From Cyanophora paradoxa CCMP329 (taxonomy: Eukaryota; Plantae; Glaucophyta): a stretch of DNA of 64,000 nt. The translations under genes and the position numbers were made by a program. The notes under the pieces were generated by a model, which ran no database searches, was not told where the DNA came from, and saw only the letters and a program-made list of their open reading frames with translations. The DNA lies in assembly GCA_004431415.1 (NCBI GenBank), contig QPMI01000499.1, forward strand, positions 186,001-250,000, read 5' to 3'. Below, piece after piece: positions 1-64,000 of this stretch; the first letter of the stretch is position 1; each line of letters opens with the position of its first letter.

Positions 1-29
1 CTAACTATTCTTCCAGTTGCTGGCATCTC

Positions 30-3000
30 TTAATTAAAAGGAACAGAATTAATACCATCTGGTAAGATGTATCTCTTTGCATCAAAGCAGTTTAGGGCAA
101 CCCTTCTACTCACGGTATCTATTATTGTGTGATCTGCCCTTCTCTTCTGCTTTGCAGTCACAGTCTTGCTGATACCTGCAAATAAACACTCCTTAAAATC
201 ATTGAATTGGAGTTCCTCAGTGGAAGTCCCAGATAGCTTACTTCTCTCAATCTCAGCTGTTCTGAAACTGTAAACTTTGGCTCTCAGACCTACATACTCC
301 AATATAGCAGAACCTGGCATCTCATTTTTGTATTTACCTGGGGTCATTCTTGAATCACCTCCAAGGTCTAATGCATAGGATATATTCTCTATATCTGTTT
401 CAAGGGTCTTAGATTCGATGTATAGACAAAAGGAATCAGTATCATGGAATAGTAACTTGGCTTTGGACCACTGGGACCTCACAGTATCATAGAAGAACTT
501 GTAATTATGCAGTTTGGCTGCATCCAAAACATAAGCCCCAATTGCAACAGGCTTATCTAGCTTCACATGCTTTGTGTAAAACTCAAAGGCAACTGCCCTT
601 TCACTTATGGGACTTGTTGATTTCACTAAAGGAGAGGCTGCATATTTCATAAACAGTTTCTCACTGTTGGCAATCTTAACCACAGATCTACCTCTACATG
701 ATTCAATGCATTTCCCATAGATTGAGTTATTCATGAGTTTATAGAAATCAGCCTCGAATTTATTCACTGCTTTCCTTCTCATATCAGTGTTCAGCTCAAT
801 GTAGGGTTTCATTACAGGAGCCACAGTAAATGATAGGACCCTGTGAACCTTCTTTAGTTTCACACCTTTGGTCAGAATATACTGTAGAAGAGGCTCAGAA
901 ATCACATAGTTTGTCACAGAACCAAAGGTTGCAGTTAGCTTAGGGGTCTTATCAAGCTCTTCTCCTGAGAGATCCAATAGGCTCTTTTGATATTGTGATA
1001 ATTCTGCATATTCTACTATTTTCTTGTTTATAATTAGGGGAAATCACTGTGATCTAGAAACAGCCTAATTGGGTAATCCAGATCAACTTCCAGGAAACTG
1101 GATCTGTTATCTTGTGGGTTGAATTCGGTCTCCCATCTAAAATCACCAACTGGAATAGGCTGACTCAAGCAGTAGCCATACAAGTTGTTAGCATCAAACA
1201 GCATAATATGGGAGTTCTCACCATCAGCCTCAGCATACCTACAAGGCATTGTTGCAAAGCCACCCCTGATTCCCTCTCAACAAATTCATATTGCTCTACA
1301 TCACTGATGAGTTCTATTTTTGCCTTGGTGGTCCTTAACATAGCATCCCAAGATAGCCCAGGTGCAGATACATAATGAACTGGGTCAAGTCCATATACTG
1401 AGTGTGAAAGCCTTCTAAAAGCCTGGAATTTGTTCATTAATTCATTTACATCAGCAGCTCCGAAATCCATGAAATTGCTTGCATCAATGAACTTGTAAAG
1501 ACCCCATTGCAATGAAAGATATTGATCAAAGTTTTTCGAAAGGATTTCGATTCGCTTTTTATCACCCATGCCTGCTATTTTTCTGAAAATGAATGTCCCA
1601 CAGTCATCCATTTGATCAACAACAACTGCAACTTTGGTTTGCTTTGAGATTCTCCTATGGAGATTGCAGTTTCTGCATGCAGGGCAATGTAATGACCTGT
1701 GTGGTGATCATGATCCCTGCATTTGAAGTTTTCCTTAGTGAACCTCTCACTGCAAAGGTAACAGTGTTTGGTAGCCCTGTAAACAGCCTTTTGCTCATCT
1801 GTGAGTTCATTCATTGGAATATTGGTAAACAGAAAATCGATTAGTTCTCTTGCTTTGGACTCCAAGCATTCAAAGAGACCTCCCATTGGATCCTGACCCT
1901 CAAATCGAAACTCCTGAACATCTGCCCAGTGACTACTCTCAGGTTGACTGCTGAGACTTCTCTCTTGGATTTTGATGCATCAATGGGATGCTTCTATGTT
2001 CAATCTTGCAGTATACCACAACAGGAAGCCACACAGTTTTCCTGAGGTTTTTCAGTCCAAACTCTATGGTGGTCTCAGGCTTAGGAGTGATTCCCTTTGA
2101 GAGTCTCCAATCAATGCATCTGTTTGAGTCCACATGAGCAGTGAGTTTAGCCTCAGACCTGAATCGAGATAAGCATGTATCACAGTAGTGTAACTTTTGA
2201 TCCTTGGTTTTATCAAGGGCAACTCTGAGAAGTCTTGAAAGGGACATGATTGTAATATAGTGACCATTCCCTTCATCATCATGAATGAGCATGAGATTAA
2301 TCTTTTGCTTTCTGCCTGGGTTGCTGGATTGATGTAGGGGATATATAACATCTCGATCCATTCCAAATATGTTTATGCTGATGCCTGCATTTTGAGATTC
2401 GAATTTATCAATGATTTCAGCATCACAGGGAACAGGGAATGGGATGTTATCGAAATTGAGTGCCAAAGGATTGTATGTAGTTGGTGAGTATTTCCATTTG
2501 CGATATTGTGTAAGCTCACTTCTCTTGTGGGAATTCACATCTTTCCTATGGATCCATGCCAAAACTGCATTTTCGAAGCAAGAATCATCAATATTTCGAA
2601 TATTCACTGTGGCTCTCTTGGCTGCAATTGAATCAGGTGTTTTAACATAGCAACCACCAGTTGGGGCATAACTCATAATAGCAACTCTGAGCATTTCGAT
2701 TCTCTCCAATCGATAGCTATCAACAACATTCATCTGCTCCTGACACATTTGGGCTGCTTTATTCAGCTCAGTTCGAATATTTCTCGATTTGGTTAATACA
2801 AAATAATCGCTGTAAATGTATTTCGATATCCAAACCTGTGGATTGCTGACTTTTACGAACTTGCAGATAAACGATAAGCGAACTTTGATTGCCCTGAATT
2901 GATCTAGACTGTCTCTTAAACGTTTTGGTAGAGAGGTTGCAATTCTATCTAAATATTCAATCACATCAACAACAACTTCCCTTCTGGCTCTGTAAGTGAG

Positions 3001-3270
3001 CCAGCGATATAATTCATTCATAGCTGTTCCATCTTCTGCCTCTGGTTCTATTTGCCTCAGGCGATCCAATTCATCAAGAGTTTCAACTTTGTCATAGAGG
3101 TTATTTGCTTTTCTGGTTAATTTTGCTAAAGTGGGTCTGCCCCTTGAAATAAATCCGATTTCCCGGTCATATTCAGCCTCTGTGATTTCATGGGCTGCAT
3201 ACAGTGTTCCTAGTAATCCCATGAGTTCCCATTTCTTCTCTCTAATGAGTCTGTTGCTAATTCGGGGCAT
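30..3270 (-). CDS. polB: Protein-primed family B DNA polymerase (Polinton/adintovirus type) with C2H2 finger and recombination endonuclease VII domain; split by ~5 single-base frameshifts
   Basis: Polymerase motifs FDANNLYG (A), FYKLMNNSIYGK (B), FHDTDSF (C), GLRAKVY, DPVHYVSAPGLSWDAML, and IRGG after frame correction. Endo VII motif CYLC..RDHDHHTG..ACRNCNL. N-terminal GGCYVKTP..VNIRN.D..CF motif typical of Maverick PolB. ORFs 30-977, 1034-1249, 1165-1611, 1575-1886 and 1939-3270 join by 1-nt corrections. Confidence 0.92.
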
Positions 3271-3304
3271 AGTTCCTAACTTGTTCCTACTCTCAACAAA
3301 TATT

Positions 3305-3622
3305 TTATTCTGAGATGTTCTGAACGCGATTTTCTAGTTTCTTTCGCAATTTGGCTTTGTAATGCATTGGATAATGTGATCCATTTTTTGTCCATACATT
3401 TGGGTTTTTGTGATACTGTTTAAGGGCGTTAATTAAGTTTTTCTCTGTTTGTAATCGCAAACAATCAATATCTTTGGAGGAAAGCTGTGACATTTGATAC
3501 CCATCACATTTGCTTTGGCATTTGATGATTTTGTCTATAAGAGCTGGTATATCCTTCAAATCATCTTTATCGAAATGTTTGTTCTCAATCATTGAACTCA
3601 TTCTGGTAGTCCAGCTTGTCAT
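3305..3622 (-). CDS. Hypothetical viral protein (105 aa)
   Basis: ATG ORF co-oriented with, and directly upstream of, polB; no recognisable motif. Confidence 0.55.
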   Translation of the reverse strand: MTSWTTRMSSMIENKHFDKDDLKDIPALIDKIIKCQSKCDGYQMSQLSSKDIDCLRLQTEKNLINALKQYHKNPNVWTKNGSHYPMHYKAKLRKKLENRVQNISE

Positions 3623-3677
3623 TGTTGGTACTACTACTTATTATTATAAGAATATTATAATGTATTTGTTTTAAATC

Positions 3678-3819
3678 GTCAGGCAGACTTCGATTGTCAG
3701 GCAGCTGATTCAGCCAACATTAAGAAACTCTGTCACTTTTTCAAGTCAGTGTTTGAGAAAACTAATGAAACCATAAACTTATAAAAGTTAAATAGAAAGG
3801 TGCCTGACAGTGCCTGACA
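3678..3819 (-). promoter_or_regulatory. Iteron/origin-like element, copy A (inverted)
   Basis: GTCAGGCA at 3678 and TGTCAGGCA at 3695 face TGCCTGACA at 3801 and 3811 across a ~97-nt AT-rich spacer. The reverse complement resembles 6794-6936. Confidence 0.6.
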
Positions 3820-3824
3820 GCTTT

Positions 3825-6216
3825 TTAACAATCATCATCATCCTCATCAATAAACTCTGTTGTAGTTTCCGAAATCAGTTTTACACACTTGTAACCTCTA
3901 TCATATACTTTTGAAGTTGCCTTTCTCACTGCATATTTGTCATATTTGGCTCCCAACATCTCCATTACTCTCTTAACCCTGCTTGCAGATATATTGAGTT
4001 TCAAAGCTTTTAACTCCTCATCTACAGTTTTGCTTGACAGAGAATCAGAAGGATTTCCTGTAAATTCAAATCTGCTTTTTAGTATTTGAATTTCATCACC
4101 TGCATCCTCTCTGAAAGCAGCAGTATCATTTGCCACCTTGCCACATATCTGGACTTTGTGGGATTTGTATGCTTGGAATACTGACCATTGGAAAGCATGA
4201 ATGATTTCAGGGCGTTTAAGCAGATCACTTTTAATATCTTCAGAAGCCAATCTATAGCATGGGAGCTTCATTTCATCCATTGTTTTCTGATCCACAAACT
4301 TGTGGGGATGCTGAAAGAAAACAAGAGTCTCAAGTGTATCAGATGGAGAAACAGGGGGCATATCATTCATGATCATCCAGAGCCTACTTTGGAGTCTTAT
4401 ATTTTGCTCATTTCCATATAGGATTCGAATGCATTGAATATCACCACCAGATTCTTTCTTTTTAATCATATTGCCATTTATCTTGATACTTGGATTCGAA
4501 ACATCAAACTTCATCTCTTGGGTAAATGTTAAACGGCGAAATTCACATGGTTTCATCCATTTTAGCTTTTTAGCCTCATCAGAATCTGAATGTTTGTCCA
4601 TCAGGAAAGATTCTCCTCCAATAGTGTTTACATAACCACTCCCCCAAGTGTTCTCATTAAGATTGACATAAACTCCTTTTCCACAATTGCGCTCACCTGA
4701 TGATAGTCCCCATTGTTTATCCTCTACTTTGCCTGCCATTGCTCTTGCTGTAAATTCGAGAGCAGTATTAATTGCATCTGCTCCAAACACAGGTTCAAGT
4801 ATGTTTTCGTAGAGGATTTTTATATGCTCTTCTGACGGCTTGACTACATATCCTCGATCATCTACAAGTAAATCTCTTTCAATTCTAGTAGTGGAATAGA
4901 CGTTTTGACACTCTGCCCAAGGAGTAAGCTTTTTGGTTTCGAAATCATACACACCATTTTTATAACACAATTTTCCAAGAGATGAAGACCAAAGGACATT
5001 ATTCACAAACTCACTATCATTTGGCAGAAGAGCTTTTGTAGCTTTGATTACTTTTTGAGCGCCTGTTATATTTGCGGTATACTCTGTTAGACCTGTCAGA
5101 CCCTCATGATAGATCTTTGCTTGAAGGCACTTCTTTAAAAGCATATTTTCCACTTGATTGGTTTCCTCAGTCCAAAGATTCTCATCTGTTTTGACAAATA
5201 TACGACCATTGGATTGCTTGACATCATTTTTGATATCTTCAGCAAACAGAGTAGCAGCCTCATAGTCTGTAGAGCAAATTCGAAAATCGTTTGCTTTCAG
5301 AGAAGCTTCATCTGGAAGCTCGAAACCCTGATCCATAGGCTTAACAACTAAGCCTAATTTGTATCCTGTGGACTGCTGGATATAGTTCTCTGCATCTTTG
5401 AGAATATCAGTAAGTTTTTCCAGTGATAGATTAGGTGACTTTTCAATCATGCAGCCATCAAATACAAGAACACCAACAGTGAGTTTGATGGAGGTTAAAT
5501 ACTCACACAGAGCCATAAGAGCAATATTCTCGATCTGACAAAGAACCATGTTAACAGTGGAACCTAACACATTGTAGCCCTTCTTTCGCTTGCAAATAGC
5601 AAGGAAGTTGGTATTTTCTTTAATTCAGCAATAGAAGCATGAATACCACCAATTTCTTGTTTAACCTTTTTAAAAGCCATTTCTTTGTGTAAATCGGGAC
5701 ACTCAATGCCTCCTCCTCCGTTAATCACAGATAAGAAGGCGCACTTAATTTCTTCACGAGTAAGATCACACTTTTTGCTTAAATCACTAACGATTTTATC
5801 TCGATTGGCAACAAACTCAGCAAGGAAATCACAGTTTATGTCATTTTTTGGCAATACTGGACGAGTATCGATGGATGAGCATTTTTCATATCAATATCAT
5901 AATACAAATCCCTTGCTAAGGTGTGTCTAAATTCCCGAGGCATACTCTGCATGCTTGCTTTTTTGTTTTTGATGTGTGAGAGAGTAGTGAAATATCTCCC
6001 AGTATGGTGTTTGCATTGATAGTATTTAACTTGAATGGCTCCATTTGAATGCAAGTCTTTCATGTATTTCTTCAGGAGAGTCAAAGTAGCAGTAGAATCC
6101 ACATCAGGTCTATAACTCAAACCCTCGAAATTATCGATTAAATACTTAAGAGTAGGGCGAGATACTTTTTCAACAAGAGTGATATCGAGATTGTTGGGTT
6201 TCTTTGAGCTAAACAT
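3825..6216 (-). CDS. TVpol (PolA-like primase/polymerase) fused to SF3/D5-like helicase; two single-base frameshifts
   Basis: GRYF..SMQSMPREFR, motif A DIDMKNAHP, motif B FLSVINGG, motif C LVFDGCMI. Helicase part has D5-like YKNGVYDF, Walker A GERNCGKG and motif C WMIMND. Frames join by adding one A near 5845 and one near 5615. Confidence 0.85.
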
Positions 6217-6390
6217 CTTTCTTGAACGTTTCTATATTAAGCAGATAAAATATTTTATCTGAAAATCCTTGTCATTTTTTGTTGCCAAACCTTTAAGTCC
6301 TTTTGGGTTGGCTTCCAGTTATATCGATAATTGGTAGTAGTGTATCAGTTTTTTTATGAATTCCCCACACAAAAATAATGAACCGGCATT

Positions 6391-6621
6391 TCAGTATTTC
6401 CGAGGACGACCTACAGGTCGACCTTCTGGGAAATTTGGGTCAAATGTGAGTTGCTTTTTATAGTAGTAATAGGCTAATGCCCTTTTGCGGCGAATTTCAC
6501 GATATTCCTCATCCTCTTCATATCTTTTATTATAATAAATTTGGTTTGAGATCTTTTTCTTCATTGCAGAAGAGATCTTTTCAAAACTTTTGCTCTCAGT
6601 TACAGTTTGATCAGTATCCAT
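6391..6621 (-). CDS. Small basic DNA-binding protein with AT-hook
   Basis: 76 aa; YREIRRKRALAYYYYKK...GRPVGRPRKY (AT-hook core). Confidence 0.65.
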   Translation of the reverse strand: MDTDQTVTESKSFEKISSAMKKKISNQIYYNKRYEEDEEYREIRRKRALAYYYYKKQLTFDPNFPEGRPVGRPRKY

Positions 6622-6752
6622 TTGGGTATCTCTTAACTATAACCGAGAAAAATGTTTTGTCAGATTTCAATATGCTTGATTTCCTTAAGTAGTTTATGCG
6701 TTGTCATTTTTTGGTAACAGAGATAATTCCTATACTGTTACCATAAATGGTT

Positions 6753-6936
6753 TGTCAGGCACTTTAAAATAGTTGTCAGGCACTAATATAGTATGTCAGG
6801 CATTGTCAGGCACCTTTTTAGAAAACTTTTCTATAATGAAAATTTCATTGTTGATCCAAACAATGACATTGAAGATTTTCAATAGTGTTTTAAAATCAAT
6901 GTGTTTCCTGCCTGACAAACGTTTTACTGCCTGACA
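6753..6936 (+). promoter_or_regulatory. Iteron/origin-like element, copy B
   Basis: TGTCAGGCA at 6753, 6774, 6794 and 6804; inverted TGCCTGACA at 6909 and 6928; lies in a divergent intergenic region. Confidence 0.65.
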
Positions 6937-7009
6937 ACCTTTCATCAACAAAAAATGATTGTGTAAACTGACTTAAAGATTTATCAGATATATTAATAAG
7001 AAAACAACA

Positions 7010-7309
7010 ATGGCTGCTCAAATCGCCAAAGGAATTCTTGCCGAAAAGATTGAGAAAGATACCCTCTGGAAAGATCATAAAGGATTAGTTGATGCTATTG
7101 TAGAGAGTGGTCTCCACTCAACAGGAATAAACATTAATCAGGCTGATAATAAGCGAAACAAAGAATTTCGACAGAAAGTAGAAAGAGATGTATTGGGCAT
7201 GATAATTGACCCAAACTACCTTTCCACAATTAACAAAAAAAATCATTCAAACACTGCCACAAAAAAACGACTCTTTAAGAAATTAATGAGTCGTTCTACT
7301 TCCTCTTAA
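7010..7309 (+). CDS. Hypothetical basic viral protein (99 aa)
   Basis: ATG ORF preceded by AAAAAATGA and ACTTAAAG motifs shared with neighbouring genes. Confidence 0.6.
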   Translation: MAAQIAKGILAEKIEKDTLWKDHKGLVDAIVESGLHSTGININQADNKRNKEFRQKVERDVLGMIIDPNYLSTINKKNHSNTATKKRLFKKLMSRSTSS

Positions 7310-7386
7310 AAAAAAGAGCCAATTCCTTTGTATATATTTTTATAGCTGCCTCAGTAGCATACTGAGACCGCTTTTTCTCAATTATC

Positions 7387-7632
7387 TTATAGACCTGGGG
7401 GTCCATTGCTACTTTCAGTTGGCAAATAATATTTAATCGGTCTTCCTCTGGGTCTCTGCTCCTCTTTTTGGGCTTTTCTGCGATAATAGGATGCCAGGGC
7501 TTGTTGCTTCTTATACTCTCTATATGCTGGGTCCTCTCTATATCGTTTCTGCATTGCTAGAATGTGTCTTATAGAACCCTCAGTAACAGGTTCATCACTG
7601 GTAAACTCGATTAAACTAATAGTATCCTCCAT
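7387..7632 (-). CDS. AT-hook protein, paralog of 6391-6621
   Basis: RYREDPAYREYKKQQALASYYRRK...RPRGRPIKY aligns by eye with RYEEDEEYREIRRKRALAYYYYKK...GRPRKY. Confidence 0.65.
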   Translation of the reverse strand: MEDTISLIEFTSDEPVTEGSIRHILAMQKRYREDPAYREYKKQQALASYYRRKAQKEEQRPRGRPIKYYLPTESSNGPPGL

Positions 7633-7888
7633 TTATATTCCCAGAGAAAACGTTTTCTGCTGACAGAGAACTTCTCCTTGGATACTCCTGTTGCTCATAT
7701 GTATACTCTGTGGGGTCTGCTGGCATTGACTCCACAGAAACTGTTGATCTCCTTCTCTCTCTTGCTTCTGAGGCATTATCCTCATTATCTGACATCTCAA
7801 ACTCCACTGTTGTCTCACAACATCCACTGTGGCAATTGCTCACCACATGCAGACTGAACATCTCGAAGAACTTTCGTATTATGTCCAT
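7616..7888 (-). CDS. Small hypothetical protein with CHSGCC motif and acidic tail
   Basis: ATG at 7888 (MDIIRKFFEMF...SNCHSGCC). Confidence 0.45.
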   Translation of the reverse strand: MDIIRKFFEMFSLHVVSNCHSGCCETTVEFEMSDNEDNASEARERRRSTVSVESMPADPTEYTYEQQEYPRRSSLSAENVFSGNINGGYY

Positions 7889-7910
7889 ATCTCTAATAAA
7901 ACAGAGAAAA

Positions 7911-8643
7911 TTAAAGCCAAACTCGTCTTTTATATACTGTTGGGGCAACTCCCTTTTCTACTTCAGCTTTGGTGGCACCAGGTTCAATGGTTCCCTTTTG
8001 GGTCTTTGTTTTCATTTCATCTACTGCCTGCTCATCGATTTGGTTCTCTTTCTTAGCAATAAACTGTTTATCTGGGACACCAGTGATTCCCATTTTATAA
8101 ACTTCCTTTCGAAGCATCTCCTTTAGCTTGGCTCTCTCTTTCTTCTCAGTAACATACTGCTCCAAAGCACTGGATTTGGCTTCCAGATCTTTGAGTTTAG
8201 CAGTCATCTCATCCCATTGAGCCTTGGAATTCGATGAATATTTTGAGTGGGAGCAGTCTTGTATGTGACTTCACCAGCCATAGACTGAATAACCTTGTCT
8301 GATTCTTTACTTAGACCTTCACCTTTGCGAGCCAATGACAGATCTTGCAAGCCTAAACCTTTATCATCAGCAGCACCAATAATTCGCCTGGCACCCTCAG
8401 CAACAGCTTTCATTTTGAGGCTTCTGGTGAAATGTTGAGTTGGTCAGCAGTTGAACTTTGTGGGGCTTTGTCATCGACTGATTCCTCATAGGCAGCATTT
8501 AGGGGGTCTTCTTGGGGTTGTGAGGGTTTGATTTCGTTCATACCATTGAATTTCATTGGTTCAGTGTTAATAGATCCATTGTTTCCACCACCTGAATAGC
8601 CAACAGCCCCAGCTGGGATCCCTATTTTTCGTTTGGGAGGCAT
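7911..8643 (-). CDS. Putative core/virion protein (~245 aa); three short ORFs probably one gene
   Basis: 8410-8643, 8204-8413 and 7911-8207 fuse in frame if one A (AAAA run ~8413) and one G (GGG run ~8214) are added. Directly downstream of the ATPase; basic N-terminus MPPKRK. Confidence 0.5.
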
Positions 8644-8671
8644 TGTATCTTTATTAGAATGAGAGATAATT

Positions 8672-9454
8672 TTATAAACCGCGTTTATATCGCATCAATT
8701 TATTGCTATGGACTTGGCTTTTCACTTCTTTGGGGGCTTCCTCTTTTTCTGGTGGTTTCAGTTCATCCTCTTTCTTTTTTGGCTTCCTGTGGAAGCGAGG
8801 AAATGGGAAATCTTTCACAAGCTCAGCTTTATCTACATAGTATTTAACTGAGTAGTTTGCAGAGGACCAAACGATATACTGATAGGAGTGGACATACTCT
8901 TCAAACATTTTGTAAAAGTCCTCCTTGTTTCGCATTATATTGTATTCTTCCTCTATGGCTTCAAGTTCTTTGCGATTAGCAGCACTCAGGAAAACAGCAT
9001 AATCAGAATTAACTCGAATAGTCGAAGAGACTTTTCTTAGCTTTTGTGTGATGCAGATAATGGATATTTTCGAGTGTCTGCCCCTACTGTACAGAGATGA
9101 CACCACCTTGTCTCTGGTTAAATCAATTATCTCATTATCAATTAAATCATCTAAAACAACACACATGTGGTTGACAGGTTCACCCTTTTCGATTTTCTCC
9201 TGCCTTTCATCCAAAAGCTTTGAAATGTAACCGGCATCCCATTTACCAAGTTCTACTGTTGCAACCTCTCTCCAGAAATGATTGAAGCTGGTCCCACTCA
9301 CAACTAGGACAACATCAATAACTTTGGCATCATGTAATTGCTTTAACCAATACTTTACACATTCGCTTTTTCCCGTACAACTTTTGCCTATAAAAATGGC
9401 TCTGAAAACACCTTTAATCATTTCAGAGACATTAAACTCTTCTAAATCTTGCAT
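8672..9454 (-). CDS. A32-like (FtsK/HerA) genome packaging ATPase
   Basis: Walker A GKSCTGKS, Walker B CVVLDD, RGRHSKISIICITQ, IRVNSDY. Confidence 0.93.
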   Translation of the reverse strand: MQDLEEFNVSEMIKGVFRAIFIGKSCTGKSECVKYWLKQLHDAKVIDVVLVVSGTSFNHFWREVATVELGKWDAGYISKLLDERQEKIEKGEPVNHMCVVLDDLIDNEIIDLTRDKVVSSLYSRGRHSKISIICITQKLRKVSSTIRVNSDYAVFLSAANRKELEAIEEEYNIMRNKEDFYKMFEEYVHSYQYIVWSSANYSVKYYVDKAELVKDFPFPRFHRKPKKKEDELKPPEKEEAPKEVKSQVHSNKLMRYKRGL

Positions 9455-9513
9455 TGTTGTAGATCTTCCTAAATAAAGACAGATAAAAATAATGCAGGGA
9501 GACTGAAAATGGT

Positions 9514-10878
9514 CTATAAATTGATTCTACGAACACCTGAACCGTCTATAATGAGGAAACTATGCATGAGAGCGCGAACTTGAACATTGATTGTCTTATC
9601 TGTGGGCATGTAGAGTGTGAGGAATGAAGATGAGGAATTTGTCAGGTCAACAAATCCACTTTGAGCAATATTTCGAATCGCCTTCTCTCCATCAATGCAG
9701 AAACTTAAACCTGAAAGGACATATTTATCTGCAACCTTGTCCATGTTAGAGCATTTGAAGGCATCAGCAATAAGCTCAGCACCTTTGAGTAGGGAAATTG
9801 GCTCAGTGGCATAGAGACGCTGACCATTTATTTCCACAGTGAATGTTATCTCTTTGGAGTTGGCATAGGTCTTAAGAACACTGTGGGAGCCATTGGATTT
9901 GTCAACAGTCTCATAATCACGAACTGAAACAAGCAGAGCATAGACAAGACCTGAGATTTGAGAGAGGTTAATTCGATTGGGCTGGGCATTGCCCTTGGCA
10001 GCAAAAGCAATGGCATCTACAAATCCAATATCAAGGGAGGGAATAGCCATGCCAGTTGTCTTTACTTTTTCAATTACAGTAGCGAAAAGCTCATCAGAAA
10101 CATTAATAGCATGCATGTAAAGGCGAGGAGAAGTAATTGAAATAGCAGGGTTGTTGCACCAAGACTGAAAGTGGTGATGTTTTGACCAACATGGGCAAGT
10201 GTAGCATTAGCAGTATCACCAAGACCATCATCTTCTGTCTTATCAGCAGCTGTCCCACCAACAACAGGGAGAGAGCGACCACCATAGGAAGTTTCAACAT
10301 AACCCTTTCCAGCATCCTTAAACCAAACAGTAACAACCATTTCACCAGATAAAGCACCAAGGGGAAGATAGTGATTTAGCCAAGGCACTGGGATCTCAAC
10401 GAAAAATGAGCCACCAAGTCGGTTGGTTCCATGAGCAGGGATACCATGAACCATGCCCATTGAGCGTTTCTTTTTAGCTAGTTGATCCTCCGAATAATAG
10501 ACCAGGGGAAATGAGCAAGGAAATCAGAAGGGATGTGGTAGGTGTAAGATCCATAGGTAATTTCAAGTCGCTGAACTAAAGCACCAACTGGGCGAGTGTA
10601 TCCATTGCGAACTAGATCTTCACCAGCAAAAGTGATTTCTGGTAGGTCGAAAGCAAGTTCGAGTTTTCCACAGAAATTGTAGCGAGGTAGCTTGAAGGAA
10701 ATGCGATTTCCTACATTATTCTCAAAAGTATTGCTGGATTCACAACAACTAGAACTGGCTTAGACTTGGATTCGAGACCAAGCATAAGGGAGTTATCCAG
10801 GAAAAAGGCTTTCGCCTCCTCTGGGGTTGTTAGGGCTTCTTTCAGCGAAAGTCTTTGAAGAGTGGAAGTGATATCCAT
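9514..10878 (-). CDS. Double jelly-roll major capsid protein (~455 aa); three single-base frameshifts
   Basis: Next to the ATPase. Reconstructed N-terminus FENNVGNRISFKLPRYNFCGKLELAFDLPEI, plus FFVEIPVPW..YLPLGAL..MVVTVWF, FTVEINGQRL and C-terminal HSFLIIDGSGVR, all resembling PLV/NCLDV MCP strands. Confidence 0.8.
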
Positions 10879-10931
10879 TATATTCTCTTTTATTATACTG
10901 CAACATAAAAAATCTACCAATGATCCTTAAT

Positions 10932-11941
10932 TTATGCGAAGCTTGTAATAACTGGATAGGAAGGGTGAAGCTGTGACATTCTCATCTTAAAGTATTCATA
11001 AACTGGGTCCCCAGCTGGCTCATCACCATAGCGAATTTCAAAGGTAAGATGAACAGGTTGACCCTCAAAATCAATTGGTTCATTAATAGCATTTACAATA
11101 TCAACCGAGAAAGTGGATAATCCAACTTTCTTATTATAGTATTTGTAAAGTGGATGAGCCTCTGTTGAATTGTAAACTACATGCTCACCATAGTCTTTGT
11201 CAGGGACCACTATTTTATGGAAGTAACCAGTCAAAAGACCATCCCCACATTGCACCAGATCACCCAGCTCCTTTACTCTCACAAACAAAACACTGTCCCT
11301 GGTCTTCTCAGGCTCAAAAGAAGATAGAATACCGTTCACTCGAGTCCCAGTAAAGATACCATCAGTGAGAGCATCATAAACTTGTGATTGGATTGAGGAA
11401 TTGCCATATCTTCCAGGATCAAGACCAAGCAGTCTACCTGAACTCAATAGCTTTTGAATTGTTTGCAGGTTTGGATTTACAGCAAGTGAGAAAGCCAGGT
11501 AAAACTTTTTTCGGAATGGAATACTATTCGTTTCAGTGACTCATCCCATTTGCAGCGAAGAGATGGTTTAGGATTTTTCAAATCGAACTTTTCATTAATA
11601 ACATTCACCAGTTGTTGGTGGCTTTGGATGGGGGCTTTGCGACTTATAATGATTTGTTTCCACTGTTCAAAGTCCTCAGCTGGGCGAACTGTGGGGATAC
11701 CATCAATTCCAGCTCCTGCAAGTTCTTCAGAATAGTAAATACTAAATGAATTGTCGATTGTTACATCTCCTACTTTGGTTTCCCCACTCACCATAGGGAT
11801 GCTGTTATAAAATTCGGCTGATACCAGTCTTACAGCCCTCACATTCTCATAACTACTGGGGAGTCTAGCCACAAAGCTTGATGTGGGACCATCACCAGAG
11901 ATTGTATTAAATGAGCTAACCTCGATGTAATCCACAGGCAT
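10932..11941 (-). CDS. Minor capsid protein (penton) 1; one frameshift
   Basis: N-terminal IEVSS..SSFVARLP..YENVRAVRLVSAEFYNS; C-terminal LFVRVKEL...FSVDIVNAINEPIDFEGQPVHLTFEI. Joins by +1 A in the A6 run near 11510. Confidence 0.75.
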
Positions 11942-11970
11942 TCTTCTTTTATCTATATTTATATATTAAA

Positions 11971-12901
11971 ATGAATCGACTTGTTAATATTGATAGCAGG
12001 GATAGAAGCCAAGGGGAATCTGAAAACTCTTACAGGGTCACCCTCACAACTCCAGTAGAGAGACCAAGAGAATGCAGGGTTCTCTATGCAGAGATTCCAA
12101 ACAGTATCTATAACAGTGTGGGAACTGATCATTTAACAGTTGATTTTAACTACCAAGATGGTTCATACAATGAAATCATCACACAGAAAGTGTATCCCTT
12201 CCCAGTGGCTACATTAACCAGGGTCATTTTGGGGTCACACATCCCTATAATTATGGCTGAACTATTCAAGCTTCAAAACCATTGCAGATAAAACTGTGTT
12301 TTTCGACTTCAAGATATTCTACAACCCAACAACCTATAAAGTGGAGTTTTACAGTAACCATGAGTTTCGTTTTATTGCAAGCAACAAGCGAATAGGGAAG
12401 CTTTTGGGTGTAAGTTCTACTGAATACACCACTGGGTATTATAGCACTCCTCCTGTTGGTGGATCTCCATATCGACCTGAGAACCTTTTAAAGTATGATG
12501 GCAAACCTATTACACCTGATCACCCAGCATGGGGAATCACCTTCTCAGGACCCAGACTCTCCTCAAAGCCCTTGCAGTATTATTTCACCAGTAATAAGAT
12601 GTCTGATATGAATGCTGAGCAGTATCTGTACATGCATATTAAAGAGCTAGCCCCCTTTGCCAGCAGACACAATATAATTCCGAAATCGCAACCACACAAC
12701 CAGGGGGCTATCCTTAGATTGCAATTGAGTAAAGATATAGGTGGCTATGTTTACCATAGTGGTGAACATGCAGAATTTATTCAAATCAATGACAGAAACC
12801 TGGTGATAAGGGAACTCACTGTGGAGTTTAAAGATTACTTTGGTGAACTGATTGATATGAATGGAATCGATAATTCGTTTCAGTTGGAGTTTATCGAATA
12901 A
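11971..12901 (+). CDS. Minor capsid protein (penton) 2; frameshift near 12200-12280
   Basis: VNIDSRDR..YRVTL..RVLYAEIPNSIYN ... YLYMHIKEL ... LTVEFKDYFGELIDMNGIDNSFQLEF, a typical single-jelly-roll penton pattern. Confidence 0.8.
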
Positions 12902-14446
12902 AGGCACCTGTGAAATCAACTCTCATTGTGGGAGCATTCACATACACAAGGGGATAAATGCGAATATATTTAATTCTGAGAGAGAAACCTATGTAAAAAG
13001 CATCCTTGATGCTGAGAGGAAATCCACTCAATAGAGCCACATCACCAGAGTTGTGAGCATTGTTAATGTTCTCACAGACATATATTTTGTTTTGCCCATC
13101 TGATCGAATAAAAGACCAGTTGATCCCATCAGTGGATGTTGCCACATTGAAAGTCTTAATAAAAGCATTGGTGTCCCCTGATCCATAGGCAATCACAGAA
13201 GAGAGTTCAAAAGTATATGGGAAAGCAACTTGAAGGTATTCAGTGGGGGTTTCCCATATCTGTTCAGGAGCAAAGGCTCCAGCTTCCCAGCCAAATGCTG
13301 AAGGTCTTGCCATGAAAGGCTCTTTACCTGTCACAGAGGATGAGGCAGTAAAGGCATCATCTGCAAGCTGATACCAATTGGCATCCAAAGGAGGTGATGT
13401 AGTGAGAGTGGATGAGATGTAAGCCTTTGAAGGGTTCTTAAGTTCATAGTTTGCTACTAGTAGGCTGCAAAGCTTATTAATCATATCATTGTTTGCTGCT
13501 ATGTATGTTTCAGTGAATGCTATCATATCTGGGATTTTAGAAGTGTCATCCAGAGAGCTTACTATATGATTTGGAAGAGGGACTGATAGCCTATAGTATC
13601 TCCCATAATCCTGATCATAGTTGTAGGGTAACAACTCCTCCATCTTATCAAGGGCAGAAAGCTCACTTGCAGCCATGAGCATGTTAATCAATGGGCTTCC
13701 ATCTGTTGAGGCAATCCATGAGAGAATGCCCCAGCTATTGACAGTCTCATAAGCATAACCCACATAATCAGACTCTAAATGTGGGTCCACCTCACCACAA
13801 GAGATGCTTATTACTATAATATCATCATCATCACTGTAAATCTTCTTTGCATGGCTGTAACCACACACACTGGGATTATTGTTTCCCGAAATGGCACCAT
13901 CAATAAGACAGACAAATACTCCTCGATTGAAATCAACAATGCTTACAGGAGAGAAATATGTAGGAGCAGCAGAAGTAGCCCTAGCAGCAATCTTACAAGG
14001 CATAAAGTTGTAATTGTTATCATTTGTGATAAATATTGGTTTCATATTCTGAGTATCAAAGGATGTAATCACAATGTCCTTTAGGGAATCCTGTATTAGT
14101 GATTCACCAGTAACTGAATTGATTGCAGTCTCCAAGGGTCCGACATCATACTTTGTGTTAAAAAGGGCATTTTCGATTATATTTCGAGGATTTGCAAAAA
14201 TCAAGGGCAGTTGAGTTAGGTAAATATTGTGTAAATCGTTTGCTGTCAGTTTAGGTTCACCTGGTTTATCAGGATGCCTGATATTCAAACCTATTGCAAT
14301 GATCCCACCAGTGGAAGTTCCACTTACAAGATCCACAAGATCGATTATTCTTCTGCCAGTTCGATTTTCAATTTCTTTTAGCAGCCTGGTTATGATAATG
14401 CCCCTTGCACCTCCCCTGACAATGCTAAAACGATCTTCTGAGGCAT
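12891..14446 (-). CDS. Patatin-like phospholipase fused to C-terminal discoidin (F5/8 type C) domain
   Basis: ATG 14446 gives MPQKIVLALSGGGARG after +1 G. Nucleophile GTSTG, ARATSAAPTYF, DGA. C-terminal EYLQVAF..IKTFNVATSTDGINW..KYIRIYP..MRVDF. Confidence 0.88.
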
Positions 14447-14489
14447 CTTTTACTTATCAGGAATTTTATAAATCCATATAGTAAAAGCC

Positions 14490-17400
14490 ATGAGCTTCAA
14501 TTACCCACCCAATCTAGAAACCATTCAAGATGATAATGCAAGCAGCACCAAGCATGTGAACTTTGATAATATTAAAGTAAAGGGTTCAGTTTCGATTGAC
14601 CACAGTTCCGATAATTCATCCAAGACTCAATCAAGGGAGCATGCTTTGTCTGTGAATCAAACCGATCCAGATAAGGAGGAAGTTAGTGTTGCTTTTAGCT
14701 TGGGTAATGTGAAAGCAAACCAAGTGGCAGAGATCAAAGCAACAAGAAGGAGACCTAGGAAACTAAAAACCAGTGGCACTCACCCAGATATACCTTCCAG
14801 GTTTGACAGTGGTCGTCTGGTTTTCAATGTTCAAGATGAGCAGGGCAAACAGAACACAGCTTTGCGAATTTACAATGAGGGCAGCACTGCAAAAGCTGAG
14901 GTCCCCCAAGTATTGCAAGTGGGTCCCATTGCCAATACAAATCAGGTCTCCTACACAAATGATGTCTACCCCAAGGATATTACATATGACTTTGCAAGGA
15001 ATGAGCCTTTTGGGTTCTTTACTCCAAAAGATGTCCATCAAAAAAAGCCATCAATTACAATCAACAGTAGCCCCAGTCAACCAGTAGCAATCCATTTACA
15101 TCCTGATTTAGTCGAAATGGATAGGCACCTTTTGCCTTTGTATAGCAATGTGAAAGACCTTGGAATTCGAACCAGGCAATGGCGAAATATCCATGGCAGC
15201 AATGTGTATGCAAATGGTGAGAAGCTTGTAAGTGAGAAGACCATAAGAGAGATCTTTGAGTATTATGGACCTGTCCCAGTTCCCTTCCCTCTTCCATGGG
15301 ATCCACCAGATTTAACACCGAAAAAGCAACCAGGCAGAGAGTACACAGCAGATGAGACAGTTCCTTTTGGGCAACACATTGTTAGTTGGGAGCAGGTTCG
15401 CAATAAACCGATAATTGAACCAAGAAAGCAAATTGATGAGCAATATTTACCTCCTGAAATCGATATTTTGGAGCTTGACGAATACCAATTCGTTCCAGAT
15501 GAGGAGGAATACCTACCTGATGGTTTCGACCCACAAGAGTATGAATATGATCAATATGATCCCAATGATGAAGAGTATTTACCAGATGGTTTAGATCCAC
15601 AAGAGTATGAGTATGAGCAGAATTATGAACCCCATGAGGAATATTTAGCAGATGGTCATGATCCACCAGCTGTTGACTATGAGCAACCTTATGAACCCCA
15701 TGAAGAATTATTACCAGATGGATTTCGACCTGAGATTTGGGAATTCTTCCCAGATTGGGAGCAGATCAACAACAAACCAGCCAGATTTCCACCAGAGGAT
15801 CACAACCATGACTGGGATGAGATCTTAGGTAAACCAGAGAAATTCCCACCAGAGGATCACAGGCATAATTGGGGTGATATTGATGGGATCCCACCAGAGT
15901 TTCCACCAGAAGACCATTTGCATATTTGGAGTGAAATACGAGAACAACCCACTTTTGCATCAGCAGGTAATGTATTATTAGGAGATATTAACAATGGTGT
16001 GAGTCTCTATCAAAATATAGACACACCAGCAAGATTACAATTAAATGATTACTATGTGAATCGAAAGGGAATAGATGCAGGCACCACAATGGAAGGCGAA
16101 TTATACATTAGACCCCCTACAAGAAATGGAATATTGGGACTTGGTGGTGGTATTGAAATTAAAGACACCAAACCAGGTATCTATTTGACAAGTTACTTTG
16201 CAGATGACATCCCAATGACAGGAGGATTGATCTCTCTACCATCTGATCCAGCAAACTATGATGATAAAAACGCAGCAATCCAAATTAATGTTACTGATGT
16301 GAGTGATTTAGATTCATCAAGACCGAAATTAATATTCAGCAGAGAGAGAATGCTACCTGATGCACTTTTAGGAAATCGAGACGATTATAAACAGTGTGAG
16401 GTGTCATGGATTAAAACAAATTATAATGGTGGAGTGGGTGAGGGAGTCTTAGAAATCAATCAGAGGGCAGCAGCAAAGAATATTCACAATGAGACCATAT
16501 CGAGAATAGTTACAGAGGATTACCTTCAAGCCCAAAACTACATAGATGAAACCGAACTAAATACAATCATTGCAGGAATAAATATTGGTGTGACAGGTGA
16601 TTACCTCCCTCTGACAGGTGGGACTATTGATGGAACAGTGACAGCATGCAACTTCTTTGTTCACACTGAAAGCAATCAAACATTCCCAGTTGTACATCCA
16701 GGAGGTGAGTATGAGATACCTGATGATCCAGCAATAATGCCCATTAAGATTGATCTACCTTCTGATTATGTAGGAAGAGGTGAACTGAAAATCATATCTT
16801 TCACAGGAGATTATAATGATCTAATTAATAAACCCACCCCATCTAATCTACACCCTGTTGCATATTCAGGTAGCTTCCTTGATCTGAATTATAGATCACA
16901 CACCCACACAAAGGCAGAGATCACAGATTTCGCACACACTCACACCAAATCCCAGATAACAGATTTTGCACACACCCACACAAGAGCAGATATCACGAAT
17001 TTCGCTCACACTCATTTTAAATCTGAAATCACAGATTTCGCACACACTCACACAAAGTCACAGATTACAGATTTTGCACACACTCATGTCAAGAGTGAGA
17101 TTACAGATTTTGCACACACTCATGTCAAGAGTGAGATTACAGATTTTGCTCACACTCATGTCAAAGCAGATATTACAGATTTTGCACATACTCATGATTG
17201 GAATACAGATATCTATAACAAACCCGCTTTATTTTCGGGCAACTACAATGACCTGACCAATAAACCCACCCTCGATCCCTTTACAGCAAATACTATTACT
17301 GCAAATGCAAACCTTCTCATTGGATCAGGTTACTTTCTCGATTATGACCCATATATTATGCCTGATCCTCCTGTTATTTGGAATTTCCACAATTCAACCC

Positions 17401-17837
17401 TTTCTACTAACTCTATATCTTACTATCAGGATAAAACCCTACTTGTTCGTGGAAATGCATATGCAAGAGAAATGTGGGTCATGGATCCTCGGGACAATTC
17501 AAAGGTTACTAAGCTGGCTCCTCAATACATGCTTGATAACCTGATTAGAAAAGGGAGACATGAAATGACAATTGCGAATCCTCAAATTGGGGGCAGTTCA
17601 GCAAGGCAAAACCATAGCATTACATTAAATTGGAGTCCTGCCTTTGCATCTGCTCCATCTGTTGTTGTAACATTGCAGGGACTACCTGCAACAAATGTGG
17701 AAATCGATTATAAAATAGGAATATCAAGCAACTCAACAACCTCTACCACAATCAATCTTGTTATTTGGGCAGCAGGATGGGTAACCATTCAACCACAGTG
17801 GCTTCAAATTGCAATCCATTGGATAGCATCAGCATAA
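14490..17837 (+). CDS. Long fibre/spike protein (1115 aa) with phage tail-fibre repeats
   Basis: EEYLPDGxDP repeats, FPPEDHxHxW repeats, YLPLTGGTIDG, GxYNDLxNKP motifs, ~8 HTHxKSEITDFA repeats, C-terminal FASAPSVVVT beta domain. Confidence 0.75.
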   Translation: MSFNYPPNLETIQDDNASSTKHVNFDNIKVKGSVSIDHSSDNSSKTQSREHALSVNQTDPDKEEVSVAFSLGNVKANQVAEIKATRRRPRKLKTSGTHPDIPSRFDSGRLVFNVQDEQGKQNTALRIYNEGSTAKAEVPQVLQVGPIANTNQVSYTNDVYPKDITYDFARNEPFGFFTPKDVHQKKPSITINSSPSQPVAIHLHPDLVEMDRHLLPLYSNVKDLGIRTRQWRNIHGSNVYANGEKLVSEKTIREIFEYYGPVPVPFPLPWDPPDLTPKKQPGREYTADETVPFGQHIVSWEQVRNKPIIEPRKQIDEQYLPPEIDILELDEYQFVPDEEEYLPDGFDPQEYEYDQYDPNDEEYLPDGLDPQEYEYEQNYEPHEEYLADGHDPPAVDYEQPYEPHEELLPDGFRPEIWEFFPDWEQINNKPARFPPEDHNHDWDEILGKPEKFPPEDHRHNWGDIDGIPPEFPPEDHLHIWSEIREQPTFASAGNVLLGDINNGVSLYQNIDTPARLQLNDYYVNRKGIDAGTTMEGELYIRPPTRNGILGLGGGIEIKDTKPGIYLTSYFADDIPMTGGLISLPSDPANYDDKNAAIQINVTDVSDLDSSRPKLIFSRERMLPDALLGNRDDYKQCEVSWIKTNYNGGVGEGVLEINQRAAAKNIHNETISRIVTEDYLQAQNYIDETELNTIIAGINIGVTGDYLPLTGGTIDGTVTACNFFVHTESNQTFPVVHPGGEYEIPDDPAIMPIKIDLPSDYVGRGELKIISFTGDYNDLINKPTPSNLHPVAYSGSFLDLNYRSHTHTKAEITDFAHTHTKSQITDFAHTHTRADITNFAHTHFKSEITDFAHTHTKSQITDFAHTHVKSEITDFAHTHVKSEITDFAHTHVKADITDFAHTHDWNTDIYNKPALFSGNYNDLTNKPTLDPFTANTITANANLLIGSGYFLDYDPYIMPDPPVIWNFHNSTLSTNSISYYQDKTLLVRGNAYAREMWVMDPRDNSKVTKLAPQYMLDNLIRKGRHEMTIANPQIGGSSARQNHSITLNWSPAFASAPSVVVTLQGLPATNVEIDYKIGISSNSTTSTTINLVIWAAGWVTIQPQWLQIAIHWIASA
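16898..17198 (+). repeat. 36-bp coding tandem repeat (HTHxKSEITDFA, ~8 copies)
   Basis: Directly visible, e.g. GATTTTGCACACACTCATGTCAAGAGTGAGATTACA repeated. Confidence 0.9.
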
Positions 17838-17862
17838 TAAAGATTCTCACACTATTACAAAG

Positions 17863-18930
17863 ATGACCTCTCTATTAGAAATCCCAAACTATGAACTTGC
17901 AGCCAAATCACTGCACAGCACCTCTCATGGAGTAGTTGATTCAACCCCTGGGTATATTTGTACTGAAACTTCAAGTAATACCTCTTTCACAGAGAATAAT
18001 ATACTCAGAGTCAAAGAAATTCGATGTGATAGGAATGGAGGCAAGATAAGAACCACAGGAATTATTATCTCGAATAAAAATCAGGTTCAAGCAGGTCAAG
18101 TAGTCCCAGATTCAGCAATATATGATAATGTAGGTGGATTTACCACAGCACAGATAGTTTCTTTTGGTAACACAAGTAATACTTCCGCTCTTGTAGTCAA
18201 GAGTGGAGGAGCATACTTTGGAGAGGCATTAAAGGTGAATGGAACAGTAACAGCATCCATACTAAATGCTGGAAGTGGAATGTTTGAGAGTCCAATAAAT
18301 TTTGAGGGTGGATATAATGCGAGTAGTTTTTCAGTTGGTGTTGGTGTCTTTTCCACAATGTTAAACACACCTGAAATTGAATCATCGAATGCACTCAATA
18401 TCAAGAGAAATGCAGTGGTTACAGCAACCATAAACAATGTTTCCCCTTCAATAAATCTAATTAAATATCTGAAAGCTCCTCACCCTCGGTTTTGTATTGT
18501 AAATTATTCAACATCAGCAGTTACTGTGGGAACCACATCAACAGCAAGAAGATTCGCTTTTAACAGAACTCTTGTGGATGCAAGCAATAATATCACATTA
18601 TCCACAGGCACCTTTACAGCACCTGTGTCCGGAATTTATAGATTCTTCTTCATTGTTCAAATGTCAACAGCTTCATCAACAGGGGAGTGTAGAGTTGCAT
18701 TTAGAAAGAATGATTTGGCTCTTTCCCCTCAATCGGTTCAAGAATTTTCAACTTACAATGGAAGGCGAAGTGTTCATATGGAGGCTTCTTTTGCTGTATA
18801 TGCGAACGAATTTGTGAATGTTATACAAACCTGGACATCGTCCATGCAATATGATGCTACAATACAAGGTATTACCTGTTTTGGGGGCATCTCATCAGTA
18901 GATTATAAACTTTTTGTTGGGAATTTATAG
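17863..18930 (+). CDS. Fibre-tip protein 1: shared N-terminal module + C1q/TNF-like domain
   Basis: ILRVKEIRCDRNGGKIRTT and ALVVKSGGAY N-module; C1q signature GTFTAPVSGIYRFFF. Confidence 0.75.
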   Translation: MTSLLEIPNYELAAKSLHSTSHGVVDSTPGYICTETSSNTSFTENNILRVKEIRCDRNGGKIRTTGIIISNKNQVQAGQVVPDSAIYDNVGGFTTAQIVSFGNTSNTSALVVKSGGAYFGEALKVNGTVTASILNAGSGMFESPINFEGGYNASSFSVGVGVFSTMLNTPEIESSNALNIKRNAVVTATINNVSPSINLIKYLKAPHPRFCIVNYSTSAVTVGTTSTARRFAFNRTLVDASNNITLSTGTFTAPVSGIYRFFFIVQMSTASSTGECRVAFRKNDLALSPQSVQEFSTYNGRRSVHMEASFAVYANEFVNVIQTWTSSMQYDATIQGITCFGGISSVDYKLFVGNL

Positions 18931-19953
18931 ATGGCTACCCAAATTGCAGTTCCTGTTTTCTGTTATGCAGCACCTAAATTGCATCAACTGAACCACACAG
19001 TTACAGATGCTATTCCCGGGTTTATTTGCACAGAAACCACAGGAGCAGATTCATTTACTCAAAATTCAATTATCAGATGCAAGGAAATTCGATGTGATAG
19101 AAATGCTGGAAAAATACGAACCACACAATTAATCGTAAGTAACAAGAATCAGGTTTTACCAGGTGGTGTAGTTGCTGATGCAGCTATTTATGATGATGCA
19201 GGTGGGGTGACCACACCACAAATTGTTACTTTTGATGGGACAGAAAATAATGCAGCACTTGTAGTTAAATCAGGTGGAGCATGGATAGGTTCGGGAGCTT
19301 TTGTGAATGGAACACTCTCAGCTACAAATGTTTCAATTTCAGGAACAACAACATTTACAGGTGTTGTGAATGCAAATGGTGGTCTTTTTGTTCCTACTTA
19401 TACAGTCCCTGTGATGACCACAACCACAAAGATTCAAACACCTGAAATAGATACAGGAGCAAATGTAGATCTCATTCTGAAACGCAATAGCACAGAAGTC
19501 GCACGAATTGATGCAGGGGGTCTTACAATCGCAGCAAACTTTTATTTGAAGCAAGAAACCCAACCTCGATTTTGTGTTGGGTTTGGTGTAGCAACAAGAA
19601 GTGGAGTATATGGGCGTCTTACTAATTGGTTGCATGAATTCTTTGATAATACCAACTCATTTGATGTAGTAGAAGGGAAATTCACAGCGCCTATAAGTGG
19701 AGATAATAGATTCTCTCTTAATTCTTATAGTATTGTTACCTCATCTGTGAGTGTAGATCTGAAAGTAAATGATCAGAATGTTTCAACAGAATTCAATTTC
19801 AGGGTAAACAACTCACAAACAGTAACCAACAAAACAATCATTTTGAGCGCAATACTCAGACTTGGAGCCGGGGATAATGTCTCTATTTATGCTGTTGATA
19901 CTTCCATTTCAGAATTCACAACGTTTAGTGGCGAATTGCTGAGCATAATTTAA
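18931..19953 (+). CDS. Fibre-tip protein 2: shared N-terminal module + C1q/TNF-like domain
   Basis: IIRCKEIRCDRNAGKIRTT, ALVVKSGGAW; GKFTAPISG..RFS, ILRLGAGDNVSI, TFSGELL. Confidence 0.75.
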   Translation: MATQIAVPVFCYAAPKLHQLNHTVTDAIPGFICTETTGADSFTQNSIIRCKEIRCDRNAGKIRTTQLIVSNKNQVLPGGVVADAAIYDDAGGVTTPQIVTFDGTENNAALVVKSGGAWIGSGAFVNGTLSATNVSISGTTTFTGVVNANGGLFVPTYTVPVMTTTTKIQTPEIDTGANVDLILKRNSTEVARIDAGGLTIAANFYLKQETQPRFCVGFGVATRSGVYGRLTNWLHEFFDNTNSFDVVEGKFTAPISGDNRFSLNSYSIVTSSVSVDLKVNDQNVSTEFNFRVNNSQTVTNKTIILSAILRLGAGDNVSIYAVDTSISEFTTFSGELLSII

Positions 19954-19972
19954 TTTCTACAAGTAGTTTAGA

Positions 19973-20236
19973 ATGTCGAATATATACCAAGTAGTTCTGA
20001 CTGATACCGAAAAGTTGGGAATGGAATATTGCGCTGCTTCTGTTCAGGACTGGATTGATAATGCTGCCCACAACAGGGCAAGAATCGCAATTGATGAGAT
20101 TGTTCAGAAAGAGATCCAATCTTGCATCTCATCAGGAGTTCAGATACCAACCTCAAAGGAAGCGATTGTATTACAGGCATTCCAAAGGGGAACTGTAAAG
20201 AAAGGTATCGAGTATAATAATGTCACAGAAGAGTAG
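19973..20236 (+). CDS. Small phage-type accessory protein (possible fibre chaperone)
   Basis: LTDTE...MEYCAASVQDWIDNAAHNRARIAIDEI...QAF..G.VK resembles, from memory, small proteins encoded beside C1q-type fibre genes in tailed phages. Confidence 0.55.
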   Translation: MSNIYQVVLTDTEKLGMEYCAASVQDWIDNAAHNRARIAIDEIVQKEIQSCISSGVQIPTSKEAIVLQAFQRGTVKKGIEYNNVTEE

Positions 20237-20275
20237 TGTACATTATTTTTTCTTTCCTTCTTAGTAAAAGAAGCA

Positions 20276-21121
20276 ATGGGTGAATATAATCGAGTTCAAC
20301 TTCCAATATATTCCCTTGGATCCCCTGCAATGCACTTTCGCCAGCATGAAGTTAATGATGAGGTTCGTGGTTTAGAATCCACAGAGAGACCCAATTCCAA
20401 TGGTAACTCCTTTGATAAAAATTCGATTATTCGAGTTAAAGAGCTGAGAGCTGATAAGAATTCAGGTGTGGTTAAAACAACTCGACTTCTTGTCACAAAT
20501 GCTAACTTTTTCCAACCAATAAATGGAGGCCCTGATGCTTACAGTGTTGATCTGAAAGCCCTCGATTTTGACAAGAATTCTGCAGCTGTTACTGTGAGAT
20601 CAGGAGGAGCATTTATTGGGGGTGGCTGCAGAGTTTCAGGTCAACTCTCATCCTCAATTTCGTATAATGATGTCCCAGATACTCTTGAGCAGAATGTTGA
20701 AGACCCCCAACGAATTCGATTATATATACCAGTTGCACAACAGCCACTTATTCAATTTTACCAAGGTTATACTGTCACACTTGAAAACTCTGAATTGATT
20801 GAAGGAACCAAAAGAGTAATGAGAGGGCTGGTCATTCCTTCTGCAATGCTTTCTTTATGTAGAGCCAACAATAACCAGCCAGGTCACAGATACCATTTCA
20901 GTGTTCAAGGATATGATCATTTTGGCACAGGGTTCTGTGTTTATAATAACAATTTCACCTATGATCTGTTTGTTACAGATATTGGAAAATATACAATTAC
21001 AGTTATGGGTATCAGAACAGATATAGCTGCTGTCTCAGCTCTTAGAGGTGTTACTCCTGATACTCTTTCTCAAACAGGGTTTTACATGGAGCCAGATGTA
21101 ATTGATGACCCAACCCCATAA
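20276..21121 (+). CDS. Fibre-tip paralog 3 (shared N-module, unrelated C-terminus)
   Basis: IIRVKELRADKNSGVVKTTRLLVTN, AVTVRSGGAFIG. Confidence 0.7.
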   Translation: MGEYNRVQLPIYSLGSPAMHFRQHEVNDEVRGLESTERPNSNGNSFDKNSIIRVKELRADKNSGVVKTTRLLVTNANFFQPINGGPDAYSVDLKALDFDKNSAAVTVRSGGAFIGGGCRVSGQLSSSISYNDVPDTLEQNVEDPQRIRLYIPVAQQPLIQFYQGYTVTLENSELIEGTKRVMRGLVIPSAMLSLCRANNNQPGHRYHFSVQGYDHFGTGFCVYNNNFTYDLFVTDIGKYTITVMGIRTDIAAVSALRGVTPDTLSQTGFYMEPDVIDDPTP

Positions 21122-21144
21122 ATTATATATCACTTTAATGTAAA

Positions 21145-21978
21145 ATGGCTGAGCAACCCCCACTTGAACGAATTATTACACCACAGCTATCATTAGCTGC
21201 CCCAGCAAACCATGTTTTACAGCATGCTACCTTTGATGATGTGGAAGGTCTCCAATCAACAGAGGTCCAACCTACAATGAATACATTTGGTTCCACCCAC
21301 AAGCTGAGATTACAGGAACTCAGATGTGATAAAAATAATGGAATAGTTAAGACAACTAAGCTACTTGTCACAAATGCAAACTTTTCTGCTCATTATGGAG
21401 ACCCAGATAGCTATGGAGATCCTCTGTCTACTTATTCTTTTGAATCTAGGTCGGGAGCTATTAACTGCAAATCGGGGGGAGCTTATATTGGTGATGGTCT
21501 TAGGGTTGGTGGGGCTGTTGGAGCGCCTCTATTTGTGAATGATCAACCCAATCCCATTGATCCCAACACAAGAATTCGAACCTATGTCCCCAGCATGAAT
21601 GCCCCCTATATAATCAAGATATTCCCCATTGTTGTGAATGAACAAACAGCAGTAGTAGACTCTCTTGTTGAGATTGGTGACCACTACAAGGTTGTTGTTG
21701 ATATCCCACCAGATGTTTATGCTGTATGCCAAGTAGAAGGTGGAACTCCCAACTTTGCAGTAGTGATCACCCCATATGATAATTTCGGAATTGCTTATCA
21801 TGGAGTCAATTTCGGTTTGGAAGACTATCAGTTCTTAGTGAGAGCCACCAAGTTTGGTATCTACAAGTGTGTGATGTTTGCAGAGAGAACCGATTTTATT
21901 GCAAAGCAGAATACCTATGCTGAATACTATGGGACAAATCGATATTTCCCCATTTTCGGGCAGGATACTGCTCCATAA
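21145..21978 (+). CDS. Fibre-tip paralog 4
   Basis: KLRLQELRCDKNNGIVKTTKLLVTN, AINCKSGGAYIG. C-half related to paralog 3 (DP..RIR.Y.P, YD.FG, G.Y...V...RTD). Confidence 0.7.
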   Translation: MAEQPPLERIITPQLSLAAPANHVLQHATFDDVEGLQSTEVQPTMNTFGSTHKLRLQELRCDKNNGIVKTTKLLVTNANFSAHYGDPDSYGDPLSTYSFESRSGAINCKSGGAYIGDGLRVGGAVGAPLFVNDQPNPIDPNTRIRTYVPSMNAPYIIKIFPIVVNEQTAVVDSLVEIGDHYKVVVDIPPDVYAVCQVEGGTPNFAVVITPYDNFGIAYHGVNFGLEDYQFLVRATKFGIYKCVMFAERTDFIAKQNTYAEYYGTNRYFPIFGQDTAP

Positions 21979-22000
21979 GAATGTTGATTATATATAGAGT

Positions 22001-22273
22001 ATGGATAGTAAAACAAAAAAGTTTATTGATGCTGCTATGACAGTCCATGGTAAAGATAAATTCGATTACAGTGAGACACATTACATCAAAGCTCAAGAGA
22101 AAGTATCTGTTAGATGTTTGCAGTGTAATAAGGTGATCCTTACATATCCCTTTAATCATGTGAAGGGATCAGGGTGTAGGGACTGTAATAAAAGAAAAAG
22201 TCAAGCACATAGGAAAAGGGCTACTTCATCAATCACAGTGGAATATAGGGATGTTTGCATTCGGTTCGATTAG
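22001..22273 (+). CDS. Zn-ribbon protein of the DUF723-like type associated with homing endonucleases
   Basis: FIDAA..VHG.DKFDYS...Y......V.VRCxxC...P.NH..GSGCxxC. Confidence 0.65.
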   Translation: MDSKTKKFIDAAMTVHGKDKFDYSETHYIKAQEKVSVRCLQCNKVILTYPFNHVKGSGCRDCNKRKSQAHRKRATSSITVEYRDVCIRFD

Positions 22274-22302
22274 GTTTAATTAATTTTTCTAAGGTATTCT
22301 TA

Positions 22303-22701
22303 ATGGAGACTAAATACAGAGGCTTTCATGTTATGCTTGATTACAAAGCTAAATCAGCTATTGCAACAGGACATGAGCATGTTAGCTTCCTAGGTAATTG
22401 GATTATGGGAACCCTTGAACAAGCTATATTGAGACAAGGTATTAGGATTGTTCATAAACATTGTGAAATATTTGATGGCAAAGTATCACCTCCTGGTTTT
22501 GCATTAGTTCTGCTATTAGATGAAAGCCATTGCACAGCTCATTGTTATTCCAATGAAGGCATGTTAGCAATTGATATATTCAGTTGTGGTAAAGAAGCTC
22601 AGCATAAAACACAAGCAGTTGCTGATGAGATCGATAAAACAATGAATTTCCTCACATTTGAGAAGACTGAGAGACATAAACATGATAGATTCCCGTTTTG
22701 A
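22303..22701 (+). CDS. speD: Pyruvoyl-dependent S-adenosylmethionine decarboxylase family protein (prokaryotic SpeD/SpeH type)
   Basis: GFHVMLD...F.....PPGFALVLLLDE|SHCTAHCY.NEG.LAIDIFSCG: ESH self-cleavage site and conserved D.F.CG. Confidence 0.88.
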   Translation: METKYRGFHVMLDYKAKSAIATGHEHVSFLGNWIMGTLEQAILRQGIRIVHKHCEIFDGKVSPPGFALVLLLDESHCTAHCYSNEGMLAIDIFSCGKEAQHKTQAVADEIDKTMNFLTFEKTERHKHDRFPF

Positions 22702-23193
22702 TGGTTTCTATTATGGTGATCAGGGTGATTTACCTTTTTTATTACAATGGCAATCGTTAAAAAAGGATATAATATATCCTTTCCTACAATAGCTTTCTAC
22801 AATGATTTTCTTTCTACAGTAGCTTTTGTTACAATAGAATTCTACTGTATGATGTAGCCGAAATATGAATGCACCCTACATTAAGCAATGTCAAGTATTT
22901 CGAATACTATTCGATTTCCTTACAATAACACTCAGCATCTCCCCTAGATTCCCCCTATTATATAATATTTATATTAAAGTGGACTCAAGGTTGACTCATA
23001 TTAATCGTAAAAGTAGTAATAGTATATGGATTTTGTTACGAATTCAATGCAAGGGTTGACTAAGTGGGTTGAGTTGACTCAAATTTCACAGGAAATAACA
23101 ATGAATCAGAGTATAAAATGCATTTTTTGAATCAACTACACCAACTAACACTGAGAAAGTAGTTTATATCATATAGTACTACCATATATGGTT

Positions 23194-23374
23194 TGTCAGG
23201 CACTATAATATAGTTGTCAGGCACTAATATAGTATGTCAGGCATTGTCAGGCACCTTTTTAGAAAACTTTTATAAAATTGAAATTTCATTGTTAATCCAA
23301 ACAATGACTTAGCCAAAATAAAATACTTTATGAAAATCGATAGATTTAATGCCTGACAAATAAATGCTGCCTGA
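23194..23374 (+). promoter_or_regulatory. Iteron/origin-like element, copy C (direct repeat of 6753-6936)
   Basis: TGTCAGGCA at 23194, 23215, 23235 and 23245; inverted copies at 23350 and 23368. Offset to copy B is 16,441 nt, and the spacers are also similar. Confidence 0.75.
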
Positions 23375-23438
23375 AAGATTTAACACCAACTAACACTGAG
23401 ATTTTCACAATATATGAGGTCCTTACTGAATATGGTTT

Positions 23439-23540
23439 GTGTGACAGGTGTGACAGGTTTATCCCGTGGATTTTAAAAATCAATTTCTCACTAGGACTTT
23501 CCTTGGGATTGACCTGTCACACCTGTCACACCTGTCACAC
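23439..23540. repeat. Inverted repeat of 9-bp GTGTGACAG units (hairpin) near the element end
   Basis: GTGTGACAGGTGTGACAGGTTTATCCC ... GGGATTGACCTGTCACACCTGTCACACCTGTCACAC. Confidence 0.8.
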
Positions 23541-23783
23541 CCAAAATCCTAAGGGTCCCCCCTTAGACTCAACAAAACAATGATAAAATCATATAAGTTT
23601 CATGTATAATTACGATTGAATTCAATAAGAGATCGATTTGTTAATATAAACAAATGAATCATTTATGGATCTTAATCGAGTTAAGCGATATATTTCCGAT
23701 TAAATGAATTAAATTTAATTAAATTTAATCGAGAAAGTACATGAATATAATATCGATTAAATCAATTAACAAAAAGACCAATC

Positions 23784-24067
23784 ACACATAGTAAAATGCG
23801 GAGTTTTAACCAGAGGCAAGATCTAATTGAGATTCAGTTATATTATTCGGAAATATGTACAGATTATCGATTAACGCAGTAAGACTAATCGGAAAATAAG
23901 AGAAATTTACGATAAAATATCGAAAAGAATATAAAATAATCGAAATAAATGAATATTCGATAAGATATACACAGATTATCGATTGATTAAAATAGAATAT
24001 ACGAGATATATCAACAAAATCAATTAAGATTAAGCCGAGGGTTAAAACTCCGCATTTTACTATGTGT
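23784..24067. mobile_element. MITE-like/foldback element with 28-bp perfect TIRs
   Basis: ACACATAGTAAAATGCGGAGTTTTAACC (23784-23811) is the reverse complement of 24040-24067. AT-rich interior; no TSD seen. Confidence 0.6.
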
Positions 24068-24147
24068 TGCGCTCGAAGCGCGCTCACCCCGCGCGCTCTT
24101 TCGCGCACTTTCGCGCTCTCGCGCCTTGCGCAGAAACCCGAACCGAC

Positions 24148-25502
24148 ATGGCGCGCGGAAACGTTAACGTGCTGATTCTTGCTCTCGGCGCGCTCGCCCT
24201 GGCGGCGGTGGCGGCGGCCGACGCGCACTTGCCGCCCGACCTCGGCGAGCTCGGCGACTTCGACCAGTGCACCAACGGCAACATCGTCGGCTACTCCCTC
24301 GCCCTCGCCGACGGTCCGCTCTCGCCCCGCCCCGCCCCGCCCCGCCCCGCCCGCGACGCGCCGCGCTCGAGCCCTGCGCGCAGTATACGTAATAGTCTTA
24401 GATTAATTTCGCGCGATTTCGCAGGCTTCCAGGAGGTGCCGTTCGTGCTGTCGCCGGCCTGGGGCCGCGTCCTCGTCGTCCTCTACCGCAAGGGCACCGC
24501 AAGCGAGTACTACGCCCTCGTCACCGCCGTCCTCGCCAAGAAGCGCGCCCGCCCCGCCCCGGGCCCCGGCCTCTTGCTGAAATTTAATTCAAACTAAATT
24601 TCTCTCTCGCGCGCGCTTAGCCCCGCGACGACCGTCGTCGACCAGCACATCCACGGCCCCGCCAACGTTCTCACCGTGCGCGCTCGCCCGCGGCCTCTCG
24701 CTTTAGTCTCTCGATTAATGATCACGATCAGTGATCCCTGATCTTTCGAATTCTCCCAGAGCGCGCCGCCGGTCTTCCAGCTGCCGAAGGAGCTCCCGAA
24801 CCCGCTCCTGAACTACTGCATCCCGACCATCACCAGCCAGCAGTTCCACAACTTCATCCGCAACCAGTGCGCGCTGCCCGAGCGCTAGCTATAGCTATAG
24901 CGCATGATCATGAAGCGATGGCGAGCTAAATCTAGAGCTTAACGTTAATTATATATATAACTTTGCTTGATCATGAGCTTTTCGCGCTAGCGCTAGCGCT
25001 GCGCATGCTATGAACGTTCACCTGGAATTCGCGCCCGGCGGCCGTCAAAATTTGCGCTGCCAGCTGCCGAAGCCGACGGCTTATTTCCGCGCCGCCTCGC
25101 AGGTATTACTACAACCTGCACACCGTGGCCTTCCCCAACGGCGAGATCCGCGGCAACCTCATCTGGTACGGTGCGCAATTAAATGATTGCAATCGCAACG
25201 CCCACGCGTACGCTGCGACCGCCCGTTGTCGCGATACTATGTGATATCGATCGGCTCCGAATCATGCATATTCGAGTTCCCGCAATAAATTTACCTCGTT
25301 GACATCTAATTTATAGCTTCCTGCAGCTGCAGCTGATCATGGCTGCATTAACGTCTAATTTGCGCCCGCAGGCCCCGTGGGCCAGGTGGCGGAGGGGGGC
25401 CCCGAGGCGGCCGTCACCTTCTCGGCCGCCGTCGAGACGGCGGCGCCCGTCCCGAACCTCGAGGCTCTCAGCGCCGGCTTCAACCCCGCCGCCCGCCAGT
25501 AG
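24148..25502 (+). CDS. Host secreted CHRD-domain protein, 6 exons
   Basis: Signal peptide. Exons 24148-24313, 24425-24542, 24621-24675, 24760-24866, 25103-25170 and 25372-25502 splice in frame to give QEVP..S.A.G, HIHGP and YYNLHT.AFPNGEIRG (CHRD signature). Confidence 0.85.
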
Positions 25503-26069
25503 GCCCGGCCCTGGGGCCCGGGGCTGCTGCTATAGCTACTAGGCTAGGCCTACGGCTACGCCCTTTTTCTCATGATCAGCCTCTTCTGATTCACGCTCCG
25601 GATCTATAGCTCGATGTAAATATTTTCGTAGCGGTTCCATCTGCACCAAATATGAACCAGATCCCGGAATCTGAATATGCATATGTTGCATGAATATTGG
25701 CGGGGCCTGCGCGTGCACCGTGGCACTAGTGGCAGATCTTCCGCCTAGGCCTGGGTTTGAATTATCCTTGCGCCCAATCTGGCCGCCGGGCCCCCTTGCC
25801 CCGGGAACCTTCGATGTCGGTGCCCTCCGCTCGAGCTCGAGCTCGCAAGCGCTGATCCAGAGACTCGTTGACTATGACATTGGGTTTAAATCCGCGCAGC
25901 TGACCATGAGCTACAGTAGCACCGCTGCAGCTGTTTCTTCCTGCGGCAAGCTGAAATCAAACTGCGGCAAGCTGAAATCAAACTCGCAGTAATGATTCCG
26001 AAAGACTTCAATGCATGCTGCAGTTCTGAAAATAAAATTTTACGCAACGCGCTGCCTCTATCTCTATCT

Positions 26070-29000
26070 CTACGGCTCCTCCGCCTCCTGCTCGGGGGGC
26101 ACCCCGAAGCACGCGACGAGCTCGACGGCCCACGTACCCCCCGTCGGCCGCCCCCCCTCCCCCTCCTCCTCGCCCCCGGCGCCGGCCCCGGCTCCGGATC
26201 CAGCGCCGGGGGCCCCGGATCCGCCGCCGTCTCCGTCCCAGTCCTCCCCGGCGTCGCGCTCCTCCTCCGAGGAGCCGGACGCAGGGGTACGCCACGGCAC
26301 TTCGTTCTCCAGCGAGAAGTCGACGCAGCAGAGCGCGGGGCGGCCCGCGATCGCCTCCACCAGCCTCTCGCAGGCGGCGGCCGCGAGGCTTTCGCCTGCA
26401 GCCAAAGCGGCCTCCTCGGGCAAGAGGAACGGGTGCCCCGAAAAGTACCCGGCGAGCCAGGCGGAGGGCCCGGGGGCCGGCCCCGGGGCGAACAAAGGGT
26501 CCTCGGCCAGGGCCAGCTCCTGCAGGAGGGACCCGTTGGGCGCCAAAAAGTCCAGCGAGGCTGTACCCCGCGGCTTTGGGGTGGAGGAGGATGAGGAGGA
26601 GGAGGATGGGGCGGGGGCGGCGGGGGCGGCGGGGGCGGTTGCCGGGGGCTCCTCGGCGGGGGCCCCGTCCTCCTCCTCCTCCTCGTCCGCGGCGCGCCGC
26701 CGCCGCTTCGCGCGCCCTTTGCCCTTCGGGGGCCGTCCCTTCGGCGCGGGCGGCGGAGGCGGCGGCGGCGGCGGCGGCGCCTCTTCTCGCTGCTGCTGCT
26801 GCTGGTCGGCCGGGGGCGGGGCCGGCTCGGCGGGCCGAAGCGAGCCGATGACTCCGGTGAGGAGCACCCGCCTCCGCTCCCGCCACCGCAGCGGATTGAC
26901 GACGTTCTGCAGATCCCTGCGGCGCCGCGCCCGGAGGTCGGGGCCTTAAGGGGGGAAGAAGCGAGGGGGGGGTACAGGTGCAGACCCGAAGGTGACGCGG
27001 GGCAGGGAGGGGGGTCCGAGCCCCGCGGGCTCCGTCGGCCGCCCCCGCAGCGAGAGCCACGGCCTCGTCATCACCGCTGCGCCGAAAGCGGGGTACGTGA
27101 GCCGCGCGGAGAGGAGTGAAGAAGAAGAGGGTACCGGGGCGGTTCTCGTGCGCCCACTCGAGAAACTCTGCGAGCGCCGGGTCCTGAAGGCGGCTACATG
27201 TCGGACAGGGGAGGAAAAGGGGGGGTGCGGGATTCCGGACCTCGCGGGGGATGCGGTCCTCGTCGTCGATGATCTGCGTGTACCCCGTGGAGACGGCGTG
27301 GAATCCAGTACCCCGGCCGGGGCTGCCCCCCCGCACGAGCCTCAGCCGCGTCAGCAGCAGCGTCCGGTCCGCCCGCAGCCTGCGCCGCACGGTTACGGGG
27401 GTACGCGGAAGTCGAAAGGGCGGGGGGAGGGTACGGCGCGCCTGGCGAACGAGTCCCATTGCGAGTTGGCGAACACTTGCACCGCGAGGTCGCTGTCGGA
27501 CCTGGGGGGAATGAGTTGGCGGGGGGGGAGGAGCGGGCGTGGGGTACGCGGCGCACGAGGCGTCAGCGAGGAGGAGCCAGCGGTAAGCGAAGAATTTGGG
27601 GTACGACCCGCCCGCGGCGCGGCTCGCCGCCGCCGCGCTGACACCTTCCGGCCTGAGGCTGCGGGGGTACACGTCGGAAGGGTGGGAGAAAGGGGGTACA
27701 AGGGCGAGGGAACGCACGGGTCCTGGCTCGAGTCGGGGTACCGCCGCACGCGCTCGATGCGGCCGACGTGCCGCACTATACCCAGGAAGTCGAACTCCTC
27801 CAGGGGGCCCCGCGGAGGGTACGCGTCCCAGTCCGCCTCGTCGGGGGGTACGGGGGCGGGGGCGGCCTCCGCGAGGGCGGAGAGGCTGCTGGGCCCCTCG
27901 ATGGTGCGCAGCGCGAGGGGCGCCGGGTCCAGCCTGACTCCCATGAAGCCCAGCTGGCCCTCTGCACAGCGTTCAGGAACGGAAGGAGCGAAGGAAGGGC
28001 CTGATCCAGGCGGCGGGGAGGGGGCGCCGCGCACCGCTGAGCACCCGTACCCGGCCCCCGTTGGGCCCCGGGTTGACGGCCAGCTCCAGCCGGCACGGCT
28101 CGTTCGCGTTCGGCTTCGCCCGGTACCCCGTCACCAGCACCGCGTCCCCGTAGCGTACCCCCCCGAAGAGCTTCATCACCTGAGCGCGGCCGCGTGAGGG
28201 CCAGGGCGCGAGGAGGGGAGGAGGGGCAGGGGAGCCGGGCGCACGGTGGTACCCCAGCAGACGACGGGAATGGTGTCCCCCCACTGGTCCGCTGCGCGAG
28301 CGTCAGCAAAGGCCCGGAAGGAAGGGGCGGGGAGCGGGGTCGCAGTGCAAAAGGGGGGTATGCACCGAGCCTCAGCGTGAAGAAGTACGGAGTCTTGTTC
28401 ACCTGAGGCCGCGTTAGGAGGGGGTACGGGGTCGGAGAGGTGGTCAGGGTGAGAGGTAGTGCGGCGCGCCTCGCCGGCCCGGGCGTAGTGGTTTATCGAA
28501 GACTTGCCGACCACTCGCCCAAGGAAAGGCTCCTGGAATGGATATAAGGGTAGAAGAGGGTTGGGGGGAGCGGCGCGTGGGAGGGTAGTCCCTCGCCTGC
28601 TCGTGGGCGCCCGCCGCCCCGCCGCCGGCCCCGCGGCCCTTCGCGGCCGCCGAGGCGCCGCCGGCGCCGCCCCGGCCGCGCCCCTTTGCGGCGCGGCGAG
28701 GGGGCGGCACTGTGCTCCGCGCCAGCTCCTTAACTGTCGTCCACCGCATCCCGTCCAGTTCCTCCTGCGCCGGGGGTACGCTTCAGCTGGGCGGGGGGGG
28801 GGGTGAAATGGGAGGGGGGTACGCACGTCCTCGACGGCGAGGGGCCGGGCGGCCCAGTCCTCCCCCACGAAGCAGTCGTCGCAGAAGTGGTGAACGAAGT
28901 AGCAGCGCTGCCCCGCCAGCGGCCGCTCCCGCGACTGGGTACAGGCTCAACCAAAGCTAAACAGAGAAAGCCGCGCGGACGGGGCGGGGCTCACGGTGGT

Positions 29001-29680
29001 CCGGCAGGGGGGTAGGGCCAGCTCGGGCCCCGCCACGCCCCGCGCCTCCGCCAACGCAACGTAGGTGAAATAGTTAGGCTGGCCCTCGAGAGGCAACTCG
29101 GACATGCGCCGCTGCCACTGCGTGATCTGCTCCACGGGTCGACCGAGGGCGGCCAGGGCACGGCACGCCGTGACGGCAGGGCGGGCGGGCCCAAGTGCGC
29201 GGCGCACCTCGATTGTGACCCCGCGGCGGAAGCAGTAGTTCCGCAGCAGCGAGTTGAGGTTGCGCGAGAAGATGCAGCGGAGCTGGCGGCGGCGGCGGCG
29301 GCAGCGGCGGCGGGCGAGTTAGCGGACGTCGACGGGCGGACGAGCGGGCGAGCGGGCGGCGGCGCGGGCAGGTCGCTGCGGACCAGTTCGCTGCCTTCGA
29401 CGCCGTCCCAGAGCACGCCCTCGTACACGTCCGCGTCCTCCGCGTCGTCGTCGTGCATCGCCTCGCCGATGGCGTACACGAGCCGCGAGTCGACGACGAC
29501 TGCGGCGGGCATCGTTAGCTAAGGACATCCGCGATGCTAGCTAGCGCCGGGGAGAGGCGTCGGAGGGACGCGCGGCGCACAGCGGCGAATGTCGACGATG
29601 ACCGCGTGCACTGGGGCGAGCTCGGGTCGGAAGTAGTCGCGCAGCGGCGCGAGGCCGTCCTCCTGCTCGCCCTCGGCCAT
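26070..29680 (-). CDS. Host RADX-like (RPA-related) multi-OB-fold ssDNA-binding protein, multi-exon
   Basis: Exonic peptides RCIFSRNLNSLL, LGRVVGKSSINHY, PYFFTLRL, VVCWG, GDAVLVTGYRAK..ELAVNP, FDFLGIVRHVGRIERVRR, FFAYRWLLLADAS, VQVFANSQ and LCCVDF..VELV follow the order I recall for RADX/CXorf57 blocks. Exon boundaries not fully resolved. Confidence 0.65.
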
Positions 29681-30212
29681 GCTGCCCGCGTTCGAATTCT
29701 GCGCTGTTGGTCGCGTACCCGTGTCGACGTCGCTGTGACTCGCTGACACTCGCTGTCACGACTCGCTGGCTGCTGCAGCTGCTCAGCAGCTGTTGCCGCG
29801 GCGAACGACGCTCTCATGAACAGCGCGGAGAACGGCGCTTTCAAAGGCGCGGCTTCATTCCCCGCCCCGGACGGTCCGCGCGCCGCGGACGGTTTCGCCC
29901 GCGCGTCCGCTGCCGCGATCCGCTCATGCGCCCGGCGCGGCGCAGGCTCCTCTGCCCACGATGAAGGCGAAGGCAATGCGAGCGCGGAAGTCGAAGGCGA
30001 TGAGAGCGGTTCGTGTTTGATCATGACCTGTCAAATTAACCCTGGCCGGCGTGCTCAAACTGGCCGCGCGCGTTTTCAGAAACTCATGTCATGAAGCGGA
30101 TGCATATGCGGCTCGAGGTACCGGTAAGCGCAGGAGAGCGGATTGTGCTGCTTGGTGCGCATGCGCGCGCGCAAGCGACGAAGCTTGCCGGATTTGAGGC
30201 CTCGAGGCCGAC

Positions 30213-31821
30213 ATGAAACGCAGACAAGGAATTCAAGAATACTGGCGAGACAGTCGCCGTGTCGCGTACGCTCGACCCGTGCCGTCACGCCGGCGCGGAA
30301 GCTTTAAGCCTGACCGCGCGCGCGCGCGCGGTGCGTTAGGAATTGTGGAGGAGGCGTTGAAGTCAACGTTCAAGCCTGATATCTACGCCCGCTTCGAAAA
30401 CATTAATCCCGTTGAGGTGCGCCCTGCAAGCACGAATTTGAAGTATTGAAGTTCATGATCAACGTTGACGGCGTCCGAAGGGGGTCTGCCAGATCGTTCG
30501 CCTTCGCTTCCCGCCAACCGACGTGCCGCGGCCGACTCTTCAGGGCGGCTCTGGCACGCGCGAGTACATCTTCGAGGCCCCCGTTTTAAATGATCGCAGC
30601 GAGGCTTGGGTGCTCTGCGCATGCGTCTGGAATTCGGAAGGTGCGCGTGCGCTCCGCTCTTGACGTGGCCTCGCTCTACGTGGCTGACGCGCCTTGCGCA
30701 GTCTCAGGAAAGCTCCTCGTCATCCAGAAAGGGCTCGAGCCCGTCGACTTCCGCGTAGGCCCTGACGAGATCCACTACCGTCGTCTCCCATCGATATCGT
30801 CTACCATCGATATCGTCCAAGGAGATCGCCAGGAGAGCGGAAAAAACTTCGCCTGCACGGCCCTGCCCGCGGCGAAGATCTCGGCTGGTGTCGCCACGTT
30901 CTCGGGCCGCCTTCGCTTCACGAACCAAGACTGTCCGAACAAGCCACCCGGCTTCCGCTTCATCGTCATCGAGCGGGACCCACACGGCGAGCTCCGAGCC
31001 ATGCGCTCCGATGTTTTCGCCTCGAAAGCAACCTCCAAGCGTGCGTTCTCCAAGCCCGCCCGGCGCGCTCGCGTTTCCCGCCCGACCTCCAGCGCAGTGA
31101 CCCCGAAGCTCAAAAAAGATGCGCTGGATCCCCAGCTTGGCAGTCCTGTGTTCTACGACGCGGTCTGCAAGGGTGCGGCGCCGTGCGCGCCACTCTATAT
31201 CTCCGCGAGCGCGCAGCATCGGCGCCGGTACCGGTGCACGTGCTGCTGACCGAGCTCGCAGCCCGCGGCTCCTCCTCGGCATCCCAGGCATCGCCTGACG
31301 GCTCGTCTGTCTCGGAAAACTCGCCCCCGGGCCTCCCGCCGCCGCCGCCGCCGCCGCCGCCGCCCGTTGTTGCCCCGGAGGCTGCAGCAGCTGGAGTGCC
31401 GCCTGTGTGCCCTGCCCGGCTCTCGCAGCTTGGTTCCGAGGCACCCTCCGTGGCTCCACCGCGGGCTTGCACCTGGGAGCCGGGCGCCTTGCTCGCGGTC
31501 GGCCACGGCGTCTGCATCCTCCGCTCTGTCCGCTTCGGGTCGCTGGCACCGGAGGCGGCATGGGAGCAGGCATGCGCGCGGCCCGTCGCCCGGCCCTGGC
31601 CTTGGCAGTGCCTCGCCCTGATCATGACCGGCTCGCAGCTGGTCCCCTTCCTGGCTATGGCCGCCCTTCCGCCCCTGGCCGCCCCTCCACTCCTCCAACA
31701 CGGCGGCGCACTTTTCGACTGCGTCCCGCCAAACAACTCGGCCGCGGGAACCAGAGAGGCTTCCGGTCTTCGACCAGAAAACTCCTTCCTCGACCTGGAC
31801 GACTTCGACGTCGATGTCTGA
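30213..31821 (+). CDS. Host hypothetical protein, possibly with an Ig-fold DNA-binding domain
   Basis: Non-low-complexity exon GVATFSGRLRFTNQ..GFRFIV..RSDVFASK followed by a basic then Pro-rich/acidic tail; GTGCGC donors present. Confidence 0.35.
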
Positions 31822-32366
31822 CGACTTCGGCTTCGACGTCATGCCTGTTACTCGTGTGGTGCTGGATCGCGTTTATGGCGGAGAGGCGTTCCCACGCCTC
31901 TCCGCCATAACCGCGATCCATCACCACGGGTAGTAGCTTTGCATGCTTGGCCATCAGGCGATGCCACGCTTCTCGTGATGCGACTACGATCGATCACGAG
32001 AAGCGCGGGATCAACCGCGGGCCAGCTGTTCTGATATATATCCACTCCGACTCCTGACTTTGATAACAAATCAGCCTTAGCTTCCCCTTCGAGTACTAGT
32101 CTGTCTGTCCGGTAGCCCGGCTCGGCCATGTACGTGTCTGGCGCTGTACATGCACATGTATATATTCAACTCGAGCTCGCCCACGCTCAATCGCCGGCGC
32201 CGAGTCAGGCAACGTTCGATGCTAAAGTAATTTAAGCCAATCATTACTAATCATCAAAACGCTAACATCACGAACCTACATATCTAAAGCTGCAGTCCGA
32301 TCACGATGAGGGCATACGCAGATAACGGGGCGCCCGGCCGCGGCGGGCCCGGATGAAGAGCTCAGC

Positions 32367-33229
32367 TCAGCGGGGCGTGTAGAGGAAGGCCGCGGCGCTG
32401 GTGGCCGGCCGCACCCGCGCCAGCTCGTCTAGCCGCCGGCTCGCGTACAGCGCGGAGGGCGGCGCCCGCGCCGCCGGCGGGAACGCCGGCGCGGGGCGCG
32501 GGGCCCCGGCCTGGCTTGGAGAACGCTCGCGGGCCGAGCGGGAGCCGCCGGGGGGGCGGAGGGGCCCGGCGGGGGCGGGGGCCAGGGTCGCCCGGCCGCG
32601 GCGAGTGCCGAGGGGGGTGAGGGAGTCGCCGGCGGGGGCGGTGCCCCCCAGGCGAGCACGGGGAACGGCGTACTCCTCGGCTGGGGCGGGGCAGGGGCGG
32701 AGGAGGAAGAGGCGGCGGAGGGGGGGATGGCGCCCGGCGCGCCACCGGCGGGAGGGGGGGCGGATTTGGGGAGCGGGAAGGAGTCGTACGCGTTGCCGGG
32801 GGGCGCGGGGGCGGGCGGCGCGGGGCCCGGGGTACGGCGGACGAGGCCGGGGGGCAGCTCGTAGGGCGGGGGAGCCGTGACGGCGCGAAGGGCGACGAGC
32901 TCCTCCTGCTTGGCCCGGTCCTCCCGCTCGAACCGGTCCCGCCGGAAGTTCGAGCGGTCTGCGGGCCGGGGTGCCGCGGCTGAGAATTCGAAGTGGGATG
33001 AGAAAAGGCTCCTCGCACCTCGCGGAGTGAGCGGCGGCGCAGGCGGAGGCACCGGAATGTCTTCCGAGGCCCACCCCGGCTCGCCGAACCAGCCGACGTT
33101 CCCGGGCCGCGTGACGCCGATCTCGTGCCGCGGACGAGCGGCCTCGCGCTGGCGCCCGCTCTCCTCCTCGCCTCTCCGGCGCCTCGGTCGGTACTTCAGC
33201 ACTATTGCACGGAGCTGGAACTCCGTCAT
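32367..33229 (-). CDS. Host hypothetical protein (spliced)
   Basis: ATG 33229 MTEFQLRAIVLKY; plausible exons ending AAAFLYTPR*. Confidence 0.35.
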
Positions 33230-33591
33230 GTAGCCATGGAGCTGAGGCTGCGAGGCCGATCAGTTTTGCGGTGCGCTAGCGGCGCGAGGCGAGCCAGATC
33301 TAGGCTTCCAGGGAGCATAGGATTGAAGAAAGAGGTATCTAGTCTCTGTAAAACGACCCGAAAAGTCAAACGCCGTCGGGGCCGATCGGCGGGTTGGCGA
33401 AGTTACGAAGCACGGGGCGGGAGTCCAGAACTTGCCCCGCACGGCCCGCGGGCATGTGAATGACATAAGAAAGCAACTAGAGGGGGCGAGGGAAGCTCGT
33501 TGCGGGCTGGAGCCGAGCTGCGGTTGGCAGCGGGGCGAGAAGCGGCCGCACGCCAGCGGCGGCCCACGAAAGATCACGATACGCACGCACC

Positions 33592-36500
33592 ATGGCGCCG
33601 TGTGCTGGGCGGAGCTGCTCGCGCCCGGCTAGCCAACCAGGGACGAAGCGTACGGCGGCCTTGCGAGCTCGAGACGGCTGTACCCTGCCTGGGCTGGCTT
33701 AACAGAGGCGTCGCGGCAGCGGTTACGTGTACTGGCGCGCCTGATGTATTTACACGGTATCCTATCCAGCACGCGCGGCCTGGGCGCGTTCCTAAACGAG
33801 GACGGCGTCGGTCTCTGCTTCTCGATCCGGGATGCGGCGGGGAAGCTCCACGACCGCTTCTTCTTCAACATTGGGCAGGTATGCAAACTTCATAAGCGCG
33901 CGTACGCGCGAGAGCGAGACCCTCCGCCAAGCGCTGAGCGATGGATTCGCGGCTGGAGACTGAGCCGTACGTACACGTCTCCGCGCAGCCGAACCCGAGC
34001 CCCCCGATGCACCCCATACACGTCGACGACCCCGGCGTCTGCGACCGAGTCCGGCTGCATCTCCCGTGCGCCCTGCTCCATCCTCGAGCTCCTGCCTCGC
34101 CCCTCCGCGGTCGCGGCGCCCCGGCGCGAAGCGCTGAGCCGAGAACGCAGGTCGTTCCGACCGTACTACGCGCGCTACGAGCTGCTCGACGGGCGGAATG
34201 AGTTCGAGTGGATCGAGCGGGACGGCCTCTTCCACCTCCGCTGCCGCGCCGCCGACGAGGTCGTGTTCCGCGAGTACGCCGTACTCCCGCCAGCGGGGGG
34301 CGAGCCCGCCCCGGCCCGCTCTGGCAAGGTCCTCTGGGAGAGGCTCGTACCCCCCGACGTCGACGGCCCGCCGCCCCCGCGTGGCTTCTTCGCGTACGGG
34401 GTCCAGTGGGGGGTACCGTACTCTGGAGAGATCCGCCTCGTCGTGTCCCCCTCCCCCCTGCCGGGGTACGCCGCGGCGGGGAGCTCCGGGGCCGGCCCCT
34501 CGTCGTGTCCTCCGGCGCCGCCGGGGCTGGGCCCACCGCCCCGCCTCTGCGAGCCGTGGGCCGTACCCCTCTTCTACAATCTGTGTACCGCCCCCGGATC
34601 GCTCCGGAACCGCCTCTACATAGCCAACTGCAAGAGCTGGGTACCCTTCATGGCCCGCGTCCTCGAGCGGCCCGACCTGGCAGAAGGTACCCGGCGCGCG
34701 TACCCCTACCCCCCTCGCGCCTCTTGAACGGTACCCCCCGCAGGGCCCTACGTGGCGGCCTGGGACGCCTCGCTCTCCGCCGCCGCCCTATCAGAGGAAT
34801 GGCCTGAGCTCTCCGCCCGCTGCCTCCTCTCCGTCCTGGAGGCCCTGCAGGCGCGCGTACCCCCCTCCCCCCCTTTTTGTTTGGTCCGAGAGAGGCCCCG
34901 CGCGCAGCCCGACGGGCGGCTCCCTCAGCTCCAGCAGGGCCGAATGGCGCGCCACGTACCCCTCCGCTCCGCTGTCCACGTACCCCGCTGAACGCCTGTA
35001 CCCCGCAGTACACGAACCGGACGAACCCGCCCGTGTGGTTCGTCGCCGCCGCGCGCCTCCGCGAGCGCCTACCCCCCGCCCTCGGCGACGCCCTGCAGGC
35101 CCGCCCCCGTACCCTCCACCCTTGTTCACGTTCCTTTAAACGTGTACCCCCGCAGGCCGCGCTGCATCCCCTGCTCGTGCGGAACTACGAGTGGTTCAAG
35201 CGCGAGCAGGTGCGCATGCGGCTCTGCACCCGTACCCCTGGGGGCGACCGGCTCCTCGCTGACCTGTACCCCTCCCGTTCCGCTCGCAGGGGAACGGCGA
35301 TTTCACGTACTCGTGGGGCCTCGACAACGAGGACGAGGTCCCCGTACCCCGCTGGTGTCTTTGTACCCCCGCCGACCCTTGCCGCCCACAGGTGGGGCGG
35401 TCTCTCCTCCCCGTGCTCAAGGGCAAGTGGGTGCGACCGCACCCCTCCGGCCCCCTCCCCTCTTCCCTGTACCCCTTCACCCGCTCAGCTGTACCCCCCA
35501 GGCGGCTGTGCTAGAGAGCGGGCTGGACGACAGCCCCATGTACACCGCCGTGCGTGTGTACCCTCGCCGCTCTCCGCACCTTCCGTACCCCGTGATTTTT
35601 GGCTAGCTTGAACTCCGGCCAGGGCGTGGAGATGGCGCCGGGGGGTAGGCTTCTGGACCACGCGTGCGCACCCTGCTCCGGGCCGCCCGTACCCTCCTCC
35701 TCGCGACCGTCGGACCCCCTGGGCAGCTGCGTGGACCTGACCGCTCTGATGGCGTTCGCTTCGGGGTACCTGCGCGACTCGGCCCGGTCCCTGGGGCTCG
35801 ATCCCGCCCCCTTCGAGGCGCGTACCCCCCCTTTCCTTTCCCCTCCGGATCCTACCCCTCCAGCTCCGCTCATGGGCCCTCAGGAGGATGTTAGGAGGCA
35901 CGCGGATGCGCTGAAAGGCTTCCACGACCCCTCCGCGGGCCTCCTGAACGCCTACCGGCGCCTCCCCAACGGTCAGCGGCTGAGCCCGAGTTCCGCTCTC
36001 GCCCTGCTTCCCTGATCGTGAGGAGCGTGCAGGCGGACGCGGCCCCCTGCACCCGGAGCTGACGCCGTGCTCGCTGTACCCCTTGCTCGCCCCGGGGCTC
36101 GACCCCGCGGTCGCGGCCGACCTCCTCCGCCTCGCGAGGCGCGTACCCCCCTCCCATCCCCCCCCCCTTCTCAAGACCCGGGCAGGTCGCCGCACTTTGC
36201 AAGGGCCGCCGGCGACCGCCCCGAGCTGCGGCTGCCCTCCGTCTCGTTCCTCTCCCGCGAGTACAACGGCGACGGCGACTACTGGCGCGGTCCGCTACGT
36301 ATACCCCCTCCCGGCTTCTTACCCCCCCTGAACGCGGCAGAAGGGCGCATCTGGCCGCCGATGGTGTACCTGGCGGGCCTGGGGGTACGCGAGCACGACG
36401 GTGTACTGTACCGCGAGCTCCGGGCGGCGGCGCAGGCGCTCCTAGAGGCGGAGTGGGGCCGCTCGGGCGCATGCCACGAGAACTACAGCGCCGAAACGGG

Positions 36501-36636
36501 GCGGGGGTACCCCCGCCCGGGCACCTTCGCGCGCTCGTGCGCCATGTACAGCTGGGCGGGCCTCCTGGGGGCCCTGCCGCCCCCGAAGGACGAGGCGGCC
36601 GCGGCCCGCGGGCCGGCCGCCGCCCGGCCGCGGTAG
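33592..36636 (+). CDS. Host glycoside hydrolase, GH63/MGH1-like (alpha/alpha)6 barrel, multi-exon
   Basis: Exonic motifs AWDASL, TNPPVW, ESGLDDSPMY, VDLTALM, LPSVS..Y...YWRGP/IWPPMVYL, ENYSAETG, YSWAGLL. Start is approximate. Confidence 0.75.
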
Positions 36637-37739
36637 ACGCGCGCGCAGGGCCGCGCCTTAAGCTTTCAAGTTTAGCCCCTCTTTCCCCACCCCGTTTCAA
36701 TCCGGCGGCCGACCCAGCTCCAGTGATGATCAGATCTAGAGCGCTAGCCCGAGCACAGGCCGCTGGCGTGCACGTGTTAGTTAATTGCAAGGGGGGGGTA
36801 CCCCCTCCCTTGCTCCCTGGCCATGGTGAGTTGGTGCGGCGTACTTTCTGTGTTAGCATTTTTTGTAAGATGCGATTCTTTGCATGCGCTCTCGTATAGG
36901 TGTGATCGCATCGTAGCCGCTGCGAGCGGCGGAAAAAAATGCAGGGATGGGGCTGCGCAAACATGTCGAGGTCGCGCCTCACCTGCTATTAATATTGCTA
37001 TACGCGCCGGACCACGTGCTCCTGATTGCTCTCGATGCGCTCTACAAACTTTGTCATACATGCCCGGGCTCAAGAAGTGGCGTGCGGCGTGCTAGCTTCC
37101 TGTCTCTGGCGTGCGCACCCGGCGTCAAGTGCAGGCACAGACGGGAGCAATTTTAGCAGGGTACTTATGCACTTTTTATTATATATGCTTAAGCCTGCAG
37201 CTAGCGCTGCGCATGCCAGGCCTGGGCCGCCCAGCTAGTAGCCATAGGCCAATTGCAACTTGGGAATTTTTGAAGGCTGCAATTTTTTATACAGTTAGGG
37301 CAACCATATGCATTGGCAGGCTAGACGGCCCAACTTTGCTCAGCTAGCAAGGCGCAAGGGGGAGGAGGAGAGGGATCCGGAGGAGGAGGGCGCGGGGCCA
37401 GCGGCGCCAGTGTACCCCTCGATGGACGTCTGCTTTAATTTCCGGCGCAGTTCCTCCTGCAAGCAGACAATATCGACGTCCGACGGTCGGAGATCTGTAT
37501 AGCAGCTCCGCGCGCTCCGGATCCGCAACCACTCGCATCCCACATCCGGAGCCTGCCAGGCTGCTCCATGGATCCGGAGGGGAAGCCCGTCCCTATATGG
37601 CCAGGCCAAGTGTTGGAAAATATTGACCGCACTGCGGCAATCCCACCAGTGATTCGAATTCATTCGGGTATACTAATATGCACAAATAGACGCTGGACGA
37701 TAAGAAACGCAGCTGCATCTTTTGCGGTCGCGCAAATTT

Positions 37740-40365
37740 AATATGGCTCAACGTACGCCGGGCGGACGGGGGAGCCCGACTCGGCGGCCTCGCGAAGGGC
37801 TGTGATGCGGGGGTGGTCTGGGGGGAAGAGGGCGGGGAACTTGGCGTACTCCTGCGCGCGGGCGGGCGGGCTCGAGGGGCGGGGCGCGGTGGCAGAGGAG
37901 GCGGGCGGACCGCGCGGGCCTCGGCGAAGACGGCGAGGGCCTTCCCCGCCTCCCCGAGGGCGGCGTAGCTGTGGCCCAGCGCGAAGAGGAGGTGCGCGAG
38001 GACCGGCGTGCGCCCACTGCGCCCGCCCCGATCAGACTTCGACGCCGCCGGCGAGCAGCGGGGCCTCGGAGGCTCGAGCTCGGGAGGGGGCGGGGGCGGC
38101 GCGCTTCCAGTCGACGAGGCGGTGGAGGGCGACGGCCACGCGCAGGCTTCTGGCCACGCGCTCGGGCGGCGGCTGATGCGGGGCGATGAGCCCCAGGTAC
38201 ATCCGCGCGAAGAAGTCCCCAGCGGTGCCCCCCATGACCTGCCAGGGCGCCGATCGCTCAGAGACCTCACCGCTCGCGGGGGCGGGGCTGGAATTGCGGG
38301 CGCGGGGGCGCCTCGGGGCGGTCGGCGATGTAGTCGATGGCGGAGCGGTAGAGAAGGATGGCCTCGAGGTAGCGCCCTGCCGGCCCCGCCCCGGCCCCAG
38401 CTCACCGGGTGATTCGAAGGGGACGACGCGCGCCGCGCTGCCCCCGCACCCGTCAGGAAGGCAGCGAACGAGAGCTTCCAGTCGCTGTCGAAGCGGAGCT
38501 CCACCTGGTCCTCGAACTCCTGCGCGAAAACGGTTTTGCATGCGCAGGGAGCTCGCGAAGTTGCGATTGAGCGCGGAAAAGGGCACGGGAGACATGGCCT
38601 CGATGGCGCGGCGGAAGCCGCGCTCGATGGCGGGGAGGGCGTCGCGGTCGCCCCCGGCGCTCATCGCGGCGACGAGGGCGAGCGTCTCGTGGCACGCCCG
38701 CTCGTGCACGGGGTTTGCATGCTCCGCGTCCTTGTACCAGTAGAGCAGCCCCGCGATCTGCCCCCCGCCCCGCGTCCGGCGCGCGCCGCGCCCTCTGACA
38801 TCAGCCGGCGATCGGAGTGGATGGCGGGGAGGGGGCCGGGGGCGGGGCGCGCCCTCTTGACCTCGTCGAGCGGGGCGGCGCTCTGGGCAACGCTGCGGCA
38901 GAGGTACAGGAGGATGCGGGCCTCGATGGGGGACGGGACCAGCCCCGCCCGCCGCACGACGCCCCACCTGCCCGCCCGCCCCGCGCCCGCCCCGACGATC
39001 TCAGTCGCCGCCCGAGCGCGAGCTGGAGGGCGGCCCGGCAGGTGGGCGCACGCTTCGTAGAGCGCGTGGCAGGCCTCCTCGTACCTGGAGACCTGCAGCA
39101 GGCGGTAGCCGGCGGTGCAGAGGGCCTGCGGGGGCGGGGCCCCTTCAGCTCGGCGCTCGGGGCCAAAGGGCGGGCCCCGGGCCCTCGGGGCCGGTGCGGG
39201 GCGCGGGGCGCGCCTCGGCGTAGAGGAGCGGCTCCTCGGCCCTCCTCGGGCGCACCGCCCTCACCGCGAGCTCCGCCAGCTGTGGCCCCCGGCTCCCCGT
39301 CGGGGCGAGGCGAGGGGCGGGGGGCGAGTTCTCAAGGTGGAGGAGGGGCGCCGGGGGGCGAGCGAGGCCTAGGGGGGGATCGCAGGGGGAGGGGCGGGGG
39401 CGTGCGCGCCTCGACGACGCGGGCGCTGGGGACAAGCATGAGGTCCATGACGAGCCTGAAGAAGTCGGGGACGAGGAGGGCCAGCACCTCCCAGCCCCGC
39501 CGGCACGCCTCCGCCACCTCGCCCCTGCCGCCCAGTCGAGGAGACGATTGAGCAGCTGCAGTTCCAGCACAGATAGGCAGAGGCGGGATCGCAGGAGAGA
39601 ATTCGGACGCACGGCGCGTTTCGAACAGCGAATTGAATCCTGCGTGCCAGAAAGTGACCGCCGGAGCCACGGTCGATGATTGCCAGCAAGTAGAGTAAGG
39701 ATAGGGGGCACAGCTCGCGGCATCGCCATGCACGGCGCACCCCCGCGAGGCACTGTCGATGAGGTGGGCGGCGGCGGCGCGCTCGGGGGCGACCGAGCCC
39801 GAGGCGGCGCGGAGGAGGAAGAGGGCGACGCGCAGGCGCCGCCGGCCGGCGCTCGTCCGCACGAAGCGCGAGTCGAGCGCCGGGCCGCTCGCCAGCGCCT
39901 CCTGGAATTCGAAGGCCGAGACCCCGCCGGCGCCCCCTTCGCTTCGTTCGAGCCGCTCGAGAACCTGCCGCCCCGCCGGCCCCAGCCCCGGCCCGCCTGT
40001 GAGAGCCGGCCGCGGACAGGGGCGCTGGCCGCTCGCCCCGGCCGCCCCCATTGATCGAGCGCCCGCGCACGCACCCGCTCAAAAAGGCCCTCCCAGTGCG
40101 CGCGCCCCTCGCTGCTCTCGAAAACGAAGTCGTGCAGCCGCTCCTCGCGATCGGCCGTGGGCTCCGCATCCTCGGCCACACCCGCCGAGAGGAACTCAGC
40201 CCTCCCGCAGCCGGGGCCCGCGTCCGGAGCCGGAGCCGGAGCCGCGGGGGTGACGCATCGACCGGAGCTCGCGGCTGCGGTCGTGCGCGAGGGGCCGGCT
40301 GCGGGGGCGGCGAGCAGCGGCGGCGCCCCGTCGATGCGCCTCAGCAGCTCCTCCGAGGCTTCCAT
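37740..40365 (-). CDS. Host hypothetical alpha-helical protein with C-terminal TPR-like repeat, multi-exon
   Basis: ATG 40365 MEASEELLRRID; several helical exons; LAHLLFALGHSYAALGEAGKALAVFAEA is TPR-like. Confidence 0.45.
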
Positions 40366-43300
40366 GGGGCTGCTGCGCCGCCGCCGCCGCTGCGGGGGCG
40401 GCGGCCCCTCCGATTCGGATTTTAAGCTGAAGGACCCCGAGAGCAGTTTGGCCTGCGCGCGTGGGCGGCGGCCGGGTCCCGGCCGGGCGGTCGGGCCGAG
40501 GCGCGCGCACGTGGCGGGCCGAGCTGCAAAGCGGCCGGCGGACCTTTGAGAAGAGTGACTCGAGCGCCTGGACGGCCAAAGGGACCGGCCACCGGTACCC
40601 CGCGACCTCTGCGCCCGCCCGTGCGCATCTCGCCGACGGCGTGCCGGGGCCGGGCGGCTGCGCGGGGGCGCGGGCAGCGCACCCGATCCGGGCGACGCCG
40701 ACGAGCCCTGCAGCTGCCTGCCGCGAGGAAAAGTTCAATGGGCGGGGGGCGCGCCGCGGTCAGTCGCGACGTCGACCGCCGCGGCCGCGGCTGCAGACTA
40801 GAAGACGGCCGGGGGAGGTGGCGGGGGCGGCGCGGCGCGCACGACTGCTCGACGGTCTTGGCGCCGAGCGTGAGGATGGCGAGCGGGTCCGTTATCGAGT
40901 CGAGCTCGAGGTGCGCCGCTGCAGCCGCCGACCCGGGGCCCTCGATCTCCGCCCCCCGCCCCCACCGCGAGCTGCCCTGCACCGGCGCCGGCGCCTGTGC
41001 CGACGCCTGCGCCCCGGCTGTAGCCGTCGAATTCGAACCGGCCGCCGCGTCCGGAACGGGGAGCCGGATCATGGGATGGGCGCGTAGGCCTGCGGTCCCC
41101 TCCTCGCTTGAGCTCGAGGGGGGCGAGCTGCGGGTGGGGGACGGCGAGGGGCGGGGGTGCCCTGGCGCTGCGCATGCGGCGGCAGTTAAGCTCGGGGGCG
41201 CTGCGCATGCGACGGCCAAGGCCGGAAGCGGCGAGGCCGCGAACTCGAAGGGGGAGGGCCCCCCCCCAGGGGGCATCGCCTGGAGCGGGGGCAAGACGTG
41301 TGATCGCGAGCGGGGGCCGGCGGCGCTGGGCTTCGTCGCGAGCCGCGTGCTGCTGGCGACGAGGAGGGGTACCGCGCCCGGCAGCACCGACTCGCCCGTG
41401 TCCCTGTACACGAGGGAGAGCTGCAGCCGGGCCCCCGCCCCGTAGCCCTGCCGTGCGGCGCCAGGGCGGCGTGAGAGGAGTCGGGCGGGGGCGGCGCCTC
41501 GTGGAACTCGGGGGGGGAGGTGAGGGGGGGGGGGGGGGGGGGGGGCGCCTGCGTGCTGACGTTGACCCCGACGAAGCTATCCGCGAAGCCGTCCGCGCGA
41601 AATGAGAGCTCCACCGCGTGCGCGGGCTCCGGATCCCAGCGCCGCCGCCCGTGGCCAGTCTGCAATTGTATGTTGAAATGCATTCGAAGTGAAATTAAAT
41701 GAGTATGAAGTGACGTTGACCCCACGCGCTCGATCGCGAGGCGCACCAGTCTTGCGTCGATGTTCGCAAATGGAGCCTGCTTGCTAGCAAAGCGCAAAAG
41801 CTGCGGTTCACATGCATGTTAGCACTATATATGCATATGCATATTGCAGCGGGCCTTGGCCAAAGCCCTGGCCTAGGCCTCCTTCTTCCTCCCCCCCTTC
41901 CACCCCATCCGAATTGCAAGTTCCCATTCATCACACCCGGCTCCGCGGGGTGCCGGCCGTCGCACCTTCTTCTTCCCCCCCTCCGCTTCGATCACCGTGT
42001 CTGCGCATGCGCCAGTGATCGTGTTAATAAATCGCGATCGACGCGAAATCGTGGGTAGCCGCTGCGGCGAGGGAGGGCTAGGGCACCGCCGAGCACGATC
42101 GACGCGGAGAGCGCGACCGGCGCTCCGGGACGGGCGAGGTGCGGGGCGGCGAGGCGCGGCCTGCGGTTCGCGACTCATGATCCGTGCACTTCATGCACGC
42201 GCAGCACTTGCAGCTGGGCTGTGCGCTCGCGATCGCACCAGTACTGGCGCTCCACCACGAATCTGTAGACGAGGGCGCCGCCGGCGCTGGCGCTGGCGTC
42301 GACGTCGCAGTCAGGCTCGAGCTCGACGAGCTCCCACATGGCCAAGGTCTGCCGCCATGACATGTACGAGAACGTCATGATCAGCGCATGCCTCATGATC
42401 ATATGCATAGTCGAAATTTTAAACCTATATATAGCTATCGCATTGTAGGCCAAGGAAGACGTGTTCATAAGCAAATTCGCACCCCGGCGGAGGTGAAGAT
42501 GGGCGGCGGCGGCGGCCAGCTAGCGCTGCACGGCATCGGCGCCGACCCGCGGCCGGAGCTCGCGATCGAGCTAGCGCTAGCGCTAGAGCTCGAGATCGGG
42601 AGGCTCTGCAGCTGCACATTTTCGCCGCGCCCCAGCTCTCTGAGCCTGCGCATATGCATATGCATGCGCATGAGAGCACTTCCAGCTCAGCCGCAGGAGC
42701 CGGCGCCGCATCCGCGCGCGGCGCGAGCTATAGGCTTGAGGCGCATGATCATGATTAGCTTATGGAGAAGCTTTAAAAATGAGGTGCGCACTTTCTCGCC
42801 TCGGCGCGCGGAAGCCGTCGGTAGAAGAGGAGGCCGCCGCGCCCGTTGTAGGCGTTCGCGTGGAGACTCGCTTGCAAGGAGCCCGGCCGCGGCCGCGGGG
42901 TCGAATTTGAATCCGCGGCCGGCTGCGGATACGCGCTATTCGCGTACGGGCCTGAGCTCGACGATTGCAAATCCATCTTTAGGCCAGCGATCTTTAGGCG
43001 CTCGACGCGGGGGGAGCATGCGGGCAGCGAACGCGAGCTTAAGCTTGGCCCGGGCGCTTAAGCTTGGCGGAAGTTGGCGCTCAAGCTGGCTAAGCTCATG
43101 ATCGATATCCGATGATCCTGATGATGATCGGATGAGCAGATATCGACCATGGCACGATCTGCCAGGCTGATGAGCTGCCGCTCAGCTGCGCATGCGATGC
43201 GCGTGCGCATGCATACTATGATATGTAGGCCTAATAGCTCAGCGGCTAGGCCTATATAGCTAGGATTGCCGCAGTGCCGGCTGCTGTGCAGAGTCCTGCA

Positions 43301-43883
43301 GTGCAGCCTACCGTACTACACGGTGGGCTGCTGGCAGCCTGCTGCTGCTTTTTTAAATCTAGGGTGAGGGTACCCACTCGTAGTACTCAAACAGGAGACA
43401 ATTGCAACTTGCAAGTACTAGTCAGCCTCGGGTCACCTGGTCGGTGGGTGACCATCACGGTCATGTTGTCTGTCGCCGGTTAACGATGCTTCATTATCAA
43501 TCGCAATCGCAACGGTTTGCTTATTTAACAATCGGTCTTCCAAGTCATTGGCGATGGTTTACATTTCATTGTAAATAAATTAAATAACATAATAATTAAA
43601 GTATTAAACTCTATATATAGCGTATATTTATAATGAAGATTCGCTGAATAATTAACCTTATATATATTAATTATATATATATATGCGTTAGATAATAACC
43701 AGATAATAAATAAATAATAAGTTAAATAATATATTATATAATATTAAAATATACAATAACCAGATAATAAATAAGTAATAAGTTATAATAACCATGTATA
43801 CTGTACCCTCCTCTGCGAACGACAGTGTAGAACAGGTTCGACGTGGACCGGTACCCGTTTCGAGCTCCCTCTTCCCTCTGAAC

Positions 43884-44200
43884 GACCAGTAATAGCTATA
43901 GAATTATATGTAAGTCTGCGCCAGGGTACGAAGGCCTGCCTGCGGCTGGCCTGCTAGCTTTGTAGCGGCTACTACCGGCTAGCTATATAGCCTTCTAGCT
44001 CTATGGCCTTCAAGATCAATCAATTTATGTACCCGAACCTGGTTTGGTGAGCCGAACCTGTTGGCCAGCAATAGCTATTATATTATAGAATTATAAGGCT
44101 GCGCCAGGGTATACGTAGGCCTGCCTGCCGCAGTGCGGCTGGCCTGCCAGCTTTGGAGCGGCTAGCTATTTAGCCTGCTAGCTCTATAGTAGCCTTCAAG
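43884..44200. repeat. Degenerate tandem duplication (~180-bp period)
   Basis: ATAGCTAT..GAATTATA..CTGCGCCAGGGT..AGGCCTGCCTGC..GGCTGGCCTGC..AGCTTTG..GCGGCTA occurs twice. Confidence 0.6.
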
Positions 44201-44264
44201 CCGGCGCCACCCCAGTGTCCCGAGGCCGCACTGCCCCAAGGGCAGGAATGTTTATCGACGTCAC

Positions 44265-44506
44265 CACAGCTCGTTTTTTTCCCTAATCGACTCGACATGC
44301 CCGTTGTATGGGCAAGGGTAGCCGGCGATCGCGATAACTTTTCACCCGGCACAGAACGGCTAGTCGCTGCACAGCATGTTGTAGCCGGCAAGCTAGCGGG
44401 TAGAATGCACAAGCTTGCGCCGGGGAATTCCAAATACCCGAGGAGCGATTTCACTTTAACCGGTTTTTGACCGTGTTGGGTCGACCGGTAAAAAAAACGA
44501 GCTGTG
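44265..44506. mobile_element. MITE with CACAG TIRs and 3-bp TSD (CMC/CACTA-like)
   Basis: TIRs CACAGCTCGTTTTTTT / AAAAAAACGAGCTGTG; CAC flanks both ends. The left end recurs at 53298 and 53988. Confidence 0.8.
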
Positions 44507-44977
44507 CACAGTATCGGGATTCGGGAGCCACGAGGATTCTATGATTCAAAGCTCAACACGGCTTTAGACGGACCAATGCTGGGCCATTAAATATTAATTG
44601 GCCCATTGCTGGCCCCGGAGAAAAAACGCGATCGAGTTTCTGGCAGTGATGGGCACTTTATTAATAAGTACTTATAATATTTTATTAATAACGTATTAAT
44701 AATACGTTATTAGTAAGGTCTTGGAACAGCCATTCTTATTAATAACGTTTATTAGTTTGGGGGGGGGGTACTCGTAGACACACCATTTTTTGCACTCTAG
44801 GACGAATCTTTGCATGCTAGAGCGATGTAAAGCAGTTCTATACACGTCTAGAGACCTTCTGGGCACTTCTGCAGCTTGATATGATGCTCATAAGCTGATC
44901 AGACGGCAGCTCCAGACCATCCAGTACCCCCTTGGTGGCATATTGACCCTTTTATTCGACCCCCAACAGATATAGAG

Positions 44978-47900
44978 TGTGCCGCCCACTTTCCGACTCC
45001 CAGCTAGCCCTGGTCGTCGGCTCTAAGCCGGCAGCTTGCCTTGCCTTGTACCCTTTGTAGCCTGCTATTCCTGGTGCCACGTTGTTGCCAACTGGCCCGC
45101 TTATTTTAGCCCTGGGCCCTCGCTTGCCCTGCGCGGCGCTCGCTTGCTGGCTGTCGTTCTCGTCCCTGTTCTCTGTACTTGCTGTCTTACGCCGGCTCTG
45201 CGCCTGCTGTGTACGTAATGGCACCCGCTTGCCGTCGCCCTACGGTGCTGTACGGGCCTGTCCCTCCCTGCTTGGGGCGCCTCTGGGCCTAGCCAACTGC
45301 TTAGCGCATCCCGCCCAGCGCATGGGGGCTGCTGCGTTGGGCTTCGACTTTTTAGCTCGTATGCCTGGGGACGAACGCTGCGCTCTTGCCCGAACCCCTG
45401 GACAAGCACGCCATCGTTTGCCTTGGCTTGCGCGTACGGCCTCCACTTTCTTGTAGTGGGAAGCGCCTATGCGGCAGAGCTTAGCAATACGAACCGCATG
45501 GTTCATGCCTTTCCACCCGCCACTGCGCCTTTCTTGCTTACGGACCTGGCGCACCACTCTTTCTGTAGTGGGAAGCGTCCGCCAACCCGTCTATTGAGCC
45601 GCATGCGCTCACAGTCATCTAAACGTGCCGTGGCTGCGCTCAAGAGCAAATGCTGATGCAGCCGCGCGCATGTCGAGTGAAACTGTATTGCATTGTATCG
45701 GGGGACGACACCACAACGTACTACTAAATGTATTGTATGTGGAGCAACACCCTCTACATCTACACACGTCGTCATACCGATCGAATTGCGTGTTGACGCC
45801 GATCGAATGATGATCTTCTTGTCGTCGTGGCATGTCGTTTCTTCTCTGGTCCACGTGCAGTGAGACGTATGATGATAAAAGCTCTCTGAATGAGTATTCT
45901 TCATGAACATACCTTCTTTTCGTCGTCGTCTTGTTTTGTCGAGTTGCCCGCATGCTCGTGACATGCCAGGCTCGCAAGGCAGCTATGAAGCGCCGGTCAA
46001 TCAATCTTTTCTCTCTGCAGAAAGTACAGAGTCAGCCCGCCAAGACGTGAATGCCCTGGGATAACATGGCCCCAGTACGCGCCCGAGGTCTCACCTACGA
46101 CGGCTGCGATGGCACCTCTGGCTAGCCCGAGGCACGCTCAATGGTGGCGAGTGTATCTGAAGAACGCATGGAGTCAAACCGCTGCGACGTGAAAGCCCCT
46201 GGGATAACATGGCCCCAGTACGCGCCCGAGGTCTTACCTACGACGGCTGCTGTGGCGCCTGCGGACCTCCCGAGGCACGCTCAGCGGCGGCGAGTGGCAT
46301 CCCTCGTGAGGATCACTCCACTTGACTCCACCCTGCATCCAGAGGACGTGCGGCTCCGCGTCTCTCTCGGCTCTGCGGGTTGCGTACGCGTCAGTGGAAG
46401 CCGGCGCAGCTCCACTTGACAGCGATCTCTATGCGAGGAAGCGCATCTATCTGTTGTCAAGTCTACTGTGCGCGCTGTCGCACCTAGACGGTAGACAAGA
46501 TGCCAAGACCTTGCCCTGGCTCCGACGACGTAGCTGCCCTTCTCCGGGACGTCCAGCTCGTCAAGCCAGATGTCAGTCGCTTCACGCACATCTCACGCGT
46601 GTGCGGACTGTCGTTCTTTCCTGTCGGGGCGTTTGATCAGCGACCGAGGCCTGTTCAGCGGGCGGAGGTCTGACCGAGGCCTGTCCGGCGGGCGAAGGTC
46701 AACAGAAGCGTAAAGAATGCGCTCTGGAACGTCCTACGACGACGTGAGCAGCCATAGCTAAAGTTGGACGGCGGACAGCGGACCTGTCTGTTGAAGAGCG
46801 TCAGCAAGCAGCACTGGGTGATGCCCCGCGACCAGTCTTCACGCTCGCGCGTCGACTGCGTCGGCCCGTTGGGTGATTCCCGTGCTTCGGTTGAACCTGG
46901 CAGCTGGGTGATTCCAGCTGGACGCCAGCGCTGTTTCGGTCTGCTTAGCTGTGGGTGATTCCACGCTGACCAAGCCAGCACGCACCGGCGCTCTAGTCCG
47001 GGTGCTTCCGACCAAGCCTCCGCTTGCGACTCTCCGCTGCTGAGAGGTCCATACGTCTTGCCTACGACTATCACGCGAGCACCGATGATCATTCCGGGCC
47101 GCGCTGATGCTGTCTCCTGTCCCGCGATGGTGGCCTGCCTAAGCCCTGGCTACGCGCTGCATCTGCGTACGCCGGCGGACTCGATAGCTGTGTCCGTGGT
47201 TTGCCATCCCGTCTGATCGTGGAAGATCCTTGGCGATGGGTCTGTATGATGCGACCAGTGGCCTGCTGCTGCTGCGGAGCCTGACCCCGTACGACTGGCT
47301 CGCCGCCTCTACTCTTCATGGCTTGCCTGCTCTACGCGTACGCGGCTGCACACTCTACTGTGCTGTCCGATCGCCCCGCCTTGTGACTCCGCCGGCCGAG
47401 TCACTTGGCAACGCAATGCGGCAAGCTGCGCCGAGCTTGGCCCGCAACGCGTACTCTGCCGCTGCGGCTCTGCTGATCGAGCCTGCGGTCCTACACTCCT
47501 ACATTCTACATCAAGTACCTTCTACACTGTGGAACTTTCGACCCGGCGCCGCCGCAGCCCGGCGGCTTGCGGCGCGGCGCCGGTTTCGAATTCGAGCTTA
47601 GTGCTAGCGCTAGCACTCGTTTTCCCCTCCGGCGGGATTTAGAGGGTTTGCCCCCGGTTGGCTGGCGGCGCTCCGCGCGCTCTGGCGTCAGGTCGTGGGT
47701 CCCTCACCCAACTTTCCTTGTTGGGCCCAGTTCCTCATACTGGTGCCGACGGCCTGATGGATTTTAATTTGCCCCTCTGGCCCGCCCGCTGTGGCGCCGA
47801 GGACGGCTTTCTGTGCAGGGACGGTAGCCGGCTTTTGGCCCAGTGGCTCGTAGTCCGTTCAGCCTCGCCTACGCAGCTTTAGTTCAGCCTTTAGCTCGTA

Positions 47901-48277
47901 GCGCCGAGGACGGCTTTTTGTAGCGGGAAGCGTGTGCCGCCCACTTTCCGACTCCCAGCTAGCCCTGGTCGTCGGCTCTAAGCCGGCAGCTTGCCTTGCC
48001 TTGTACCCTTTGTAGCCTGCTATTCCTGGTGCCACGTTGTTGCCAACTGGCCCGCTTATTTTAGCCCTGGGCCCTCGCTTGCCCTGCGCGGCGCTCGCTT
48101 GCTGGCTGTCGTTCTCGTCCCTGTTCTCTGTACTTGCTGTCTTACGCCGGCTCTGCGCCTGCTGTGTACGTAATGGCACCCGCTTGCCGTCGCCCTACGG
48201 TGCTGTACGGGCCTGTCCCTCCCTGCTTGGGGCGCCTCTGGGCCTAGCCAACTGCTTAGCGCATCCCGCCCAGCGCA
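44978..48277 (+). mobile_element. Non-autonomous LTR retrotransposon
   Basis: 345-bp apparently identical LTRs 44978-45322 and 47933-48277 with TG...CA ends. AGAG TSD. PBS TGGGGGCT (tRNA-Pro-like) directly after the 5' LTR and a purine-rich tract before the 3' LTR. No pol motifs inside. Confidence 0.85.
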
Positions 48278-48449
48278 AGAGGGCACTCGCAATGCTCAGG
48301 CAGCTTATATAAGAGTGTTTAGCACCAGAACCGCGCGGCAACGCTCCTTCAACGCGTGGTTTCGCGCTTCTATGAGGAAGTAATTATTAATCTACTGATA
48401 ACTAATTATTAACTATTAATAATGATTCTTATAAAGTCCCATTTTTGGA

Positions 48450-51400
48450 GTTATTATTATTTTTTTTTTGGTGAATTACCGGCCACAGTCTCTAGACACC
48501 AGCACTGCGGGGGCTGCCCAGGGGGCATAGAGACAAAATAGCAAAATAACTAAGACAAGAGCACGAAGAAAGATAAGACAAAGAGCCAAAATCGACAATA
48601 AAAAAGGAAAGACACAGAGCTCGAGACAGATCGATTGCGAGAAGAGACGATAAATCGAGCAGATCTAGGGACAGAGGATAACTGACACGAAGAAGAGCCA
48701 GAGCTAGAGGATAACTGACACGAAGAAGAGCCAGAGCTAGAGATACCATCAATATCAGAAGGAATTACATCACTAAGAAGCGGGGGACAAAATTGAGAAA
48801 GATAAATAACAGGAAGAAGACAAGTAAGAGGAACAACAAGACGACATGGAGGCGGAGGCGAAGCAGGACGATGCGAAAGGGCAGAGCTACGGCACGAGGT
48901 CGAGGAGGACACAGGAGGCGGAGCAGGCGGATCAAGAGCAGGCAAAAGAACAGTCAAAGGAATCACTAAAGCCGGCCGGGGTCGAGGCGGGCAATCGAAC
49001 TGCAAACGACGGCGAACAACAGGTCGAGCACGAGGACTATAGCTAGTATTGAAACTAACTCTAGCATCAACACTACGATCAGAATCCGAACCAGACCGAA
49101 CTAAACTAGAAGACGAAGAAGTACGCCGGCGCCGGCGGGATACGATCGCGACCAGCGAAGCAGAAGACAAGGACAAAGGCGGTAGTCCGGTATCAAGAAC
49201 AAAGGCCGGAGGGTCCGGCCCGGCAAACCGCCGGGGGAAGTAGAAGGAGCCGCAGGCTCGGCAAGCCGGCGACGGGTACGACCACGAGTCCGGAAGGAGA
49301 TCGGGGAAGCCGGTCCCGGAGCTGAGGGCCCAGGAGCAGAGCCAGGAGAAGGTAAGCCCGGCGAGAAATCTGACCCGGAGCCGGAACCCAGCGAACGACG
49401 ACGACGAAGAGGCCCCCGAGGAGCCACGACGGGGGAGCTACCGAGCAAAGTACTGACAGCCGGCGCCGAACACGGCGGCGGAGGTACCCCGCAGACAGTG
49501 GCAGGCGGAGAGTCCAGGGTCGATCGAGAGATCCGCCGACGGGAATGCGGCGGGGGCCGACGAGACGGAAGAGGCGAGGAGGGGCCGAGGAAGGGTCGGA
49601 GGCAGGGGAAGGGCCACGAGCAGGTGACGGGGATCGCTGCCGGCGCCGAAGAGAGGGCAGCAAAGCAGGAGAAAGGTCGGGTGGCGCCGGAGCAGATGAC
49701 ACGGAGGTCATGGCCATGGGCGGTGCAGAGAGAGACGAGCTCGAGGGCGCAAGGGCCCGACGAGGGCGCCGGCGGCGAATCTCACGAGCGCCAGGAAGCG
49801 GGATAGGACCCGCAGATGGGACCCGAGGCGCCGAAGGGGGAGCAGGGAGCCGGAATGACGGGGAGATCGAAAAGAGGACAGTCTCGCCAACACTCGGAAG
49901 CGGGGCAGAGGCCGAGGACCCGGAGCTCGAGGGGGGGAGGGAGGGCGGAGGAGGAGAGAGGAGGCGGCTATTCGAAGGGTATGGAGAATCGAGAGCGGAG
50001 GCGAGGGAGGCCGAAGTGATGGCGAGCTCTGGAGGCGAGGGGGCCTGCAAGCGGATCCGGGAAAGTGGATGCAGACGCAAAGAGACCGGGGACGTAGAGG
50101 CGGGAGGGGCATGCAAAAAGATAGTGCCGCCCAGCGTCACAGTTGCAGAAGCGGGGGCAAGAAGGATGGGCTGAAGAGGGGCTGAACCAGGAGGACGTCA
50201 GAAAGAGGGCCTCGCAGGGGCGGAAGTGGAGGAGCAAGGGAAGAGGTAAGAAGGGGTATGGAGCTGCAAGATGACCAGGGACCTGCCGGGGAACAGGCAA
50301 GTGAAGAGGCCCCGTGACAGCAAGTTGTAAGGAGGGAGGAGGCAGAGGCGGGCCAGAGGGCCAAGGAGCACAGGGATCGGGACCGCAGGGAATGGGGGGA
50401 AAGGAGCGTCGAGAGGGGCAGCGAGAGCAGGAATAGGAATGGGCCCAAGGGTCACTACAGGGGCCAGAGCAGGAGGGACGGCGCAGGAGGCGGGCGACCA
50501 CCAGGGATCCCCAACGGGACATTCCCACGAACGGCAAACTCCGCAGGATTCCGGAGGACAGAATCGATGTCACGCGAAGAGACGAGGTTGTCAGCACCGC
50601 CCGAAGAAGGAGCGCCGGACGAGTCAGAATCAGAGCTTGAACTAGAACGATGAGAACCGGTACCAGACTCTGAATCATGTGCGTCATCATCCGAGGCAGC
50701 CTGATCATCAGCGTCAGCAGCAGCCAAGCGAGCGCGCCGCTCCTCCAACAAGGCCGAAGCCTGCGAAAGGGTGAACTCGAGGTACGACATATTTCTGTCC
50801 CAGGCGGCAACAAGCGCGGCGCGGTTGTAAGAAGGCGCATCAATGTCAGCCTCCTCAAGATCGCACCGAGCGCGAGCAACCTGTTGGATGGAAAATACGC
50901 CAGCAAGGATCGCTCCAAGTGAGCGAAGGCAGAAGGCGGGGTTAACTTTACTGCGCAAAATGGGCCCAGATAAATCCGGAACCGAGAGGATGTGGAAGAG
51001 AGAGAGCTCAGGCACTGCGACCTCTTCACGCTCATCCGGTGGAAGAGTAGAAGCCCAGAAATTCAGGCGCTCACGAATGAAATCCCAGAACGAACGAGAA
51101 AGCGGGCACTCAGAGAAAACGTGCGCGTGAGAGCGAGCAGATCCGTCATTACAAACCCGACAGAAACGACGGCGGGGCGACTGTTGCTCGCCCAAACGAT
51201 ACAATTTGAAATGCAAACGGTAAAGAGCATCGATCCAAAGCATCGGGAAACACTGAAGGACGACAAGATTAGGAAGACGGGACGGAGACAAGGCGCCGGG
51301 AAACCCCCACTTAGCATCGGGCATCTGAGCGTGGCTAGACACATCGCGAAGCCGCTGGACCTCAAGGCAGTAGAAGCGACGAACAGAGGAGAGGCGGAGA

Positions 51401-52791
51401 GGGAGCATACGAGCGAAAGTGAACGCAAGATTATCAAGAGAAAGAAAGGCCGAAGGCCTGCGCCAAGAACAAAAAGGCCAGGCAGGGTCCGCGACGAAGA
51501 GAGAGGAAGACAGCGCTGAAGCAAACATGCAGCGGGAGCAAACGGGACAGAATTGAATTGGAGCTCGAGGATAGGCCCACAGGGTGGGAAGCCGCAGGGC
51601 GGCAAGGAACGCGCGGTATGTAGTCCAGCACCCGTGGAATTATCTGGTTATCGCGAACAGGGAAGGCAACAAAAGTACCACTTGGGCCTCGAAGGAGGGC
51701 AAACGAGGCGTCCGGTCCGGACCACCAGAGATGCTGAGGCGGCGATGCAGGGGCCTCGAGAACCTGGCGCCAAGTAGCCGGGAGCGCAGAACACAGACTA
51801 GGGAAAAAGGAGTGGAGGGCGGAGGAGGCAGCTGCTGGAGCCCGGAACCCCCGGGCAGCACAATCCCAGATATCGCAGACCCGCAGCAAGCCGGACCGTG
51901 CACAGCGACTCCAGTCGACCTCGTCGCCGGGAGTACTGAACAGAGGATTGAAGAAAAGAGGTTGGGATAACACTTCGGGAGAGTTACGAGGTTGACACAC
52001 GCCCTGGCGCTGAGCCCACTCGGAGAGAGTCCGCTTCCAAATAGGAGGCAAGTCAAGTCTGTCAAGTGGGAGGCGGAGCGAGACAAGGGCGGGGCCATAG
52101 GAAAAAGGTGCCAGCTGAGCGTCCAGTTTGCTCAAGAGGTACTCCTTCCAAGGAGCTGAACAAGAGGGGTCAGCGAGCAAGGCCACCCACTTCATTTTCA
52201 GCGATAACGAAAAAGCTCGAATATCCGGGCAGTTGAGACCACCTTGACGCCACGGCAGAGGAGAAATATACTTCGAAAGCTGCCCGCTCACGCCAGCAAA
52301 AGCGCGAAGCTTCTCTTGCCATGTCGAATACTGAGCATCAGGGGGTCAAGCAAATATAGAGCATAATGTAGGGACCCAATAAATACAGCCCAGGCAAGGA
52401 GAACGCCGGAACGCATCGGCATGCGATAAGTCTTCGCTTGCTGGACACGGATATCAAGAGCAGCGGTCTTTTTCCGCCAGAACCGAGACAGATCGGGCTC
52501 TAGTGGAAAGCCCAGGTATTTTCGAATTTTTTCAGCGGGAGGGAGATCCGTCACCTGAAGACGCCGCCAGGGGCAGTCCTCGACGCTAGGCCAGGCATGT
52601 GCGGGGATATCGCGGAGTGGAAGAAGGCTAGATTTCTCGAGATTAATAAGAGCTCCAGAGAGCCGGCAGTATTTATCAAAGCACTCTTTCCAGAAAGGCA
52701 ATTCGGTAAAAGACGAGATTAAAGGAACCGTGTCGTCTGCAAACTGGAGCACCTTGCAGTTATTATTAATTCCATCACTGGTTTCTGGCAC
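48450..52791 (-). mobile_element. 5'-truncated non-LTR retrotransposon (L1/Tx1-like)
   Basis: RT motifs VLQFADDT, INLEKS, KYLGFP, GGLNCPDI; zf-RVT CRVC..SHAHVFSECP..FW. A-rich/(TAA)n tail on the minus strand at ~48450-48469. Confidence 0.85.
50455..52791 (-). pseudogene. LINE ORF2 C-terminal half (RT + zinc finger), frameshifted and truncated
   Basis: ORFs 52288-52791, 51434-52291 and 50455-51528 carry consecutive ORF2 motifs. Confidence 0.8.
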
Positions 52792-52898
52792 TTTCTGCGG
52801 GAATTTTTTTCGAATATGAACAAAACAGTTCTTTCTCCTGCCGGCCCGGCGCCCGGCCGCAGGCGGCCCGCGCGCTAGCGCTGGGCCGGACCGCGCGC

Positions 52899-53297
52899 CA
52901 GTGCTGTCATTATAACGTCCCCGGAATTGGGACGTTGTAATGATGTCATTGTATCGACATTATAACGTTATAACGCATTATGATACATTATGATACATTC
53001 AATTTCCTTCACGGGTACCTCAGCGTCCGCAGAAGTGGTCGCTTGCTAGGACCGTCGGCGAGCATCTCAGGAGCTCGATATTGCTTCTAAGACGTTTTAT
53101 CATCGTTTTATTATCGCGAAGACGTTAAACTGCGGTGAAATACGTGGAATGAGGGGGTTCAAGGGGGGGGGTGAAAGACGTTATAATGACTGTACGTTAT
53201 AATTACGAACTCCAGGGTCGTTATAACGCGTTACCAGTATAACGTCACGTTATAACGTGTCACGTTATTATAATGAGTACCTTGTAATGACAGCACT
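52899..53297. mobile_element. MITE-like element with CAGTGCTGTCATTA TIRs (hAT-like ends)
   Basis: AGTGCTGTCATTATAA vs TTGTAATGACAGCACT (15/16 match); internal GTTATAAC subterminal repeats. Right half duplicated at ~53900-53987. Confidence 0.65.
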
Positions 53298-54045
53298 CAC
53301 AGCTCGTTTGTTTTCCTAATCGACTCGACATGCCCGTTCCCTTGTAATGAATTCGCACACACCGAGACAAATGGCTAGAGATGTAACTGAGGTGTCCATC
53401 TGTGTCAAGTCGAGAGATGAGCCTACGGGACTAAGCCTTTCGGACATCGGACCGGGTGGAGCTCGGATGTGGAAATAACTGGAGAAGCTACCCTGGGGGC
53501 TAAGTCTAGAGCTGCAGCACAGGAAAGATCCTACGCGGGAGAGGGAGTGACTACCCAGGGACGAGAGTAGAAATCAGAGGTGGGCAGCGAAGTGAGCTGC
53601 AGCTGTAGCTAGCGCTATGCTTAGTAAGCTAGGCCTCCGAGAAGGCGCACTATAATCTAGCCACTCTGTACACGCTACAGTACGGCCCGCCGTGTCGTCG
53701 GCACGGCGGGTCGGGTCGGGGGCTCGCTCGTGCGAGAGCAAGCCTGGTGGAGCCGCCGGGCTCAGAGCATCGGGGAAGATTGGTCGGGGGAAGGGGGGAC
53801 GGGGGCAGGGAGGAGGGCACGGCATGGGGCGAGGTTGGGCGGCGGGAGAGGACGGGGGAGGACCGGGTCGGGCAGCCGCGGTCGGGAGGAGGGAGGCTCC
53901 AACTCCGGGGTCGTTATAACGCGCTACCAGTATAACGTCACGTTATAACGTGTCACGTTATAATGAGTACCTTGTAATGACAGCACTCACAGCTCGTTTG
54001 TTTTCCTAATCGACTCGACATGCCCGTTGTATGGGCAAGGGTAGA

Positions 54046-55481
54046 TCATGAGCTAGCGGTGCAGCTGCGATATCGATATCGATGCGGGCCTGCTTCTATC
54101 TCAGTGCCGTACCCCCCGCCCGCTCAGCCGGGTCAGCCCCTGGGTTGGCAGCGCCTCACTTTCGATCTGCAGCTGGGCGCAGCGTGGTCGCTTCCGACGT
54201 CGAGTGACCGTCGTGACCCGACAGCGGTAGCGCAGCGTTCAGTCAGGTTCATTGAAGTTGTTGCAAATCCGGCGCGTACCACTTCGGCCGGGCTGTGCTG
54301 TCTCGAGCGCATTCTCGAACGGCTCGCCTCGCATCTTAGCACAAGCACTCGAAGATGAAGAGAAAGGCGTGCGATTCATTGGAAGGCCGGCTCGCGATGC
54401 TGAACGACGTTAGCGTTCATGTCCATGCGCACGTAGTAGTTCCCCATGAGCACCCTCTCGTCAATGCCCCCGTTTTCGTGAGCATTGAGTTTCTAGTCGT
54501 GCGGCTCCACTTTGAGCCTCACGCGCGCGTATGCGGCACGTGCACGCAGCTAACGCCGGTGCCGCGGCCGGCGCTCCTCAACCTGCCCGATCCGCTGCTA
54601 CTCCGCGTGATTCGGCTTGCGTGCACGTGTGAAGACGATTACGGCTCGGACAGCGATGGACCTGTGGACCGGCTCGAAGCAAAGCTCCGCTCCGCTCTCG
54701 CGAGCTCCGAGTCGCGCGATCGGCCGCCGCCGGGGGAGCCGCGTGTCGGCCTCCGGGAGCTGTGTCGCCTGCGCCGAGTCTGCAGGCGGCTCGCGGAGCT
54801 GGTGGAGGCGGGCGCCGAGGCGTCGCGGGCGCGGCTGGAGTTCGTCGTACGCGTCGGCGCGGAGACGCGCGAGGCGGTGGAGGCGGAGCTGGACTCGGTG
54901 TGCGCGGCCGTGGCCCGCATGGGAGGCGCCGAGCTTGAGGATTTCGACCTGCGGCTCTCCGGCCAGGTCCGTGCACGCGGCCCGCCTCGCTGACTCTGAG
55001 AGGCTCGCGGATCCTGACGCCCGGCGCGCGCGCGCAGCCCGGCCGCACCCTCCCCGCGTTCTCGCTGGCGCCGCTCGCCCGCTTCCGCTCCCTCCGCGCC
55101 CTCCGCCTGGATGCAGGCATCCTGCGCTCCAGCGCCCTCCTGAAGGCCGAGCACGTCGCGCCGCTCGCCTCCCTCCGCCAGCTCACCCGCCCCGACCTCG
55201 CGGGCGGCGTCGTGGGCACCCCCGTCAGCCACGCCGCGCTCAGCGCCCTCTCGCCGCTCATGAGCTAGCGGTGCAGCTGCGATATCGATATCGATGCGGG
55301 CCTGCTTCTATCTCAGTGCCGTACCCCCCGCCCGCTCAGCCGGGTCAGCCCCTGGGTTGGCAGCGCCTCACTTTCGATCTGCAGCTGGGCGCAGCGTGGT
55401 CGCTTCCGACGTCGAGTGACCGTCGTGACCCGACAGCGGTAGCGCAGCGTTCAGTCAGGTTCATTGAAGTTGTTGCAAATC
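54046..55481 (+). repeat. 224-bp direct repeats (54046-54269; 55258-55481) flanking an F-box-like gene fragment
   Basis: Apparently identical copies; the interior contains LLNLPDPLLLRVI (F-box-like). Confidence 0.7.
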
Positions 55482-55514
55482 TATATCTGCACTTTTGGAG
55501 TATTGCAATACCTT

Positions 55515-55915
55515 CGACAGAATCTGCGACAGAATCAGTCGATAAAATTCGACTGATTCGGTCGACCGATTCTGGCGCAAAATCAGTCGATCGACTGATT
55601 CTGTCGATCGACTGATTTTGTCGACCGATTCTGGCGCAGAATCAGTCGATAAAATTCGACTGATTCGGTCGACCGATTCTGGCGCAAAATCAGTCGATCG
55701 ACTGATTCTGTCGATCGACTGATTTTGTCGACCGATTCTGGCGCAGAATCACTCGATAAAATTCGACTGATTCGGTCGACCGATTCTGTCGCAGAATCAG
55801 TCGATCGACTGATTCTGTCGATCGACTGATTTTGTCGACCGATTCTGGCGCAGAATCAGTCGATAAAATTCGACTGATTCGGTCGACCGATTCTGGCGCA
55901 GAATCAGTCGATCAG
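55515..55915. repeat. Palindrome-rich satellite, 107-bp period
   Basis: GATAAAATTCGACTGATTCGG at 55541, 55648, 55755 and 55862; built from GAATCAGTCGA/TCGACTGATTC subunits. Confidence 0.9.
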
Positions 55916-56279
55916 TTGTGTTTTATCGTATAATAATTTCACCCTTATCTGTCGATCTATTTATTATATATATATAATATCAACTGAAATCAATTATAGC
56001 CAGTTCTGAAAAATATTGTGTTATATATAATTATACGCAGCCCTTGCTACCGCCTGCTGCATCCGTCCATATGCAGCAATCCTGGACTGGCCCAGGCGCC
56101 TTCCCGGACCCAGCGGTCCAGCATCCCAGCAGGCAGCACAAATAGCCCCCAGCAAATCCGTGTGAGGCAGCGTGGCACGGGGGCCTAGCAAGAGTAGCCA
56201 AAGAGACTAGTACTAGTACTACGTCGGCACGTCCCCCTGCGGCCCGCGGCCAGGGCAAAGGTCTCCGGCCAAAATTGAG

Positions 56280-58560
56280 CGGCGCCGGCCGCGGGGCGGG
56301 CCCCGCCGTCACGGCGGGAGCTCCGAGCTCGCGGGGCCGCAGGGGGCCGCGCCCGGTGGCGGCGGCGGGGGCGGCGGGGGCGGGCCACCTTCTCCGCGGC
56401 GCGCTCCTCCAGGAGGCCCGCAGCGCCTCCAGCTTCACCGGCTGCGCCCCCGCCGCCCCGTCGGCCTCGGCGGGGCGGGCCCAGCGCGAGCACCTCGAGG
56501 CGGCGGCGGGAGAGCGAAGCCCGCGAGTCGATGCGCGGGCGCGGCCTGCGCGGGCGCGCGTAAGGCGGCGCGGGCGGCGGGCGGCGGGCGGGAAGGGGCG
56601 CGGGGGGCGCACGGGGTACGCGGCCGGGCGCGTCCTCAGACTCAGAGGCGGTACGCGGCCGGTGCGGGCGGCCTCGACGGCGAGGCGCCCGTCCCAACGA
56701 TCACGTGCGGCACGCCGAGCTTCGTCAGGAAGCGCGAGAGCAGCCGCGCGTTCACCGCGTTGTCCTGCGCCGAGAACGGAGGGAAGCGTCAGCTGCGCGG
56801 CTCCGGAGGGGGGGGGGGGGGGGGAGCAGGGTGGGAGGGTACGGCACGCCTCGGCGGCGAGGACGCGGAGGGCGGTGAGGGCGGGCGGCGGGGGCCCGCT
56901 CGCCAGGTCCGACACCGACGCCGGCCGCAGGCTGCCGGCCCGGGTGAGCGGGGAGGGGGCGAGGGGGGGGGGGGGGGGGGAGCGACCGGTGGGGCCCGGG
57001 GGCGAGGCCGGCGCCCCCGGCGCCGCCTGCCCGGCCCAAATCTGGCGGGCGCGCCCGGTGAGGCGCGGCGGGCTGCAAGGGCCGGGGCGGTGCGGGGTAC
57101 CTGGATGCTGCTGAAGCCGCGGGCGGGGAGGCGGGGACGGGGGCGGGGAGCCGGCGCCGGCGGGCCAGCGCGAGCACCTCGAGGCGGCGGCGGGAGAGCG
57201 AAGCCCGCGAGTCGATGCGCGGGCGCGGCCTGCGCGGGCACGCGTAAGGCGGCGCGGGCGGCGGGCGGCGGGCGGGGAAGGGGCGCGGGGGGCGCACGGG
57301 GGTACGCGGCCGGGCGCGTCCTCAGACTCAGAGGCGGTACGCGGCCGGTGCGGGCGGCCTCGACGGCGAGGCGCCCGTCCCCAACGATCACGTGCGGCAC
57401 GCCGAGCTTCGTCAGGAAGCGCGAGAGCAGCCGCGCGTTCACCGCGTTGTCCTGCGCCGAGAACGGAGGGAAGCGTCAGCTGCGCGGCTCCGGAGGGGGG
57501 GGGGGGGGGGAGCAGGGTGGGAGGGGTACGGGCACGCCTCGGCGGCGAGGACGCGGAGGGCGGTGAGGGCGGGCGGCGGGGGCCCGCTCGCCAGGTCCGA
57601 CACCGACGCCGGCCGCAGGCTGCCGGCCCGGGTGAGCGGGGAGGGGGGCGAGGGGGGGGGGGGGGGGGAGCGACCGGTGGGCCCGGGGGCGAGGCCGGCG
57701 CCCCCGGCGCCGCCTGCCCGGCCCAAATCTGGCGGGCGCGCCCGGTGAGGCGCGGCGGGCTGCAAGGGCCGGGGCGGTGCGGGGTACCTGGATGCTGCTG
57801 AAGCCGCGGGCGGGGGAGGCGGGACGGGGGCGGGGAGCCGGCGCCGGCGGGCCCAGCGCGAGCACCTCGAGGCGGCGGCGGGAGAGCGAAGCCCGCGAGT
57901 CGATGCGCGGGCGCGGCCTGCGCGGCACGCGTAAGGCGGCGCGGGCGGCGGGCGGCGGGCGGCGAAGGGGCGCGGGGGCGCACGGGGGTACGCGGCCGGG
58001 CGCGTCCTCAGACTCAGAGGCGGTACGCGGCCGGTGCGGGCGGCCTCGACGGCGAGGCGCCCGTCCCCGACGATCACGTGCGGCACGCCGAGCTTCGTCA
58101 GGAAGCGCGAGAGCAGCCGCGCGTTCACCGCGTTGTCCTGCGCCGAGAACGGAGGGAAGCGTCAGCTGCGCGGCTCCGGAGGGGGGGGGGGGGGGGGGGA
58201 GCAGGGTGGGAGGGGTACGGGCACGCCTCGGCGGCGAGGACGCGGAGGGCGGTGAGGCGGGCGGCGGGGGCCCGCTCGCCAGGTCCGACACCGACGCCGG
58301 CCGCAGGCTGCCGGCCCGGGTGAGCGGGGAGGGGGCGAGGGGGGGGGGGGGGGGGGAGCGACCGGTGGGGCCCGGGGGCGAGGCCGGCGCCCCGGCGCCG
58401 CCTGCCCGGCCCAAATCTGGCGGGCGCGCCCGGTGAGGCGCGGCGGGCTGCAAGGGCCGGGGCGGTGCGGGGTACCTGGATGCTGCTGAAGCCGCGGGCG
58501 GGGAGGCGGGGACGGGGGGCGGGGAGCCGGCGCCGGCGGGGCCCGGCGCGAGCACCTCGC
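56280..58560 (-). pseudogene. Response-regulator receiver domain exons in a ~690-bp triplicated block
   Basis: Spliced LRVLAAE|DNAVNARLLSRFLTKLGVPHVIVGDGRLAVEAA and terminal PVKLEAL; repeat starts at ~56480, ~57165 and ~57852. Confidence 0.65.
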
Positions 58561-60339
58561 CCTCGCCCTCGCGGTCGCGGTCGCCCTCGCGGTCGCGGTC
58601 GCGGGCTGGCCCCTCGCGAGGGCGAGGGCGAGGGCGAAGAGCTCGCTGCGCTCGGATCGAAAGAGAAGAAATATGCGCGACAGCAAACGACCGCACCTGC
58701 GCCCGAGCGGCCGCAAGCATGAACTCCGAGGCCGATCCCAGCAGCCACGGGCCACACGTCCGGAAAGCGGCACGCACTGCGCTGCGCACGCCGCCGGCGT
58801 TACAACAAGATCAAAGGGCGAGCAGTGGAGACAAGAGCGAGCACCTGGCCTGCGGAAGAAGGCGCCGGGCGAACTGGGCGGTGGTGTTCTGCTCGCGGGG
58901 ACCAGTCACGCCCGCTCCCTGGCCCGCCAGCGAAATGAGGGATTGAATCAAAGGAGAGGAAACGAAAAGCACCTTGCTTCGCCTCCGCAGCCGCCGCCTA
59001 CGTTCCGCGCGTGCCTGTCAGCGGCAGAACGCCCACTGGCGACAGCCGCGGGAGGAATGGACAAAAAAGGCAACAAGGAGGTCGACAGCGATGCGTTCGC
59101 GAGCGTTCGCGGCCGCAACCGGGCGCCAGCCACCCTGAAGCAGCGCTCTGCGTTTGAAATCAGGCGGGCGACAGGCGGCGAGAGGCGCCAGAGGATGCAA
59201 GAGAGGACCTTCGAGCATCGTTCGCGCTGGAAGCCGACGAAGTTCGCTGCGGCGGCAGCAAGTCCGTTCGACCTGGTTTGAAAAGCGGAATCAGAGACGC
59301 GGGCAGCGCTGCGAGACCCCGGAGGAGCCAACGAACCGAGCCGCTGTGAGAGTGAAGCGCGTCCGCGCGGCAGCCTTCAGTCGAGGCTGCAGCTGCTGGC
59401 AGCAAGGCACATGAAGGCGCTTCAAGGCAGCAAGTTTGGGGTACATGTACATGTACACGACTGTTGGGAAAAGCCTTATGAGGCCCACAGCGGCAGGGCC
59501 GCCGCGGCGGCCCGTGCCGCAGTACAGCTTTTCAAGGCCGCCTGAAGCGATTGCCAACGGCTCGACCTGGCCCTCGGTCCGGAGCGCCTCCCGCTGCGGC
59601 ACCTTCGCGCGTGCTCGCAGCACGCAGCGCGAGGCAGCTACAAGCACGTGAGCTTGTAACCATGGGTCCAGCTCCCCCCGTAGCGTCGTCCCTGCGCCGC
59701 GCCGATCCACAGCTAGATCGACCGGGCCCGCAACCCCGCGCTGGGTGACTTCGCCGTGCTGGCCGGGTTCTTTGCGTGGCTTTCAGCTCACTTACATCCG
59801 CAGTATCTCTACCAGACAGCCCCGCGGTCGATTTGGAGGGTTGAGGTGCACGCCGGCCGGCGGAGCTCTCTCACATGTTTCGGTTCATAGCGCGTCCCTC
59901 TAAGATGCTCACGCAGTGCCTCTGACTCTGGACTGGCCGGGCGCTGCGTGAGCGCGCGGACCGACGCAACCTCCCGATCGGCGGTCGCCTCGGGTGCGCC
60001 TGCCAAGCACAGCATTTGGCCAGCGACGCGCGAGCGCGTAGCTGACGAGGCCCAGATCGCCAGGATGGGTGAGCCGCCTCGGATCGTCGCAGTTTGGGAG
60101 ACATTCTTCTACACTGCCTGGGTGAGCCGGCTGGGCCCGTGCGCGTCGCTGACGGGACGCGTACGCGTCGCTGACGGGGCGCGCCGGTAACACAGGATAC
60201 CGGAAAACGCCGCGTGAAGCCCATGGGCTGGGGTGCGGTGGTTGGCGACGCCGCTCGCGGGCGGGGCGGATCCGGAGGCGCGGCAGGCGGCCGCGTGAAT
60301 TCCAGGATAGGGCGGAGGCGCTTCCTGCGGCGCTGCAGC

Positions 60340-63300
60340 TCGCGGAGGCGGGCGAGCGGCCGGAGGCGCGGCGCGTGGCGGCGCGGCTCGCCGGGCGGGG
60401 CAGAGGCGCGGCGGGCGGCCGCACGGCTCGCCAGGCGGGCCGGGGGCGCGGCGGGTGGCGTCGGCGGCTCGCCGGGCGGGGCGGAGGCGCGGCGGGCGGC
60501 GGAGGCAGCTTGCCGGGCCGGGCGGAGGCGCGGCGGGCGGCCGCGAGGCTCCGCTGGGCGGGGCGGAGGCGCGGCGGGCGGCGGCGAGGCTCCGCTGGGC
60601 GGGGCGGAGGCGCGGCGGGCGGCGGCGCGGCTCGCGGAGCGGGATGGATCCTCGCGGGCGGCGGCGAGTGGCGGGGCAGACGCTCGGCGGGCGGCCGCGC
60701 GCCTCGCGGGCCGGGGCGGAGGCGCGGCGGGCGGCGGCGCGCCTCGCTGGGCGGGGCGGAGGCGCGGCGGGCGGCGGCGGCGGCTCGCGGGGCGGGATGG
60801 AGGCGCAGCAAGCGGCGTCGGCGGCTCGCCGGGCGGGGCGGAGGCGCGGCAGGCGACGGGGGCAGCTCGCCGGGCCGGGCGGAGGCGCGGCGGGCGGCGG
60901 AGGCGGCTCGCGGGCAGGACGGAGGCGCGGCGGGCGGCGGCGGCGGCTCGCGGACCGGGGCAGACGCTCGGCGGGCGGCCGCGCGGCTCGCCAGGCGGGC
61001 CGGGGGCGCGGCGGGCGGCGGCGCGGCTCGCCGGGCGGGCCGGGGGCGCGGCGGGCGGCGGCGCGGCTCGCCGGGCGAGACTGTGGCGCGGCGGGCGGCG
61101 GCGAGGCTCGCCAGGTGGGCCGGGGGCGAGGCGGGCGGCGGCGCGGCTCGCGAGGCGTGACGGAGGCGCGGCAGGAGGCGGAGGCAGCTCGCCGGGCCAG
61201 GCGGAGGCGCGGCGGGCGGCGGCGCGCCTCGCTGGGCGGGGCGGAGGCGTGGCGGGCGGCGGCGGCGGCTCGCGGGCCGGGGCGGAGGCGCGGCGGGCGG
61301 CGGCGCGCCTCGCTGGGCGGGCGGAGGCGCGGCGGGCGGCGGCGGCGGCTCGCGGGGCGGGATGGAGGCGCAGCAAGCGGCGTCGGCGGCTCGCCGGGCG
61401 GGCGGAGGCGCGGCAGGCGACGGGGGCAGCTCGCCGGGCCCGGCGGAGGCGCGGCGGGCGGCCGCGAGGCTCCGCTGGGGGGGCGGAGGCGCGGCGGGCG
61501 GCGGAGGCGGCTCGCGGGGCGGGCGGAGGCGCGGCGGGCGGCGGCGGCGGCTCGCGGACCGGGGCAGACGCTCGGCGGGCGGCCGCGCGGCTCGCCAGGC
61601 GGGCCGGGGGCGCGGCGGGCGGCGGCGCGGCTCGCCGGGCGGGCCGGGGGCGCGGCGGGCGGCGGCGCGGCTCGCCGGGCGAGACTGTGGCGCGGCGGGC
61701 GGCGGCGAGGCTCGCCAGGTGGCCGGGGGCGCGGCGGGCGGCGGCGCGGCTCGCGAGGCGTGACGGAGGCGCGGCAGGAGGCGGAGGCAGCTCGCCGGGC
61801 CAGGCGGAGGCGCGGCGGGCGGCCGCGAGGCTCCGCTGGGCGGGCGGAGGCGCGGCGGGCGGCTGCAAGGCTCGGCTGGGCGGGGCGGAGGCGCGGCGGG
61901 CGGCGGCGGCGGCTCGCGGGCGGGACGGAGGCGCGGCGGGCGGCCGTGCGGCTCGCCAGGCGGGCCGGGGCGCGGCGGGCGGCGGCGCGGCTCGCCGGGC
62001 GAGAATGTGGCGCGGCGGGCGGCGGCGGGGCTCCGCCGTGCGGGCGGAGGCGCGGCGGGCGACGGAGGCAGCTCGCCGGGCCGGGCGGAGGCGCGGCGGG
62101 CGGCCGCGAGGCTCCGCTGGGCGGGGCGGAGGCGCGGCGGGCGGCGGCGAGGCTCGCCAGGTGGGCCGGGGCGCGGCGGGCGGCGGCGCGGCTCGCGGAG
62201 CGGGATGGATCCTCGCGGGCGGCGGCGAGGCTCGCCGGGCGGGGCAGACGCTCGGCGGGCGGCCGCGCGCCTCGCGGGCCGGGGCGGAGGCGCGGCGGGC
62301 GGCGGCGCGCCTCGCTGGGCGGGGCGGAGGCGTGGCGGGCGGCGGCGGCGGCTCGCGGGCGGGATGGAGGCGCAGCAAGCGGCGTCGGCGGCTCGCCGGG
62401 CGGGGCGGAGGCGCGGCAGGCGACGGGGCAGCTCGCCGGGCCGGGCGGAGGCGCGGCGGGCGGCCGCGAGGCTCCGCTGGGCGGGGCGGAGGCGCGGCGG
62501 GCGGCGAAGGCGGCTCGCGGGGCGGGACGGAGGCGCGGCGGGCGGCGGCGGCGGCTCGCGGACCGGGGCAGACGCTCGGCGGGCGGCCGCGCGGCTCGCC
62601 AGGCGGGCCGGGGCGCGGCGGGCGGCGGCGCGGCTCGCCGGGCGGGCCGGGGGCGCGGCGGGCGGCGGCGCGGCTCGCCGGGCGAGACTGTGGCGCGGCG
62701 GGCGGCGGCGAGGCTCGCCAGGTGGGCCGGGGGCGCGGCGGGCGGCGGCGCGGCTCGCGAGGCGTGACGGAGGCGCGGCAGGAGGCGGAGGCAGCTCGCC
62801 GGGCCAGGCGGAGGCGCGGCGGGCGGCCGCGAGGCTCCGCTGGGCGGGGCGGAGGCGCGGCGGGCGGCTGCAAGGCTCGGCTGGGCGGGGCGGAGGCGCG
62901 GCGGGCGGCGGCGGCGGCTCGCGGGCGGGACGGAGGCGCGGCGGGCGGCCGTGCGGCTCGCCAGGCGGCCGGGGCGCGGCGGGCGGCGGCGCGGCTCGCC
63001 GGGCGAGAATGTGGCGCGGCGGGCGGCGGCGGGGCTCCGCCGTGCGGGCGGAGGCGCGGCGGGCGGCGGAGGCAGCTCGCCGGGCGGGGCGAAGGCGCGG
63101 CGGGCTGTGGCGCGGCTCGTGGGTGGGACGGAGGCGCGGCCGGGCGGCGGCGGCGGCTCGCGGACCGGGGCAGACGCTCGGCGGGCGGCCGCGCGGCTCG
63201 CCGGGCGGGCCGGGGCGCGGCGGGCGGCGGCGCGGTTCGCCGGGCGGGGCAGACGCGCGGCGGGCGGCCGCACGGCTCGCAAGGCGGGCCGGGGGCGCAG

Positions 63301-63375
63301 CAAGCGGCGTCGGCGGCTCGCCGGTCGGGGCGGAGGCGCGGCTCTCCGGGCGGGGCAGAGGTGCGGCGGGCGGGC
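60340..63375. repeat. GC-rich minisatellite (~35-40-bp variant units)
   Basis: GGAGGCGCGGCGGGCGGC..GGCTCGC repeated with variants over ~3 kb. Confidence 0.9.
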
Positions 63376-64000
63376 ACTAGGCTCTCAGTGCTGGATTTGA
63401 TTTTGAGGTCGGCGCAGGCCGCAAGCTAGCTCGTAGCGTGCCGTGCATTATTTTGCAGGGCAAGTCGCCATTATTTTTGGCGGGCATTTTGAGGCCTTCC
63501 CGCGCGCCAGGAAATGCGAATAGAAGCCCGGCAGCCGGTAATCACGTTGAGGCCCTATCTAACACGCTATCAAATGACTCGTATCCGTTGGCATCTGAGC
63601 TGGAAAGGCACGGGCGGACTGGGAATCGGCTCTCAAAATTGATCTCGGGAGAAACCCTATAAGGGAGTCGTTCTTCCCGCCGCAATGCCCGGGAGCCCTG
63701 AGCTTCTTGTCAAATACTCTACAGATACACAGTGGGGCGCTGATATCATCTCCGGGTGCTTACATGTGCCAGGAACCCAGTATTCTTTTAATGGCAGCTA
63801 GAGACTCATGATCATGATCATGTGCAAAGAAGTGCGAAGTCGCCGCGCTGAGCATATGAGAACGGACGAGCTGACGAGAACTTCAGATTCGGATTCCCCA
63901 CCCTCGAAATGGGCGGGGTGCAAATGTGGAGTCAGTCGCGGACCAAGATGACGGAGCGGCGTCAGGTCAAGCGAGCTCTCCGAGACTGTCAACTTGCCTC

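What the first reader, a model, noticed from the sequence alone, without database searches (positions are those of the whole stretch)
1..23570. Probably intact endogenous PLV with an unusual gene set
Seen: ATPase, DJR MCP, two pentons, pPolB and TVpol-helicase integrated ~0.6 kb upstream of a spliced host gene. It also carries a lipase, a phage-like fibre cassette and an AdoMetDC; no adenain-type protease or integrase lies inside the window. Known: PLVs are common endogenous viruses of protists. Inference: this combination, and the divergent MCP with an NCLDV-like N-terminus, may define an undescribed PLV lineage.
Basis: partly seen in the sequence, partly recalled or inferred. Interest (0 to 1): 0.85.

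Follow-up and report, generated by a model that had tools for sequence, protein, structure and literature searches.

The report
Algal provirus carrying a second replicase
This is one copy of an already catalogued, many-copy family of Polinton-like viruses, likely integrated in the alga Cyanophora, and it carries an extra repeat-flanked DNA-replication gene that most related copies appear to lack.

Summary
The element is real but its lineage is not new. The ATPase, pPolB, TVpol-helicase, patatin, fibre-like genes and AdoMetDC are present; the capsid folds as a double jelly-roll (modelled on an intact 61%-identical paralog); the two pentons are inferred only. That paralog is a Cyanophora paradoxa protein already listed as a seed capsid by Bellas 2023 (366 capsid hits in that genome). 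Bulzu 2025 tabulates 156 glaucophyte elements with the same gene set (AdoMetDC 66, lipase 89, protease 0, rve integrase 85, TVpol-S3H 6). Corrections: the element likely ends near 24,067, about 80 bp from the host ATG; many genes are frameshifted in the window, likely by assembly errors; the left end lies outside. New here: contigs of three DNA runs lie deep over pPolB and the core but shallow over 3.3-7.3 kb. That stretch holds TVpol-S3H between inverted repeat arms that resemble the element's own subterminal repeat: a likely swapped-in replication module, a pattern proposed in a 2026 preprint.

The parts
30..3270 (-). Protein-primed family B polymerase in several pieces, with endonuclease VII insertion; N-terminal TP/vOTU-like region inferred
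   Evidence: Motifs B and C in 30-812, motif A in 1037-1270, Endonuclease_7 E 3e-4, PHROG DNA polymerase E 0.005. Motif names are recalled. High depth.
3305..3622 (-). 105-aa ORF, no family match; start of the low-depth stretch
3665..3819 (-). Left repeat arm, inverted to 6794-6873 and to 23235-23389
   Evidence: blastn 71-75% identity, E 9e-11 and 6e-7; alignment
3825..6216 (-). TVpol (PolA-like)-SF3 helicase fusion, in three pieces; low depth
   Evidence: 19 homologs at E<=0.001, most 770-830 aa; pieces tile them with PolA-type motifs (motif labels recalled); PHROG primase E 5e-9
6391..6621 (-). 76-aa basic ORF with GRP motif, paralog of 7387-7632
   Evidence: 36% identity; score 95 against a maximum of 61 in 5000 shuffles
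6728..6919 (+). Right repeat arm with short TGTCAGGC iterons; 84% direct copy of 23169-23360
7010..7309 (+). 99-aa ORF, no family match; end of the low-depth stretch
7387..8694 (-). Small ORFs of unknown function (7387-7632 basic; 7616-7888; 7911-8694 in pieces); high depth resumes
8672..9454 (-). A32-type packaging ATPase, intact
   Evidence: PF04665 E 5.7e-12
9514..10878 (-). Double jelly-roll major capsid protein, four pieces in the window
   Evidence: tblastn to P0001, 56-69% identity in three of four segments; model of P0001 pLDDT 59, pTM 0.63; PBCV-1 capsid Z 21.7, rmsd 4.0, 316 aligned
10932..11941 (-). Penton-like gene 1, broken; identity inferred from position and a recalled N-terminal motif
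   Evidence: no significant match
11971..12901 (+). Penton-like gene 2, broken; identity inferred as above
   Evidence: no significant match
12891..14446 (-). Patatin-like phospholipase fused to F5/8 type C (discoidin); break near the start
14490..17837 (+). 1115-aa fibre-like protein with 12-aa, 19-aa and 22-aa repeats, PTR and weak H-lectin
   Evidence: PF12789 E 6.5e-5, PF09458 E 0.016; PHROG tail E 2.6e-8
17863..21978 (+). Four paralogous proteins sharing a ~130-aa N-terminal domain (two end in C1q) plus an 87-aa ORF; likely fibre tips
   Evidence: blastp E 1e-15 to 1e-63 among them; C1q E 1.5e-5 and 4.4e-6; lower depth over 17.2-19.9 kb
22001..22273 (+). 90-aa fragment like the N-terminal part of phage endonucleases
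   Evidence: PHROG 681 and 559, E 3e-9 and 3e-8
22303..22701 (+). Prokaryote-type AdoMetDC (SpeD) homolog, intact
23139..23540 (.). Subterminal iteron unit between 18-bp direct repeats (23139-23156, 23384-23401), then a hairpin of different iterons (23439-23540)
23570..24067 (.). AT-rich terminal region with a 28-bp perfect inverted repeat (23784 and 24067); likely the right end
   Evidence: (tables 2, 4, 7, 8)
24148..25503 (+). Spliced host gene with CHRD domain (flank, not part of the element)
   Evidence: PF07452 E 2.7e-5 on exon 25104-25163; sequence

Best explanation
The window holds the right-hand 24 kb of one integrated copy of a many-copy Polinton-like virus family, likely the one catalogued in Cyanophora paradoxa, and this copy has likely taken up a second replication module. 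Shown: capsid, ATPase, pPolB, lipase, fibre-like and AdoMetDC genes, multi-copy depth, a sharp GC and CpG step to the host, and a 4-kb stretch of low depth with TVpol-S3H between inverted arms. Inferred: the usual copy would replicate as a linear genome from terminal repeats with pPolB, integrate with an rve integrase lying left of the window, package with the ATPase, bind hosts with variable fibre tips and enter with the discoidin-patatin. The 3.3-7.3 kb stretch is a variable slot beside pPolB. Here it holds TVpol-S3H with a paralog of the neighbouring small basic gene and copies of the family's own subterminal repeat, most simply by recombination with a sister element. The repeats would be origin-like sites. 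Most frameshifts are likely long-read consensus errors. Integrated copies are likely silenced by CpG methylation.
For: P0001, 61% identical, is labelled Cyanophora paradoxa and is a seed MCP in Bellas 2023 Table S2, beside a closer 465-aa MCP (43 of the first 48 residues the same, counted by eye). Bulzu 2025 Table S6, 156 elements: TVpol-S3H 6, other primase-helicases 38-40, Pif1 34, PF03175 49, rve 85. Summed contig depth 3,000-20,000 over 1-3157 and 2,000-24,000 over 7463-8600 against 84-611 over 3445-6601 in three DNA runs; single contigs in the cassette 74-401, host flank 29-116, single core contigs 1,900-6,200. Cassette GC 0.358 and CpG o/e 0.47 against 0.40 and 0.24-0.31 around it, host 1.1. 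None of 48 distinct viral loci and none of 78 metagenome loci with this helicase family shows a PolB motif in the DNA fetched. 10 of 13 listed indel places between contigs and window lie at G/C runs. Repeat-bracketed second replicases are described in bioRxiv 10.64898/2026.10.13.758929; methylated silent viral genes in C. paradoxa in PMC12344493.
Against: The tool warns that summed contig depth is no copy number, and GC bias changes the host baseline fourfold between runs. No joint from 3.3 kb to 7.3 kb was listed, so what typical copies hold there is not seen. No listed contig bridges 24,067 into the host flank. Contigs of a multi-copy family cannot show that this copy is unbroken. No host gene was matched to Cyanophora; the host rests on capsid paralogs. 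No target-site repeat of 10 bp or more at the cassette borders. Pentons, vOTU and origin function are untested. The PolB scan is a regular expression on flanks, not whole contigs.
Confidence: 0.75

Rival explanations
1. The arm-to-arm unit (3665-6919) is an autonomous mini-replicon that parasitises the PLV and also moves without it.
For: Inverted arms abut the helicase stop and the small ORF. Close relatives sit in capsid-free settings: L079 has two tandem TVpol-S3H genes inside 155-bp, 95% inverted repeats; L078 lies between palindromes in 67% GC DNA. A hairpin lies within 500 bp downstream of the helicase in 42 of 71 loci, against 32 of 326 other ORF ends.
Against: Low depth extends about 350 bp beyond each arm and takes in two more ORFs. 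No integrase, no target-site repeat. The arms match the PLV's own subterminal repeat and the small ORF has a paralog in the core, which fits a sister PLV. The 71 loci are related, and hairpins may be terminators.
Confidence: 0.2
2. The window shows nested or tandem pieces of two or three elements, or a local misassembly, not one genome with two replicases.
For: Many breaks in 1-14.5 kb; no listed contig spans the stretch; tandem integrations are reported in the same host.
Against: Contigs overlap across the cassette with 0-4 differences, and 3272-3618 runs from the pPolB upstream region into it in two runs. pPolB, helicase and both small ORFs share one strand, with no host-like DNA between.
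Confidence: 0.12
3. The element is a decayed copy and the frameshifts are real mutations.
For: At least a dozen breaks in 14.5 kb; CpG depletion suggests time spent under methylation.
Against: Breaks fall mostly at G/C runs; the low-depth helicase contigs also differ by gaps; 8.2 kb of right-hand ORFs and the ATPase are open; Bellas 2023 reports such stops as assembly artefacts.
Confidence: 0.2
4. The family is a separate high-rank lineage whose capsid is closer to Nucleocytoviricota than to other polisuviruses.
For: Best structural matches are PBCV-1 (Z 21.7, 20.9) and faustovirus (20.8), virophages 11.5-11.9. Only 6 of 1.84 billion representatives match P0001, one of them itself and one a repeat protein. 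Only 2 of 156 elements hit the MCP-POL profile.
Against: No PLV or Polinton capsid appears among the listed solved structures, so the ranking cannot separate them. Other Polinton-like MCPs also hit PBCV-1, and an unrelated PLV capsid hits Capsid_N while P0001 does not. Identity is 10-15%, model pLDDT 59. No tree was built.
Confidence: 0.15

Closest known systems
Cyanophora paradoxa endogenous PLVs (Bellas 2023 MCP clusters 21 and 29 by my column count; 156 Glaucocystophyceae elements of Bulzu 2025)
   Same: Capsid, A32 ATPase, no protease, lipase, AdoMetDC, PTR/H-lectin fibre, discoidin-patatin fusion, high copy number
   Different: This copy has both pPolB and TVpol-S3H; the table gives counts per gene, not per pair, so co-occurrence is not shown there
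Multi-replicase polisuviruses of Barth, Ha and Aylward (bioRxiv 10.64898/2026.10.13.758929)
   Same: Second replicase bracketed by repeats separate from the terminal repeats, without its own integrase; one example is from C. paradoxa
   Different: Their C. paradoxa example has transpoviron-like units and an AEP gene; here PolA-type, with arms like the host element's subterminal repeat and read-depth support. Their figures were not visible, so this locus may be among them
Polintons/Mavericks and alpha-adintoviruses
   Same: pPolB with likely terminal-protein priming, ATPase, capsid; adintovirus-like proteins were noted in C. paradoxa (PMC8502044)
   Different: No adenain protease in the window; capsid not recognised by Polinton profiles in most copies; integrase not seen here
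Free ~24-kb aquatic PLVs with several capsid-like genes (L001, L025; Trimcap-like, label recalled)
   Same: Same TVpol-S3H family at about 30% identity; related ATPase
   Different: TVpol-S3H is their only detected replicase; no match to the window's capsid, fibres, lipase or AdoMetDC

Membership tests
Polinton-like viruses (Polisuviricotina) | Double jelly-roll major capsid protein | tested here: met
   Model of the 61% identical paralog; Foldseek E 7e-16, Z 21.7
Polinton-like viruses (Polisuviricotina) | A32-type packaging ATPase | tested here: met
   PF04665 E 5.7e-12
Polinton-like viruses (Polisuviricotina) | Single jelly-roll penton | tested here: inconclusive
   No hit; not folded
Polinton-like viruses (Polisuviricotina) | 14-40 kb genome with terminal inverted repeats and target-site duplication | not testable with these tools
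   At least 24 kb; left end outside the window; no genome held
Polinton-like viruses (Polisuviricotina) | No maturation protease (original PLV definition, PMC4642659) | tested here: met
   None among 34 ORFs by Pfam, window only; 0 of 156 in Bulzu Table S6
Cyanophora paradoxa PLV clusters | MCP above 25% identity to the cluster seeds | tested here: met
   61% over 213 aa to P0001, a listed seed
Cyanophora paradoxa PLV clusters | Typical accessory genes (lipase, AdoMetDC, PTR fibre, discoidin) | tested here: met
Cyanophora paradoxa PLV clusters | Host is C. paradoxa | tested here: inconclusive
   Capsid paralogs only; no host gene compared
Polintons/Mavericks | pPolB | tested here: met
Polintons/Mavericks | rve integrase | not testable with these tools
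   Not in the window; 85 of 156 family members have one
Polintons/Mavericks | Adenain-type protease | tested here: not met
   window only
Virophages | Virophage-type MCP and protease | tested here: not met
   Sputnik Z 11.9 and mavirus 11.5 against 21.7; no protease; MCP-VIR 0 of 156
Nucleocytoviricota | Core transcription and replication genes | tested here: not met
   No such Pfam hit among 34 ORFs, window only
Autonomous replicase module (transpoviron-like) | Own replicase between inverted repeats | tested here: met
Autonomous replicase module (transpoviron-like) | Own integrase or target-site duplication | tested here: not met
Autonomous replicase module (transpoviron-like) | Copies outside PLVs in the same genome | not testable with these tools
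   No genome held

The most novel reading that the evidence does not exclude
The 3.3-kb TVpol-S3H unit is a capsid-less, integrase-less mini-replicon that mimics the PLV's own subterminal origin, rides inside a small share of copies and spreads between PLV lineages: a parasite of a provirus, caught in place, with free relatives such as the inverted-repeat-bounded 11-kb unit in L079.
Probability: 0.2. Interest if true: 0.65.

Novelty: new member of a known kind. Interest (0 to 1): 0.33.

Why it matters
As a PLV it is ordinary for this host: one of a few hundred catalogued copies. Its use is as a test case. How polisuviruses swap replication modules is an open question, and this locus shows a candidate module with borders, repeat arms and a frequency estimate in a cultured alga with long-read data. 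The family also has a very isolated capsid and a common AdoMetDC homolog that my searches found discussed nowhere in text, so a proper description would still be worth making.

Tried and rejected
No genome was held, so copies could not be counted or extended leftwards. Single-sequence folding of P0001 failed (pLDDT 34). Locus scans with the MCP piece, ATPase, helicase alone, the arm motif and environmental MCP relatives found nothing. The ESM Atlas did not complete. PDB sequence searches gave nothing for MCP, helicase or penton. The idea that the small basic ORFs are homologs of the ORF upstream of the helicase in free PLVs was rejected: profile scores lay within shuffles, and L081's ORF was marginal (2 and 14 of 2000 shuffles). 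Penton-to-penton scores were not significant. No phage match for the AdoMetDC. No Rfam hit. No RNA holder was listed; the two guessed RNA runs covered parts only and were not used for expression. Earlier scan findings: none. A Latrotoxin_C hit on an MCP piece at E 0.04 is chance. Literature searches with no hit: 'S-adenosylmethionine decarboxylase' + 'polinton', 'Cyanophora' + '5mC' + 'polintons'. No phylogeny was built: too few alignable capsid relatives.
Full report
Observation. Bases 1-24,000 are 30-42% GC against 58-75% in the next 19 kb and are densely coding. Pfam on 34 ORFs finds Pox_A32, patatin with F5/8, PTR, two C1q domains, endonuclease VII and AdoMet_dc, and no protease or integrase. 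The polymerase shows family B motifs in pieces (motif names recalled). Its N-terminal ORF has Cys and His motifs that I read as the vOTU domain described in PMC11161782 (parts 2-3 of 6 read); this was not tested. The helicase pieces tile 14 aligned homologs of about 800 aa with PolA-type motifs and an SF3 domain. The pentons have no direct support.

Capsid and host. The C-terminal MCP piece found one protein, P0001, 61% identical, labelled Cyanophora paradoxa. The four window pieces tile it end to end. P0001 has five other hits among 1.84 billion representatives, four of them plausible capsids. A model from a 7-row alignment (pLDDT 59) matches iridovirus and PBCV-1 capsids (E about 1e-15; Z 21.7, rmsd 4.0, 316 aligned), with Sputnik and mavirus at Z 11.9 and 11.5. 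The fold is settled; its closest class is not.

Already catalogued. Bellas 2023 (PMC10120064; parts 1-3 of 7 and rows of supplement 2, which is cut) does not name Cyanophora in the main text. Its Table S2 prints P0001 with an HHpred hit to iridovirus MCP at 98.5%, and a closer 465-aa MCP; Table S4 gives 366 MCP hits in two clusters (272 and 94), an estimated 7.3% of the genome, flagged 'new' and, by my column count, unnamed clusters 21 and 29. Bulzu 2025 (PMC12220804; passages, section 11, Table S6) counts in 156 glaucophyte elements: Pox_A32 139, proteases 0, PF03175 49, COG3378 38, TVpol-S3H 6, Pif1 34, rve 85, lipases 89, AdoMet_dc 66, and names the PTR-H-lectin fibre and the discoidin-patatin fusion. 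Lipases and lack of protease are old PLV traits (PMC4642659, passages). Searches that returned these papers.

Copy structure from reads. Fourteen of 24 listed runs hold over half of the words of 19-26 kb, all one organism code. Contigs of three DNA runs, laid on 5201-25200 and 1-8600, give summed depth of thousands to tens of thousands over pPolB and over 7.3-24.07 kb, with many variant sites, but 84-611 over 3445-6601. Summed depth is no copy number. Single long contigs give the same picture: 74-401 in the cassette, 500-1,200 over the C1q fibre genes, 29-116 on the host flank, and 1,900-6,200 for single core contigs. The cassette is thus roughly 15-20 times rarer than the core, in line with 6 of 156. 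No joint skipping the cassette was listed, so typical copies may hold other DNA there; the published helicase counts suggest they do.

The cassette. A repeat at 6728-6919 is an 84% direct copy of 23169-23360, and 3665-3819 is an inverted copy of both. Each holds short iterons facing inverted iterons about 110 bp away. Between the arms lie only TVpol-S3H and a small basic ORF that is a paralog of the first core ORF. The stretch has lower GC and less CpG loss than its surroundings. Relatives of the helicase lie mostly in free PLV-like contigs of up to about 24 kb with unrelated capsids; no PolB motif was found in 48 distinct viral loci (of 77 fetched) or 78 metagenome loci. The closest ones include an 11-kb unit inside inverted repeats and a palindrome-flanked gene in GC-rich DNA. 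Hairpins follow the helicase in 42 of 71 loci (non-redundant, with 500 bp downstream, out of 155) against 32 of 326 control ORF ends; the loci are related and the window's arms do not pass that hairpin cut-off. A 2026 preprint (abstract, passages, section 13, first part of section 10; figures not seen) already reports repeat-bracketed second replicases, one in C. paradoxa, and calls autonomous mobility speculative.

Ends and intactness. High depth continues to about 24,067; one run has a contig across 23,570, another over 23590-24067 with 17 differences, and loose ends behind 24,067. The end is therefore likely about 80 bp before the ATG of a CHRD-domain host gene. The last 284 bp, inside 28-bp perfect inverted repeats, could also be a small separate element fixed in the family's end. 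The host flank 24418-25200 is matched without differences in all three DNA runs, but no listed contig bridges the junction, so a misjoin is not excluded. Contigs differ from the window by small indels in the broken regions, and 10 of 13 listed places lie at G/C runs (more rows were not shown). This favours assembly error, but contigs come from many copies.

Mechanism. Shown: gene content, fold, repeats, depth contrast, composition. From established knowledge: pPolB priming at linear ends, ATPase packaging, lipase-aided entry, methylation of viral genes in this alga (PMC12344493, passages). Inferred: an integrase to the left, module exchange at a variable slot, origin function of the arms, and polyamine supply by the AdoMetDC homolog, whose substrate is untested.

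Verdict. A new member of a known kind, interest 0.33. The lineage is catalogued but unnamed; the second replicase is the part worth following.

Noticed in passing
window 17863-21978: Four adjacent proteins share a ~130-aa N-terminal domain and differ in their C-termini; depth over the two C1q genes is about tenfold lower than the core, suggesting a second variable slot of receptor-binding tips.
   Followed up: partly
window 23139-23401: The subterminal iteron unit sits between exact 18-bp direct repeats, as if itself inserted or duplicated; a second hairpin with different iterons follows at 23439-23540.
   Followed up: partly
window 1-23000: CpG observed/expected is 0.24-0.31 in the element, 1.0 in its last kb and 1.1 in the host.
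   Followed up: partly
window 44974-48228: Two identical direct repeats of at least 300 bp, 2955 bp apart, starting TG; looks like an LTR element.
   Followed up: no
window 48500-53000, minus strand: Broken ORFs with a reverse-transcriptase-like motif (recalled), likely a non-LTR retrotransposon.
   Followed up: no
window 55500-63400: Tandem arrays with periods of 107, about 687 and about 40 bp, the last near 90% GC.
   Followed up: no
L079:248-11153: About 11-kb unit inside 155-bp, 95% inverted repeats with two tandem TVpol-S3H genes, a Peptidase_S74 fibre-like gene and tandem repeats; no capsid gene seen.
   Followed up: partly
L078:3917-8033: TVpol-S3H with a small upstream ORF between palindromes in 67% GC DNA, with no capsid gene seen.
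   Followed up: partly
P0004, P0005, P0006, P0008: Environmental capsid relatives at 23-30% identity on ENA contigs up to 11.9 kb; their gene context could not be fetched.
   Followed up: partly
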